Below are positions 1 to 64,000 of a stretch of 64,000 bases of DNA, in pieces (within the stretch, counting starts at the first letter, position 1; each line of letters begins with the position of its first letter). The notes under the pieces were generated by a model. That model did not search any database, had not been told where the DNA came from, and was given only the letters and a program-made list of their open reading frames with translations. The translations under genes were made by a program, and so were the position numbers. Source of the stretch: Gnetum montanum (Eukaryota > Plantae > Gnetophyta); contig MNCI01003401.1 in the NCBI GenBank assembly GCA_015680685.1, positions 165,843-229,842 of the forward strand. The letters run 5' to 3'.

Positions 1-1195
1 TAGGGCCTTGACCAAAAGTAATAACATAACAATTGCACTTTAAATTAGTTGCAAGGTTAGATATAGAGTTGTAGAGGTAATGTTCCCTAGAATTACAACT
101 TCATGTGTAAACCTCTATTGAGATGCTTCTGAGTTCATATAGTATTTGAATTTACATGGTAACTTTTTTGTGCTTATCCTTATTACCAGTAACAAGTGCC
201 ATCGATTTTCTATATCAAAAGTTGTTATTCTATGCATTTCACACCGTTTCAAATGTCAAATATTGGTGGTGGCAGTTTTCCCGCATAGTGTTTGGCATGG
301 CAAAGACAGTTGGCGGTTGATGGCAGTTAATAGAAACAGACGGTTTAGGATTAGGGTTTCTCCCATAGGGCCTCTATAAAGAGGAAAGGGCAGGGCCGCT
401 AGAGGAAAAAAAGGGGGAGAGCCTCTTCTCCAGGCATCAAAATTTTTCTCTCTCTTGCAGGTCAGACGAGCAGCAACGCGGGCTTCTTGTCAACCACAGA
501 TAACACACAATGTTGCCGGCCAGGTGGCTTGTCTGTCGTAGCAGCAGACAACCTGTGGTGGCCCCAAATAGTCTCTGGACGGTGCATCACAGTGACAGCC
601 GTAGTTGCAGCATGCGTGACCGCAGATGACAGCAGACAGTCCCTCTGACGGCATGTGACAATCTGACGAGCGCAGAAGCAGCCACTGCAGCAAACAGCAA
701 CTCAGGCAAGGCCTCTTTGGAGGTGCATGCCCAGACGATGATTGCGGACACCTTGAGGGGTGTTGGTAGAAGTCTTTTTTTCTGCCTATAAATAGAAACT
801 TGGCAAAGACAGGATGCATGCACATGCAACACATATACCATTGACATCGTTTTTTTCTTTTATTTATTTGCTTTCAAACAACAGGGATAGATTTTTCTCT
901 TTGCCATCTCCAAGTGCAAAAGCAGTTTTCAATATTATTATTTGCATTTTATTTCGAATTATTTATTGTACTCTTTTAAATTGCCCGAATTATTTAACTT
1001 TTCAATATTCTTATTAAATTTAAAGCTTTTAATATTTTGTTTAAAATATTATTATTATTGTTTTTGTTACATAGCCCTTTCCAGCTGAGACTATTTCTGG
1101 GTTTCCGTACCCATATGGGAGACGCCCTAGGCGATAGTCTCCTAAAACGAGTTTTCACAAGCGTTGGCGATGTGTCCAAAATTTAAGCATCAACA
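1..1195 (+). mobile_element. Tat-family LTR (B-type core), 5' ~30 bp outside window; possibly a solo LTR
   Basis: Window start TAGGGCCTTGACCAA.AGTAATA matches 60087 onward in the solo LTR at 60056. Core and 3' end (GAGACTATT..GTACCCATA.GGGAG..AAAATTTAAGCATCAACA) match 46170-46866 and 60720-61189. Ends in the TCAACA terminus at 1195. TSD cannot be checked because the left end is outside the window. Confidence 0.85.
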
Positions 1196-1567
1196 GAAAC
1201 GTGCACTTGCCTTTTGAAGGTAGTGTTCTGCTATTGCAGCATGAATAGCAGCCCCAATTGGAAGAGCATTTTCATCCACTCTAAAGAATGGAGAATGTGG
1301 TTCATGGACTGATCGAGCTGTTTCATTTCTGATACCTAAAAAGTACATTGCACTTGGTACAACCTCTGCATAAAAAGAAAAATCCTCTAAACCCATCATT
1401 GATGGCATTATTTCAAACTTGTCACTGCCTAGTATATCAGAGACAACTTCACGAAGATGGTCATACAAATGCCTGTCATTCACTAATGGAGGATGAAGTG
1501 GATGTTCCTTGTCAAGAAAATCCACAGCAGCACTACACCTGTGCACAATTTCTTGGCCTACAATAAC
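1190..1567 (-). CDS. ILL: ILR1-like/IAR3 IAA-amino-acid amidohydrolase (peptidase M20), last exon
   Basis: VIVGQ..VHRCSAAVDF..PPLVND..MGLEDFSFYAEVVPSAMYFLGIRNE..HSPFFRVDENALPIGAAIHAAIAEHYL is the ILL C-terminus. AG acceptor at 1568-1569 (minus). The last codon and stop come from the adjacent LTR end. Confidence 0.9.
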   Translation of the reverse strand, partial: VIVGQEIVHRCSAAVDFLDKEHPLHPPLVNDRHLYDHLREVVSDILGSDKFEIMPSMMGLEDFSFYAEVVPSAMYFLGIRNETARSVHEPHSPFFRVDENALPIGAAIHAAIAEHYLQKASARFC

Positions 1568-1879
1568 CTGCAACAGTAACAAAGAAGTTAGAAAAACAAG
1601 CATTTCATTTTATACTGGCAGAGAGAGATACAGAGAGAACTCTAACTACTTTCTTAGTAATGGTAACTACCCTATCCAAAACAAGTAAATATAAGAACAC
1701 TATAGACCAACTATGCCAAACAAATCAAATTACTTTACTAGTGGAAAAGAACATTTACTATCATGAAATGTCAAGGCTTTTTTCAGATTTCCAGGTGAAA
1801 AATAACTACCACCTTAAAACAATGAAATGATACTTTGTTACGTAGGCCAACTATAAACCAAATAAACGCACAAGATTAC

Positions 1880-2008
1880 CTCCTCAATTCTCTTTTTGAG
1901 GTTGTGCATGCTGTCACTTGAAAATGCACGGAATGTGCCACCGATGGTAACTGAATCTGGGATAACATTGAATGCATCACCTCCACTAAAAGAAGCTACA
2001 GTCACTAC
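1880..2008 (-). CDS. ILL: ILR1-like amidohydrolase, penultimate exon (129 nt)
   Basis: cag|[43 protein letters not shown]|gtaatc, a phase-0 exon of the M20 dimerisation region that joins in frame to the last exon. Upstream exons (MHACGHD motif) were not found in the window. Confidence 0.9.
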
Positions 2009-3576
2009 CTGCAAAATTTGAACAGCAGGACATAAAATTTAACAAGCAAATTAAGTGCAAGGTTCATCAATATTTACCGGTGAAATGATTTAAAGATTAT
2101 TAATTTCATATGGTATAACAGATTACTATAAATAGCTTTTGAGAAAGAAGCAAACACACACAAGTTAGATAAATCTAAATAACATGGTTGCTGACAAACT
2201 TTCCACCGTACAAGAAATTGGTAATAATAAACATTAAATATGTTATTTTCAAAAGTTCAACAGTTATTAAAGATCAACAAAGTTACGAAATTATAAAAAA
2301 ACGCCAATTGTTAAATAGGATTAGAGGGATGGTTGCTATGGAGAAGAGCCGGGACTAAGAAGATATCCTAATTATTCTATAAATTACATGGTAAAGCATG
2401 ACAGATTCAGAAGGAAATTGAATAAAATTGATAATCAACAGATAAAGTTTGAATCCCATTTAGTCCCACATTGTTAGTTTTGCTGGAAACGTGAAAAACA
2501 TAAAGCACAAGTTGTAAAAAAATCAAGAAGTGGTTTTAAGTACAAGGAACATGGCAAATCATTTGTCACTACAGATTTTATTGTTGTCTTTTATGCCATG
2601 TGTCACTTGCATCAAACGACAGTATCATCAATACTACATTGACAAGAAATTAAAGGAAAAAAAAACTGATTATACAATACGTTTTGGAAAAACAGCAAAA
2701 ACACATCTGATCATTAAGTAAATCTTGATACTGAAACTTCATCCAAGACATATAGTCAAGTTATAACTTAGTACTATGATTGCCAAATAGTTTTCCCCTA
2801 TGTAAGAAACAAGTAATAATTTGCATAGAAAATGCCATGCTAGAAAATTCAATGTTTTCTAATACATTTATAAATGTCAGTTTAAAAATAAAAATAAAAA
2901 ACTAGATTTCTTGAACCATATTTTACAGTAATTTTATTCAAAACTTAGGGTTTTCAATGAAAATTCAAGAACAAGAAAATACCATTATCCCAAAGTTACG
3001 AGGCAAGCATATCATAAGCAATATCAAGAGGTGACTTGAAAATCAAGAGTTGAATTAATATTTTTTAAGGTGTGGTGCTTGTACCAAATTTTCTAAATGA
3101 AAAACCCATGATGTTTTGCCCTTTTTTGAGAAGAAAAGCTATGATGACAACTCCTGATGCAATTGCAATTCTCAGCGTTGGGATAGCATAATGGTAAGGA
3201 GATGGCTCCTCCAGAACAAGCAGAAACAGGAGGGGGATCCTAATGTGGTAACCCCAACACAAGGCATCCTTGGACAGTAGCAGAGGGCAGAAAAAGGAAC
3301 TCCGATCTTAATGGAAAATGATTCTAATAACTGCAAGTCTGGGATTCAATCCTGAGATGATTTATCCAAAAAGATGCTTGACAAGTGCAGAGTGATGTTT
3401 ATATGTGATATCAGGATAAACGATCTCTTGATGGAAGTAACGTCAAATTAGAAGCCCAAAGTCACAAAATTACTTAAGAAGAAAGCTTCACTAATGTTAG
3501 GATGCCAATGTAAGTACTAATATATAATGTTATAACAAGAACAAGTTATATTACATAATTTGCTTCAACTAATGAA

Positions 3577-3666
3577 TAACCATCCTTACTTGTTTGATCA
3601 ATAAATCTCTAACAATGTTATTAACCATCCCTACTTGTTTGATCAATAAATCTCTAACAATGTTAT
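3577..3666. repeat. 45-bp tandem duplication
   Basis: TAACCATCC(T/C)TACTTGTTTGATCAATAAATCTCTAACAATGTTAT x2. Confidence 0.9.
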
Positions 3667-4122
3667 TAATGATCTAGTGGTGCAATGCAACAGAATTACA
3701 ACACAATCGGATGATAAAGTTAGCACCAAAAGGGCCTGCTGCGTGTCAGCATATTTGGAAGACCTTTATTAAATTAAATGAGCTACAACATATCGACCAA
3801 ATCTTAGATCCCAATTACAATATGTAAAAGATCTCATTCTATTAATACTCCTTTGACCAACTGACTTTGTAGTTTTTAAAATACCAATTTTGCCTTTTTA
3901 AACTCAAATTGGCTATCTTTCATGTCAATTTTATTTTTTAAGTAAACCTACTTCATTTTAGACTAAAATCTATTTCATTAAACCTTTACATTATATCGGA
4001 TAAAATCATTTCTCCCTGATAGTTACCTTGTATTTTGACTTTTAAACATGACAAGCGGGTGCCCATGGCTCAACACACAGCTCAAGCTATGGCATGGCTC
4101 AACACACGCGGTAACTAGGGCA

Positions 4123-4523
4123 AAGCATGGCAAATTCTCTGCCCTGTTGCATTGTTGTCCTCTTGTAGTATCAAACTTGGATAAAGGTAAGAAAATATTG
4201 TACTTGTAATTTTTATTAGACTTTTGTTATAAAAGTTACATTTCTCTGTTTTATTTCTTACTTTGTCACTATAAACTTTGAAATCCTTGATTCCTGTGTT
4301 TTTCTCTTTTTCTCTGGCTTACAGTGAAGCAGGGCAAATTCTCCCCACCTTTGCATTGTTGTCTTCTTGCAGTATCAAGCCTGGATAAAGGTAAGAAAAT
4401 ACTTTCCTTTACTTTCTATCGAACTCTTATTCTGAAAGTTAATTTTCTCTGTTTGTCTTCTTCCTTCGTCGCTATGAAGTATGAAATCCTTGATTTTTGT
4501 GTTATTTTCTCTGGCTTTTTAGG
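4123..4523 (+). repeat. ~204-bp diverged tandem duplication, each unit containing an AG/GTAAG-flanked 18-nt segment
   Basis: Units start at 4123 and 4327 (AAGCA.GGCAAATTCTC..TTGCATTGTTGTC..TTG.AG|TATCAA.C.TGGATAAAG|GTAAGAAAATA..TTTTCTCTGGCTT). Confidence 0.85.
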
Positions 4524-4629
4524 TCCTTTCCTGAAATAGAAAGACACTTCCCAACGAAAAAACGCAAGGCAAAAAGTCTGTTAAATTGTTCTTAGACCTC
4601 CTTGTTGTTGAATTGGTTTGTTTTAACAG

Positions 4630-7600
4630 AACTTATTAGCAAAACCAGAATTCTGAGGAACCGCAGCAGAAGGAAAGATGAACTGAAGGTGATACTTTTC
4701 TTAAGGGAAAGGATGTTTCAAAGACAACAATCACATTTGTCACAGTTCCTTGCCCAACGGCATTGAAAAAATCTGATAAAGTAGCAGCATTGAGAAATCA
4801 GGTATCCAATATGCAGAAGCAGTCAACAACAGGCCACTCTACACTGTCAAATACAGCTTGGTATCAACGGGTAGCTACTTCATCCTCTGGAGAAGTTTTA
4901 CCCCAACAACGATCATCGAGTCAAGGGAATATGCTTGGCCAGAAGATTCCTAAATGCAGTTCCTCATCAAGTAAGCCCATTCCTAATGATTTGGAGAGTT
5001 TGTGAAAAAAGATTGCTACCAAAGAAAATGAATTGAAACTGAAAAGCACCTACAGTCAATGAAGGTTCAGGATTCAAAGTCAGCCATAGGTGGACAGGTG
5101 CGGTATCCTGTTAATCCATCTTTGGTTGCCAATTCTAACTTCCGAATGAATTGAAAAATTCATGTTTGAAGAAATTTTCATTTAGCTTTACACATTCAAA
5201 GAAAACTGAAAAATCTGATAAAGAAACTGGAAAAGGAAATTTTAGGTTTCAAAAGGCTAAAGTGCTATATGAAATATGATAGAGGGTTTTTTTTGAAAAA
5301 GCAAAAGTAGAGGATGTCAACATCGGAGTTGACCAATCAGTTCCTGGTGATGTTGAGAAACCACATAAGCATCCAAATGAAAGGTTGGTTGATCGTTTTC
5401 AATGCAAAACTGGTATTCCAGATGTTCACAGATCATCATCAAGTGTAAGTTTTAATTGTGGGATTCTACGAACAGAAAGTAAATGTATTTATCTATTTTT
5501 ATGTTAAGGTATTTTAAAAAAGACCTTATACATTTATAATTTGATGTTTATGCCGTTGTTATTTTATTATCTAAATCTCTATGTCCATACCAGATAAAAT
5601 TTTTACATTTTGATTTCCAATGAACTTTCAGATAGTTGGGAAAGATTTAACAAAAGTAAGGAGACATGAAACTTTGAGACATGATATGAATCCTGTGAAG
5701 GATCACAATTAATTTCTGGGCCATTCTGCAAATGTTCTTTCTAACTCACATTTTTCTCTTGATACCTCTCGGACTGGGGTCTTAGCTCCTGGTCAAATTG
5801 TTTCTCATCATGCTATTACTACTAATGAGAGGAATTTATCAAAGAATGAAGAGTTAGCTGTTATTAACAAAGAGCTTGAAGAAGCAGAAGAGCAAAGGAA
5901 AAAGTGTGAACATGAAGAGAAACTTCCGTGGAATGCCTTGGAAAAGGCACAGCGTGCATTCCAGGCAGCAAACCAAAGATGCATAGATCTATACCGAAAG
6001 AGAGAATGTTTTTCTGCTCTGGCCTATAGGACAGAAGGCTTTGATTTTGAAAATTCTCATAAGCTGGAACAAAGTATGACTGCCTCTCAGTCTCTCACTG
6101 TGTACAATGGTGCAAGTAACATTGCTGCAAAGACTAACGTGATCGGTAAGGATAGTGAGTTTTCAAATATCCACAATATTGCTTGTTCACAACATTGAAA
6201 CATGCCATATCAATGAGAATTATGATCATAATGATCATAATTCGGCAGCTTTTGAAGTCGTCAGAAATGTCATACCAGTTGAACAAGGAAGTGTCTATAC
6301 GAAAGCAAACAATCAAACCACTTTAGAGAGTGCTGCAAATATGATGCAATATGAATATTCACTTCAAAAGAAGGCAATTGAAGAACATACAAATTCTGAA
6401 AACAGTGCTGATGTTCCTGACAAGTGTGCTAGAGCAGTTTTAAGCACTGAACCAATCAAGGGAATTTAAAGACTGCCTCACGTATGTTTCAAGATGAAAC
6501 TTTGCTTCAGATGAAAACAATTGAAGGGCATCATCATTCTGAGTACAGTGTTGATATTACTGATAACCCTCCTGTTGCAAAAGCTTCATAGGAACCTTTG
6601 CATTCATTTTTTACGAAACAGCCATGCACAACCAGGGATCTAGAAATTCGCAGTGCACAGACAAGTGAAGAATCATCGCAAGGTTTAATTTGTTTCCAAT
6701 TACAAATACACTTTTTACTTACCTACTAGACAAATGCATCAGCTGTATAATAATATGCATTCATTCTGTTATAGATTACCATGGAAACTGAATTTGTATT
6801 TATTTGTTTATTTGCTGACATGATCTTGAGTGCTCAAGGCAGAATGGATTTGGTTAAACTCCTGGAATGCAGGAGAGAGACTGGACTTTGTCTAGACTCC
6901 CTCTTTATTTGATCCCTGCTACCCTCAAACAAACATTCAAACCCTTTAACCATGTCATGACTTGTATGGGTTCAGATTTTAGGCTTAAAGCTTCAGTCAG
7001 TTTTGGTTTTTCAGCATGTCATAGTACATTTAATTTAATGGATGCTTGCAATGCATGGATTTTGGTTTCCTACTACCAAGCCTTGAGATTTCTGCCTTAC
7101 AAAGATGACTATAATACAGTAGTGTTTTTCTACGATGTCAGATAGTATTATTCCTTCAACCATTATTTTGATTAACTGTTCAATATATTGATGTTTTGGA
7201 TCCTTAACTTGAATTGATTGTTTGTGTTTACCTCTTAGGGAAAAGGAAGCATTTGTCAGGACCTCCTTTTGAAGCTTTTGTAGGATCTGCTGCTGTGGAT
7301 GGGGAGGTAATGATTACCCATGCCTATGTGTATGAGTTGAAAAATGTTTTTTTACCCTTTTTTTTGGGAACATTTTTATGGTTATATCAATCCTTAAACA
7401 TCAAATCTGAAGCAGGCTTCTGAGGCAGCCTTTGGATGCTTGGCTAATGTGGCTGAGAACGTCATATCTCAGGAGAGTGGTGGGACTTGTCATAGCAATA
7501 ACTCAATTGTTGGTAGCATGGAGTTCACAGGGGTCAATAATAAAAGGCTCAAAACGGTCCTTGATCCATTGAAGCATGAGGATAGTGGGGAAGTGTTAAT

Positions 7601-10600
7601 GACGGAAAAGTCCATTTCTTGCAGCAGTGTAGATGGAGAATGCCATGAAGAAAAAGAAGCCACAGAATCAGGGATGGTTACTAACAAAGAAATTTCAAAA
7701 TTATGTAAGGGGCAGGAGCTTTTAAATGTTACAGCTGTAGTAGGTAGATCTTGAATAGGTTTATTATGCTTGTGTTTTCCAAATAATGTTCTCTGACATT
7801 GTGCTTGTAACAGCATTAATTTAGAGTTTTAATGCTGTTGTTAAAAGTTGTCCAATGGATTTATTTAAAGATGTTTTTGTGTTGACAAATCTCAGGTGAT
7901 ATAAGTTCGTTTCCTCTCAACATAGAACAACATAAAGACTTGCAACAGCACCAGAGTTCCCTGCAGATTGGAAATGGATCAGAGAAAGAGCTGGTTGACA
8001 AAGTTGGTAGCGAAAATGACTATAAGGGCAATGATGAATTAAGTACAACATTTAATGTTGGAAATGATATTTCTGTAGATGGTCATGAAGATCAGGCAGA
8101 TTCACATGGACAGCAGTTTCAAGGACAAATGACAAACATTCCAAACTTCATTCAAAACCATTATGAGAGTCCTTTAATTATGTTCAAGTCATACAGGCTT
8201 TATTCTGATCTTAATATCACTAATGACTCTCAAAATGCTTCTCCAGCTTGTGGTTATGTAATTAATCCGTTTTGGCCACTCTGCAAGTTTGAGCATCGTG
8301 GAAAGTGCAATGATGAATCTTGTTCATGACAACATTCTAGGGACTATAAAATTACTTCTTCGCAAATTCTAGAGAGATTGCAAAATAACAAAGTGTCCAA
8401 AATAATAATTCTAGAGTCTTCGCTTCGTTAAGGAGATAAAAGATGGATATTGCTGCATCAAAGGATACTTTAAAGAAACCTGGGTTAGAAAAAACTAGGC
8501 TTCATAAAAAAATAGCAAGCTATGGAGTGAAAGTCCCAATCTATCGAGTTGGTTCATATCTTATAAAAGCAGAGAACCATATGAAGGGGTCATTGGTTGC
8601 TTGCATTATGTCATGTCGCTGGAAATTAGGTTTTTTCCAGTCATTCTCCGTTCCCTTGGCAATTCAAAGGATCATACCTCCAGATATGCCTCTTCTGCAT
8701 GATTTCAGAGATCAGGAGTGGGTGCCTGGGAATGCTTGCTGGTTACCTTCATGCCTGTATACATTTTCAGCGGACAATGGAAAGCCACATGCTTCTAAGG
8801 TTTGTGGTTTTATATTAACTTACTAAATACTCATGCAATTTTAATCTTTATCATGGTTATTGCTTGATAGGTGCAAGTTGATGAGCATATTGTATTAAAC
8901 TCCTCTAGAGCCTGCTTTAGCTCTAAAATCTGTTTGCTTCCAGTTTCATTATTAGTACAAAAAACCTATACTGCCCATTATCATTCTTTAGTTTCTTGCG
9001 CTCAGTTAATTAGTCTTGGATTCTTGATTGGAAAAATATACTCTATCTGTTGAGCCAAATTTTTATTTGCTATTCAATTTTCTACTTTGTAGCAATGTTC
9101 AGATGGGATGCAGATGGAATTTAACGGGTACTTTTCAGTAATCTGTGATATACAAGCATAAAGAATTGATTTTTTATGGATGAATATATCCTATTTGTTG
9201 CGAGTATTTAGGGATGCATATATTGTAGTAACGAGGAAGGAGTAATTACTGCAGTACTAGTTATTCTGATTAATTGTTTTATATTATTGACTCTTTGCCC
9301 TTTAACGTTCTCTTTTAACTTTTTACTTCAGAAAAATCTTTTTCAAAGTCCCAATGATGTGGATTGCTGGCTAGAGTTGGCAATAAGCTTTATGAATGCA
9401 GATAGCAATGTTGATAAACCGAAGGCAGGAAAAAGGTGAGTACTTTAACTGAAGCATGGAAAGCTACTATTTTCTGTAAAATTAGGTCAATTCTACTGAA
9501 TTTTGAAGTGCGAACTTTACACTGAGGAGTTCTGACTTCTTTGGCAGGCATTATATGTATTGTCACGAGCGTTAGAGCACAATTCAAATTCTGTGGCTTT
9601 ATGGGTGATGTACCTACGTATTTTTTACAGGAAAGAGAGAATGATAGGGAAGGACGATATGTTTAAACATGCAGTAAGCTTCAGTCTTTGAAATTGTTTT
9701 CTCTTGTTACTTCATTTTGTTCTAAGTTTTAAAACTTTTTCAGGAGACAGTAACACAATATCTTAGACCTATAACTGCTTATGTTTCTAATTGAGTGTAG
9801 CATTATCCTGGAATTTCATTTTCATGGAACAGACCATGGGTTTGTGCAGCTCTGTACACTTTTATCAAATCATTCATCTGACACTGCATTGGTACTACCA
9901 GGTACAGCACAATCAAGGCTCATATGAGCTATGGCTTCTCTTCATTAACTGTCGTTTTAAACTGGATCAAAGACTTGAAGCTTACAATCAGGCATTAACT
10001 TCAGTATTTCAGAGTACATGTTCAAATGAAAAACATTCTATTAGTTCAAATGTTCTGGACTTGGTTTTGCAACTGCTTAATGTCCTGTGTAAATCAGATA
10101 GAAGAAATAGCACCTTAATTTGGCTTGATGCAATTCTTCAGATGGAAGGCGAAGAGAACCAAGATCAAGAGTTTATTAGTTTCAACAGAATATTCTCATA
10201 TTTAAAAGATTCAGATGCTTGCATCCTTTGGGTTATCTGTGTTTATTTTAGAGCCTATGGGAAGCTTCCAAAATCTGCCTTGGACAAGCTTGAGCATGAA
10301 CAGGATTTACCATTTGATATTGAATGGCCAGACTGCGAAGTATCTGAGCCTTCCAGAAGCAATGCCTTGAAATTGATGGAGCTGGCAGTTTTGCCAGTGT
10401 GGTGATCAGAATCTTGAAATGGATCCTTTGATCATGTATTCTCTGTTTGTGAATCATGTACTATGTACATCAACTTTTAGAGGCAAGGAAATTGCCAAGG
10501 ATATGGTCCGGAAATATAGGGAGACATACCCCACTTCTGCTGACCTTGTTAGAGTTTCTGTTGAAATTTGTGGAGATGAAGCTTCTTGAAGAATCAATAT

Positions 10601-10971
10601 TATGCTAGCCAGAAAATAAAGTTGGCATACAGCATCTCTGGTATTTGTTTTCATGCTATGCTCTACAAACTAGCAATCTCAATTTGGCAAAGGATATATC
10701 CAAGTGCTGGCTTTCCTTCATGGGTGAAGATGAAATGCTCAACATTAGCAACTACGAGCAGGATTTGGGAAAAATTATCTACAACAAGATTCAAGCACAA
10801 AATAAGGCTATTGCAGAAGACATCAATCGGGATGTTCTGTTTGCCATGTTTAATTGGGCTGTGTATACATTGCTGAATAAGAGCAGAGAGCATGATAAAG
10901 CTATCATGGATAGAGCCTTGAAGGTTGTTGCACATGACATGGATGTTAAACTCTGCGTCAAAGAATATGCA
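4630..10971 (+). pseudogene. ZFC3H1: ZFC3H1/Red1-like zinc-finger C3H1 + HAT-repeat protein (nuclear exosome adaptor), pseudogene, 5' portion
   Basis: Coiled coil KELEEAEEQRKKCE..ALEKAQRAFQAANQRCIDLYRKRE (~5870-6000). zf-C3H1 INPFWPLCKFEHRGKCNDESCS*QH (8260-8335). HAT-like SRALEHNSNSVALWVMYL and HNQGSYELWLLFINCR..RLEAYNQAL. These fit the plant Red1-like family (Arabidopsis At2g39580 type, recalled not searched). GT-AG introns present; in-frame stops at 5003, 6196, 6467 and 8327 plus frameshifts. Confidence 0.85.
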
Positions 10972-13011
10972 TGTTGAGGTCAACCTTGCCATGCTAAGGT
11001 TGAAAATCCTACTTATCTCCCCTTGTGGGACCATAAAAATGAACTTCACATACTTTTCCTAATGGAAAAGTTAAAAGAATAGCATGAAAAGACACTCAAC
11101 GCACATGTAGGCAATTATAGTTGCAAAGTAGTTAAAATGCACATATTTAATTCATAGAAATTCAACAAATGCTATGCTATACTGATTTTACATGGAAAAA
11201 GCAAAATATATGCAATCGAGGTCCCCAACCATAAGTAAAAAATATAAAATAATAAAATAAAATAAAATCATGAATCTCACCACAAATGTTGCATAAAAAG
11301 GTGCATACGTGCTGCACTTTTGGTCCAAAGTCTTTCCCGCACTCTACATCACAACCTCCGTCGGCACTTCACATGATGCCAGTCTTGTCATCGCAAAAAC
11401 ACAAATAACAACACTAATCATCCTTCTCATCGTAATCCAGCCAACGTAAAATTAATACTACGCCAGCTGCCGTACCTGTACATTGTTAACATTGACAAAA
11501 ATCAATACCTAATTGTTTGCAGTGGCCCCCATAGACGAAATGGGTGAGGCACTGTAACTGATGCGGCGTGATGGCAGTTAATGGTAACAACGGTTGATGG
11601 GTTTCTTCTTCTGCAGGGCGCTATAAACAGCCGGGAAGGTAGGGGGCAAAGAGGCGGGGGAAGGACGCGTACGGCAGGGAACAGCAGTCTCTGGAACCGG
11701 CAACACGGTCTGGTTGCTAACCTTTCTTTTGAAACGCACAGCAGTTGGCAGCGCATGTCCCTCAGCAGTGGCTCTCTTAGCCACATGCTACGCATCTCTT
11801 AGCCTCTTGTACAGCAATGCACCTGCAGACGGTGGCCTTCTCTCTAGACGCCGGGGCAACAACAGACGCCTGTAGCAAGTTAGCAGGACCATCACAAATA
11901 ACGTGAAGGCACCGACGGCTCCAACCACACCCACATCTCAGTGACATATAGCACGCAAGCAGAGGGTGGCTGAAATTTTTCTCTTCTCATCAACTCCTGT
12001 AACTTTTAAGCATCAACAAATTCCCATGGAACACGGCCACTGCTTTGCCTGTACACATTAGAATGCAGAGACACACACTGCTGATTGACAGAAAGCAATG
12101 TGAACCCAGTGCAGAGACAAATGCTACTGCTGTAATTGACTTGGAAAGAGGCAAAGCATTTCGTGCGTTTAATTTTGATCTTTCAAAAGGTTGAAGGCAC
12201 AAATTCAATTTTCGCTTGTTATGTTCTCTTTCTTATTTGTCTCCTATTACTGTTTTCAAAGCACTCGTTTTTTTTTAAAATAATTGCAGACACTTTAATT
12301 TACCGGTTATTTTTTTTTACTATGTCTTTTTAGTTCATCCATTATTGCTGTATACTAAATCTCATTTTCATTTGAAGATTTTTCATTTAAAGTTTACATT
12401 CTTTATGTGTGTTGTATCTAAGTATCTTTAAATATTGTCAAAGTTCATTCATTGCATAAATTTTTTTTTATACATGAAAGAGGCTTAATGGTTTAGAAAA
12501 TAGAAGGTTTCACTTTAAAAGAAGGTGTAATAGGCAATTACGGCAATTCGTAATTAGCAAATAAGTTTCACATGTAGTTGTAAATGGTAAATAGTATAAT
12601 GTAGTTTCATAGGTCAGAGGAGATCTAACCTTAAATAAAAAGCTCCATCTATATATCATATAAAGGTGAGATATGACTTGCATCAAAGGTTGTGTATCTT
12701 TACTACCCGTTTATTAACAAATTTTATTTTCATTAATGTTGTTATACATATGGTTAAGAATATTTTATTAGTGGACTTCTAAATAGTGCTAAACTCTAGT
12801 AAGTGCGCCAACAATATTTACTGAAATTTGGTTTTTGATAGTTATTATATAATTTCCTTGGTTTTCGAATAAGCATTTTAGTTGCACATTACTTTAAAAA
12901 TAGTTAACCTCATTATTATTATTATTAGTATTTATTACATAGCCCTTTCTGAGACTATTCTTGGGTTTCCGTACCCATACGGGAGGTGCCTCCAAAATTT
13001 ATGCATCAACA
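10972..13011 (+). repeat. Tat element 5' LTR (A-type, ~2.0 kb)
   Basis: Colinear with 42788-45174 apart from indels; TATA-like GCTATAAA at ~11620; ends ATGCATCAACA. Confidence 0.92.
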
Positions 13012-13017
13012 CATTTT

Positions 13018-13034
13018 TGGCCTTAGAAGGAGGG
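13018..13034 (+). promoter_or_regulatory. Primer binding site, tRNA-Asn type
   Basis: TGGCCTTAGAAGGAGGG matches 15/17 to TGGCGCTAGAAGGAGGG, the complement of the plant tRNA-Asn(GTT) 3' end; 6 nt after the LTR. Confidence 0.75.
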
Positions 13035-13385
13035 CTAGTTTCTCAACCTCTTTTCCCTTTTATGTTTTTTAATATATATCAATTTTTCTATTCTTTCCTA
13101 TTGATTTGCACTGTCTGTTTCTATTTTTGCCTCCCTATTTTTAGTTTTATTGCTCTATTTTAGTTTTATTTTCAAATCTCCAAATTTATACTCTAGAAAT
13201 CCTTACCTTAACTCTAGCTTTGGTGAGGTAATTTAAATCATTCTACTTTTAATTTACTTTTCTAAAATTTTGCAATTTCAATTTTCTTTTTAAAAAATAA
13301 AAAAATATAGTATTTAAGTGTTTTTCCATTTTTTTTAATTTTCACAATTTATTAGCATTTTACATTTCTTGTTATTTTTTCATTT

Positions 13386-16300
13386 ATGAGTGACTCTTTT
13401 TACAAAATATTTCAACAAAGAGTTTCTACCCCTACCCCTAGTCAACCAGCTACTCGTCATTTCACTTTAAAAAAACAACGAGCTTCACTTTTTCCAAGTT
13501 CAATTCTTAGGAAACCTCGGACTAATATGGCAGCCCATTAACCCTCGGCTCCCTTAGTAAGAAACCGTTTTAACTTTAATAACTACCATGACATATCAAA
13601 ATCCCTTCAAAACATAAATCTGTTCTTCGATCCTACAACCCCTACGAATGATGTCCGCCAACACATACAATGTTTTAAAACCTTACTAAGAATCCACAAC
13701 ATTGTACATAATGATGTGGTATGCAAGGTGTTTGTAACAACATTTAGGACCAAAGCAACCCACTGGTTCTTAATGCTTCTTGATACCTCTATTAACATAT
13801 GGCAAGAATTCAAAAACAAGTTTTTGAATCAGTTTGACAAATTTACAAGCCCTGTTATCGCATAAAGCAACTTTACTAGCTTAAGAAAGCTACCTGGGCA
13901 AAATGTTAGGGATTATAATATTATATTCCTTCATCAACTTGCTTATGTGCCAAATGAGATGCAACCACAACTTGATAGTATACTCAACTTCTATCTCTCT
14001 ACTATCGATCCATTCTTCACTTATGCCATCAAATCTAATTCTAACATAATAGAACTACAAGGTGCAATGTCTAAAGTTGTGGAATTAGAGCAAACCCGTA
14101 TGAATAACATCCAAACCCAATTTGGGATGATGAGTGTTAGTAACCCTATGCAATCAAACCCTCTACTCTTACCAACTTTTCAAACATTTAATGTTATGTC
14201 TCAAACTCTTTCTCCCTTTCAACCAATTCAACCTTTAAGTAATTACTCTCAAGACCTCATGTTCTCTTCATTCTTACCATCCAACATTGGTTTAAATAAT
14301 GACCAATCAAAAGCCTTGATTCAATCCATTATAAACCCAAATGGAACATCAAATTCTGTTGAACCACCAACCCAAACTCAAGATCAGATGATCCAAATAC
14401 TCACTTCACTACAAAAACTATCCAATGAAGTGGTCAAGATAAAGAGAAACAATAACAAAGGTTCTATACAACTAGAAAAACCAAGTGCATCAATCAACGA
14501 TGATTATTGTGATTTTCATAATACGAGGCAACATTCTGAAAAGACTTGTCCTCAATTCTTGGCATTGTATGGTGAAAATGCCCAAGAGCAACAAAATGGG
14601 AAAACCCCTATCATAGTCCTTAATGTACCTCATGAGATAGAAAATGAAAAGGTTTCCTCATTAGAACAAGTTATGGTAGGTGACCGTAACCCACACAAGA
14701 CTCGCTACCATAAATTTAGTGACACTGTAAACACCACACAACAACAAACTAGGAACAATTCCTATACACCTCCAAACAGAAGAGTTCCTAGTCAAAACAA
14801 TGCAAACAACCAATCCAGGTCATCCCAAGTAACTACCCCACAATGACCACACCCCCCTTCTATACTTAGAAGAGCCCCATCTCAATAAGAATCCAAGGAT
14901 GAACATAAAAATTATGATTTGGTTGAGGACCTTAAAAGAGTTAAAGTCAACATTTCAATGTATGACCTCCTACACTTCAACGAAATGAAAGAAGTGATTT
15001 GGGATATGGTTCATACACCCAAAGCCCAAAGAGAAAAATCCCCAATTCCCAAAAGGAAAGTTCACTTTGTAGACAATCCTAACACACTATCATTACAAAA
15101 TGCAAATAATTCCATGTCTAGCAAGAAGGACCACCCCCCTTTCCTAACCACTTTGATTATTTTAGGAAAGAATGTCCATAACTGTTTAATGGATTCTGGT
15201 GCAACTGTTAGTGTCATGCCTCTTGACATTTGTAACGCCTTAGATGCGTAAATGATACCACAAACAAAAAGTGTGATTCAACTCGATGGATCTAACGTAC
15301 CTATGGTAGGGTTATTAAAAGGGGCAAAGGTACAACTTAAGCAATATCCTACATTTACATGTTATACAGATATCCTAGTAGTTGACATGACACCCACCTA
15401 TGGTGTCCTCTTATCTAGGACTTTTGGAGCTAAGTTTGGGGGCTTCTTTAGATCGGATTTCTCGGAATTATTGATCCCTATCAAAGGAAAATCTGAATAT
15501 ATGATTATACCTAGGAACCCTTTTATAAGCAAGTGGTAATGACTTTCGATCAACAAATTACATCTCAAGGAAATCAAAACAACAATCATTTTGTTGGAGT
15601 GGTCGAACTAGGACTTGGCAAATATTTCTTAAATGATGATATAGACAAAGTTCCATGTATAAACCCTTTTACATACACATTTTCTACTCAATATTACCAA
15701 GCTTTTAGGAAATATGAGAAGGTGTATGAAGATACCTTACCATATCACCAACATGATGGAAAAACCTTTCTTTTCAATGACCCACCACCACTAGGAAATG
15801 ATAAAGACATAAATAAGATTCTAACTAATGAAATATTAGAAGATGAACCAAAATTTGATGATGATCACTGTTACATTGATCAAAGGGCCAATTTTTCAGA
15901 TTTTATGAACTTGAATACTTGGATACTAAGAGTGGATGGTGCTCCTTCCAAGAAAGGATGTGGAGTTGGAATAATGCTTATACCTCCTAGTGAAGCTCCT
16001 ATCCTTAAAGCTATTAATTTCACTCAACCAATGACCAACAACATGGTCGAGTATGAAGCACTAATTCATGGGATCAAACTAGCTAAATACTATATTTTGT
16101 CCAAACTTAAAATCTATAGTGACTCCCAACTAATAGTGAATCAAGCCAATGGTATCTTTGACGACAAAGACATCACTATGAAAGCATACAAAGCTTACAT
16201 TCTTGAACTTATTAAAGAATTTGAACATGTAACCATTGAACATGTACCTAGGGAAGAAAATTATATTCCCAATGCACTAGCCCAAATGGCTACTACTTTG

Positions 16301-18236
16301 GATGCCCCTTTTAAGTATAATGCTTGGGATTCAAAAATCATTGTCGAAAAGGTGAAGTCCTATTCTATCCTTGATAATATCTCTTCTTTTCAAGTGTTTG
16401 ACGATGATGACCATGTTTGTAGATTCCTATTTTTTGAAGGAGAATTCAATGATCAAGGAGATGCATCTAAGGATATTATGTTCTTGAATAAGATATCTCC
16501 TAAAACCGTACTTAGAGAAGCTTTATTTAATGACCGACACACCAAGGCCCTAGATTTATCTAAAAACACTAATTGGCAAACGTTAGCTCAAATTGAAACA
16601 ATTCAGATTCAAAAGGAAGGAAAAAATACTCTATAAAAATAGGGGCCTATTTACATCCAGATGAAAGACAAAGCCTTGTTGACCTCTTACATGAATTTAA
16701 TGATGTTCTGGCTTGGACTTACAAAGACCTTAGGACTTTTAATCCACTAGTAATGACACATACCATTCCCCTTAGGCCAGAAACAAAACCATTCAGGCAA
16801 AAGCTTAGACCTGTGAATCCAAAGATTGAAATCCTTATGAAAGCAAAAATTGATAAACTCCTAGAATCCAAAATAATTTATCTAGTAAGACACTCCTATT
16901 GGATCTCAAACTTAGTACCCGTTAGGAAACGAACTAGCAAGTTAAGGTTATGTATTGATTTTCGTAACCTTAATACTTCTTGCATCAAGGATAATTATCC
17001 ACTCCCTCTTATGGAGGAGTTATTGAAAATTGTGAATGGCGCTCAAATGTATTCCTTTTTGGATGGGTATTCAGGATATAACCAAATTTTAGTGAATATG
17101 AAGGACCACTACAAAACAGCTTTTACAACAAAGTGGGGAAGCTTTCAATTTGCTAAAATGCCATTTGGCCTCATCAATGCTGGCTCTACTTTCCAAAGAG
17201 CTATGGACAAAAATTATGAGGGGCTAATTAGAAAGTGCATCATTATCTACTCGATGACTTAAACCATTTTCTCTAAAGATCTAGGTATGTACCTTAGATA
17301 CCTTAGAAATTTTTTTATGAGATGTAGACAATTTGGCATCACCTTGAATGCAAAGAAATCCATCTTTGGTGTTCAAAGTGGTAAATTTATCGATCATATA
17401 GTGACCAAAGAGGGGATTGCAATTGATCCTGAGTGGGTAAATGCAATTTTAGAAGTACCTTACCCTTTATCCAAGACTAATCTAAGGGCTTTCTTTGGTA
17501 AGATTAATTTTGTTAGACGATTTATCCCTTTCTATGTTGAATTAGTTAGACCATTGAATGATATGCTTAAGAAAGATAGTAATATGCATTGGACAGGTGA
17601 TAAAAAGAATGCGTTTCTTGCTATTAAAGAAGCTATAATAGATGCACATATCCTAGCTTCTCCTTACTATGAAAATGATTTCTACTTATATGCCTTTTCT
17701 AGCAATGTTACAGCTACTACTATCTTGACCCAAGACATAAATGATCAAGGTGAAAGACCCATAGCTTTCATGTTTGCACCTTTAAAGGATGCAGAATTAA
17801 GATACTCACCCGTAGAGAAGCAATTGTATGATATAATAAAAGCCTTGAAGAAATTCCGCTATTACTTGTTAAACTCGAAAGTCTTTGTCATTGTCCCTGA
17901 TCCAACCACCATTGCTTTAGCCAAATTACAAGATCCTAGTGAGAAACGCGCTAAATGGGTTATGAGGCTCCAAGAATATGATATTCAATGGAAGGTAGCA
18001 AAGTTAGTTAAAGGGACTGGTCTTGCTAAATTAATAGCTAAAGCTTCAACCTCAGAAAATTGTGATGCATCCATAGATAAAGAATCAATTCCTCTTCATA
18101 TATTATCCATCAATGAGAAAAATGATATCCCATTTGCTCTCAATTAGTTGTATGATCCATGCTATGGGGATATTAAATTTTATTTAACCTTCCATCATTG
18201 TCCCTCAAATTTACCTAGATATAAAAGAAAGCTCTT
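13386..18236 (+). pseudogene. Tat gag-pol, part 1: Gag, protease, aRH, RT, RNase H (stops and frameshifts)
   Basis: Gag knuckle YCDFHNTRQHSEKTC; protease CLMDSGATVSVMP; RT LRLCIDFRNLN..FLDGYSGYNQI..MPFGLINAGSTFQRAM with a 1-bp deletion in YLDD at ~17250; RH RYSPVEKQL..KKFRYYL. Confidence 0.92.
15920..16292 (+). other. Additional archaeal-type RNase HI domain (aRH) within Tat pol
   Basis: WILRVDGA..GCGVGIML..TNNMVEYEALIHGIKLA..LKIYSDSQLIVNQ..IEHVPREENYIPNALA, lying between protease and RT. Confidence 0.9.
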
Positions 18237-19048
18237 TGATGAGTGGTGAGGTACCCCTACACTCAACCATACAAATATGAACGTTTCACACATGATCCGG
18301 TTGAACTCTGCAGACAAACTAGTTCTGGTATCCAGACAGTTACTCATAGATCACAGTTCACTGTCTTCCCACTTGGACTAGTATTAGCTTTGTCACATAT
18401 GGTTTAGTCTAGAGTGAGGTGTATGATGTGGTTTGTAACCTAGTGCTACTCCTAGAGGCAATGGAAAATATATTTAATTAAGCTAAGAGGAAAAGGGAGA
18501 GAGAATCTAAGCTAGCCTAAGTGCAATGCACATCTGTTCCTTAATCATCCATACACATCTTGGACCTCATGCATGACTACCACTGGGATTACCAAGCGCA
18601 TGGCCTAAGTACGCTACTAGGTTACCAAGTAGTCACACTTAAATGCTCATGATCAAGTCGTACTCATTCCACATTTAATAGGAGTTTAGGGTAAAGAGAT
18701 GTTAACTATGAAAGTAATAAATAATAATAAAAATTAAATAATTAAACTAAATGAATGCTACAATGATGAAGTAATCTCGATCTTTATTTCCAGTCATGTG
18801 CATGTCCAAGTACGTCACACTCGAATAAGGATGTCATACAATTACAATCACCACACTGCGGGCATGCACCGGGAGGAAAGGATTGAGAGAAATCTAAACT
18901 TAAAAAACTTACAATAAAATATAACTTACTCCTTACTTTCCAAATCTGCCCACATCTTATTTATAAATGAGCAGATAGGTTGTGATATCGCGTCTAGGTT
19001 GTGATATTGCATCCGCGATATCGCAGCCCACAAATTTATGACTCATCA
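18237..19048 (-). repeat. N1 3' LTR
   Basis: Colinear with 26070-26878. PPT TTAGTCGTGGGGGTA (minus) at 19049-19063. TATAAATA (minus) at 18958-18965 follows three GCGATATCGC-type palindromes. Confidence 0.92.
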
Positions 19049-19239
19049 TACCCCCACGACTAAATGAAAACTCGTCCTTGAGTTAAAGTGAGAACAAGCT
19101 CCATTGATTACACAGTGGATAGGTATGGGATTATTAACTGACAAAAATGGGTTCATGTTGCAGTGTGGAATCAAAACAAAATTAGGACACAACACAGAGA
19201 ATGCAAAATAAAATCCTACAACTACAAAATTGATGGAAC

Positions 19240-22037
19240 TCATGTAGTTCCTGTTGGCGATGGCTCCTCCATAGGTGCCTTTCCCTTATCTTGTGCTCTA
19301 GGTCTTGGGACTTGATGGCATTGAAGTATGGCCTGGATTTTTTCCTCTTCAGTTCGAGGGTCCTGTGTCGTCCATGCCAATGTTTCGATGTTTGATGGAG
19401 TTAGCACCTTCCATGGGAAGGGTAGTTGCGGAAACATTTGATTTGCCTTGACATAGCAAGCCGCAAACACCTGTCGTTCCTCTTCGTAGGCTCTGGCTTT
19501 GTCTCTATATTCTTGAAAATCTGCAAGTCATCGAGCCAAGTCTATTGTGATACCCTTTTGCACCTAGTAGCTTGCTTTTACCACATCGAGTTCAGAATTT
19601 GCAATCTCCAATTTTTGTAACAATTTCTTGCATTCTGTAAATTTTGCTTCATATTTAACATAGGTGGTGGCTACCTGTTGCTCAAGCTCTGTTCTCGGGT
19701 GCCCTGCTATTAACATGGCAAGGTTGGCATACCGCAGGTTTGCCAACTCCATGTACTCCATAAGGTCTTGGATCTGCAGGTCCTAATTCTTAACTTCCGC
19801 CTGGTGGGCAAATGCGTATGCATCCAATATGGTCCACCAGTCAGCGTGTTGAGCACTGAGAGCATTGATGTGGGCCTTGGCCATATGGATCTCCTTCTCA
19901 ATGATCTTTTTGTACATCCCCACTTGGTGCCAGAAGTGCTCCTTTAGATTTTCATACCGTTTAGCCACATTCTGCCACGCACTTATTTCAATAGTCTTCT
20001 TCTTATGGATGGCACGTACCTCCTCCTTCGAGAGGGTTCAATTTTCCCTGGCTAAATAGTTCATGTCTTAGTTGACCTTGACGAGTTGTTCTCGCAATTA
20101 TTGAAAATGTTCTTCGAGAACATTCTTTTTGTTTTCCATAGAGATCAACCAAAGGTTATCAACAACAAGCTGTTTGTTTTCCTCTTATAAGGCCTTCATT
20201 GCCTTGGTATGCGTGTAAGTTTGTGCCTGTGCTGCAGAGGCATCCCAAAAAACTTTCTTATTTTCCTCTACCACCTTCTTATTCTCTGTCAATAACTTGG
20301 TTAGTTACTTAGTTTTGAAGGTGTCCAACTGGTCTATGAGGACAAATTGGGAAGGATCCCGCTGTGCTGCTTGTAGGGTCACGAGCCTTTCTTGTAGTCT
20401 TTTCACCTCTGCTTCTACATGCTTGGCCCTCATCTCTATCAAGACCAGCTTTCCCTTGGTGGAAATGAGATTTGATTGAATTGTCGTAACATCCTGAGGG
20501 ATGTCAAATAGGGATGTCATTACTTGTCTTGTTTGTAGTAATCGATCAAGTACATCCTCATGTTCCGCAAGAGTCATTGAGGTTTCGTCTAAAGTTTGAG
20601 CATCCCGTGCTCCTGTAAGGTCTACCGATGGCACAACAGGTACATTGAATGATTCCTTAATGTGGTCTACAACCACTTCTGTGGTTCCTACTGCATCCTA
20701 GTGTTGCATGACCACCACTGTGGCCCCTTCACCAATTTCTAATTACACTTGGCAGGATGTAGCATTCCCTGAGATCTATTGTGACCAAGTGCTTTCCCCT
20801 CCTCTTGTATGGATGGACACTTCATCCCTTGCACTATCCAAAGAAATTGTGGGTTGTATGGCATCTTTGATGATGTGGAAGAGATTTGCATCATCATGAC
20901 TTCCCCAACTGACCATCTCAACGATGACCTTGAGATGGCTCATCGATGATTTGTAATCTTACAGTGGCGGTGATTGATCCTGGCCCATGCTAGGCCCTAC
21001 TTCTTGTTGTTGGTTGGGTCTCATACATGGAATTTGGCTAGGTCATTCAAGTTGAGTTGCACTTGGCCCTGCCGTTTGTTCCTTTTCTTATTCCAACCCC
21101 AGCGTCTCACCAGTGATTTTCCTTGCAACTAGTGGCTTTAGCAGTTTAGCATATGAAGCATTTTGGGCTTTGCGGAGGACATCATTAGTATATCCTCTGA
21201 TACCAGCACGTTGGCACAGCTTCCTGATAAGACAAGGGAAGGGTAATGTAAGCTTTCCTGTCTTTCGTTCTTCAAACTGCCTCAGGATCTCCGTAAAATA
21301 TAGATAAGGTAGCTGAGGATTAACCTTTCCCATCAACACTGCACATCCTCTAGCTGCATATGTTGAAATTCTTTTTAAGCCCTTTCTGGGGAAGAGGTGA
21401 TAAGTTCCCATTTTAAAGTAGATCCTTTCTTCCATCGTCAACTCCCCAAATTTCTTATCTTCCTTGCCATATGCCCTTTCCAACCAAACTCGTCGCGCAT
21501 CAGGGTCTAAATGAGTAGACAATTGAGCAACCTTTGGCCATGTATTCGGCAGGTTTAATACTTCCAAAATGGCTTGAATAGAGAAATTGATTGTCACACC
21601 ACAAACGTTAACTGTTGTGCCTTGTTCCTTGTTATGCCAAAATTGGTACATTTCCCCTAAGTACCAGGCACTACTTTCAGAGAGGATAGGCTATAATGGG
21701 GACCCTTTGAGGTGATCTCTAACGACCTCTGAAGCAAATTCTGTGAAAGATTCAAAATTTAATTCCAAAATCACCGCAGTGAAGATGGACCTTTCATGGA
21801 TAGCCTGAACACAATCTTGAGGTAATGTAAGATGTTGTCCCTGTTCAGGCACTGCAGAAACTCCTCCTTCCGCCTGCCTCAATTGTATAGTAGCAGGGTC
21901 CTCTTGGTGAATGCTAAATGATTATTCCTCCTACTCTGCTTTGCATGCTGTCCGGCAGGAACTTGTCCTTTGCCTCTCCTAGGTCGTTTGCTCCCACCTT
22001 GAGCAGAACCTTCCTGTTATCCACGTTTCGGGGCCAT
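19240..22037 (-). pseudogene. N1 accessory ORF (Athila env-like position): MAPKR start, plant-transposon-protein-like domain, long coiled coil; decayed
   Basis: TGATTGTAG|ATG GCC CCG AAA CGT at 22037. VNVCGVTINFSIQAILEVLNLP..LPFPCLIRKLCQRAGI resembles the Transposase_32/PF20167-type domain (recalled, not searched). LRYANLAMLIAG block is shared with the N2 accessory ORF. Confidence 0.8.
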
Positions 22038-22519
22038 CTACAATCACACAGAGCCAATCGTTAGTAAGGTTGTTACCAAAGTTAGGTTATACCTTACTGC
22101 TTACCTTAATGAATTTGCTTTATCTCCATGTGGCGTTAATTAAAATTTCCCTAAAAGATTATAATATTAGATCCTCTTGCTTAGGTCATTTCCAAATCTA
22201 GTTTCCCAGTATCACTAAGGGGATAAAATTATTTTTGACACATTTATCTTTAATTTCATAGCTAATTACCCTTGACAATGTCCTTCGGTTGATGAAACAT
22301 TTCAAAAACGTTATGCACTATTCAGCATGTGCCCCTCCCCAAGACTAAGCTGAACACTCTGGGTTCAAGTGGGTTTAAATGAAATGAAAATCAGAGAACC
22401 AGCGAGCGAGTTATGGATATGAAAGCAAGGGATGCGTAATCGCAAGTCGTAGAGAGAAATTTGAAAAACTCCCCCACGTGAATAGTTGAAAATGATGTTA
22501 AGTAGTGCCAGGGGGTCAC

Positions 22520-22597
22520 ATATATATATATATATTTTTGACATGATATCATGGACGCGATATCGCGTCAGCCGCGATATTGCGTACGCGATATCAT
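22520..22597 (-). promoter_or_regulatory. Putative internal promoter of N1 accessory ORF: 4 GCGATATCGC-type palindromes followed by a TATA/(TA)n tract
   Basis: Palindromes at 22543, 22557, 22574 and 22588; (TA)n at 22520-22535; same motif and similar spacing as the N1 LTR promoter. Confidence 0.65.
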
Positions 22598-23972
22598 GGC
22601 CTATCAATGTTAGGGCATAATAAAGGATACCACATTTTTAAGATTGTCTTGAAATTGTGATGGAAGTTAAGGACATATGGACAAGTGTTAAAGGGTTCCA
22701 AGGTAATTTAACTAGTTCTTGAAGGCACAAATAATGATGATGGTGTGGAATGTATCAATAAGGACCTTGGGTGGTAAGGGAGAGAAAAAGGATATGTAAT
22801 GGTTCATAGGAACGTTTGAATTAGAGGGGTAGTAATAAGGGAAAGAACATTGTTGAAGATATGTTGAGGGCAATAAATAGTGTGTGGAAGATGTTTTATG
22901 AGTGCAAATTACAAAAATTACGCAAGTGGGTCCTCCCCAAAGAAGGTTCTAACCTATAATGCCCTTGTGTAACCCCACTTAGAAGTTTCCATGGGCACTA
23001 GAAGGGTTTAATATAATCCACACCAGGTCCACAAAACACACACACACACATGTGTAAGTATCATCAGAATGAGGTCGAAATTCTATGCTACCCAAGACAC
23101 GAGTTACAATTATATGAACAGAGAGGTGAGACGGGGTATAGAAGGGATTGTAGGAATTGGGACATGAGGTAATTGACCCAGGGCACAATGAATCCTACGT
23201 GTAAAGCATGATTAATGTGTCATTAACTTGTCATTCCAAGATCAGGACCAAGTCCATTCCTCTAATCAATGACACCACATTGTTTCATCCCATGATGAGC
23301 GACTATGAGAGCATCATAACAACAAGGCATACAATCACTTGGCATTTTGTTCAAGGGAGGAGTGATTTTTGCTTTGTGGCACTTCCTTTTTTTTTTGTTT
23401 TGTGTGTGTGTGTGTTTTTTTTTTTTGAATGCTGAATCCAGAGAAGCTGCCAACCTTTAGGCATGGGTGCATGTCTTTCCAGTGAGACCCCCTAGAACGG
23501 CATTGGATTTTTGAGTGCCTTTTGATTACTCTTATTCACATTTGCATTAGATCTACAAGGATCTTAGTAAAACCACATTGCATGATAATTCTCACAAACG
23601 TCACCAAAGAGAATCTACAAGTTCCCTTGATGTCACACCCTAATCATTCCCTCTTGGTCCATCCTTCTTCATTTTGGGTACAATGAACACAAAATTAATT
23701 TTAAGTTTTAAGAATGTCAAGAATATCATTGTACCCTCGAAAAGAACCTCTTATTTGTAGAATGGATGAATGGGTGTAATGGGCTCACTATCCAAATAAT
23801 TGATCACTCAAGACTTAATAACATAAAACACACCTCAACCAAAGAGCCACTTACTTATAGAAAAATAAAAAGACAAAAAGATAAAACAAGAAATTGAAAA
23901 AATTAAAAACTGGGAAAATAAAACAATGTAAAATTTAAAAAAATGAAAAATATTTATTAATCCTACTTGTTA

Positions 23973-25996
23973 TTAGAATGGGGAATATCCCCCATAACTA
24001 AGCAATTGAGCATGGCAAGGATTAATAATTGAGAGATGAGGATCCTTGCATGTTGGAAATATTGAAACTTGGTCATACTTCCCCCATTGGGGTTCACACA
24101 CCTGATTGTAGTAAGCGTAGTGGGGCACTTTACAAGATGTGGTTCGCGGATAAATATTTGACCCACTATGGTACTTGTGACCATAAGATGGTACGCAAGG
24201 ATCAGAATGTTGCTCTCCATGGATGTATTCATTGGGCCGTAATGAAGTGACACGAGGCGTTGGGTTCGAGGAGAAGGGTACACCACAGTGTTGGACTTGT
24301 GCTAAGTTGGAGGATGCAGTGGCCTTGGAACTGTGTTGTCTCTTCCTACGATCATGTCTAAATAAGGGGCACCTTTGATGTTGAGGAGGTCTCTCACTGT
24401 TGTTGGAAATAGTAGCACAAGTAATGTTCGTGTGTTGTTGCGGTGGTGCAGACACTTTAGGAACAGTTGGCGGCAATGTAGAAGAAGGGAAAGGATGAGA
24501 ATGCTGAAATTTAGGAGAAGTGTGAGGTACACAAGGTGGTGGTTGTGTTGAGGACATGGGTTGATAGTACTGAGGAGAATAATAATGTGGTGAGGTAGAG
24601 TATGTTGACCCAGTTGGGGAAACAGGATGTTGAACTAGATAAGCGTTTAGATCCGGATGATATGAAGGGTGTCTCCAGTTTAGGGATGGCTTCCCCCATG
24701 ATTGGGATTGTTGCCACTATGATTGAACACAATATCTCTTTATGAACTCTGGGTGTAACATGCTTCCCCAATGCTCATATAAATGTAACAAGATTGGGCA
24801 TTGGCCCTTGGGGTGATTGTACAGGCAAATGTTGCATTCATACATATGATTGGCAATTGGGCTCTTATTTTCTTCATCCCTTCTTTCCGATTGTCTAATG
24901 ATGTTTTGTCCTACTTCTCGGGTTGTCAAAAATCTATCTCCAATAATATTGATATATTCCTCACACTTTTTATGCATCCATTCCAGTATCTTATTGATCT
25001 TTGCCTCAATTTCATCTAATGGTTGTTGTACTGGCAAAGATGGTTCTTCCTCCTTGAGATAGGTTGATTTCTCCTTTTTATGATTATGGACCTTTGTTAA
25101 GTTGAGATTTTGGTCCCGTTAATGTTTTTCAACACTCTCCCATCTAGCCATTTATCCTTCTTCTTTTGCTACCTGCTTAATAAGCTCTCGAAATTGATCG
25201 GTTCATAGTTCATATAGTTGCCCTTGGGCATACATCCCTAGGTTCTCTCTTGTTTCATCACGAAGCCCATCAATGATATGATACATTAGCCTTTCCTCGG
25301 AGAACTCATGGCCTAGATAGTTGTTTAATAGTGCATAATATCTTTCTAATGCCATGTCCAAGGGTTCATGTTATTCTTGTTTCCACTCTTGGATTTGTTT
25401 CCTTAAGGCTGACACTCTTGCGTAGGTTTGATATCTTTCGTTAAAGAGTTCTACCATTGTTGGCCAATTTCGTATCGAATTTGGTTTCAACAATCTATAC
25501 CATACTTTTGCTTGGCCAACAAGTATCATAGGAAAGAGCTTGAATTTTTACCAACCGTTATCAATGTTGTTCCATGCACAGGCATCGTAGAAGGCTTGTA
25601 AATGTTGTTGTGGATCTAAGTCATAGCCTCCTAAGAAATTGAGAAAGTTGTTTAAATCAAGCCTGGGTAGATGGCTCTCTTTACAATGCCTATGGGAGAT
25701 TCGAACAACCTCTTGTATTTGCGGCAGGCTTGTAGTGGCCAGTAGGGGTTCATCATCATCAAGTAAGTTATGCTTTCACGCATTATGATGATGTTGCTTT
25801 CGTTTATGCTTATAAGAATCCCCCAACTTAGATTGCGTACTCCAACCTTCATTGTCATATAATTCATTGGTTCTCCAATGAATTGCCTCACTAGATGTGG
25901 CATTATTGTAGTCTTGTAGGAGAGGCATGGTTGTGAACTTGTGTGTGAATTTTTATGTGAATTTTTGTAATTATTTCTTCCTAAAAGATATATCAT
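23973..25996 (-). pseudogene. N1 gag, decayed
   Basis: DPQQHLQAFYDAC..KVWYRLLKPNSIRNWPTMVELFNERY..QIQEWKQE..EPLDMALERY and the ECNICLYNHPKGQCP motif are homologous to N2 gag (ECGICQYEHPKGCYP). Start position approximate. Confidence 0.8.
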
Positions 25997-26050
25997 TAAT
26001 TCCTATACAGCGACCTTATATGATATAACTAATCTAGATAACTAGCACCG

Positions 26051-26069
26051 TCCTCGGCAATGACGCCAA
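26051..26069 (-). promoter_or_regulatory. N1 primer binding site, tRNA-Asp type
   Basis: Reverse complement TTGGCGTCATTGCCGAGGA resembles the Athila PBS TGGCGCCGTTGCCGGGGA. Confidence 0.8.
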
Positions 26070-26878
26070 TGATGAGTGGCGATGTACCCCTACACTCAGC
26101 CATATGAATACGAGTGTTTCATGCACAATCCGGTCAAACTCTGCAAATGGACTAGTTGTGGTATCCAAACAATTACTCATAGATCACAGTTTGTTGTCTT
26201 CCCACCTGGACTAGTATTAGCTTTGTCACGTATGGTTTAGTCTAGAGTGAGGTGTATGATGTGGTTTCTAACCTAGTGCTACTCCTAGAGGCAATGGAAA
26301 ATATCTTTGATTACGCTAAGAGGAAAAGGGAGAGAGAATCTAAGCTAGCCTAAGTGCGATGAGCATCCATTCCTTAATCATCCGTACACATCTTGGACCT
26401 TGTGCATGACTACCACTGGGATTACCAAGCGCATGACCTAAGTACACTACTGGGTTACCAAGTAGTCACACTTAAATGCTCGTGATTAAGTCATACTCAT
26501 TCTGTGTTTAATAGGAGTTTAGGGTAAAGAGATGTTAACTATGAAAGCAATAAATAAAAATAAAAATTAAATAATTAAACTAAGTGAATGCTGCAATGAT
26601 GAAGTGATCTCGATCTTTATTTTTGGTCATGTGCATGTCCAAGTATGTCACACTCGAATAAGGATGCTGTACAATTACAATCACCACACTGCGGGCATGC
26701 ACTGGGAGGAAAGGGTTGAGAGAAATCTAAACCTAAAAAACTTACAATAAAATCTAAGAACTCACTCCTTACTTTCCAAATCTGCCCACATCTTATTTAT
26801 AGATGAGCAAACAGGCTGCGATATCGCGCCCGTGATATTGCGGTGCGATATCGCAACCCACAAATTTATGACTCATCA
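26070..26878 (-). repeat. N1 5' LTR
   Basis: Pair of 18237-19048; palindromes at 26818, 26832 and 26845; TATAAATA (minus) at 26794-26801. Confidence 0.92.
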
Positions 26879-26883
26879 CTCTT

Positions 26884-27862
26884 AATATCAAAATGCTCTA
26901 AATTCACTCTAATAAGTGGTGAACTATTTAGAAATAATTTCTAAGGGATATACCTTAAGTGTTTGAACCAAGAGCAAGCTAACGATGCTTTAAAACAACT
27001 TCACAATGAAGGACATATAGGATATCGCTCATTAGTTCATAAAATTGTGAGGGTTGTTTATTATTGGCCTACTATGATTAATGATGCTTATAACCTAGTT
27101 AAGACGTATGTCCAATGCCAGATATTTAAAGGTAAATATTCGAAGAGTTCGGCCCCTTTACAACCTATAATAGAAACAAGACCATTTGCCCAATGGGCCT
27201 TAGATTTTATTGGAGTGATCAATCCTTTATCTACTACCCTACATAAGTTCATTTTGACAGCCACTGATTATTGCACACATTGGTTAGAGGTGAAAGCAAC
27301 CAAAACCGCATCATCTCGTGAGGTCATTTGCTTCTTAGAAAATAATATAATCTCCAGATATGGCTATCCTTATGCTTTAGTAGTCAATAATGGGCCAGCC
27401 TTCATTTCCATAGAGTTTACAACTTGGGCTAGATATCATAACATCATTGTCAAGGTGGTAACTGAATATTACCCACAAGGTAATGGTTTGGCTAAATCTT
27501 CCAACAAAATTATATTAGATGGGATTAAGAAAATGGTAGCCCAAAATCCATGAACCTGGCATGAACAACTAAAATGGGTAGTTTGGGTTGATAGGATTCA
27601 TTACAAAGAATCAATAAAGACTACACCATATGATTTAGTGTATGGATAGGAACCCATATTGCCAATTAATTTATAGATTCCTACATATCAATTCTTCTTA
27701 TACTACTTAGCAACTAATGAGCATCTAATATCACGAGCATGTGATATTTTGAACGTAGAGCTTAAAAGGGTTAAAGCGATCGAAAATATGTATGGTCATC
27801 AACAAATTGTCAAGAGATGGTTCGATAAAAAATATGCATCTAAAATTTTTCAAGTAGGTGAC
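26884..27862 (+). pseudogene. Tat pol, part 2: integrase zinc-binding region and core
   Basis: LHNEGHIG..YYWPTMINDA..CQ; PFAQWALDFIG..TATDYCTHWLE; YYPQGNGLAK. Confidence 0.9.
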
Positions 27863-28732
27863 TGATGAAATTTCATTAGTGGATGCGTTGACTAGGCCAT
27901 GTATACGCAGCCTTCCATGTGTGGACGTGGCCCCGTTTACGCGGAGACTATTTTGGCCTATAAATAAGAGAGCCTTTCACCTCATTTAGGTACCTTTTAG
28001 TTAGTTGTAGCAACGCTCTTGTAGTTTGTTCCCACAGGAGATAGAATATTTTCCAAGTGCCCGCAGCAGGTGTAAGAAAATTTCTTGACTCTTTATTTGA
28101 GCGATGATGTATCTGAGCCCATTGGTGTGAAGGTAATAAAGGCGAACTCTTAAGCATTCCTTGCAGCATTTGGACTTAGCCATTTTATGCATTCAGTAGT
28201 TTAATATGTTTATGCTTTGTTAATTGCTTGTTAACTACTTAAATTTCTATTATTGTTATTTTAATCGCTATCACTCCTTTATAGTTCATCAAGGCCATAA
28301 GTACGACCATCTCGAACGTAAACCCAACACTTGGTGAACCCAGTGACGCTTAACGTCCGGTAACCCAGAAGTGCTTAGGGGATGCTCAGAACGTGCTTGG
28401 AAGATGGGATCAGATACTTATGCTAGGAATAGTTAGAATACAAATTAGGATAATTATAGATTAGAAAATAGTTCATCCTTTACTTTCCACACTTTAATTA
28501 GACGCCAAAAGATAAGTAAAAGCTATAAAAATCATTAGTCTTAATCTCACTTAACCATAACAAACAAAACATCACAAGTGAGATTAAGAAGGCAATGACC
28601 ATTCTAACCCAAGGTTTCGCTGGTTAGAGTTTGGTATATGTTAAGTGCTTACAGTCTACGAAATTCGACCAAGTTGCGTGTGAACACCCGTGATTCGTAT
28701 GGTTGGGCGTAGGGGTACCTCGCCGCCCATCA
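27863..28732 (+). repeat. N2 5' LTR
   Basis: Colinear with 40626-41524; TATAAATA at 27959-27966 preceded by GTATACGCAGCC-type motifs. Confidence 0.92.
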
Positions 28733-28877
28733 TTGGCGCCATTGCTGGGGAATTTTAGTCTTACATGTGTCATCTAACCTTAGTGAAATTATCATACAAA
28801 TCGTTGGAACGGACCCAGGATAGAAATATTTATGCATGCTAGGCGAATTAAAGTAAATAGTAAGGTACACCGATTAC

Positions 28878-31800
28878 ATGGACCATCTAACATTCAATAT
28901 GTCTTCTCACAAAAGAGAGGTATCCAACCCACCTGTGCCACAAGAATGTCGGGTGGTGTACAGGCATCTCGATGATTATGTCCCTGACTTCACTTTCGTC
29001 CTACATTAGAATGAGCATCTATGATGGCGGGACATGGAGGGCAACATCGTGCTACCACCTGACCGATCGACTCTTGTAATGCTATTCCACAATCTTGGTA
29101 GACTACGCATCCAAGACCGTGGAGTGGAGTATGTCATGGAGGACCATAACTATCAGGACTATCATCCCACTGAGGCTCAATGAGCACAAGACCAGTAACA
29201 AGTGGACAGATATGAACACCTGAAGGGAAAACAATTCAGTAATCCCTTATTCTCGCAAGGGCTACAAGACTATGGGGATCCCATCTTTCATGATACCCAT
29301 TCAACCGAACTCCCCCTGGGGCAGCAGGTCCTTTAGTCCATCATTCAAAACAAGCCTCTAAGTGACCAAGATCCTCAAGGGGATGGAGGATCACGTAGAA
29401 AATATGGGCAAGATGATCAAGGCCGTCATCAAGGCAGAGGGGGAGATCGACACCAGAGCAGTGGCGATACCTCTCCTTCTTCTCCATCCTCTCGCTCTCC
29501 TACACCTTCATCTAGCTCAAGCTCGGATTGTAACCAGGGTAAAAAGAAGCGAAAGGATGGTGGTAAAAAGGTTTGGAAGGGACAACGTAAGGAAACATGC
29601 GACCAATCGTATGATGCTCACTGTCATGAAAGAAGGGGTAGCCGAAATTGTCGCAGACATCATGGTCCTCAGCAGGACTATGACTCGAATGAGTCGTTGT
29701 TGGCTACTCGGAGCATGCTCCATATCGTGGAGGTGATTCAGATCCCCAGTAGGCATGTGAAGGATAGCCGGATCAAGCGTGTAGATATGAACAACATCCC
29801 CAGATTTGAAGGGGAATACAATTATGATCCATAGACTCGCCTACAGGTGTTCCATGACGTCTACACCCTGCAGAACATTATAATGATTGGCAGAGGCTGA
29901 AGCTATTTCCTCACACACTCATCAAGAAAGTAGAAAACTGGTACCTGTCCTTGGAGCCAGAATCAATTAGAAGATGGAGTACAATGCTTGAAATTTTTAA
30001 TGACAAGTATCAAATGTACTCCAGAGTGGTGAACTTGAGACATCAGATCCAAGGGTGGAAACAAGGCAATCATGAACCCTTGGATGTAGCCATGAGTAGA
30101 TACTATTCACTACCACATCGGTGCCCTGGTCATGGCTACTCTTAGTGGGCATAGCTTTGCCACATCATTGATTGGCTCCGTTTTGAAACGCAAAAGACCC
30201 TTGGCGTGTACGCCCAAGGACGATTATCGGAGCTAAGGGCCCATCAATTATAGCGCCTCATTAAATAGGTGGCCAAGGAGGAAGGAGAATTGAGAAAAAA
30301 ATAAAGTGTAGAAGAATTCAGCTGGGATCCTTCCCTCAGAAAAAGGGAAGTCCGATTTTGTGATGAGGAGGAGGAATCACCACTGGAAGCAGCGGTGAAC
30401 CGAAAGACCTTGCCTTTACAAAAGTTTGCATCTGAAATATCGGAAAAGGTTGATAAGATGTGGGACTCTTTGGATGACAAATTCCAAAGTGTGCTAAAAA
30501 TTGTAGAAGCATCCAGAGAACAAGATAATGACCGTGATCGATGCAAGAAGAAGGAAGCTGAACGTGCCCAATATAAGGGTAAGGGAAAAGTTGTTGTAGC
30601 TGAGCAGGTTGCAGACTTTGACACTGAGGAGGACGATGAATGTGGCATATGCCAATATGAACATCCTAAGGGATGTTATCCTATGATGTCATACCTTCAA
30701 TATTTTGGGGTGTACGCATTGAATCCTCGCTTGGCGAAGAGGCAAACTCCCCGAAGGTTGCCTTACCCACAAGGCAACCCAAGGTAGTTCCACCAATAGC
30801 AAGGATACTATCCAAGTGGAGCGCCACTGCAACCGTATGAACCCTCACATACACCTATGGCTAGTGCCTCTGAACCCTCAAGCTCCTCCGCTATTGCACT
30901 GCCTAAGCAGCCTTCAAGCCAACCACACTCCAACGTCCAAATAGTCATGCTCATACATGTCGTGATCGACTAGATCAAGGCAGGTCATCTTCCTTGGAAA
31001 TTGACTGATCTGGGAAGCCTCCTCATCTATCTTCAGGTGGTAAGGAACGAGCTATGTAGAGCTCTTTTGGACTCGGGGTCATGGGTCAATTTGATCTCTC
31101 ATGATATGTACAAGAACTGGAACTTGCCCCCGCTAAAAAAGAGAAACATCCAGCTTGAGTTAGCAGACTAGTCCATCACCATTCCCTTGGGATTGGTGGA
31201 GGACATTGTGACCATTGTTTGTGGGTGGTCCTATCCTGCTGATTTCCTGGTCATCCGTGTGGAGAACTGTAAGGGAAACTTCCCAATCATCATGGGAAAA
31301 GCCTGGCTAAGCATGGTGGATGCATGACTAAGACTCCAAGATCTATCCCTTGAAATTTTAAAGGAAAATCCTTTTGGGAAGATCAAGAAGAAGCATGTTC
31401 CATGCATCATGTACAGTGACTTAGGGTGCAACAGTGTGCAGCAGTTATGGTCTGCTAAGCGGATATCCATTCAAGCATGCAGTCGGTGTACCGAGGAATC
31501 ACCTATTCAACAGTGCCTATATGTAGTAGCCACTAACCAAGAGGGCACCTAGTGGTTGACAGCTGATCCTACTAGTAGCGCATTATGCATGGAACCATCT
31601 GAGGGGCTTGTACAAGCCTACATTGAAAGCATGGACAAAATGGAAGAGGTTCATCAATAGGTCTTCACTGTTGATGACCATGATGACTGGGGGAAGCTAC
31701 AAATCCCCGAGAGCTTCAAAAAAGAGCCCCTAGAGCTAAAATCTTTACCAACTCACTTGGAATATGCATTTTTGCAAAATGGAAAGCCAGTAATTATCAA

Positions 31801-34800
31801 TGCCACCCTTGCTCCTGAAAAAAAGAAGAGACTACTGAAGGTGGTAAACAAATGGGATGCCACATTTTCATGGTCATATCCTGAGTTAACTAGAGTTGAT
31901 CTCAGGGTCTGCCAGCATCAAATCTATCTTGACCCTTCCATGAAGCCACGATGACAGCCACAAAGATATTTGGACCCCAAACTAAAGCAGGTCATCAAAT
32001 ATGAAATCAAACAATTGCTAAAGGTGGGGTTCATCTATTCTATTGTCAATAGTGAATGGGTTAGCCCACTCATTATCATGCTGAAGAAAGGTGGAAGATG
32101 GAGGGTGTATTGATTTTCGATTGCTCAACCTAGCTACCTTCAAGGATTACTTTCCACTCCCATTTGTGGACCAGGTGTTGGACACCATCGCAGGGCATCA
32201 CTATTCCAGCTTTTTGGATGGTTATAGTGGTTATAACCAAATTCAAATAGCACCCAAGGACCAAGCCAAAACAACTTTCACAAGTCCATGGGGGACTTTC
32301 GCATACAAAAAGATGCCTTTTGGCCTGTGTAATGCACCTACTACATTCCAACGCCTTGTCCTCAACATCTTCTAGCAACAGATTGGCAATGGGGTAGAAG
32401 TCTTCATGGATGACTTCTCTACCTATGGACCATCTTGAGTAGGATCTGAAAAGGTATGTAGACACCAATTTGCGGCTCAATTGGCAGAAAAGCCATTTGA
32501 TGGTCCAAGAAGGCATTGTACTAGGGCATCGCATCTCACAAATAGGGATTAGTATGGACCCTGAAAAGATCAGGGTCATCCAAGGAATCACCCGCCAACC
32601 AAGCACCATAAAAGATATTTGGTCATTCCTTGGCCACACTGGTTACTACCGGTGCTTCATTGAAAACTTCTCGAAGATCACCAAGCTGTTGGTAGAACTT
32701 ACAAAGAAGGATGCTTCGTTCATCTAGACCAAGGAATGTGAATCTGCATTCCAATTACTTAAACAAAAACTCATAGAAACTCTAGTTATATGAGCACCTG
32801 ATTGGTCCAGGCCCTTTCACATCATAACAGATGCATCTAATTATGCCTTGGGAGCCGTGCTTACATAGTGTGATGATCAGAATTGTCCATACTATATCCA
32901 CTATGCAAGCCGTAGCATTGTGGGTGCTCAGCTTAACTACACTACCACTGGAAGGAGTTGATGGCAGTGGTGTTCACCTTAGATAAATTCTGACACTCTG
33001 TGCTCAGATACATGGTGTTTGTGCATACTGACCATAGTGTTATTCGGTTCCTGATGAACAAACCAACAGTGAGCCCCTGCATCATATGGTGGCTGGTGAT
33101 TCTTCAAGAGTTTGATCTCACCATGGTAGACTGGAAGGAGACCGAGAATGTGGTAGCTGACCACTTGTCTCAGTTACGATGGGATGACACAAAAGAGGAG
33201 GAGCCCCTCTTCGATCAATTTCTAGATGAACTCCTCTTCGCAGCTGCAGTTGATCCACAAGTATCCAAGGAATCCCCTTGGTTCAACCGCATCCTCACCT
33301 ACCTCACAACCCAGGAGTTGCCAAAGGAGTGGAACCATCAGCAGAAACAGCAGTTTCTCCATAAGGCCAAGCATTTCATGAAAATCAATGGCCACCTTTA
33401 TAAGGTGTGCACAGATGGCCTAGTTCGATGGTGTCCCTGATGACGATACACTGTGCGTCCTCCAAGATGATCACAAGGGCCCTTGTGGGGGCCACTATAC
33501 TAGATGCCACACAACCATTAAGATCCTGCTTGCAGGATATTACTGGCCCCCAATTTTCAGGGATGCACAATGGTTCGCCCGCTCCTATGAACAATGTCAA
33601 AAAGATGGTGGGATGTTGGCATGGTTGGAGGAACCTCAATAGTGGATCCAACCACTGAAGCCCTTCGACATCTGGGGCATCGACTTCATGGGGCCCATCA
33701 CACCCTTGTTGATGAGTGGTGAGGTACCCCTACACTCAACCATACGAAACGAGTGTAGCACGCGCGATCCAGTCGAACTCTGCAGACTAAATGCCTAAAC
33801 ACCCCATGGAACACTTGGGGTTAGTCATTCGTTATCTTCCCAGACTTACTTGTTGTTGTCACGGTGTATGGTTAAGTAAGTCTGAGGTATATGATTTTTA
33901 TAGTCTTTTCTGGTNTCTCGAAGTGGTTGTACTGAGGCACCTAACTAGGAGGAAAGGGTTGAGAGAGCCTAACTAGCCTAAGTGCGATGAGCAGCCGATT
34001 CCTTGACTAGCCGTACACATCTGGGACTACCACTGGGATTACCAAGCGTAGATCTTGGAATATGCCACTGGGTTACCAAACAGTCATGATGCTCGTAATC
34101 AAGTCGTACTCATACCGCATGCAACGAGCAGCCAATTCCTTGACTAGCTGTACACATCCTTAGATGCTCGTAATCAAGTCGTACTCGTATCGCATTCTAG
34201 GAAAGCAATAAATAACAATAAATAAAATCCTATCCATGCACTACAAGGTTTATCCAATCAAGTTCATCTTTATTGCTGTACACAACTTGTGTTCAGGTAC
34301 AATGTTGCTTGAATAAAGATCCATTCACTCTAGGACTCCTACTGCGGGCACATGGGAAATTAATTTATCTCTGGAGTGATCAAACTGCCAGAGCTTCGCT
34401 ACTTCTAGCCAGGATTGGGAAATAAGGGGAGTGTTGCCTCTTATTTATATATTTGACGACGAACCACGATATCGTGTACGCGATATCGCAGGGGACGACG
34501 TGATATCGCGTACGCAATATCGCATGGGATGTGATATCGTGATGGCTGCGATATCACGTACGCGATATCGCGGCCCATGCGATATCGCGTCTCATCACTT
34601 GTCAAATGGAAAGGCATACATCATCGTAGCTATGGACTACTGTACAAAGTGGGCATAAGTAGCCATCGTCGACTGTTCTTCCAACACCACCACATGATTT
34701 GTCTAGCAACAAATCGTTAACAAGTTTGGAGTGCCACGTGCACTCATTTATGATAATGGGACTCATTTCACAGGTGTTACTTTTTAGAAACTCATGCAAC

Positions 34801-35390
34801 ACTTGGGGGTCACCCATAAATTTACAACACCCTATCACCCCCAAGCCAACGGGTAGGGAGATCACCAAGATCCTTACCCGAACCATCAGCAAATATAGGA
34901 GGGATTGGAGTACAAAGCTTAACGATGCCCTATGGATCTATCGCTCCACTTGGTAACTTCCTGTAGGGTACTCTCCCAATGAGTTAGTGTACAAAAAGTT
35001 ACCAATACCTCCAATTCAGGCCAAACTCCACACACTATCCACCGCTAGTGACTTGGGCCTTGACCTCCTGCTAGCACAATGTGAACGACTTATCAATTTA
35101 AGTGTGCTAGATAAGAACCAATTAGTGGCCCTGTCTTCCAATGAGATCCACAAGGCCTACAACAAAAAATGACATGATCTTAGGATTTGGAAGGTCACAT
35201 TTAGATGTGGAGACAAGGTGTTGTATTGGAACCCCTCACATGTATCTCAACCGACCAATTTTCAGACACTGTGGATGGGACCTTACATTGTCTCTGAAAC
35301 CTTTCCATCTAGGGCCTTGCTTATCCACAAACCTAAGGACCCCACCAAAACATAGTTAGTCAACCGCCAACAACTGAAACCTTTTCGTGA
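28878..35390 (+). pseudogene. N2 gag-pol (Gag, PR, RT, RH, INT), many stops; integrase split by solo LTR N3
   Basis: PR LLDSGS (~31066); RT CIDFRLLN..KDYFPLPFVDQVL..FLDGYSGYNQI..MPFGLCNAPTTFQR..VFMDDF; RH VHTDHS..ENVVADHLS; INT WGIDFMGP|..AMDYCTKW..TPYHPQANG; GPY motif at ~35275. Start approximate. Confidence 0.9.
33710..34597 (-). mobile_element. Athila-like solo LTR N3 (related to the N1 LTR)
   Basis: TGATGAGTGGTGAGGTACCCCTACACTCAACC..TCTCATCA; TSD CTTGT at 33705-33709 and 34598-34602; eight GCGATATCGC-type palindromes at 34467-34590. Confidence 0.93.
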
Positions 35391-37060
35391 ACTTCACTCA
35401 ACTAGTGCAACTGCCTCGTCATCACCAGGATAGCCTCGCTCCATATTCCACGTCTCCTCCTTTCCACCCAATCATGGGGGAGACCATTTTCCATGCTGAT
35501 CCATTCCCCTTCGTCCCTCACTTTTTGTATTTTTTTTTTACACTTTTTTTTTCACCATCATTACTACGTTTTCTATTCTTGCTACAATTTTCCTTTCTTT
35601 AATTATTTTCATTATTTTTCCATTTCTTTGTTTGTTGTTTCATTTCCACTTTTGTTGCTGCTAAAAAATCATCTTGTTGTTGTCAGGTTTGCGTGGATGG
35701 TTTTTGTTGCGATGGGTCATGGGGAATGGCCTACCTTTTACCCCAGTCTTGCCCTCACATGGTTGTTCTTGGTTTTTGTGGTTACTTTCACCTCATAATA
35801 TCAGCAATGGGTCCACGTCATTCACCCATTCATCCACTCCGTGGTTTTCCTACCATCGGGATTATGCAACCCCAGTTCATTTTAAAGAAAATATTTTAAT
35901 TAATGTATGAATTGTGTAGTTCCTGGACTCGGGGATGACCCAATGGTTTGCATAGGGTGTGACTTCAAGGGGAATGCAACATTCATAGTCCTCTTCTACC
36001 CTTGGGTGGCACGAGTGCCCTTACAGATTTCTTACCACTCCAAATTCTTTGCTACAAGGAAGCTCCTTGGTAGTTTAACCTTGCATGGTGTGGTCCTCAT
36101 CAAAAATCGAAAAAAGAAAGAAAAAAAATGAAAAAAAATCCATGAGGATTCAAAGCACACCCCTTGGTCAGATGCATGCACACAAGCATGGGTCTTCACA
36201 TGGTGTGGTTCCCACAAATTGAAAACCAAAATAAAACACAAGGATAACATCCTCACCATGTTGGAATTCAAAGCACACCCCTTAGACCACCTCTCACGGG
36301 CCGCCAACACTAGTTATGGGACTTCTTTTGTCCCCTCTAACTTGGTCACATTTCGCTTCCTCCCTCTCGCGTCTATTGGAGTGGTGGCTCTCTGTGGGTG
36401 CATTCCTACCCACTTGCGGGCTAGATGAGTCTTCGTGTGTTGTTGCGATGTCACTGGAGGTGGTTGGTTTTAGGTCTAAACTTGGAAAAGGTTCTATCAG
36501 GTCACTTAACCATAGCTTCATGTGGGGGTTTCATGGAACCGATCATTGGACATCCACACCTCATCTCTCTCTCTCTCATCCACTTCTCTCCCTCCCTCAT
36601 CCCATTGCCAATTTTATGACTTGATTGTTTGTCACATCTCTCATGACCTTCTCATGCTTGGGCAGGGTCTCCTGGATGGAAGTCTTAACTTACGTTCGCC
36701 ATTCCTTCACACTAAGGCCCATGGACCCTAGTGTTGGGGATATGCAAGGGCTACAAAGGCTATCGCCTACTATGGGGAGGACCTACTTGCATATTCTTGG
36801 TGTTGTTCATTAGTCTCTCATCCTTGGGGTTGGTTGGTGGCTTGTTTTCACGCCATTTGTCGCTCGATTTCTTCCCCACGAAGTTCTTTTGAGTCACGTT
36901 CTCCTCCTTTTGACTCTTTTTCGAGCCCCAAATTTCCTCCTCCTATCCTTCGTCATGTCTAGGCCTCTCTCGTGCTTCAACCACCCCAATTTGGCATTTC
37001 AAATTCATCATTTCGGGCTTTTTTTGGGTTGGTCAACACTGGTCAATGGGTGCACACCCT

Positions 37061-37151
37061 GTGTATATGGGGCCCCATATATGCAGCCCCTTGTGTATAT
37101 GCAGCCGCATATATGTAGCCCCATCGACGCAGCGCCTTATCCCTATATATA
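37061..37151 (+). promoter_or_regulatory. Putative internal promoter of N2 accessory ORF: 5 GCGT(AT/CG)ACGCAGCC-type motifs followed by TATATATA
   Basis: Motifs at 37061, 37076, 37093, 37107 and 37122; TATA at 37144-37151; same motif class as N2 LTR 40658-40735. Confidence 0.65.
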
Positions 37152-37524
37152 CACCTGTTGCGCTTTGAAATTTTCATAATTTGGAATCCAAATTGAGGGG
37201 AGATTTTGCTATTTTTTCTGCCTAACCCTTCCCAACGCACCTACCTTCCATCACGTGTCCGCATCAACCTATCCTTGCCCTTTTAAGCAACCGAAGGTAT
37301 GCTCTCAGTCGTGGGGGGGGGGGGGTGATGCCCATGTGTAATTAATTAATTAATTAATTAGTTACTAATTACGAAAATTTTGGCTCTAACCCATAAATTA
37401 ACACTCCGGGAGACTTAAAGGAATGCATGTGCCAACAACATAACTTAGTCAACCTGAGAAGGTGTATAAGGACCATCTTGAGCTACTTATGCACACTCTA
37501 ATGGGTGGTTATGTTTGATTGTAG

Positions 37525-40452
37525 ATGGCACCCAAACTAAGGCATCCAAGGGGCAAAGGACCATCACAACCGAGGGACAAGCGCCCACGCACGGGAAGGG
37601 GACGAGGCACGCAACCACTAGAGCACATGGAGGGCTCTCATGCAACTAGCCCTCTCCGCGAAGGACCTGACATGGAATTTGTCCATCAGATTCCCAAATA
37701 GGAGATTCCCAACGAGTAATCACAAGGGGATGAGACTTCTGGGATAGCACCATGGCTTGAGGTCACCCTGACCCAAGCCTATCTTGATGCTATCACACCG
37801 CACGAGATGCAGCAAATGGTCCTTCAAGAGCTAAACTTTGGACCATTCCTTGAGAACGCACTAGAAGAAGTAAGGCTCCAACTGCAAAACTTTCCAATGT
37901 TGCCAATCATCACAACTAGTGGTGAATGGTACTTAGGAGAGACCTATCTCTTCTGGACAAATCGGCAACCAGGGTCTAGAGTAAGAATCAAAGACATTTA
38001 TGTCTCTTACTCTTTGTAGACGATAGCGCAAGCTTTGGGGTTGCTCGAGACCAAGGCGGATGTGGTGAAAATTCCAAAGCAGGCTAACCCCGAGGTAAAG
38101 GCGAAATGGACCAAACGATGATATGGGATAGAGTGCAAGGAATTTGACTCTCTGACCATAGCAGAGAGGATATATTCAAAGATCGTGTCTTACCACTTGA
38201 ATCCAACGGTAAGACCTAGCAAAATCACAGCCTTCTCCGCTCGTGCATGTGCCGCCTTGAGTAGGAAATTCCCAATGAGTCTTCCACAGCTGCTATTTTT
38301 GAAGATTGAAAAGAGGTTCACTAAGAATGAACATGGAAAATGAGCTCTCCCCTTTCCTTGCCTAATCTGAAAGTTGTGAAAATGGGCAGGGATAGCACGG
38401 TACTCCAATGATGTAATCTGGCATGCCCCGATTACCTCTTGGCAGGAAATGATGAAGGATAAAACTCCTGCCACCACACAAACAGATGAGAAGTAGCAAC
38501 CACCTCCACCACCTACACAAATAACATAGCTAGGTTCGCAAGCCATAGCAGAACACATCCACGAAATCCGGGAAACGCTCTTGAGCCAGCAAGAGCAATC
38601 TGGTAGGACTGGTGGAGGAGAAGACCCTTTGGTCTATTGCCCTATAATGAGCCACTCGGAGCAAGTGGCTTGATCAGTTAGCATGCTTAAAAGGGCAAGG
38701 CCGATGTTCTCATCCTCCCGAACTCCAATGGCTGCATGAACAAATCCTAGTGTCCGAGAGGTAACAGTGTCCACACAACAGTTATTTCCTGAAATTTCTG
38801 GGAATGCTGCTACCTTCTCGGTATGCTTGGAGGATGATCAAGGGGAAACAATCCTGGCGATGCAGCACCAAGGACAGGAGACTGTGGCCAAATTGGTTAC
38901 TGACACAATTGCTACAACCCTTAATGCACTGGCAGCACCTATACCGTACATTCATGGACTACAAGATGTACAGGCATCTGCCGGAACTTCGCGTAGCAAG
39001 ATTGATGCAGCCCAACATGAGTTGTTGGACTGATTCGTGGGAACCGGGTAACCACTCTCGGATGTCTTCGACCTTTCGAACAACATTATTGCAACCCAAT
39101 CGGAGCTACTCTCGTCAAGGGGTAAGAGCCTCATTTTGGAAGGGCAACTTGAAGCTACTCAAGTCGCTTGTCAACGCTTGGCAATGGAAGTAGCCTAATT
39201 AAGAGCCCAGCTTAATAATCCAGCTATCCTCGATCATGTAATCACCAAAGATGAAGCTTTTCAATAGCTTCAACTCAAAATTCAGATCGTTGAGGATGTG
39301 CGAGAGACGACGATCTTCGATAAGTCCTTAGGGAGATGTTCGAGCATATCATTTAGACAAGGACTTGGTGGAGGTTCGTCAGGAGAATGTCTGACTGACC
39401 ATGGAGGTTCATCACCTACGCAATGTTGGTGCAGAAAATGAACACATGAAACTTTTATCCACCAATAGCAGGAAGAACTAGCCAGGGTGAATGTTGACGT
39501 AAGAAGGTTGGCCGCTAAGAATCGAAATCTATCAATGGAGGAGGTTCGGGCGTTGCGACAGAAGCCTGCAATTGAAATTACCACTTGGAAGAACGAGGCC
39601 CTGAAATTTGAAAAAGTTAAAAATCATTACAGGGACCAAGTGGGATTGCAGAAGGAGGTGAATGAAAAACATATTCAAGTCACCAAGGCTAAGATAAACC
39701 AAGTGCTCCAGCAGCTCTGAGAGGGAGGCAAGGTATGGCAACCTATCTTTGATGGGTTGAATGACTACAATCAAGCTAAAATCCGCCTTAAGGAGCTGCA
39801 AATTGAGGAGATGACAGAATATATGGAGCCTGCCACCCTTCGCTATGCAAACCTGGCTATGCTCATAGCCGGAAGACCACGGTCAAAATTGGAAAAACAA
39901 GTGGTTGCCTCGTATTCCCTATACGAGGGAGAGTTCCAGGCGCATAAAGCAACAAAGCAAAAGCTGGAAACGGCAAACGTGAAACTCGAGGTTCTCCATA
40001 CAAGCTTTGAAGGACAACGTATAGGCACGGAGAACCTAGCCCATAGGATGAATAACTACCAGCAACTGCAAACATCAATTCGAGCATTTGACATCGAATG
40101 AAAGTAGTTCGCAGCCTAGTTTGTCAACCTCAAAGAACTCTTCTCAACACTGCCATGCCCTTGGGAAGTTCCAGTTCCAGCACACATTGGAGAAGCTGCC
40201 TGGACTATGAACCATCCCAAAACCAAAGAAGAAAAGATGAGGGCTCTCTTGGAGGCTTTTCGACTACCTCCAGAAGTTGCAGCTGCTGCAGGGCAACCAT
40301 CATCCGTGCCGGCACCAACGCATGGGCCAGAGGTTGGAGAAGGTCCATCAGAACCACTGCCCCAGGGATGGTGTGACCTTCTTCAACAATTTTGTGCATC
40401 ATTCTACACGGCAGAGACTCCAGGACTAGAGAGGTGTTCAATTTTGCTTTGA
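37525..40452 (+). pseudogene. N2 accessory ORF, homologue of the N1 accessory ORF; decayed
   Basis: TGATTGTAG|ATG GCA CCC AAA at 37525. LPFPCLI*KL*KWAGI (~38345); EYMEPATLRYANLAMLIAGRPRSKLEKQV; LPCPWEVP..PKTKEEKM. A candidate 5'-UTR intron runs 37297(GTATGC)-37524. Confidence 0.8.
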
Positions 40453-40625
40453 ACACCACCATTTTTGTAATTTGTCCTTCTCTATAACTCAGGCACTTGG
40501 TCAAATTAATGTTGTGTCATGTGTGTGTCATATGTGTGTCAAGTCATGTGCGTTGCAAATAAAAATCCATACCTTCCAAATTGTAGAGTAACTAGAGGAC
40601 AAGTTTTTACTTAGCCGTGGGGGTA

Positions 40626-41524
40626 TGATGAAGTGTCATTAGTCGATGCATCAACTAGGCTGCGTATATGCAGCCACGTCGATGCGGCCCTATCGACGTA
40701 GCCTTCCATGCGTCAACGTGGCCTTGTTTACGCGGAGCCGATTTTGGCCTATAAATAAGAGGGCCTTCCGCCTTATTTAGGTACCTTTCAGTTAGTTGTA
40801 GTGAAGCTCTTGCAGTTTGTTCCCACATGAGATAGAAGATTTTCCAAGTGCCCGCAGCAGGTGTAAGAAAAGTACTCGGCCCTTTATTCAAGTGTTGATG
40901 TATCTGAGCCCATTGGCATGACAGCAATAAAGACAAACTCTTCAAGCATTCCTTGCAGCATTTGGACTTAGCCATTTTATGCATTCAGTAGTTTAATATG
41001 TTTATGCTTTGTTGATTGCTTGTTAATTACTTAAGTTTCTGTTATTGTTATTTTAATTGCTATCGCTCCTTTATAGTTCATCAAGGCCATAAGTATGACC
41101 ATCTCGAATGTAAACCAAACACTTGGTGAACCTAGTGACGCTTAATGTCTAGTAACCCAGAAGTGCTTAGGGGATGCTCAGAATGTGCCCGGAAGATGGG
41201 ATCGGATACTTATGCTAGGAATAGTTAGAATACAAATTAGGATAATTATAGATTAGAAAAAGGCTCAACCTTTACTTTCCACACTTTAATTAAACACCAA
41301 AAGATAAGTAAAAGTTATAAAAATCATTAGTCTTAATCTCACTTAACCATAGCAAACAGAACATCACAAATGAGATTAGGAAGGCAATGACCATTCTAAC
41401 CCAAGGGTTCGCTGGTTAGAGTTTGGTGTATGTTAAGTGGTTACAGTCTATGGAATTCGACCGAGTCACGTGTGAACGCCCGTGATTCGTATGGTTGGGC
41501 ATAGGGGTACCTAGCCGCTCATCA
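40626..41524 (+). repeat. N2 3' LTR
   Basis: Pair of 27863-28732; palindromic GGCTGCGTATATGCAGCC at 40658; TATAAATA at 40750-40757. Confidence 0.92.
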
Positions 41525-41529
41525 GTGAC

Positions 41530-41724
41530 CTAGTCCTTAAGAGAGATAGAGCATCTGGTCAAACTGGCCCTCAAACTAATTTTTCCCCCATGTGGTTAGG
41601 TCCATTCCAAATTGTAGACATCATTGCCCCAAATGTGTTCAAGATTGTTGATTTGCAAGGACATCGGTTGAATAAGAATTTTAATGCATTTTATTTGAAG
41701 CATTTCTACTCAGATGCCCCACAT
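41530..41724 (+). pseudogene. Tat pol, part 3: integrase GPY/F module
   Basis: (FQVGD)LVLKR..FSPMWLGPFQIVDII..FNAFYLKHFY; the frame continues from 27862 once N2 is removed; runs into an N gap. Confidence 0.88.
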
Positions 41725-41849
41725 NNNNNNNNNNNNNNNNNNNNNNNNNNNNNNNNNNNNNNNNNNNNNNNNNNNNNNNNNNNNNNNNNNNNNNNNNNNN
41801 NNNNNNNNNNNNNNNNNNNNNNNNNNNNNNNNNNNNNNNNNNNNNNNNT
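41725..41849. other. Assembly gap (N run)
   Basis: N bases; further gaps at 57864-57892 and 63421-63724. Confidence 1.
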
Positions 41850-42787
41850 AGATTTATACAAACTTATCATGTTATCATCATGATCATGTGAGTGTAGGAT
41901 ATGTGATGTTGGAGAGTAGTTAGTCATAATCACTAGGTGACCTTGGAAAATTCTATCCTTTCTTCTCATAAACCCTAGCCCTCAGGTGTGATGATCCATG
42001 GTTATCCTATGAACAATGGGGTGAAGTGTGTTCATTTCTACTTGAGAGTCCTTAGCCACCTAAGAGACCTGCTATGATGTCATTAATCAAAGGCACATAC
42101 ACGAGGGTTGAACTACACCATGGAAAAAGTTTTCGAAAGGACCATGCTCTTTAGCAGTGCAGCTAATTAGCCAAACTCGTGTTGGAATTCCTACCTCAAG
42201 AATGAAGTACATCATGAGCAAAGTTTCCTAAAAAAAATGAGGACCATGTTCATTAGCAGTGTAATAAGTTCTTGAGTGTGATGGGGTTCAGCAACAATCC
42301 TCACCCTAACCTTCGTTTTCCCTTTAGAATATAAATTTAAAAAGAACCCAAGGAAAAATCTGAAAGTTGTGGCTTAATATAATCTAACATGAGCTTTAGC
42401 TCGTCCTCCTCATTAAGTTTTGTACAAGTCACATGCTCAAAATAGTCTGCATACTTTTACTGTTACCTTGTGAGAATATTGAGAATGAGAACTTAATTAT
42501 ATATATACACATAAACATAATTACATATATATATATATATATCTATCGATTAGATTTATAATAATAAATTATATATTTAGATCTTAATGGTGATTTGGAT
42601 GGCCCATGTCAATGTCTCTTTTGATTATTTGGTTATTTTGATCATGTGTAGAACATTATAGTTTACTTTCAAGTTTGCATTTCCTATTTTGTGATGTTTT
42701 TGTTTCTCCATTTGTTGCATTTTCATTCAAAATTTTATGATTTTGCTATCCTTGCACTTGCATGCACTTTGTAGTTTGGGGGCTAAG

Positions 42788-45174
42788 TGTTGAGGTCAAC
42801 CTCATCATGCTAAGCATGGGGCCATTATCAACAATATTAAAAGTGAAAATCCCACTTATCTCCCCTTGTGAGACCATAAAAATGAACTTCACATACATTT
42901 CCTCATGGGAAAGTTAAAAGAAATAGCATGAAAAGACACTCATAGAGATTCAATAGGAAACATATCAAATAAAGTATGTGTTGATGACAACATTACCTAA
43001 GCTAGGCACAAGCCACAATCAACGCACATGTAGGCAATTATAGTTGCAAAGTAGTTAAAATGCACATATTTAATTCATAGGAATTCAACAAATGATATAC
43101 TTATTTTATGTGGAAAAAGCAAAATATAGGCAATCGAGGTCCCAACCATACATAAAAAAATAAAAATAATAAAATAAAATAAAATTATGAATGTCAACAG
43201 CGACAAATGTTGCATTATAAAAATAAAAATAAAAATAATAAAATAAAATAAAATTATGAATGTCAACAGCGACAAATGTTGCATGAAAAATGTGCGTACG
43301 TGCTTCACTTTTCGTCCAAAGTCTTTTCCGCAATCTACATCACAAACTCCGTCGCCTCTTCCCATGATGCCAGTCTTGTCATCGCAAAAACACAAATAAC
43401 AACACTAATCATCCTTCTCATCGCAATCTAGCCAACGTAAAATTAATAATACGCCACCTGACGTACCTATACATTGTTAACCTTGACAAAAATCAATACC
43501 CCCCATGGGTGAGGCATGGTAACTGACGCAGCGTGATGGCAGTTGATAGTAACATCGGTTGACGGGTTTCTTCTCCTGTGCAGGCTGCTATAAACAGCGG
43601 GGAAGGCACGGGGCAAAGAGGAGAGGGAAGGATGCGTACGGCACGGAACAGTAGTCTCTGGAACCGGCAACACGGTCTGGTTGCTAACCTTTTCTTTGAA
43701 ACGTGCAGCGGCTGGCAGCGCATGTCCGTCAGCAACGACTATTTTATTTTATTTTATTTTATTCTTCTGTATGCGACGCATCTCTTAGCCTCTTGTTCTT
43801 GCGAGCAACGCGCGTCTGACAGCAACGCACCTGCAGACGGCAGCCTTCTCTAGACTCCCGGGCAATGGCAGACACCTGCAGTGAGTCAGCAGGATGGTCA
43901 CGAATAACATGACAGATGCACCGATGGCTACAACTACCCTTGCATCTCAGTGACATACAGCGTGGGAGCAGAGGGTGGCTGAAGTTCTCTTCTCATCAAC
44001 CCCTGTAACTTTTAAGCATCAACAAGTGACATACAGCGTGGGAGCAGAGGGTGGCTGAAGTTCTCTTCTCATCAACCCCTGTAACTTTTAAGCATCAACA
44101 AATTCCCATGGGACACGGCCACTGCTTTGCCTGTACACATTAGAATGCAGAGACACAGACTGCTGATTGACAGAAAGCAATGTGAACCCAGTGCAGAGAC
44201 AAACGCTGCTGCTGTAATTGAATCAGAAAGACTCGAGGCAAAGCATTTCGTCTCAAAGAAGTAACGTGGAAATTGCGTTTAATTTTGATCTTTCAAAAGG
44301 TTGAAGGCACAAATTCAATTTTCGCTTGTTATGTTCTCTTTCTTATTTGTCTCCTGTCACTGTTTTCTAAGCACTCGTTTTTTAAAAAAAAAAAAATTGC
44401 AGACACATTAATTTACCAGTTATTTTTTTTTACTATGTTTTTTTAGTTCATCCATTATTGCTGTATACTAAATCTCATTTTCATTTGAACATTTTTCATT
44501 TAAAGTTTACACATTCTTTGTGTGTTGTATCTAAGTATCTTTAAATATTGTCAAAGTTCATTCATTGCATAAATATTTTTTTTTTATACATGAAAGAGGC
44601 TTAATGATTTAGAAAATAGAAGGTTTCACTTTAAAAGAAGGCTATAAAGGCAATTTGTAATTAGCAAATAAGTTTCACATATAGTTGTAGATGGTAAATA
44701 GTATAATCTAGCAAGCAATCAGGTAAGAGAAGATCTAACCTTAAATAAAAAGCTCCATCTATCCTTGTATATCATATAAAGGTGAGATATGACTTGCATC
44801 AAAGGTTGTGTATATTTACTACCAGTTTATTAACAAATTTTATTTTCATTAATGTTGTTATACATATGGTTAAGAATATTTTATTAGTGGATTTCTAAAT
44901 AGTGCTAAACTCTAGTAAGTGCCCCAACAATATTTACTGAAAATTAGTTTTTGATAGTTATTATATAATTTCCTTGGTTTTCGTATAAGCATTTTAGTTC
45001 CACATTACTTTAGAAATAGTTAGCCTCATTATTATTATTATTATTATTTGTTACATAGCCCTTTTCAGGTGAGACTATTCCTAGTTTCGTACCCATACGG
45101 GAGGTGCCTTAAGCAATAGTCTCCTAAAACGAGTTTTCACAAGGGTTGGCGTGTCCAAAATTTATGCATCAACA
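42788..45174 (+). repeat. Tat element 3' LTR (A-type)
   Basis: Preceded by PPT TTGGGGGCTAAG (42776-42787). Contains internal tandem duplications at ~43165-43285 and 43949-44100 (76 bp x2). Confidence 0.92.
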
Positions 45175-45311
45175 ATGCACAATTAGGGTATCTCTGTTGC
45201 ACCCGTGAACAGGAGAAGAGAAATATATTCGATAAAAGACTGTAGCAAGTCCTTGACAAATGTTTCCAAATTTCACAACTACTTCTCACTTCTAAGCCTT
45301 TATCTCATGCT
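45175..45311 (+). pseudogene. Duplicated 137-bp piece of ZFC3H1 exon
   Basis: Direct repeat of 46867-47003 with 7 substitutions counted by eye, including a TTG>TAG stop. Confidence 0.9.
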
Positions 45312-46866
45312 TGTTGAGGTCAACCTCACCCATGCTAGGCATGGGGTCATTATCAATGCACAAGTAGGAAATTATAGTTGCAAAGTAGTCAAAATGCACA
45401 AATCAAATTCATAGGAATTCAACAAACGCTATACTGGTTTTATGTAAAAAAGCAAAATATACACAAAAGGTCCTCAACCACACATAAATAAAATAAAATA
45501 AAAATTATGAATTTCAATTGCTAAATGAGCGAGCACTACACCAACACATGATAAATAGTGCATCACATGCTTTGCACGGACCTCTAAAAGATGACCTCAA
45601 TGTAACCTATCAATCATGCTGTTGGTACTAATTGCCCCTTGGAGAGAGAAAGTGATATAAAGAAATTCCATTTAGAAAAGAAAAGAAATAAAATCAAGAT
45701 AAAAGATAAGTCACCTGAAAAATGCCAACAAAATAGCATATCTTTAAATTATAAAACATGCTAATGACTACATAATTTGTGCAAGTCTAATGAATTGATT
45801 TTCATATTTTTTTAAAAAAAGAATTACATATTTACAAACGTTTGTAAAACATTTAGGGTTAGGGTTTCTCCCGCAGGCCGCTATTTACAACGGAGCCTAC
45901 CAAAGCCAAAGGAGGGGCGGAGCCAGAGTTTGAGGACAATTTTCTGTTCTGTGGCCAGCAGGGTGGGGCACAGATCAGGGCCTTCACTTGCTCTAGCAGT
46001 GCCTTTCGGCAGCCCTTCTCTGTGCCACGTACTCCAACAATTCGCACCAGAAACACACCGACAGTGGAGGGGTTTTTCGACAATCTTCTCTCTTCTGCCG
46101 GCAAGCAGCAAATCTCGCTCTCTCTCCTGTAGGTCGAACAAGCCCGGACGAGTAGCAAATCTCTCTCCCTTTCCTGCAGGCTAGACGAACAGCAACGCGG
46201 GCTTCTCGTCAACCACAGACAACACACAACGTTGCCAACCAAGGGGCCGCAGCAGCAAACGACCTGCGGTGGACGGTGCATCACAGTGACGGCCATAGTT
46301 GCAGCACCAATGACCGCAAATGGCAGCAGACAGCAACTCAGGCAAGGCCTCTTTGGAGGTGCATGCCCAGTCGGTGATTGGTGCCGCATTAACGATGCGG
46401 ACACCGTGAGGGGTGTCGATAGAAGTCTTTCTTTCTGCCTATAAATAGAAACCTGCCAGAGACAGGTTGCATGCACAGGTAACACATATAGCATTAACAT
46501 CGTTTTGTTCTTTATTTATTTGCTTTCAAACAACAGGGATAGATTTTTCTCTTTGCCATCTCCAAGTGCAGAAGTAATCGCGCTGGCAGACAACTTTTAC
46601 AGTTTTCAATATTATTATTTGCATTTTATTTCGAATGTTATTGTACTCTTTTAAATTGCCCAAATTATTTAACTTTTCAATATTCTTATTAAATTTAAAT
46701 CTTTTAATATTTTGTTTTAAATATTATTATTGTTGTTTTTGTCACATGGGCCTTTCCAACTGAGACTATTCCTGGGTTTCGTACCCATACGGGAGGCGCC
46801 CTAGGCAATAGTTTCTTAAAACGAGCTTTCACAGGTGTTCGCGTGTTCAAAATTTACGCATCAACA
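45312..46866 (+). mobile_element. Tat-family solo or chimeric LTR (A-type 5' end, B-type core)
   Basis: TGTTGAGGTCAACC..ACGCATCAACA. First ~200 bp match 42788 and 43020-43200; core matches 440-1195 and 60285-61189. Flanked by a 137-bp duplication rather than a 5-bp TSD. Confidence 0.88.
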
Positions 46867-47536
46867 ATGCACAATTAGGGTATCTCTGTTGCAGCCGTGA
46901 ACAGGAGAGGGGAAATATATTCGATAAAAGACTGTTGCAAGTCCTTGACAAATGTTTCCAAATTTCACAGCTACTTCCCACTTCTAAGCCTTTATCTCAT
47001 GCCTTTTGTGAGAAGATAAAGAAACCATGACTTAGGCATTTTGTTGGCAATCTGCTAGGTCCCATTCCACTAGACTCATCTATGCTTAATCTAGTTTTAA
47101 AGACTTGGTATGGACCATCACTGTTACCCAAGAAGTTTGTTGCATTTAAGGATATGGTCGATTTCATTGAAGGCTGTCTCAAACTGGCTCCTGCTAATCT
47201 CATGCTGGTTCTTTCTGTGTCTAGGTTGGTAGCGGAATTTTACAATTCATCAAAAATTTCCTCTCTTTCTAGCCTTCTTTGGACAGCCTCGGTTTTAATA
47301 AATTGTTTGTTTTTGTCTTTTCCACCTGCCTCTGAAGATGAGTGGTTAGAAGTAGCAAGCTTTCTTAAGCTTCTAGGGGACAATAGCATCCTTCACCAGT
47401 TTTATGAAAATGCATTGTCTGTTCATCCTTTCTCTGTTGCTTTGTGGCACTCTTTCTTTTTGTTTCGTAAACAACAGGGGGGAAAATAAATGGAATGTCA
47501 GATGTTGCAAAATTACGCGGTATCAGTATCCAGTGA
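46867..47536 (+). pseudogene. ZFC3H1: ZFC3H1/Red1-like pseudogene, 3' portion
   Basis: In frame with ..VKEYA at 10971: QLGYLCC..KPLSHAFCEKIKKP*LRHFVGNLLGP..LNLVLKTWYGPSLLP..ALSVHPFSVALW; a frameshift then leads to ..VAKLRGISIQ* (47534-47536). Confidence 0.85.
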
Positions 47537-48479
47537 ACGTGGATTGGACTTCTGGAACAGCTTTCATTCTTAGTTGTTACATTTAGGATGTGGAAAGCTA
47601 AGCTTCAAAAAAAATTTTGCGGTAGTTACTAATATTTTTTACTTTTTGTTATTGCAATTTGGGATTCATGTTGAAAGGGCATCCGTTATCAATGTTCACA
47701 TGATCAGAATTCTACTTCATATGCTTGCTCTTTTCCTGATCTGATTCCATTTTTGTATATTGAGCTGCTGCTTTTGATATCTATACATGTACATTGCCCA
47801 ATGCTGGTCACCATTTCGGAGGATGGCACCACTCTGAGGTTGGTTACACCTTCATTATCATTTGAAACTTCATTGATTCTTAATAACCATATTCAGGTAA
47901 CGTCAAATTGTCATGCATTTTATCTCTGTTATAATTTCGTTAATTACAATTAAAGTCAGCCAAGCATGTCTCTCGGTTTATTTTTTTCATTTATGCATTC
48001 ATTTCTGGTGGTCAACTGCTCCAGCTTTTCTTATTGCAGGTTACTTAAGATATGATGGCCTCGAATGCAGCAGCAGCAGAAATTTTTTGGGGCCAGAATT
48101 ACTTTTGAAAGATCATTTTTTGAGAATCATGAATTTTGTTAATTCACATCACTGACACTGTCATCATGCCTTGTGTATTTTTAGAAGGCACCAATGAGTC
48201 TCTGTAACTGACGGATCTACCTAATGTGCTTGTCCTTCGGTTGAAATTTTTTTGTTTTCTACAAAATGTACTCCTTTTGACGGTGCTTGTTTTCTTGGGA
48301 AGCTGCAAATGTTGAAGATGATTGTTTTCAAATTGGTTTGCATATCTACCATGTATTCTGCTAAAATTTACTTTGACGTGTTCTACTTATCATATGTGAA
48401 GATTCCAAGACCTTACGATCTAGTGAACAAATCTAATCGAATCTTGTATATGTAATTTCTGAAACTCATTTTCCACTAG

Positions 48480-51400
48480 GATTAAGCATGTTTGGGAGGG
48501 TGCAACCAAGTTGAAATTATACTTGCAAACTAAAAGTCAGAGTAAAGAAAGAGCACTATCAAAAACCAACAAACAATTGGACACTTACAGGGTTAAACAA
48601 ACAAGTTCACAATCACAAAGGAATGCATAGGATATGTGAGATACCGTGTATGGTGATCTCTCTCCCTAGAGGACCTTCTCAAAGAGGTCCATCTAGATCT
48701 CCCTTCCAAAGAAGAAACATTGGTCATTGAGTATGAAAAAGTTCCACTATTGCACCAGTTTCCCCAGCCCTCTCCTTGACTATGCAACCCTAATTGTGTA
48801 ATATTTGTGGGAAAGGGAACCATGCCACCAAGAAGTGCCGCATGCACCCCAAGGGGGCTAGCCAATGACTAGAAGGTCCTAACAATGGGTGGGTGTTAGC
48901 AAGAAGGAAAGATTGGGTTACTCTAGTCATGCCCTCCTCTCCTGCTCCCCCTCCCCCTCCACCAACAAAGAAGAGAAAGAGGGCCAAGGGGGCAGAGTTA
49001 GGAAGTTGCTTTTCCTTGCTTATGAGCTTATTAGATGAGGAGGTATAACCCAAGCATACTCCTTCATGCCTTGTGGTGGAACTCTTGTTCTTGGGGGATT
49101 GGATTTTGGTAGCACAGGTTCCTTCTTGCAATCTATGGAGTTGGTTGTTAAACAATTGGGGGAGGCCCATGGATTCACAGTAAAGCCTAAGTCAAAGAAG
49201 GCCGCGAGGCTAAATGGGCAAGAGATGAGTTTGAAGAAGACCTAGCAAGAGATTGATTTAGGGGCTCAAACAATCCTCAAAAAGGTGAATAAGAAGAGGT
49301 CTACTAGTAGACCATGAAAATCTTATCATGGAATTACAGTGGACAAGGTATCCCTTAAAAAAGATGTACCTTAAAAGAACTGGTGTGCATAGGCAACTCC
49401 AATGAGACTAAGCCACACAATGTATAATTTTAGAATGGCAAGGATGACATATCATTTTTGTGGATTCCCATAAAAATATGGAAGGGTTAGCAACTATTTT
49501 TAAGAGTTTGGTGGATGTGGTTGATTCATCCCAATGGAGTATTACTATCTTCATGCCCTCACAAAGATTGTTGTTGAAAAACTTCTATGGGATATAAGAT
49601 CAGGAAGAGCAGCTACAGGAGTTGCATAGGATTGCCAACCAAATTCCAAATAGGAAAGCTTGGATTATGAGAGGAGACTTCAACCAATGATTGTTTGCGT
49701 GGGTGCCTGGGAAAAGATGGGGTCTTGTAGTACCTTCAAACTTTTGAAATGATGGATGTGGAGATCAAAGAATATCATTTCACCTAGAGTAACAAATGGA
49801 AAGGGGTTAAATGGGTGATGTCAAGGATCGAGATAGTGTGGGTTAGCATGATGCTTTTCCTTACCCATGAGGTTACTGTCATTGGGTATTAGAGAAGAGC
49901 TTTAGATCATTGAGCATTTCTTTGCTCCATCCACAATGCTAGTAAGCTAGGGTTGACTCCCTTTAGACTAGAGTGATCGTGGTTGACTAAACCTTGGTTT
50001 AGCCAACTTGTTTCAGTGGAAGAGGTATCCATCATAGGCAAACCTTCAAGAATTCCTTAAATGAGGACTTTCTTTGCTCAAATAGAAGATTTGAAAAGTG
50101 CAGAAGGGTGATAAATATGCTTTCTAAGCTTATCATGATAACCTGCAGGACCAACTACTTGATATTCAACCTTGACAAGAGTTGGAACAATCCTTGGATG
50201 AGGAAAAGCATGATCTTATCATTCAACTACAATAGCAATTAGAAGAAAAAGAGCAATACTAGAAAGAAAGAGCACATGCAAGATGGCTAAAGGATGAGGA
50301 TCAAAACACCAAATTATTTTTCATCATATCAAAAGGAAAAAAGGAGACTAAAATGATACATGTTGTATCCCAACGGGAAAACATGGTGCACGACACATGT
50401 CATAGCCCTAGTTATGCAACAATACTGGTCTATAATATAGATAAGGGGAGATCTCTCTCCCAGCTTCATTCAAATCTAAAGGATCATCTAGGATTCGGAT
50501 AATGAAATATTAATAGCTTCCATTACCAAACAAGAGATCTTAGAGGTCCTGAGATCTTTGAAAATAGGTAGGACCTTGAGGTCGAATGGGTAGCCAGTAG
50601 AGTTTTTCAAAGAACTATATGACCTCCTTGGGGATAATAGTGTAGACATCTTCAACCTCATGCTTCAATGGGGAAAGATCAGGCACAAAATTAACTGCTC
50701 AAGAATTATGCTCATACCAAAAATACCTCATCCTACTCAACTAGTCCACTTTAGATTGATAGGAGTATGCAATACATTGCTCAAATTATTCACAAAGATC
50801 CTTGTCATAAGGTTGCAATTGCTAATGCCTTCCCTTGTGGAAATCCAACAAGCTAGTTTCATTAAGGGGAGGTATATTCAAAATTAGATAGTACTACTAC
50901 TACAAGAGATCATGCGCTATGTACAAAAACTCAAATCCCCAAGTATGTGCATCAAACTAGACATAGCTAAGGCATATGATACAGTATATTGGGGCTTCCT
51001 CAAGGACATTATGCTATGAAAAGGACTCAATCCAACGTTTGTAGACTTATGTATAAACTTTTAGGCAACCGAGGCATCCTCTTTTGACACTAATGATTGG
51101 TTGTGGGAGTTTCCTCCCCACATAGGGGATCCCCTTTCACCATACATGTTCATCATAGCCATGCACACTATGAATTCATATTGTAAGCCAGAAGGAGTTC
51201 ATAGATTGAACATTGAGAGGATCACATATATGATACTATGTGGACAATATGATATTGGTCACTAGGGTGGCAATGTCACAAGAAAATGCCATGGCGAGAG
51301 CCCTCTAAAAAATGTCTTATAAGATTGAACTTAATGTTAACTAGGAAAAATTTGCAGCACACTTCTTCTATACAGACATAGTTGTTAAAGGAAAAATATG

Positions 51401-53987
51401 CTACATGTTGGGAATTTTACAGTGATCTCTTCAAGACTTCTACTTGAGGATGCTAATGTTTGCATGGAATTGGAAGGTGACTTGGACATGTCTAACCCAA
51501 AAGATTCAAACCTAGGTGTAGCACTAAACCTTTTACTTCCTTACAAGGAAAGGGTGGATGTTTCTTGTCTCTTCGGTTCTTTCTACTAGTATTCCCCAAA
51601 GGGGTTATCACCAAAGTGGATCAATTTGATTGAAACTTCATATGGCCAGGTGGAAAGGGATGTGATCAAATGCACCTAGTTTGTTGGGAAAAGGTGGCAT
51701 AACTAAAAAAATTAGGAAACTGGGGGTGATGGGCTTTGAGGATATTATCCTAATGGGATACTAATTCCTTATTAATCACTTTTTGCAGGATGATGCTAGG
51801 GTGCACTAGATGGCTATCCTTTGAAGGAAATATCACCCATGGAATGCTGCTATACAAGACTCCCACCTATGGTAAAATCTTTGCTAGTATGCTTAAAAGT
51901 TGATATAGATGGGACTCCTAATGATGCCATCATGGGAAACAATGGAACATATATATCCTACAGCCAAGGGGTGGAAGAGTGTTTAGAAGGGTTACTTAAT
52001 GAAAAAAATTAAGTGTTTATTATGGCTCATTATTCAAGGATCCCTCTTGATTTGGGCCTTGCTCTGAAAACATGGCCTCCCAATCAATGATAATTCTCCC
52101 CTCTACCACAAAAACTATACAACACATCACATTCCTATGCATCTTTACTAAAATAGTCTATATGTATTTGAGCATCACACCTACATAGTTGTTGTATAGG
52201 GACACTCTGGTTGGCACAATGTTCTAGGCTCTCTTGTGGGCAAGGAATGACTTGATATTCCAAGCCTTCCCACTTAGGCCACTGAAACAAATTGCTTTGT
52301 GCACCCACAAGCTTTTGAAGGAAGCTATGATGAGGGTTACCTCAATCTCTGAGCTTGATTATGAGAGTTTCACATGTAACCAAGGATTTTGTAGCATGGT
52401 GGTATGAATGGGGTGGGATGAGCTCCTTCCGTTCTCGTTGGCAACCTTGATCTCTTAGATGTATCATTTGATATGCAATGGAGGGAAGACTTTAAAAATT
52501 TCCAAAGTGTTTGCATTCAACTTACTAAAACGACCATCATAGAGTATCTGAGCCTGCTGGCCATCGGGTAGATTATGTTGTCCACAGGGTGGGGGCTTGA
52601 AGATGTCTAAATTTTTTTTGCTAGCTTGGTCCCAAAAACTAGGAGTAGTTAGGTTTCCAAATTAGCTCTCCCACTACTATGGCAGGAGGCCATGAAGCTT
52701 GTTGAATGATATTTTGTTCAATTAGGTAATGTGTGGAAGCTGCAAGGTGCCCACTTTACTTTCCTTCACTGCATGTAGCTAGGGTGACCAACAAACTTGC
52801 CAAAATTCTTCTTGGCCTTCCTCCATTAGGGAATAAGGGGACACCATCTTGGCTTAATTCTAGCCTCCTAAAAGGTAGCACAACCATTGGTGTTGCCATT
52901 AATGAAGCTCTCCTTTTACAGTGGGGTCTATGAATGGTGGAGATCAACATAGGAGGAAGAGTCCTCTTTTTCAATGTAGGCTATTATGAAGGAGTGGGGA
53001 GGGGTGGGAGGTGGGGCAAGAAGGAGGGAGAGGAATCCATTGGAGCTAGGGAGAGCTTTGACTAGCAAGGCTTAGGCTAGTAATTGAGCTTTAGGGAACA
53101 ACTTCAAATGGTTCAAGATCAAATCCACTACGAGTTGTAATGTAAGTTTGAGATTGATCTCTGTAGGATCACCATTGAGGTTGAGGCTAGGATAAGAGTG
53201 GAGGAATAGATATGGTGGGAGGTTAAGCTCTACAACACAAACTGGAGACCACAACTATGTGACAATAAGAAGAGCTACAACTCAAGAAAGCCATGGAGGA
53301 GGAACAACACCAGAGGTTGTTAAAGAACACTACCTTTAGAAGTGCAATGGAGGACTAGAATAGGAAGCAAATCAAGGAAGCCTTATGGAAAGAGAAATAG
53401 GATTGCCTCAAAAGAAAGGAGGAGGAGGACCAGCAAACTAGGGCCTTCCTGGAGTAACAATAGATGAAGATACATCATGACACAGCATAAGAGTCCAACG
53501 CTAGGCATTGGCTACATAAGGGAAAGTGCCCATACATGGTCATGGGGATTAATTGCAATGCTTCGTGGACTAAGTTGCAAAGGTTTATATGGACTACATC
53601 TAGTAGGCTTCACCCAGACAAGGCCACAAAGCTAGAGCAAGCTGCCAAAAATCAATGGGAGGAGCGATACAAAGAATTTCATGAGGCAATAGTGTTCATT
53701 GCATCAAAACATTATAGGGCCATCTTGGATGTGGCCCACTTATAGGAAAGGTTGTGATGTCCTTACATCAAACCTCCCAAATCCATCTAATGATAAAGTT
53801 CATAAGAACCAAGAGGAGCTACCCGATGTGAACCTTGTATTTCTTGGAGTTTAGGTTTAAAAGCAATAATTTTGATAACCTAGGAACTAGGAAATTTTTT
53901 GTTTTTCCTTGCTATAGAATTTTAAGATATGTCTCTTTGATATCTAGTTTTTGCTTTTGTATCTTGTCCCCCTCTTAGGGGTTTTTC
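48480..53987 (+). mobile_element. L1-clade LINE, decayed (partial ORF1; ORF2 with APE, RT, RNase H)
   Basis: ORF1-like VIEYEKVP (~48725). ORF2 MKILSWN at 49315, WIMRGDFN (~49660), FRLIGVCNTLLKLFTKIL..QQASFIKGR, KLDIAKAYDTV, GDPLSPYMF, RNase H tail HVARVTNKLAKIL..PSWL (~52770-52860). Boundaries approximate. Confidence 0.85.
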
Positions 53988-56900
53988 TGTAGGAAAACAT
54001 GCCTTGTTATTGAATCAAAAGGTTGTTTTCCTCTAGAATAGGGGCTGAAGGAGCGTGGAGATCCTTTGGGGTTCTATACTCTAACTACCATTTAGAATTG
54101 CATGGGCCCTAATTCCTTGTAAATCTAGTCATAAGAATATGTAGGCTTATGAAGGAGCTTTGGCTTTGATGCTTGGGCCATCGTTCTCTCTTTGGAGTTG
54201 GGGAGGAGCTCTAGCTTCAATGCTTGGGCCACCACTAGTTGGGCCTAGAACTAGATGTGTTAGTATAGGAACATATTGTAGTCCTTTTAGGGAAGTCGAT
54301 ATGTTGTGTGCTTGTTGTATGTCTGTGTGTGTGTATGCCTGGTTGGTCTAGTTGCACAATTAATGTTTATGATAATACTAACATGTCTAATCATTGGCTA
54401 ACTGGTTGTATGCTATGCTGTGACATAGGGTGCTGAGCATTAAGGCGTAGTCCACCTTGAGTTTTCTCTCACTCTCGTTGTTGCTATTAGAACTCTTAGA
54501 GTGGTGTCATATGGTCTTTTCAAGGATGGCATCATAACACTAGTTATCAGAGTCAAAGGTTCATGTTGTGGGTTTGATGATGGTTCATGGTTCATTACTA
54601 TAGAGCCATGGTGCAAAAGAAAAAGAGCAAGAGGAGCCAAATATTTGGCAAGGCTTCCATAGACTTTGTCCCTTAGGATGATAAGGAGGAGTGTATGCAT
54701 GATGAGACATATGATGCAACTCCTAAACTAGATAATCTTAGCAACAATGATGAAGTGCCTTTCAAGGATCCTAACTCCCTTAACAAGGTACAATAACTAT
54801 GGGGATAGCTTTTTGAAGTTGACAACATGATCCTTAGCCATGTGCCAATGGTCAAGAGGGTTATAATGATGTAGGATGTTGTTGATGGGTTAGACATTTT
54901 GTATCTATGGAAACTGAATTCTAGTACTAAGCACAAGCTCTTCATAGCCCAAAATTTTATATCAAGTTGAATGGATGGGTGACTTCATTGACAATGTCCA
55001 AGTCTCGATGGATGACGTCTTGCAACAAGTGTTCCTTCTAGAGACTATTGTGGAAATATTAGAAGTAAGGAACTTGAAACTTGAAGATCAAGTGGCTATT
55101 TAAGCAAAACCTATGGCATCTAGTTTAGGGTGATTGACCCAAAAGTTATGAGCTGCAAAACCTAAAATGTATAAGGGTGATTGAGATAACAAGCTCTTGG
55201 ATACATTCATCTTTAAGATGAAGTGCTTCCTTGAGATGAATGACTACCCTAAAGAGATGAAAATCAACATCACCTTTTGATTCCTTGATGGGGTGGCTTA
55301 GACATGGTGGATAGGTATTTTCCATGAAATGCAGTTAGGGATGCCTAGGAAATCAGTTGAAACTTGGGATGATCTTAAGACTACCCTTATGAAAAACTTC
55401 CACCTAGGTACTTTCATTGACAAAGCTTAGGTGAAGTTGAAAGAGCCCTAATAGACAAGGAAGATGGAGGATTACCTTCATGAATACCAAAAAGTGGCCT
55501 TGTAAATCCCCATTCTAGATGAGGAGTCAAAATTCTACCTCTTCCTCAATAGTCTAAAATCATGGATCCAATAGGAGATTAAGACTTGAAACATCTTTAA
55601 CTATCAAGAGGTACTAGAATTGGAAACTAGTTTGGTAGTGGATATAAAGCCTAAGAAGAGAAAAAGGATAGAGTTGATGCTCCTCAACATGATAAGAGGT
55701 TTGGTGGTAGATCTGGTGGGATAGGTGGTAGAAATTTTGGAGGCAACTTTTGAGAAGCATGCATTGCCATAACCTTTGGTTTTCAAGCATCTTATTAGGG
55801 TAATGGAAAGTGACAGGCTACTAAAGACTATGATTAATTTGGAGATAAGAATCCACATTTTGGAGGACCTTCCACCAATGCTTCTAGGCATTGAAATGTG
55901 CAGTGTTTTGTTTGTTTAGGAAACTATGTTTCTTGATATTATTCTTAAAACCCCATTGACATCTAGCTAGGAAGGGTTCAAATGGTGATCACTGGTTGAA
56001 CATTCTCAAATTTTAGATGTAAGCTCAATTACGAGTGACTAAGGTTAATGATGACGACCAAGAAATTGCATCTCTAAAGGTAATTGAACAAATCTCCCAA
56101 AGTCTGGTAGTTATCTAGCAAAATGTTCAAGGAGAGCAGAAAAAGAAAGAACCCAGCTTGCATTCAGTACAAATGGTTCTTGTTTAATTTTTAATTAAAA
56201 TAGTGGACACTTTGGTTTACACATGTGCTAGTCATAATTTTCTTTTACTCAAGATGGCTCATATTCTCAACCTACAAGTACACCTAGTTTTGGCATCCTA
56301 CAAGTTAGCAAAGTTCCATTCAATCAAATGCACCAAGTTGATGAAAGAAGTGACTGTAAGAGTTGGCCAGTGGAGTAGAAAACTAGACTTCTCTATCCTA
56401 GATATTGATTCTTTCCAAGTCATTCTTGGGCAAGAATTCTTTAAGAAGGCAAAAGTGGTAGTTATTCCATACCTAGATGCTATCTACATAACATAGGAGG
56501 ACTTACCTTGTTTGGTGAAAACTTCTCCTCTAGAAATACCTAACATCAACTAAGAAGTTCAACTTATCTTGCCTATGGTGATGAATCGGGTTGTTAAGGA
56601 TCCAACCCAATAAATTTTTCCTATGGTGCTTAGGGAGGTAAATGACTTGAGTTTTATGGAGGAGAACATGTGAGAGGAGAATGTGTTAGGGAGGTATAAA
56701 GATTTGATGCCAACAAAGTTACATGGAGAATTGCTAGAACAATAGGTTATTAATCATAAAATCAAGTTGTTACCATGAATTGCCCCTCCTAGGAATTGGC
56801 TGCTCATGAATTGTCTGAGTTAAGAAATTAGTTGGAGAATTTGGTGGTGATGGATTACATTTGACTCTTAAAATATCCATATGGTGTTCTAGTATCATAT

Positions 56901-59900
56901 GTAGAAAAGAAGGATAGTTTATTGAGGTTGTGCTGCAATTCCAAATTATTTAATAAATACATCATCAAGAATAAGTATCCAATACCATTGGTTTTATACC
57001 TATTCAACCAACTAGTAGAGACTCGAGTTTTCTCTTAACTTGACCTACATTAAGGCTACAACTAGGTATGGATCATTGTAGGAGATGAGAAGAAAACATC
57101 ATGTATCACTCATTATGGATTATACAAGTGGTTAATCATGCCCTTTAGTTTATGCAATGCATCTGCCACATTTTGCACTCTCATGAATGAAGTGTTTTTC
57201 CCATTTTTGGATAAGTTTTTGGTGGTGTACCTTGATGATGTCCTGATCTACTCTCATTCAATGGACAAAAATCTTCAACATTTGGACATGGTGTTCTCAA
57301 AGCTATGGGAGCATAAATTGTATGTCAAGTAAGAAAACTATGAGTTTTCTAAGCTAGAGTTGAGGTTTCTTGGTCATTGCCACTTGGCCTATTCGAAATG
57401 ATGTATATCAACTATGCTAACTTTTGGGCTTGGCAAGTTACTATAGGAAGTTTGTTTGGGGATTTTTTGATGTGATGGTAGCATTGATGAATTTACAAAA
57501 CAAAGAAGCTTCTTGGAACTAGAGTTCATAGTGGTAGGAGACATTTGACAAGATCAAGACAATCCTTACAACTCAACTAGTATTGGCCCTTCCTGATTTC
57601 TTAATATTGATTAAAGTTCACATAGATGCCTTGAATGAGGTGACTAAGGGGTACTGTTGCAAGACAATCATCCTATGGTGTTCAAATCAAGTAGAGAGAA
57701 TGTGATTATAGATGCATTAAGTAGACATCTGCAAGTAAATTTGATGAAAGTTGTGGGACAGCCAAATAGCTCATGGATGATAACTAATCATGAACTTCAG
57801 CAAAAGATCCAAGATGATTTGTAGCATGATCAACATGCCTAGGAGTTGTTAAAGCTAGTCTAGNNNNNNNNNNNNNNNNNNNNNNNNNNNNNAGAGGGGG
57901 ATGACTCAAATTTTACTGAAGTTGATGGACTAATATTGTACATGCAGACATGGGTATATGTTCCAAATTAGAGTGCTTTGCATTCTCATATCATCAACAA
58001 ATGTCATAGAATCCTCTAAGTTGGTCATCTAGGTCACAAATGAACAATGGCATTGGTGGAATGATAATTCTATTGGCTAAATTTTGGGATTGACATGACA
58101 AACTTTGTGCAAAGTTCTTTGGTTAAGGTTCACTACCTAGAAGACTAGTGCACCAAAAACTATAAAGTCCACAAAATGTAATTAGATCAATAGGACAAGA
58201 GTTTGAATGAGAAAGTAGGGAACTTTTTGCATCCCTAGGAGATTCTAGAGTTCTCATGGATGATCATCTTCATGGATTTAACACATGACCTCTTGCAATC
58301 TAGGGTTTTTCCAGCATCCTTGTAGTTATGTCAACTTCATCTCATTCTCTACTCCTTACATGGCTAAGGATGCAACATCCTTGTTTTTTTGACAACATTT
58401 TGTGTTACTCTGGATTGTTGTTCAGCATCATCTCTGATTGTGATTCTAGATTCATAGAAGAATTTTGGTGCAAATTATTTCTGATGTTGGGGACAAATCT
58501 AAGAATGTCCTTGGGGTTCAACAAACAATCAATCAAAAAGAGTAGACTAACAAAGTTCTTGAGGAATATTTGTGGAATTTCATTCAATTTGATTTGATGA
58601 ACTAGATGTCCTTACTACAAGTAGCTTAATTCAGTTATAATATTTAGAAATCCTTAGCCACTAGATTCTCTCTAGTGGAGTTTATGTTAGGGAGGAAGCT
58701 ATCAATTCCTTAGCTAGTGGAAACCTCTTATTAAGGTTTAAATCCTTTAGTGGATGAATTTATCAAGTCCTAGGAGAATTGCATCCAAGTTGCTTGATTG
58801 TACTTGGAAAAGTCTATGTAACACATGAAAAAGTAGGCAAATAAGAGAAGGAGGCCATTGGAGTTTGTGGTTGAAGAGTGGACATTGTTTAAAATGGATT
58901 ATGTCAAGTAGATGAGGCTAAATATGGGTGCTAGATAAAAGTCTTTTAGAAATTATGATGGACCTTTTAAAGTCCTTGATTCAATCTTGTCACCTAAAAA
59001 TTGCAACTACCGTCTTATTTGGTGAAATATCATCCAGTCTTCTATTTCTCTAAGCTCAAAAAGTTTAATCTTGGGGAGACTAATCCCTCCACACTTAGGT
59101 CCAAGGGACCTCTAAACATAGAAGCTATGAAAGGATGATGGATTTACTTCATCATTAACATGTGCATCATGGGATGTGCTCTAGATTAGAAAGTTGAGTT
59201 CCTTGTACATTGGCAAGGCACATCCTTAGAGAAGGATACCTAGAAAGAATGGCAGATTCTCAAGATTAAGCAAATGTTCATTGCGAACTTTTGTGCGAAA
59301 ATTACATTGATTTTCCTTTGTGGATGTACATGGGTCAATGGCTAGAGGCAACCACTAGATGATGGAAGTCATAGTGCAATAAATGAAAACGGAGAAGGTG
59401 TACCGAGCTGGAAGGTACCAAGTGAATCTATATAGATCAATTTTAAGAAGCAAAGAATCGATGTATCTTCCCTTTCAACTATGAAGTTTGGTGATGCCAC
59501 AGTAAGGTTAGACTCCAAGATCCTTACACATGCTAGTGAAAGGCATTCACTAGACATGGGGAGTGATTTCTCCAAGGTACATATAGCCTTCACATAGTTG
59601 CTGAAGGATCAACTCTACTTTCTCATTCTACAACTAGAGATAAAGGTCCAACTTATATGTCAAGCAAGTAGATTTCGATCTAGGTAGAAAGGTTAGTATA
59701 GTTTGCATGCAAAAGGGCAAATCTCTTCTTCTTAAACCTAGATTTCATGAACTTCTCTAAGCCTTTGTTGGATAATAAGATGAGTTCAACACTTTGGCTT
59801 TATGGTTGAAGGACCTTATCCATTGGACCTTCATATCTATAATTATTAGATGGGCTTCTAGATGTTCAAAGTTTCTCGATATCCATTGCAACTCTCCACA

Positions 59901-61579
59901 TTTGGAACAATGTACACTTTGAGGATGTCACTTATTTCAAGTGAGAAATAGTGTAGGTAAGCATGCCTTGTTAGTGGATCGAAGGTTGTTTCCCTCTAAA
60001 ATGAGGGTTAGAAAAGCATGGAGATCCTTTGGGATTCCATGCTACTTTAGCCATCTGTTGGGGCCAACCTCACCCATGCTAGGCATAGGGCCTTGACCAA
60101 TAGTAATATCTACTATAAAAATTCAGTATTCCCAAATGAAATGTTCTTTTTCAAAAAAGGTTAAAAAAACGTATTTCGACATAAACCATAAAACTTAAGG
60201 CTTACTTTTTTTATTTTTTATTTTTGCTCATTTTCTTATTTCAGTTTTCCCTCGTTACGATTGACATGGCAAAGGCAGTTGGCGGTTTAGGGTTACGGTT
60301 TCTCCCGCAGGCCACTATTTACAACGAAGCCATCCAAAGCCAAAGGGGGGGAGCCAAAGTTTGCAACGACCATTTAGCAAGGTGGGGCACTGATCAAGGC
60401 CTTCACTAGCTCTACCAGTGCCTTCCGGCAACCTTTCTCTGCGCCATGTACTCCAACAATCAACACCAGAGATACCAACAATGGAGGCGTTTTCGGCAAT
60501 CTTCTCTTGTCTACCGGTAGGCGGCAGAACACGGCAGGAGTGTGAAATGCGCAGCGAACATCAACAGTAGTTGTAGGTAGATTGAAAATGACAGTGTGCT
60601 TGCCCTACAATAGCAATTGCTGAACAACAGTTTTCTGTTTTCTCAGACAGAAATAGACACGTTTTTTTTTCTGCCCACACGATAGAGACCAACGCCCAAC
60701 AACGACGATGCCAACGCGGACACCATAAGGGGTATCAGTAGAAGTCTTTCTTTCTGCCTATAAACAGAAACCTGGCAAAGACAGGTTGTATGCACAGGCA
60801 ACACAAATAGCATTAACATCGTTTTGTTCTTTATTTATTTGCTTTCAAACAACAGGACAGATTTTTCTCTCTGCCATCTCCAAGCGCAGAAGCAGTCGCA
60901 GTGGCAGATAACTTTTATAGTTTTCAATATTATTATTTGCATTTTATTTTGAATTATTTATTGTACTCTTTAAAATTGCACAAATTATTTAACTTTTCAA
61001 TATTCTCATTAAATTTAAAGTTTTTAATATTTTGTTTAAAATATTGTTATTATTGTTTTGTCACATAGCCCTTTCCAGCTGAGACTATTCCCGGGTTTCC
61101 GTACCCATACGGGAGGCGCTCTAGGCGATAGTCTCCTAAAACGAGTTTTCACAAGTGTTTGCAGCGTGTCCAAAATTTACGCATCAACACCATCATTTAG
61201 AACTACATGGGACATGATTACTTATGAACCTTGTCACAAGGATATGTAGGCTTGCTAAGGAGCTTTGGCTTTGATGCTTGAGCCACTACCCTCTCTTTGA
61301 AGTTGGGCTTAGGACTATATGCATTAGTATAGGAATGTATCATAGTTCTTCTAGGGGATTCGATATGTTGTGTGGTTGTTGTGTATTTATGTGTATTTAC
61401 ACTTGGTTGGTTTGGTTGCTTAATTAACATCTAACCATTGGCTAATGGGTTGCATGCTATGTTGTAACATAGAGTGTTGAGCATTAAGGCATAGTCCACC
61501 TTTAGTTTTTCCTCACTCTTGTTGCTATTGGGACTCTTGGGTGGTATCATATGGTGTTTCCAAGGATGATACCATAACA
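53988..61579 (+). mobile_element. Chromovirus Ty3/gypsy element, Galadriel-like, heavily decayed
   Basis: LTRs 53988-54539 and 59952-61579 (TGTAGG..ATAACA). Degenerate tRNA-iMet PBS TAGTTATCAGAGTC at 54541. PR LVYTCASHNF; RT MPFSLCNASATFCTLMN..YLDDVLIYS; chromodomain VEFLVHWQG..DT*KE (~59193-59250). TSD imperfect. Confidence 0.85.
60056..61189 (+). mobile_element. Tat-family solo LTR (B-type) inserted in the chromovirus 3' LTR
   Basis: TGTTGG..GCATCAACA with TSD CCATC at 60051-60055 and 61190-61194; chromovirus LTR homology resumes afterwards. Confidence 0.93.
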
Positions 61580-61765
61580 GTTTTAGCCCCCTTGGGGCCG
61601 GTGGTGTTGTTCATGTCATCTCTATTCATTGATTGGGAAGTTTTACCTCCCTCTCAAGGGTTTTTCTCCCCTGCTTTGGCCACTTCCTTGGGTTTCATAA
61701 CCCCTATGCTTTGTATATGATTTTTATTTTAAATGATATTTACTTGACTTTTTAACAAAAACAAA
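61580..61765 (+). mobile_element. Probable remainder of the LINE 3' UTR with a decayed poly(A)
   Basis: T-rich tail ending TAACAAAAACAAA, continuing the T-rich sequence at 53860-53987. Confidence 0.4.
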
Positions 61766-62860
61766 TTTGAGGAGATTGTAGAGAAAATTGATAGAAATAA
61801 AAGAGGGGAAGGAAAAGGGGAGGAGAAAAGAAAAAGAAAGAAATCATAAAACATTTAGATATGGTGGGCACCATTATTATGTCTCAAAGATATGAGGGAA
61901 TATTTTCATGAAAACAATAACAAAAATGTTTTGAATAATGCCTTGCATATAGTTTTGGAGAACTATATACTTTGTTGTGATTACAGGCTCCAAGATCTTT
62001 AAATAACTTTCTTTTTATGAAACTGAAATTGAGATTTTATTATATTCCTAAGACAATTTAGATATCTATTAACCAAATAAATTTTAACTAGGTTATTACC
62101 ATTGGGTTTATTAACTACTATAATACATATATCAATAAAAAATGTTTATTTAAGGAAAATAATACCCTCAAAACAGATCAGTCTTATGCAAAAGGTTTCA
62201 CCCCGATGCTACAAAGCCCAAGCCACAAATACAATGATTTATTAGAAATCTTGTATAAAGAAAATTAACTGATAAATGTACATGCTACCTAAATCACAAG
62301 GCTGAATAACATTATTTCTTAACATTGATCATGACTATTTACCAAGTTCAAAACATAAATAGTATATTGAAGAAAGCTTACATGATACACACTCATGACC
62401 ATAGAAAAATTACAAAGCATGCTAAACTTTGACGAATCATGGTTGGAGAAGAAGCATCATGGGCTACTCTATTGACATGTAGAGGTGGCCTAGTTGAGTG
62501 TACTTTTCCAATTAAACAATAATTCAAAATACTTAAAAGTAAACGCTAATCCATGCTCTACTTTTGTTTTCAACATTAAAAAGTGAATAATTAAATGAAG
62601 TTGCAGACTTGGTTTTTGTAAAATAAAATAGCAATTCACACATGTGAAGCATTGGTACCAGGGTGCATTCTTCCATTACAAGATGAAGTAAATCCTACAC
62701 ATCACCAATATTACAAATAGTAAGTATCCACAGTTAAAAACAAATGAATTATATAAATAAGAAAGCATAAGGAAAAATCATTAGGGCACAATATCATGAT
62801 TTTGCTCAATGACGTAGACAAAAGTTAATTGTTTTATTTCTAAAGACTTACATAGAATCA

Positions 62861-64000
62861 CTAATCAAAAGAAAATGTTGAATTTTCAACTTCTACCCTT
62901 CTCAAGTGCAAAGGCGGATGTGATTCCACAATACTAATGACTTCTTCCAAGTTTCTTGGTAGTGTCCCTTGATATTGGAGATTCAAAGAATATACGGATT
63001 GTAGAAATAACTCAATTTCTTTCATAGTAGGCCTCATGGAGGCATTCTGACAGGTGCATCTTAAACCCACCATTAAAATGCTTTCCACTACTGACATTTC
63101 AACATCTTTATCCATTTCAATTCCACCTCCATCTTGGTCTGCTATCTTTATTAGATCTTTAATTGTTTCTACTCTTTCATCCCCTAATTTTCCTTTCAAG
63201 GCCCTGGAGATCCACAATGGTAATGTGACATCTTCTGAAAACATTTCATGTGTGGGCTTCAATCTTGTGATCAGTTCCAAAGTAACAACTCCAAAGCTGT
63301 ATACATCACCTTTCACAGAAACTCTTTGTCCGATCCCATACTCTGAAAAATCATTACTTAAAATTTAGCCTATGCACTTTATAATCAACCAAAAATATAT
63401 ATGTTTTTAAAAAGATAAAANNNNNNNNNNNNNNNNNNNNNNNNNNNNNNNNNNNNNNNNNNNNNNNNNNNNNNNNNNNNNNNNNNNNNNNNNNNNNNNN
63501 NNNNNNNNNNNNNNNNNNNNNNNNNNNNNNNNNNNNNNNNNNNNNNNNNNNNNNNNNNNNNNNNNNNNNNNNNNNNNNNNNNNNNNNNNNNNNNNNNNNN
63601 NNNNNNNNNNNNNNNNNNNNNNNNNNNNNNNNNNNNNNNNNNNNNNNNNNNNNNNNNNNNNNNNNNNNNNNNNNNNNNNNNNNNNNNNNNNNNNNNNNNN
63701 NNNNNNNNNNNNNNNNNNNNNNNNGAGCTTAAGACACCTCTGTAGACCTTTCCATGGCTGCCTTCACCTACCAAGTTTGAAGCACTGAAATTGTCTGTTG
63801 CCCTTTGAAGTTCTTGCATAGATATCTTTAGGAATTTTTCACTTACCCATAGAGTTTGCCCTTTGGATGTTTTAGTTCTTCTAAAAATGAATGAAATCAC
63901 TGCAACAACCAGCAACAGAAGGCCACCTAGAATGCCAACCACAATTTTCAGAATATTGTTTTTGTTAAAATGAGACTTGTGTTGCTGAGTAAGAGCCGGT
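62861..64000 (-). CDS. LRR receptor-like Ser/Thr kinase, subgroup XII-like (EFR/FLS2/Xa21 type), partial: TM, start of kinase, last exon 62861-63342
   Basis: TM ILKIVVGILGGLLLLVVAVISFIF; KISMQELQRATDNFSASNLVGEGSHGKVYRG; intron before EYG, then KGDVYSFGVVTLELITRLKPTHEMF..CT..ASMRPTMKEI. Catalytic loop lies in the N gap; ectodomain is outside the window. Confidence 0.85.

Follow-up and report, generated by a model that had tools for sequence, protein, structure and literature searches.

Two LTR retrotransposons in a genomic stretch of Gnetum montanum, both assigned from sequence features to the ATHILA lineage, carry arrays of short palindromes immediately before the TATA boxes of their LTRs and again before a second TATA ahead of their 3′ accessory open reading frame (ORF). 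The arrays are confined to U3 and to this pre-ORF site at frequencies far above chance, and each internal array matches the LTR type of its own element and not that of the other family. One explanation, to which about an even chance is given, is that these family-specific arrays are the sites of one dimeric, probably host, transcription factor (TF), and that the internal copy acts as a second promoter or enhancer whose regulation is shared with the LTR. The paired LTR and internal arrays and their CpG decay had been described in a first-pass annotation of the same DNA and are upheld here, while the self-encoded activator proposed with them is not.

The window, i.e., the whole stretch of DNA analyzed, comprises 64,000 nt of assembly GCA_015680685.1 (contig MNCI01003401.1, 165,843–229,842, forward strand). 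Features are listed in Table 1.

Anatomy of the Elements

The element referred to as N1 has termini that read TGATGA...TCATCA and an LTR pair of 89.6% identity. Neither RT nor IN occurs among its Pfam matches, and it is thus pol-less. The second element, N2, has LTRs of 90.7% identity and a gypsy gene order (Retrotrans_gag at 29858, RVT_1 at 32085, Integrase_H2C2 at 33424), as judged from the order of Pfam matches rather than from an RT phylogeny. Its integrase region is interrupted by N3, a solo LTR of an N1-like family. The full-element comparison is thus one of n = 2, both copies being old and broken.

ATHILA elements are common across plants and contribute to the shape of Arabidopsis centromeres. 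According to the available text of a recent preprint, their tRNA-Asp/Asn primer-binding site (PBS) is TGGCGCCGTTGCC, separated by a few AT-rich bases from the preceding LTR, which ends in ...TCA (10.64898/2026.03.20.713144). The corresponding context is CCCATCA-T-TGGCGCCATTGCT in N2 and CTCATCA-T-TGGCGTCATTGCC in N1, each matching the ATHILA PBS at 11 of 13 positions. N1 and N2 share with the ATHILA lineage this PBS, the LTR termini, the gag-RT-IN order (in N2) and a 3′ ORF with PF20167, as well as a pol-less gag-plus-ORF non-autonomous form (as in N1) and an acceptor at the ORF start, in line with the spliced subgenomic mRNA described in print. By these features, N1 and N2 are classified as LTR retrotransposons of the ATHILA lineage, a non-chromovirus lineage of Ty3/gypsy.

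The accessory ORFs of N1 and N2 are homologous, as the first-pass annotation had claimed, with five tblastn segments of 26.5–55.6% identity (E 1e-8 to 1e-41). Pfam places PF20167 on N1 at 21091–21690 (E 3.4e-12; score 47.1 bits, gathering cut-off 45), and the neighbors of the protein in the ESM Atlas fall in the PF20167 and PF03078 (ATHILA) clusters. The protein is therefore classified, by PF20167 and by PF03078-like ESM features, as the ATHILA-specific ORF product. It departs from the "env-like" description of ATHILA in that no transmembrane (TM) segment was found in the homologous ORF pieces. The N2 ORF begins with a basic, NLS-like stretch, and the C-terminal part of the protein is coiled-coil-like only. 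Pfam, a PDB sequence search and the Atlas revealed no DNA-binding domain, and the fold model (pLDDT 39) gave no usable fold.

Table 1. Positions of the elements and their parts in the window.
Feature	Position	Strand	Remarks
N1, non-autonomous LTR retrotransposon assigned to ATHILA lineage (LTR-gag-accessory ORF-LTR)	18237..26878	-	TSD AAGAG
N1 5′ LTR	26070..26878	-	
N1 5′ LTR palindrome array, 3 GCGATATCGC-type units	26818..26854	.	LTR positions about 25–61
N1 5′ LTR TATA box (TATAAATA)	26794..26801	-	78 nt from LTR start
N1 LTR poly(A) signal AATAAAG (26621–26615) and poly(A) addition site (about 26600–26603)	26600..26621	-	end of R
N1 PBS TGGCGTCATTGCC	26056..26068	-	11/13 vs. ATHILA PBS
N1 gag-like region	24720..25775	-	tblastn vs. 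N2 gag region 29682–30742
N1 internal palindrome array of 4 units, one of which shows heavy CpG decay	22543..22597	.	
N1 internal TATA tract	22520..22536	-	directly downstream of internal array on sense strand
N1 internal PPT core copy CGTGGGGG	22471..22478	-	candidate central PPT
N1 splice-acceptor-like TGATTGTAG, conserved, then accessory ORF ATG (22037–22035)	22035..22046	-	
N1 accessory (ATHILA-specific) ORF remnants	19243..22037	-	stops and frameshifts; PF20167 piece 21091–21690
N1 3′ LTR	18237..19048	-	
N1 3′ LTR palindrome array, 3 units	18982..19024	.	
N1 3′ LTR TATA box	18958..18965	-	
N2, element assigned to ATHILA lineage, with gag, RT, IN and accessory ORF	27863..41524	+	TSD GTGAC
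N2 5′ LTR	27863..28732	+	array 27895–27942; TATA at 27959
N3, solo LTR of N1-like family, inside N2 integrase region	33710..34597	-	TSD CTTGT
N2 internal array, GCGT(AT/CG)ACGCAGCC-type units, CpG-decayed	37061..37133	.	
N2 internal TATA (TATATATA)	37144..37151	+	
N2 internal PPT core copy CGTGGGGG, then TGATG	37310..37317	+	
N2 acceptor-like TGATTGTAG, conserved, and ATG (37525–37527)	37516..37527	+	
N2 accessory ORF remnants, N1 homologue	37525..40449	+	basic N-terminus
N2 3′ LTR	40626..41524	+	
N2 3′ LTR array, GCGT(AT/CG)ACGCAGCC-type 14-nt units	40658..40735	.	
N2 3′ LTR TATA box	40750..40757	+	AATAAAG 176 nt downstream, at 40926

The Palindrome Arrays

Scanning the window for GCGATATCGC with at most 2 mismatches yielded 22 matches against 6.45 expected, a number reached by 0 of 100 shuffles. 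Seventeen of the 22 are clustered, at 18982–19024 (3), 22557–22597 (3), 26818–26854 (3) and 34466–34588 (8). Three palindromes before the TATA in both N1 LTRs, and four before the internal TATA tract, are what the first-pass annotation had reported. The internal count stands with three units at ≤2 mismatches plus a fourth (22543–22552) that has 4 mismatches, all CpG-type. For N2, a different motif had been described before the LTR and internal TATAs, and this is borne out: GCGTATACGCAGCC at ≤3 mismatches gave 11 matches versus 0.80 expected, eight of them in arrays (27895–27942, 37075–37120, 40658–40675), and the GCGTCGACGCAGCC variant gave 6 versus 0.41, five within N2 arrays. The array of the N2 5′ LTR is an addition to that description, which covered the 3′ LTR and internal arrays. 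In the motif scans, the N1 type did not occur in N2 arrays, nor the N2 type in arrays of the N1 family. The earlier observation that no arrays were seen elsewhere in either element holds for the elements proper but not for the nested N3, where eight GCGATATCGC-type units are accompanied by a TATA at 34451.

On the sense strand, the TATA is downstream of every array, and in all seven copies the array lies immediately before this conserved TATA. TATAAATA begins at 26801 and 18965 in the LTRs of N1 and at 27959 and 40750 in those of N2, and the internal TATATATA begins at 22534 (N1) and 37144 (N2). TATA(A/T)A(A/T)A follows right behind the array in 5/5 LTR copies, representing three LTR types. 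In these five copies, the spacing from TATA to AATAAAG is constant at 176–180 nt, while U3 is longer or shorter according to the number of units, ranging from 78 to 147 nt. The internal TATA is about 483–497 nt from the accessory ATG in N1 and 381 nt in N2, close to the ~480 and ~375 bp given earlier.

Within each element, similarity between the LTR and the internal region is restricted to the array and TATA. The non-coding DNA of N1 and N2 is otherwise unalignable, although the module occupies an equal relative place in both. In N1 the internal module runs TGATAGG, arrays, GTCAAAAATATATA; the order in N3 is TGATGAG, arrays, GTCAAATATATAAATA. The PPT core CGTGGGGG occurs four times in the window against 0.33 expected, twice at PPT/3′ LTR junctions and twice internally.

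Both motif types have a common GCG-N4-CGC dyad frame. The 18 GCGATATCGC units contain 19 deviations, 13 at the core CpG and 6 at the edge in CpG context. All 19 are CpG-type transitions and none are of another kind, in agreement with the CpG decay noted before. CpG observed/expected ratios are 1.08–2.26 in six of seven arrays versus 0.39–0.51 in the background; the N2 internal array, at 0.67, has lost most of its CpGs. Unit number is unstable, with 3 versus 8 GCGATATCGC-type units and a 28-nt indel between the two LTRs of N2, whose 5′ array is the shorter by that length. Each of the six arrays examined folded more strongly than its shuffles (z −4.26, −5.55, −7.09, −2.64, −4.88 and −3.42).

RNA Evidence

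The RNA reads come from diverged relatives, most being <90% alike, and are of thin depth, with the N1 TA tract masked at 22509–22545. They locate a poly(A) site in the N1 LTR some 278 nt from its start, 15–21 nt past AATAAAG, with poly-T loose ends before 26600–26603 in 103 + 54 reads of X15 and 67 + 53 of X16. Given this site, U3 is only ~110 nt long and consists mostly of array, which is essentially its sole upstream element.

An internal promoter had also been proposed. The family-specific array and TATA before the ORF are present as described; however, read starts do not cluster around 22490 or 37180 in these thin, diverged and masked reads. The N1 leader bin at 22181–22441 has the lowest N1 depth in X17 (4.8 and 4.2). 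A conserved acceptor, TGATTGTAG followed by ATGGC, is found directly at the accessory ATG of N1 and N2 alike, and a spliced subgenomic mRNA has been published for the ATHILA env-like ORF. Such an acceptor fits a spliced mRNA derived from the LTR transcript, so that expression of the ORF does not require an internal promoter.

Possible Functions of the Arrays

In the favored explanation, the short U3 would amount to a palindrome array plus TATA, with a dimeric, probably host, factor binding the LTR array. At the internal array, the factor would co-drive a second promoter or enhancer ahead of the ATHILA-specific 3′ ORF, and because one factor would bind both arrays, the internal copy would be co-regulated with the LTR. 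The arrays are likely TF sites, the internal TATA may fire, and the factor is probably derived from the host. A GCG-N4-CGC dyad would be as expected of a dimeric factor, and since both motif types have this frame, one dimeric factor of the host could act on the two families alike. Template switching would tend to delete direct repeats that lie 3 kb apart in the RNA, so retention of the arrays in two diverged families suggests selection. Points against the favored explanation include the lack of a start at either internal TATA in the thin, masked reads of diverged relatives, the acceptor before the ATG, the shortage of CpGs in the N2 internal array, the depth minimum in the N1 leader, the hairpin folding of the arrays, and a comparison limited to two old and broken elements.

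It is rather unlikely that the internal array and TATA are a non-functional or tolerated U3 copy, with the ORF expressed solely from a spliced LTR transcript. Such a copy could have come from recombination, from template switching or from an old rearrangement at the LTR border, and recombination is frequent among Athila families (PMC2410132, in the available part). The N1 internal module does resemble a whole U3, as comparison with N3 indicates, a second PPT core copy lies nearby in N1 and N2, and the acceptor, the published spliced mRNA and the lack of an internal start in the thin reads are all in keeping with it. However, the module has an equal place in two families, the internal arrays match their own LTR motif, and the internal TATA is kept in both; a single ancient relic would need repeated conversion or selection to track turnover of the LTR motif. 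In addition, the order array-TATA-PPT core is unlike PPT-U3, and the module is therefore not a simple junction copy. A role as RNA or DNA hairpins rather than TF sites is distinctly unlikely. Hairpins could trigger hairpin-derived siRNAs and methylation or be targeted by them, or could aid reverse transcription or packaging, and the strong folding of the arrays (z −2.6 to −7.1) allows a structural or small-RNA role. In the available text on Sireviruses of maize, the palindrome region of the LTR folds into hairpins and is a hotspot of siRNAs and indels, with putative hairpin precursors also upstream of env (PMC4728375); unit number is unstable here as well. Nevertheless, any palindrome array folds, so hairpin scores are not independent evidence, and the fixed place before a conserved TATA in seven copies is predicted by a promoter element but not needed by a hairpin.

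Least probable among the explanations weighed is the self-encoded circuit of the first-pass annotation, in which the PF20167 protein would be a nuclear factor that recognizes the GCG-N4-CGC palindromes of its own family and either activates the internal promoter first and the LTR next or shields both from methylation. In the two families, each element, and hence its ORF, comes with its own motif type, yet this is a co-variation of n = 2 confounded by linkage, and because the GCG-N4-CGC frame is common to both, family specificity is not demonstrated. The NLS-like start of the N2 ORF and the lack of a recognizable TM segment are compatible with a nuclear protein, as is the nuclear localization signal predicted in the 3′ aORF of sunflower Athila 14, which has PF20167 (PMC11728184, in excerpt). 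Pol-less N1 retains the ORF and both arrays, and in pol-less Athila of Arabidopsis gag and env are under purifying selection (PMC2410132, in the available part); by contrast, the ORF is missing from about three quarters of Brassicaceae ATHILA and is called non-essential in the accessible preprint text (10.64898/2026.03.20.713144). A parallel exists in VANC, whose targets are family-specific tandem repeats (PMC5735166, in excerpt). With no DNA-binding domain found, no usable fold and a coiled-coil-like C-terminal part, a self-encoded transactivator or anti-silencing factor is unsupported.

Significance

A U3 of nearly pure palindrome units offers a compact, testable promoter model, and the array, TATA and acceptor together provide a concrete handle on internal promotion versus splicing. 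A matched second module is present in ATHILA (here) and in Sireviruses (published work), the two plant lineages that possess env-like ORFs, and suggests that the expression of accessory genes follows a shared regulatory logic. If the factor were element-encoded, the view of plant retrotransposon regulation would change: with a PF20167 factor, this would be the first case of a plant LTR retrotransposon that encodes its own transactivator or anti-silencing circuit, and such a circuit may have arisen convergently in Sireviruses.

Comparison with Known Systems

Foamy viruses possess an internal promoter and a transactivator, Tas, that acts on the internal promoter and then on the LTR. Besides the LTR promoter, N1 and N2 likewise contain another promoter-like module, located within the element and upstream of the accessory gene. 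There is no homology between the systems, and the module in N1 and N2 is known from its sequence. VANC proteins of VANDAL transposons oppose methylation. Their targets, according to the available text of PMC5735166, are family-specific short tandem motifs, and a pairing of such motifs in non-coding plant TE DNA with an accessory protein is common to both cases. In contrast, VANDAL is a DNA transposon, the proteins are unrelated as tested (the sole Pfam match here being PF20167), and the N1/N2 arrays occupy a promoter position beside a TATA; the likeness is one of motif-array pattern alone.

The closest precedent for the array layout is the palindromic repeated motifs (RMs) of Sireviruses, which are Ty1/copia elements (Bousios et al. 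2010 and 2016; PMC2829016 and PMC4728375, in the available parts). The layout is new for ATHILA in the literature searched, where no palindrome arrays in ATHILA U3 or before the ORF were described, and the strings "palindrom" and "TATA" are absent from the accessible text of the ATHILAfinder preprint (10.64898/2026.03.20.713144). As presented in the available text, RMs are element-specific short palindromes in tandem clusters before a conserved LTR TATA, with extra copies placed upstream of an env-like 3′ ORF (here at 22543–22597 and 37061–37133); they lie in CpG islands, a character seen here in six of seven arrays, the N2 internal array being decayed. A dyad core with a variable center, hairpin potential and unstable unit number are also shared. 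The RM core is CGG...CCG rather than GCG-N4-CGC, and RMs number at least 8 and up to 32 units, located 200–400 bp into the LTR, versus 3–8 units beginning ~25 nt into a U3 of ~110 nt. The Sirevirus authors took the env-upstream motifs as support for an internal env promoter but could not identify one, whereas a clear internal TATA lies behind the array here (PMC2829016). Given the gypsy gene order of N2 and the ATHILA PBS of both elements, N1 and N2 stand outside the Sirevirus lineage, and by analogy their arrays would work like the RM system and may be regarded as its Ty3/gypsy counterpart.

Palindrome arrays before LTR and internal TATA boxes

Two old LTR retrotransposons of the ATHILA lineage, N1 and N2, carry clustered palindromic units in their LTRs and again ahead of their 3′ ORF, and on the sense strand each array is followed by a TATA box. 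This anatomy is real and statistically solid. The N1-type unit, GCGATATCGC, gives 22 matches at ≤2 mismatches against 6.45 expected, a count reached in none of 100 shuffles, and 17 of these are clustered, at four places: in each N1 LTR, at the internal site of N1, and at 34466-34588. For the N2 unit, GCGTATACGCAGCC, 11 matches were counted against 0.80 expected, and for its CG-centred variant six against 0.41. The two LTRs and the internal site of N2 hold eight of the former and five of the latter. The array coordinates of the first-pass annotation were borne out by the motif counts, shuffles and TATA positions, as were, on the sequence, its distances to the ATG of the 3′ ORF.

Neither motif type was found in the arrays of the other family, and a GCG-N4-CGC frame is common to both. 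Neighbouring N1-type units are joined by GTAC to give longer palindromes. Array plus TATA is the only similarity between LTR and internal sequence. The arrays qualify as CpG islands, their observed/expected CpG ratios being 1.08–2.26 (0.67 in the N2 internal array) against a background of 0.39–0.51. CpG decay, also claimed at first reading, is seen throughout the 18 GCGATATCGC-type units, where all 19 deviations are C>T or G>A in CpG context. The arrays also fold well (z −2.6 to −7.1).

The first reading had found no further arrays in the elements, and this had to be amended, as the cluster at 34466-34588, inside N2, belongs to a nested solo LTR (N3). This LTR is 67% identical to that of N1 and carries eight GCGATATCGC-type units plus TATA, with three units in each N1 LTR; the motif is therefore common to at least two LTR families that differ in unit number. 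In N2, the 5′ LTR array (27895-27942) is 28 nt, or two units, shorter than that of the 3′ LTR (40658-40735). Because of this difference, the arrays are regarded as unstable, and the N2 array was altered in length after insertion or during reverse transcription.

Structure and lineage of the elements

The window is plant DNA with a GC content of 39%. N1 has the termini TGATGA...TCATCA, a 5-bp target-site duplication (AAGAG) and the PBS TGGCGTCATTGCC. It contains a gag-like region, and its 3′ ORF is broken; reverse transcriptase and integrase were not found in it when 85 ORF pieces from 18000-42000 were scanned with Pfam. In N2, whose duplication is GTGAC and whose PBS is TGGCGCCATTGCT, Pfam matches Retrotrans_gag, RVT_1 and Integrase_H2C2, arranged as in gypsy elements. 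The 3′ ORF, again broken, is a homologue of the one in N1 (five tblastn segments, 26.5–55.6% identity, E 1e-8 to 1e-41). An integrase at 26945-27550 is part of an older element that encloses both, and whose LTRs lack the palindrome array. Those LTRs contain tandem duplications of 69 nt (43156-43284) and 76 nt (43949-44101).

Features of the ATHILA-lineage elements and their surroundings (window positions)
Feature	Position	Strand	Remarks
N1	18237-26878	minus	LTR retrotransposon, pol-less, 8.6 kb
N1 LTRs	18237-19048; 26070-26878	minus	89.6% identity to each other
N2	27863-41524	plus	LTR retrotransposon
N2 LTRs	27863-28732; 40626-41524	plus	90.7% identity to each other
N3	33710-34597	minus	solo LTR, N1-like family; duplication CTTGT; in integrase region of N2
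Older LTR element enclosing N1 and N2	LTRs ~11092-12991; ~43015-45109	plus	
AATAAAG in LTR copies	26621-26615 (within 26600-26621, which includes the poly(A) site); 18788; 28135; 34274; 40926		
Internal PPT core copies, CGTGGGGG	22471-22478 (N1); 37310-37317 (N2)		

The PBS of each element matches the ATHILA signature TGGCGCCGTTGCC, as given in a preprint (10.64898/2026.03.20.713144), at 11 of 13 positions. The 3′ ORF matches PF20167 in Pfam (E 3.4e-12; 47.1 bits, cut-off 45), the ESM Atlas clusters nearest to it carry PF20167 and PF03078 ATHILA, and the 3′ aORF of sunflower Athila is likewise reported with PF20167 (PMC11728184). With its pol-less, 8.6-kb structure, N1 resembles the non-autonomous LTR+gag+env type described in Arabidopsis (PMC2410132) and the non-autonomous gag-protease-only type of Brassicaceae, with a mean length of 8,784 bp (preprint 10.64898/2026.03.20.713144).

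Two further features were observed. An open frame of 247 aa lies between gag and the internal array of N1 (23976-24716, minus strand), with no Pfam match and no counterpart in N2; beside it, RNA reads are deeper over the bin 23486-23746 than anywhere else outside the LTR in two of the read runs (X14 and X15). The PPT core CGTGGGGG is present at four places in the window, where 0.33 are expected. One copy stands at each PPT/3′ LTR junction and one a short way downstream of each internal TATA; in N2, the internal copy runs on into TGATG, just as the true PPT/LTR junction does. These internal copies are candidates for central polypurine tracts, or else remnants of a duplicated junction.

RNA reads and the length of U3

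The mapped RNA reads carry one species label, were mapped with a likeness of 80%, and stem for the most part from diverged relatives. In N1, loose poly-T ends accumulate before 26600-26603 (103+54 reads in X15, 67+53 in X16). These mark the poly(A) site on the strand of the element, at ~26600-26603 and 15–21 nt past AATAAAG, and U3 is therefore only ~110 nt long, made up of LTR terminus, array and TATA box. The distance from TATA to AATAAAG is constant at 176–180 nt in all five LTR copies of three LTR types, and that from the LTR start to TATA varies with unit number from 78 to 147 nt. In N2, read depth drops after 40994 in all four runs, which is consistent with the short-U3 layout of N1.

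Several other read features were noted. Joints from 19049 to 22571-22603 are mapping effects: LTR arrays of relatives fall on the internal array, since the mapped stretch did not include the 3′ LTR. In the gag region, nine X17 reads skip 438 nt (25106-25545, ends AT..AA), probably a deletion variant in expressed relatives and not an intron. At 40589-40631, reads matching the PPT and LTR start of N2 run into GCGATATCGC-type units. Relatives that are expressed and resemble N2 at the 3′ end would thus seem to have LTR arrays of the N1 type, a hint of recombination between LTR and internal regions or of junctions common to families.

Splicing, self-regulation or a shared factor

Our leading reading, to which we give about an even chance, is that LTR and internal arrays are a matched pair of cis-regulatory modules, the ATHILA counterpart of the repeated motifs of Sireviruses, probably bound by a dimeric host factor. 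Such a dimeric, probably host, factor would read both arrays. Among host candidates, the CAMTA CGCG-box, E2F, GATA, LUX and bZIP ACGT sites gave no convincing fit.

Alternatively, the internal array could be a passive duplicate of U3, with the ORF expressed by splicing only, which we consider rather unlikely. An acceptor-like sequence, TGATTGTAG, stands directly before the ORF start (ATGGC) and is identical in N1 and N2, and the interval from array to ORF can be aligned between them only at the TATA and at the acceptor/ATG. Alignment of the two leaders yielded no conserved 5′ splice donor, and there is no joint at the N1 acceptor (22038) among the 15 joints listed of 20. A leader intron in an internal transcript is conceivable, and would use GT donors predicted at ~37297 (N2) and ~22263 (N1). 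Among thousands of N1 reads, drawn from diverged relatives and with the TA tract masked, no cluster of starts is seen near 22490; within X17, the leader bin is the one of least depth in N1. The N2 mapping, at a depth of only ~0–10, shows neither joints nor clusters of read starts or ends. The Athila-derived TSI transcripts of Steimer et al. in 2000 reportedly derive from the 3′ half of the element. Splicing of the full-length transcript to give the ATHILA ORF2 mRNA has been reported in Arabidopsis (PMC7197481, which attributes this to Wright and Voytas 2002 and Havecker 2004).

The self-encoded activator or anti-silencer proposed in the first-pass annotation, by which the accessory protein (the product of the 3′ ORF) would act on the arrays, is the least probable reading and found no direct support. 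This protein is basic at its N-terminus, contains the PF20167 domain, and in its C-terminal half is helical and coiled-coil-like; searches of its homologous pieces revealed no TM segment. Pfam and PDB sequence searches gave neither a DNA-binding domain nor a solved relative, with nothing below E 0.2 in PDB and, in Pfam at E up to 10, only sub-threshold coiled-coil-like matches for nine pieces. Its AlphaFold2 model (5-row alignment) reached a pLDDT of 39 and was excluded from fold search. Homologous-protein searches returned nothing at the longer setting and one 134-aa fragment at the near setting, and phmmer against 1.84 billion representatives gave three matches, two of them short fragments that look plant-like and the third a spurious repeat protein. 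The bacterial helical proteins that ESM Atlas returned for the C-terminal piece were taken as a resemblance in composition or coiled coil only. The ATHILAfinder preprint (10.64898/2026.03.20.713144) gives the function of this protein as unknown.

Comparison with known systems

In a viral contig collection, neither the PF20167 piece nor the 24-nt double palindrome had a match. Among metagenome contigs, the degenerate double palindrome matched once, at a perfect, intergenic inverted repeat (L001, 10001-10024) on a bacterial-type, 906-kb contig of 65% GC; this is probably a bacterial operator that has nothing to do with the present arrays. For ATHILA, a literature search, supplements aside, found no comparable palindrome arrays described. 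The ATHILAfinder preprint (10.64898/2026.03.20.713144) contains neither "palindrom" nor "TATA", and a cranberry survey places Athila tandem repeats only beside gag (10.1101/2021.07.15.452536).

The closest parallel to the matched modules is found in the Sireviruses (Ty1/copia), whose repeated motifs are element-specific and palindromic, lie in CpG islands, share a common dyad core, and cluster before the conserved LTR TATA and again before the env-like gene (Bousios et al. 2010, PMC2829016). The authors took these motifs to favour an internal promoter for env (PMC2829016). Also described for Sireviruses are hairpin formation and hotspots of siRNAs and of indels (Bousios et al. 2016, PMC4728375). 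A hairpin or small-RNA role of the present arrays is improbable as the main explanation; in their hairpin folding (z −2.6 to −7.1) they are like the Sirevirus repeated motifs (PMC4728375).

Follow-up and report, generated by a model that had tools for sequence, protein, structure and literature searches.

The closest described arrangement is found in the Sireviruses (SIRE, Ty1/copia), whose CG-rich palindromic units keep their arms constant and vary in the centre from family to family. According to the available text of two reports (PMC2829016, PMC4728375), these units cluster ahead of the LTR TATA and again ahead of a 3' ENV-like ORF, for which an internal promoter was proposed. The units are often paired, and unit-sized indels distinguish the LTRs. 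All of these features recur at the locus described here.

Three other systems are relevant. VANDAL transposons encode an accessory protein, VANC, and carry family-specific short motifs in non-coding arrays, likewise a point of agreement (PMC5735166, PMC13547354, as far as their available text goes); VANC is a transposon protein that binds the motif arrays of its own family (PMC5735166). In foamy viruses, the nuclear accessory product Tas/Bel1, encoded behind an internal promoter, is described as binding both the internal and the LTR promoters (PMC517496), and the same circuit is proposed below. Extra ORFs of Athila (PF20167; PMC11728184) and of Grande and Retand (PMC7264820, PMC11963269) are conserved between pol and the 3' LTR, as they are here. 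These proteins are predicted or shown to be nuclear with a proposed regulatory role, and an NLS is predicted in the PF20167 protein of a sunflower Athila (PMC11728184). A matching promoter motif code is not described for any of these ORFs in the available text of the three papers. The two-site palindrome architecture is already published for Ty1/copia Sireviruses. For Athila, the literature searched, outside subscription papers, yielded no report of palindrome codes at two sites or of self-transactivation.

The window, a stretch of 64,000 nucleotides from Gnetum montanum that was analysed as a whole, contains nested and decayed Athila-type Ty3/gypsy elements: N1 (without pol), N2, and N3 (a solo LTR).

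18237..26878, minus strand: N1, non-autonomous Athila-type element with gag and a 3' accessory ORF, pol absent; TSD CTCTT
26051..26068, minus strand: N1 PBS, with 2 mismatches to the ATHILA PBS start TGGCGCCGTTGCC as given in the available ATHILAfinder text
27863..41524, plus strand: N2, Athila-type element in a decayed state, with gag-(PR)-RT-RH-INT and a 3' accessory ORF; TSD GTGAC; PBS from 28734
33710..34597, minus strand: N3, solo LTR sitting inside the N2 integrase; TSD CTTGT

The order of domains in N2 (gag, RVT_1, RT_RNaseH, Integrase_H2C2, rve) is that of Athila gag-PR-RT-RH-INT, with the protease recognised as an LLDSGS motif in translation only and without a Pfam match. An additional RNase H is reported to mark Tat and to separate it from Athila (PMC6317226, available text); neither RVT_3 nor RNase_H was found in the N2 frames. 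The outer element, unlike N2, has matches to both. The PBS start TGGCGCCGTTGCC (tRNA-Asp/Asn) is retained at 11 of 13 letters in N1 and in N2, both differences being transitions. N1 has a Retrotrans_gag domain match (E 1.8e-12) and an LTR pair with 90.6% identity (K2P 0.103). Both N1 and N2 have a 3' sense extra ORF of the Athila type that is PF20167-like, with no match to PF03078.

Palindrome arrays are located in the LTRs of all three elements and at an internal site of N1 and N2. The N1 and N2 3' LTR arrays lie outside the span covered by the sequence-only reading that preceded this analysis.

26818..26854, minus strand: N1 5' LTR array, 3 ATAT units; TATAAATAAG from 26801, 16 nt past the last unit
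22543..22597, minus strand: N1 internal array, 4 ATAT units with gaps of 14, 17 and 14; TATA run from 22534, 8 nt past the last unit
18982..19024, minus strand: N1 3' LTR array, 3 ATAT units; TATA box 18965
34466..34588, minus strand: N3 array, 8 ATAT units; TATA box 34451, 14 nt past the last unit
27885..27942, plus strand: N2 5' LTR array, 4 T..A-type units; TATA box 27959
37061..37130, plus strand: N2 internal array, CpG-decayed, with a TATA core in 4 units and a TCGA core in 1; TATATATA at 37144
40648..40733, plus strand: N2 3' LTR array, 6 T..A-type units; TATA box 40750

The earlier assignment of GCGATATCGC to N1 and N3 was confirmed. Seven exact copies are present in the window, as opposed to 0.0033 expected from dinucleotide content, and these account for 7 of the 11 GCG-N4-CGC matches. 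When CpG decay is allowed for, all 14 ATAT matches fall inside the four N1 and N3 arrays. For N2, GCGTATACGC and GCGTCGACGC had been proposed; exact copies of either number zero across the window, and what stands is a set of CpG-decayed copies, backed indirectly by the N2 LTR pair and by related contigs. A strict decay-aware scan returned two TATA-core matches (37093 and 40662), both in N2, and two TCGA-core matches, neither within N2. The two N2 LTRs preserve complementary halves of a TATA unit (27899 and 40662). DNA contigs from all four runs examined, which carry four organism labels, were aligned to 37045-37160 with an 80% filter that would drop ATAT-type arrays, and the 27 variant rows comprise 26 C/T or G/A transitions and one G>C. 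At the decayed arm positions, 11-58% of the contig depth carries the CpG letters. Zero variant rows fall in the TATA cores of units 37075, 37093 and 37107, and unit 37061 has none at all. These related copies support the CpG frame of the N2 internal array. The outer frame, described earlier as constant, is so only in part: units 37075, 37121 and 27933 have C in place of the outer G, and the variant rows for 37075 and 37121 list no G.

The half-site is GCGA in N1 and N3 and (G/C)CGT in N2, at the LTR and the internal site alike. Among chosen units, from lists picked by eye, A..T was found in 15/15 from N1/N3 and T..A in 11/11 from N2, at both sites; an unbiased in-array scan adds off-register look-alikes (2 T..A in N1/N3, 1 A..T in N2). 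The proposal of a matching difference between the families at two sites kilobases apart is supported, with the switch defined by one family contrast, N1 vs N2. The 4-bp core did not survive as the code: the switch is better captured by a single base of the half-site (GCGA vs GCGT), and the variable part consists of this base and a 2-bp centre. Gaps between units are 14 bp in 13 of 21 cases and in both families, counts that are non-independent because arrays grow via duplication.

The palindrome clusters are likely to be the binding sites of two promoters. The favoured reading, with a probability of roughly 40%, is that the accessory protein encoded by the element itself reads both promoters through putative binding. 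In its favor, Sirevirus internal motifs are reported only where the ENV ORF is present (PMC2829016, available text). Against it, the ATHILA ORF is reported, again in a source seen as partial text, in just ~1/4 of Brassicaceae ATHILA (673/2,322). Host transcription factors, a rather unlikely alternative, would read the arrays as promoter elements, with the families having drifted or been selected onto different factors and the internal promoter tracking the LTR since the two need to be active in the same cells. The TATA-proximal position of the arrays is consistent with such reading. Host factors are also the published Sirevirus interpretation, in which stress-related PLACE matches are cited and minor variation alters host binding (PMC2829016, PMC4728375, available text), and LTR motifs persist in Sireviruses that have no ENV ORF (PMC2829016). 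However, different factors with a common CG-N4-CG frame and a common 14-bp pitch would be needed, the available Sirevirus text gave no single host site (PMC2829016), and the CpG-rich sites here have decayed heavily, with a fraction of ~0.42 of the CpGs lost per LTR.

The flanks of the two sites had been described as not visibly homologous. LTR bodies are homologous among N1, N2 and N3 (z 8-26), and the regions upstream of the internal arrays are homologous between N1 and N2 (z 14.5). In every internal-vs-LTR test, the internal distal flanks gave z <= 2.2 for LTR likeness, which upholds the description for distal flanks and led to the rejection of a recent whole-LTR copy as the origin of the internal arrays. 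The description fails for the inter-unit linkers. With units masked and with a shuffle that inflates z for GC-rich linkers, the N2 internal array matched the N2 LTRs at z 7.1 and 7.7, and the N1 internal array matched the N3 LTR at z 5.7 and its own LTRs at z 1.4. GTAC linkers and a GTCAAA ahead of the TATA are common to the N1 internal array and the N3 LTR. Recent copying from LTRs is therefore half borne out, in the shared linkers and not in distal homology.

Since linkers are common to both sites, template switching or conversion may have carried a cassette of array and TATA between the LTR and the internal site, so that the two evolve in concert with no specific reader. The array would then work merely as a CpG-rich TATA promoter whose symmetry is kept by templated repair. 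In agreement, the N2 5' LTR array is shorter than that of the 3' LTR by a net 28 nt, or two pitches, and unit-sized indels are often reported in Sirevirus arrays in the text available. This origin is nevertheless improbable: besides the missing distal homology, the order and usage of centres differ between the two kinds of N2 array, being mostly CG in the LTR (in the 3' LTR with one AT and one TT) and mostly AT internally, a pattern easier to reconcile with a shared binder than with recent copying. Cassette copying also leaves unexplained why hypermutable CpG arrays are found at both sites in families whose proteins are 33-38% identical.

A TATA-like box follows the last unit by 13-16 nt in six of the seven arrays and by 8 nt in the N1 internal array. 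This short, fixed distance points to use at the DNA level and bears on a further, quite improbable alternative in which the palindromes act as RNA or single-strand DNA, either as hairpins for small-RNA targeting or as self-complementary, family-specific dimerisation signals. In four of five arrays, folding is better than in any of 200 shuffles (z -3.7 to -6.7), and the available Sirevirus text describes such arrays as hairpin-forming siRNA hotspots; however, repeated palindromes fold as an automatic consequence, the N2 3' LTR array is weak (z -1.9, with 11/200 shuffles equally good), and the inferred start is downstream of the 5' LTR array.

The internal arrays are located 380-500 nt ahead of the 3' accessory ORF in each element.

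19255..22037, minus strand: N1 accessory ORF, disrupted by stops and an early frame change; PF20167-like domain
37525..40413, plus strand: N2 accessory ORF, homologous to the N1 ORF and disrupted by stops and by one stretch out of frame

The two translations are 33% identical over 886 columns; their N-domains are 38% identical, as is Gag. N1 has retained this ORF although pol was lost. PF20167 was the only Pfam match of the accessory domain; that of N1, taken alone, scored 46.4 bits (cut-off 45), and that of N2 scored 31.5 bits, below the cut-off. Both proteins have a basic N-terminus. The N1 ORF has an acceptor-like TGTAG ahead of its ATG, a MAPK start, a basic KRPR stretch and a heptad-rich C-terminal half. 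No transmembrane helix was found in the read-throughs, the maximal 19-residue hydropathy being 1.53 and 1.03 against a threshold of 1.6 (a simple scale applied to decayed read-throughs), and an envelope role was rejected on this basis. From its predicted features, the accessory protein looks nuclear rather than envelope-like.

AlphaFold2 models of the accessory protein from 2 and 4 sequences had pLDDT values of 36.4 and 40.1, too poor for fold comparison. Foldseek with these low-confidence models gave no match at E <= 0.001. VIA-align gave a best Z of 5.8, on helices of the poor models, and VANC/MAIN was absent among the matches listed, which is uninformative at this quality. PDB sequence searches returned chance matches only. 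A search for homologous proteins recovered no full-length, one near-length and one shorter fragment sequence, all without genomic context, and no related loci were found by protein in metagenome and viral contigs. A PPT/LTR-junction pattern gave 4 metagenome and 0 viral loci, which were dropped as chance because they showed neither a BLAST match to the window nor any of the motifs. RNA reads on N2 numbered 630 and 839 in two runs, of which 571 and 744 were under 90% alike; no start cluster was seen at the N2 internal TATA, at a depth too low to reveal a start.

Self-reading by the accessory protein would proceed as follows. The internal TATA would be a real promoter, yielding a separate and possibly spliced mRNA for a nuclear protein that oligomerises through its heptad-rich half. 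A dimer may read one palindrome and a higher oligomer pairs spaced 14 bp apart, and binding would activate or de-silence the protein's own promoter and then the LTR. If the preference of the protein altered, both arrays would have to change with it, and the new unit would spread through them by slippage and template switching. The generalisation to Athila 'env-like' PF20167 proteins as putative sequence-specific DNA-binding activators or anti-silencers, acting on paired palindromes at the internal promoter and the LTR with a one-base half-site change as a private subfamily code, is tentative and on balance doubtful.

With this model in mind, the elements offer a concrete candidate target for the ATHILA ORF, whose function is unassigned in the available text of bioRxiv 10.64898/2026.03.20.713144, and bear on the long-open question of what plant 'env-like' ORFs do (PMC7264820, available text). 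Two natural motif variants are each paired with one of two homologous proteins. If the model is true, LTR retrotransposons would possess a means of self-activation comparable to VANC or Tas, and this could partly account for their spread in large, heavily methylated genomes; if Sirevirus motifs act alike, the circuit would have arisen in both LTR superfamilies or passed between them. If it is false, the Sirevirus two-site palindrome architecture is still extended to a Ty3/gypsy lineage.

In terms of known systems, and as far as the available text of the cited sources allows, oligomerisation via coiled coils is predicted for VANC as well as for the Athila domain. VANDAL differs in being a DNA transposon with motifs such as YAGTATTAY that lack CpG dyads, and VANC binding and demethylation were shown experimentally, whereas binding by the Athila protein is putative. 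Tas belongs to a vertebrate retrovirus and is likewise experimentally proven, in contrast to a circuit that is predicted from sequence. The Grande and Retand ORFs are antisense with their own promoter, and Retand carries TRP28 (PF04195), whereas the accessory ORF here is sense. The Sireviruses are Ty1/copia, whereas the N2 integrase follows RT/RH as in Ty3/gypsy Athila. The arms here are (G/C)CG..CGC as opposed to CGG..CCG, CCGG-core and GG..CC forms being absent from the unit lists, and the TATA lies 8-16 nt away as opposed to an average of 37 bp. A clear TATA-like box past the internal array is a feature of the present elements, unlike Sireviruses. The arrangement works like the Sirevirus system, yet it is not that system.

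The clusters of CpG-rich GCG-N4-CGC-type palindromes (arrays, each palindrome being one unit) in N1, N2 and N3 are a real feature that the sequence-only reading partly misdescribed. These three are decayed, nested LTR retrotransposons, N3 being a solo LTR, in a window of plant repeat DNA (31-47% GC, CpG depleted) organized as follows.

18237-26878, minus strand: N1, TSD CTCTT, nested in the outer Ty3/gypsy element
27863-41524, plus strand: N2, TSD GTGAC, nested in the outer Ty3/gypsy element
33710-34597: N3, solo LTR, TSD CTTGT, in the N2 integrase
13500-18236, 26879-27862 and 41525-41724: parts of the outer Ty3/gypsy element, which N1 and N2 interrupt; domains gag, extra RNase H, RT, RH and integrase
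near 11000-13010 and 42800-45170: probable LTRs of the outer element, 2-kb direct repeats
1190-1609, minus strand: Peptidase_M20 gene fragment (E 3.6e-13)
7886-8329, plus strand: zf-C3H1 gene fragment (E 1.4e-6)
56188-56496, plus strand: retroviral-type aspartyl protease fragment (E 4.5e-5)
62861-63364, minus strand: kinase gene fragment, weak match (E 2.6e-4)

Both the N1 and N2 LTR pairs gave a K2P of 0.103, with ~0.42 of CpGs lost per LTR. Pfam-type profile matches in N2 comprise gag-RT-RH-INT with no extra RNase H, and those in N1 comprise gag only. Each PBS agrees with the published ATHILA PBS in 11 of 13 letters; from domain content and PBS, both elements are filed as putatively Athila-type. 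The N2 family is highly abundant, with 78,742 contigs from one DNA run and 69,230 from another placed on 4.1 kb. In the outer element, RVT_3 and RNase_H matches precede RVT_1, so that the extra RNase H lies between the protease region and RT. One study describes this arrangement as a mark of TatI (club-mosses) and TatII (gymnosperms) (PMC6317226), and the domain order is of the Tat I/II type, which makes a gymnosperm the probable host. The probable LTRs of the outer element contain no CG-N4-CG dyad cluster. Related repeat copies with the same terminal sequence as these LTRs are present at 447-1195, 46166-46866 and 60704-61189.

The ATAT-core units proposed for N1 and N3 were confirmed: GCGATATCGC occurs seven times in the window against 0.0033 expected, always within these elements, and 14 of 14 matches from a CpG-decay-tolerant scan fall inside four arrays. 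The TATA and TCGA motifs proposed for N2 have no occurrence in the window in their literal form. They are recovered as units inferred from CpG-decayed copies, the two N2 LTRs keeping opposite halves of one TATA-core unit. When contigs of all four runs were aligned to the N2 internal array (that preceding the 3' accessory ORF), 26 of 27 variant rows were transitions, and CpG letters stood at arm positions in 11-58% of depth, which does not equate to copy number; one unit had no variant rows, and the 80% filter on contigs hides arrays of the other motif type. Three TATA cores were free of variant rows, and the TCGA unit varied solely by decay of its own CpGs. Four of five arrays form better folds than any of 200 shuffled sequences, as would be expected of RNA-level hairpins; however, good folding is a consequence of the palindromes themselves, and a role as hairpins is judged unlikely.

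The specificity switch had been assigned to the central 4 bp. The families do differ, but in unit lists picked by eye the difference is one symmetric half-site base: A..T beside the CpG arms around an invariant TA centre in 15/15 N1/N3 units, against T..A in 11/11 N2 units. The N2 centre may be AT, CG or TT (mostly CG in the LTR array, mostly AT in the internal array), and thus several centres are tolerated. An unbiased scan within the arrays added three off-type look-alikes. The outer frame is not constant as had been supposed, with C replacing the outer G in some N2 units. Taking one LTR per element, 13 of 21 unit gaps, which are non-independent events, measure 14 bp, a spacing seen in both families and at the LTR and internal sites alike; the remainder are 13, 17 (four), 18 and 20 (two). 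A net 28-nt difference within the array separates the two N2 LTRs, so unit number is labile.

A TATA-like box follows the array end by 13-16 nt in six of seven arrays and by 8 nt in the N1 internal array. The ATG of the accessory ORF, an extra gene between the gag/pol part and the 3' LTR, follows the internal box by about 500 nt (N1) or 380 nt (N2), and an acceptor-like TGTAG sits just before this ATG in both elements. Among short DNA matches between the two internal regions, the best (22025-22064 vs 37498-37537, 40 nt, 80%) is a branch-point/acceptor-like stretch directly upstream of the ATG, hinting at a spliced mRNA. Separately, hundreds of RNA reads match the N2 PPT/LTR-start junction (40588-40632) and then diverge into other U3 sequences; the RNA seems to include related families, some of which may carry additional motif types.

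With X at stops, the accessory ORFs are 33% identical over 886 columns. Both open with MAPK and a basic stretch and carry a PF20167-like domain and heptad-like stretches, and neither read-through contains a hydrophobic helix. In the PF20167-like domain, N1 and N2 share 38% identity, equal to Gag (38%), which would imply long purifying selection. The arrays, their spacing and position, the concordant switch and a conserved non-membrane protein are the observed basis for our preferred reading, to which we give a probability of roughly 0.4: the arrays belong to a pair of promoters recognised by the accessory protein that the element itself encodes, a candidate DNA binder proposed from one family contrast. 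The internal and LTR TATA sites would be active promoters, and the accessory protein would be nuclear, form oligomers and bind the arrays, leading to activation or anti-silencing. The link between arrays and accessory ORF is a testable candidate. More tentatively, PF20167 accessory proteins could in general be DNA-binding activators or anti-silencers with a family-private half-site code. That host factors read the same arrays is a possible, if doubtful, explanation.

The flanks had been described as non-homologous. This stands for the distal flanks of the internal arrays, which show no LTR likeness (all shuffle-type z <= 2.2), but not for the linkers, which align with the units masked. The N2 internal array aligns with the N2 LTR arrays (z 7.1 and 7.7) and the N1 5' LTR (z 4.4), and the N1 internal array with the N3 LTR (z 5.7) as opposed to its own LTRs (z 1.4). 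Unlike N1's own LTRs, 22543-22597 (N1 internal) and 34466-34588 (N3 LTR) have in common GTAC linkers and GTCAAA before TATA; N3 may belong to a sister or partner family that shares this motif type. The linker alignment speaks against a switch that was parallel throughout: either recognition extends to linker bases, or one site received short cassettes copied from the other. Cassette copying with no specific reader is judged improbable as the whole explanation. Between N1 and N2, the internal regions show homology farther upstream of the arrays (z 14.5), none in the proximal 300 nt (z -0.4) and weak likeness downstream (z 1.9-2.4); the LTR bodies of N1, N2 and N3 are homologous (z 8-26). From these homologies, the two sites were likely already present in the common ancestor, and the same difference is now seen at each.

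Several known systems bear on the preferred reading. VANC shows that an element can encode a reader for the motif arrays of its own family (PMC5735166), and foamy virus Tas is a precedent for a two-promoter circuit (PMC517496); coiled-coil oligomers are predicted for both VANC and the Athila domain in a 2026 atlas (PMC13547354). A literature search covering the main texts of open-access papers turned up no report of a two-site palindrome architecture in Athila. In Sireviruses, palindromic motifs whose arms stay constant while their centres vary form clusters ahead of the LTR TATA box and the ENV-like ORF, the internal copies being present only where that ORF is present (PMC2829016). The Sirevirus motifs are paired, produce unit-sized indels and were termed Sirevirus-specific among the Ty1/copia elements studied (PMC4728375). 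While the arrays of the window show a comparable two-site palindrome architecture, their elements have Ty3/gypsy order and different arms and therefore do not belong to the Sireviruses. The two-site arrays described here are a variation on an architecture already published for Sireviruses.
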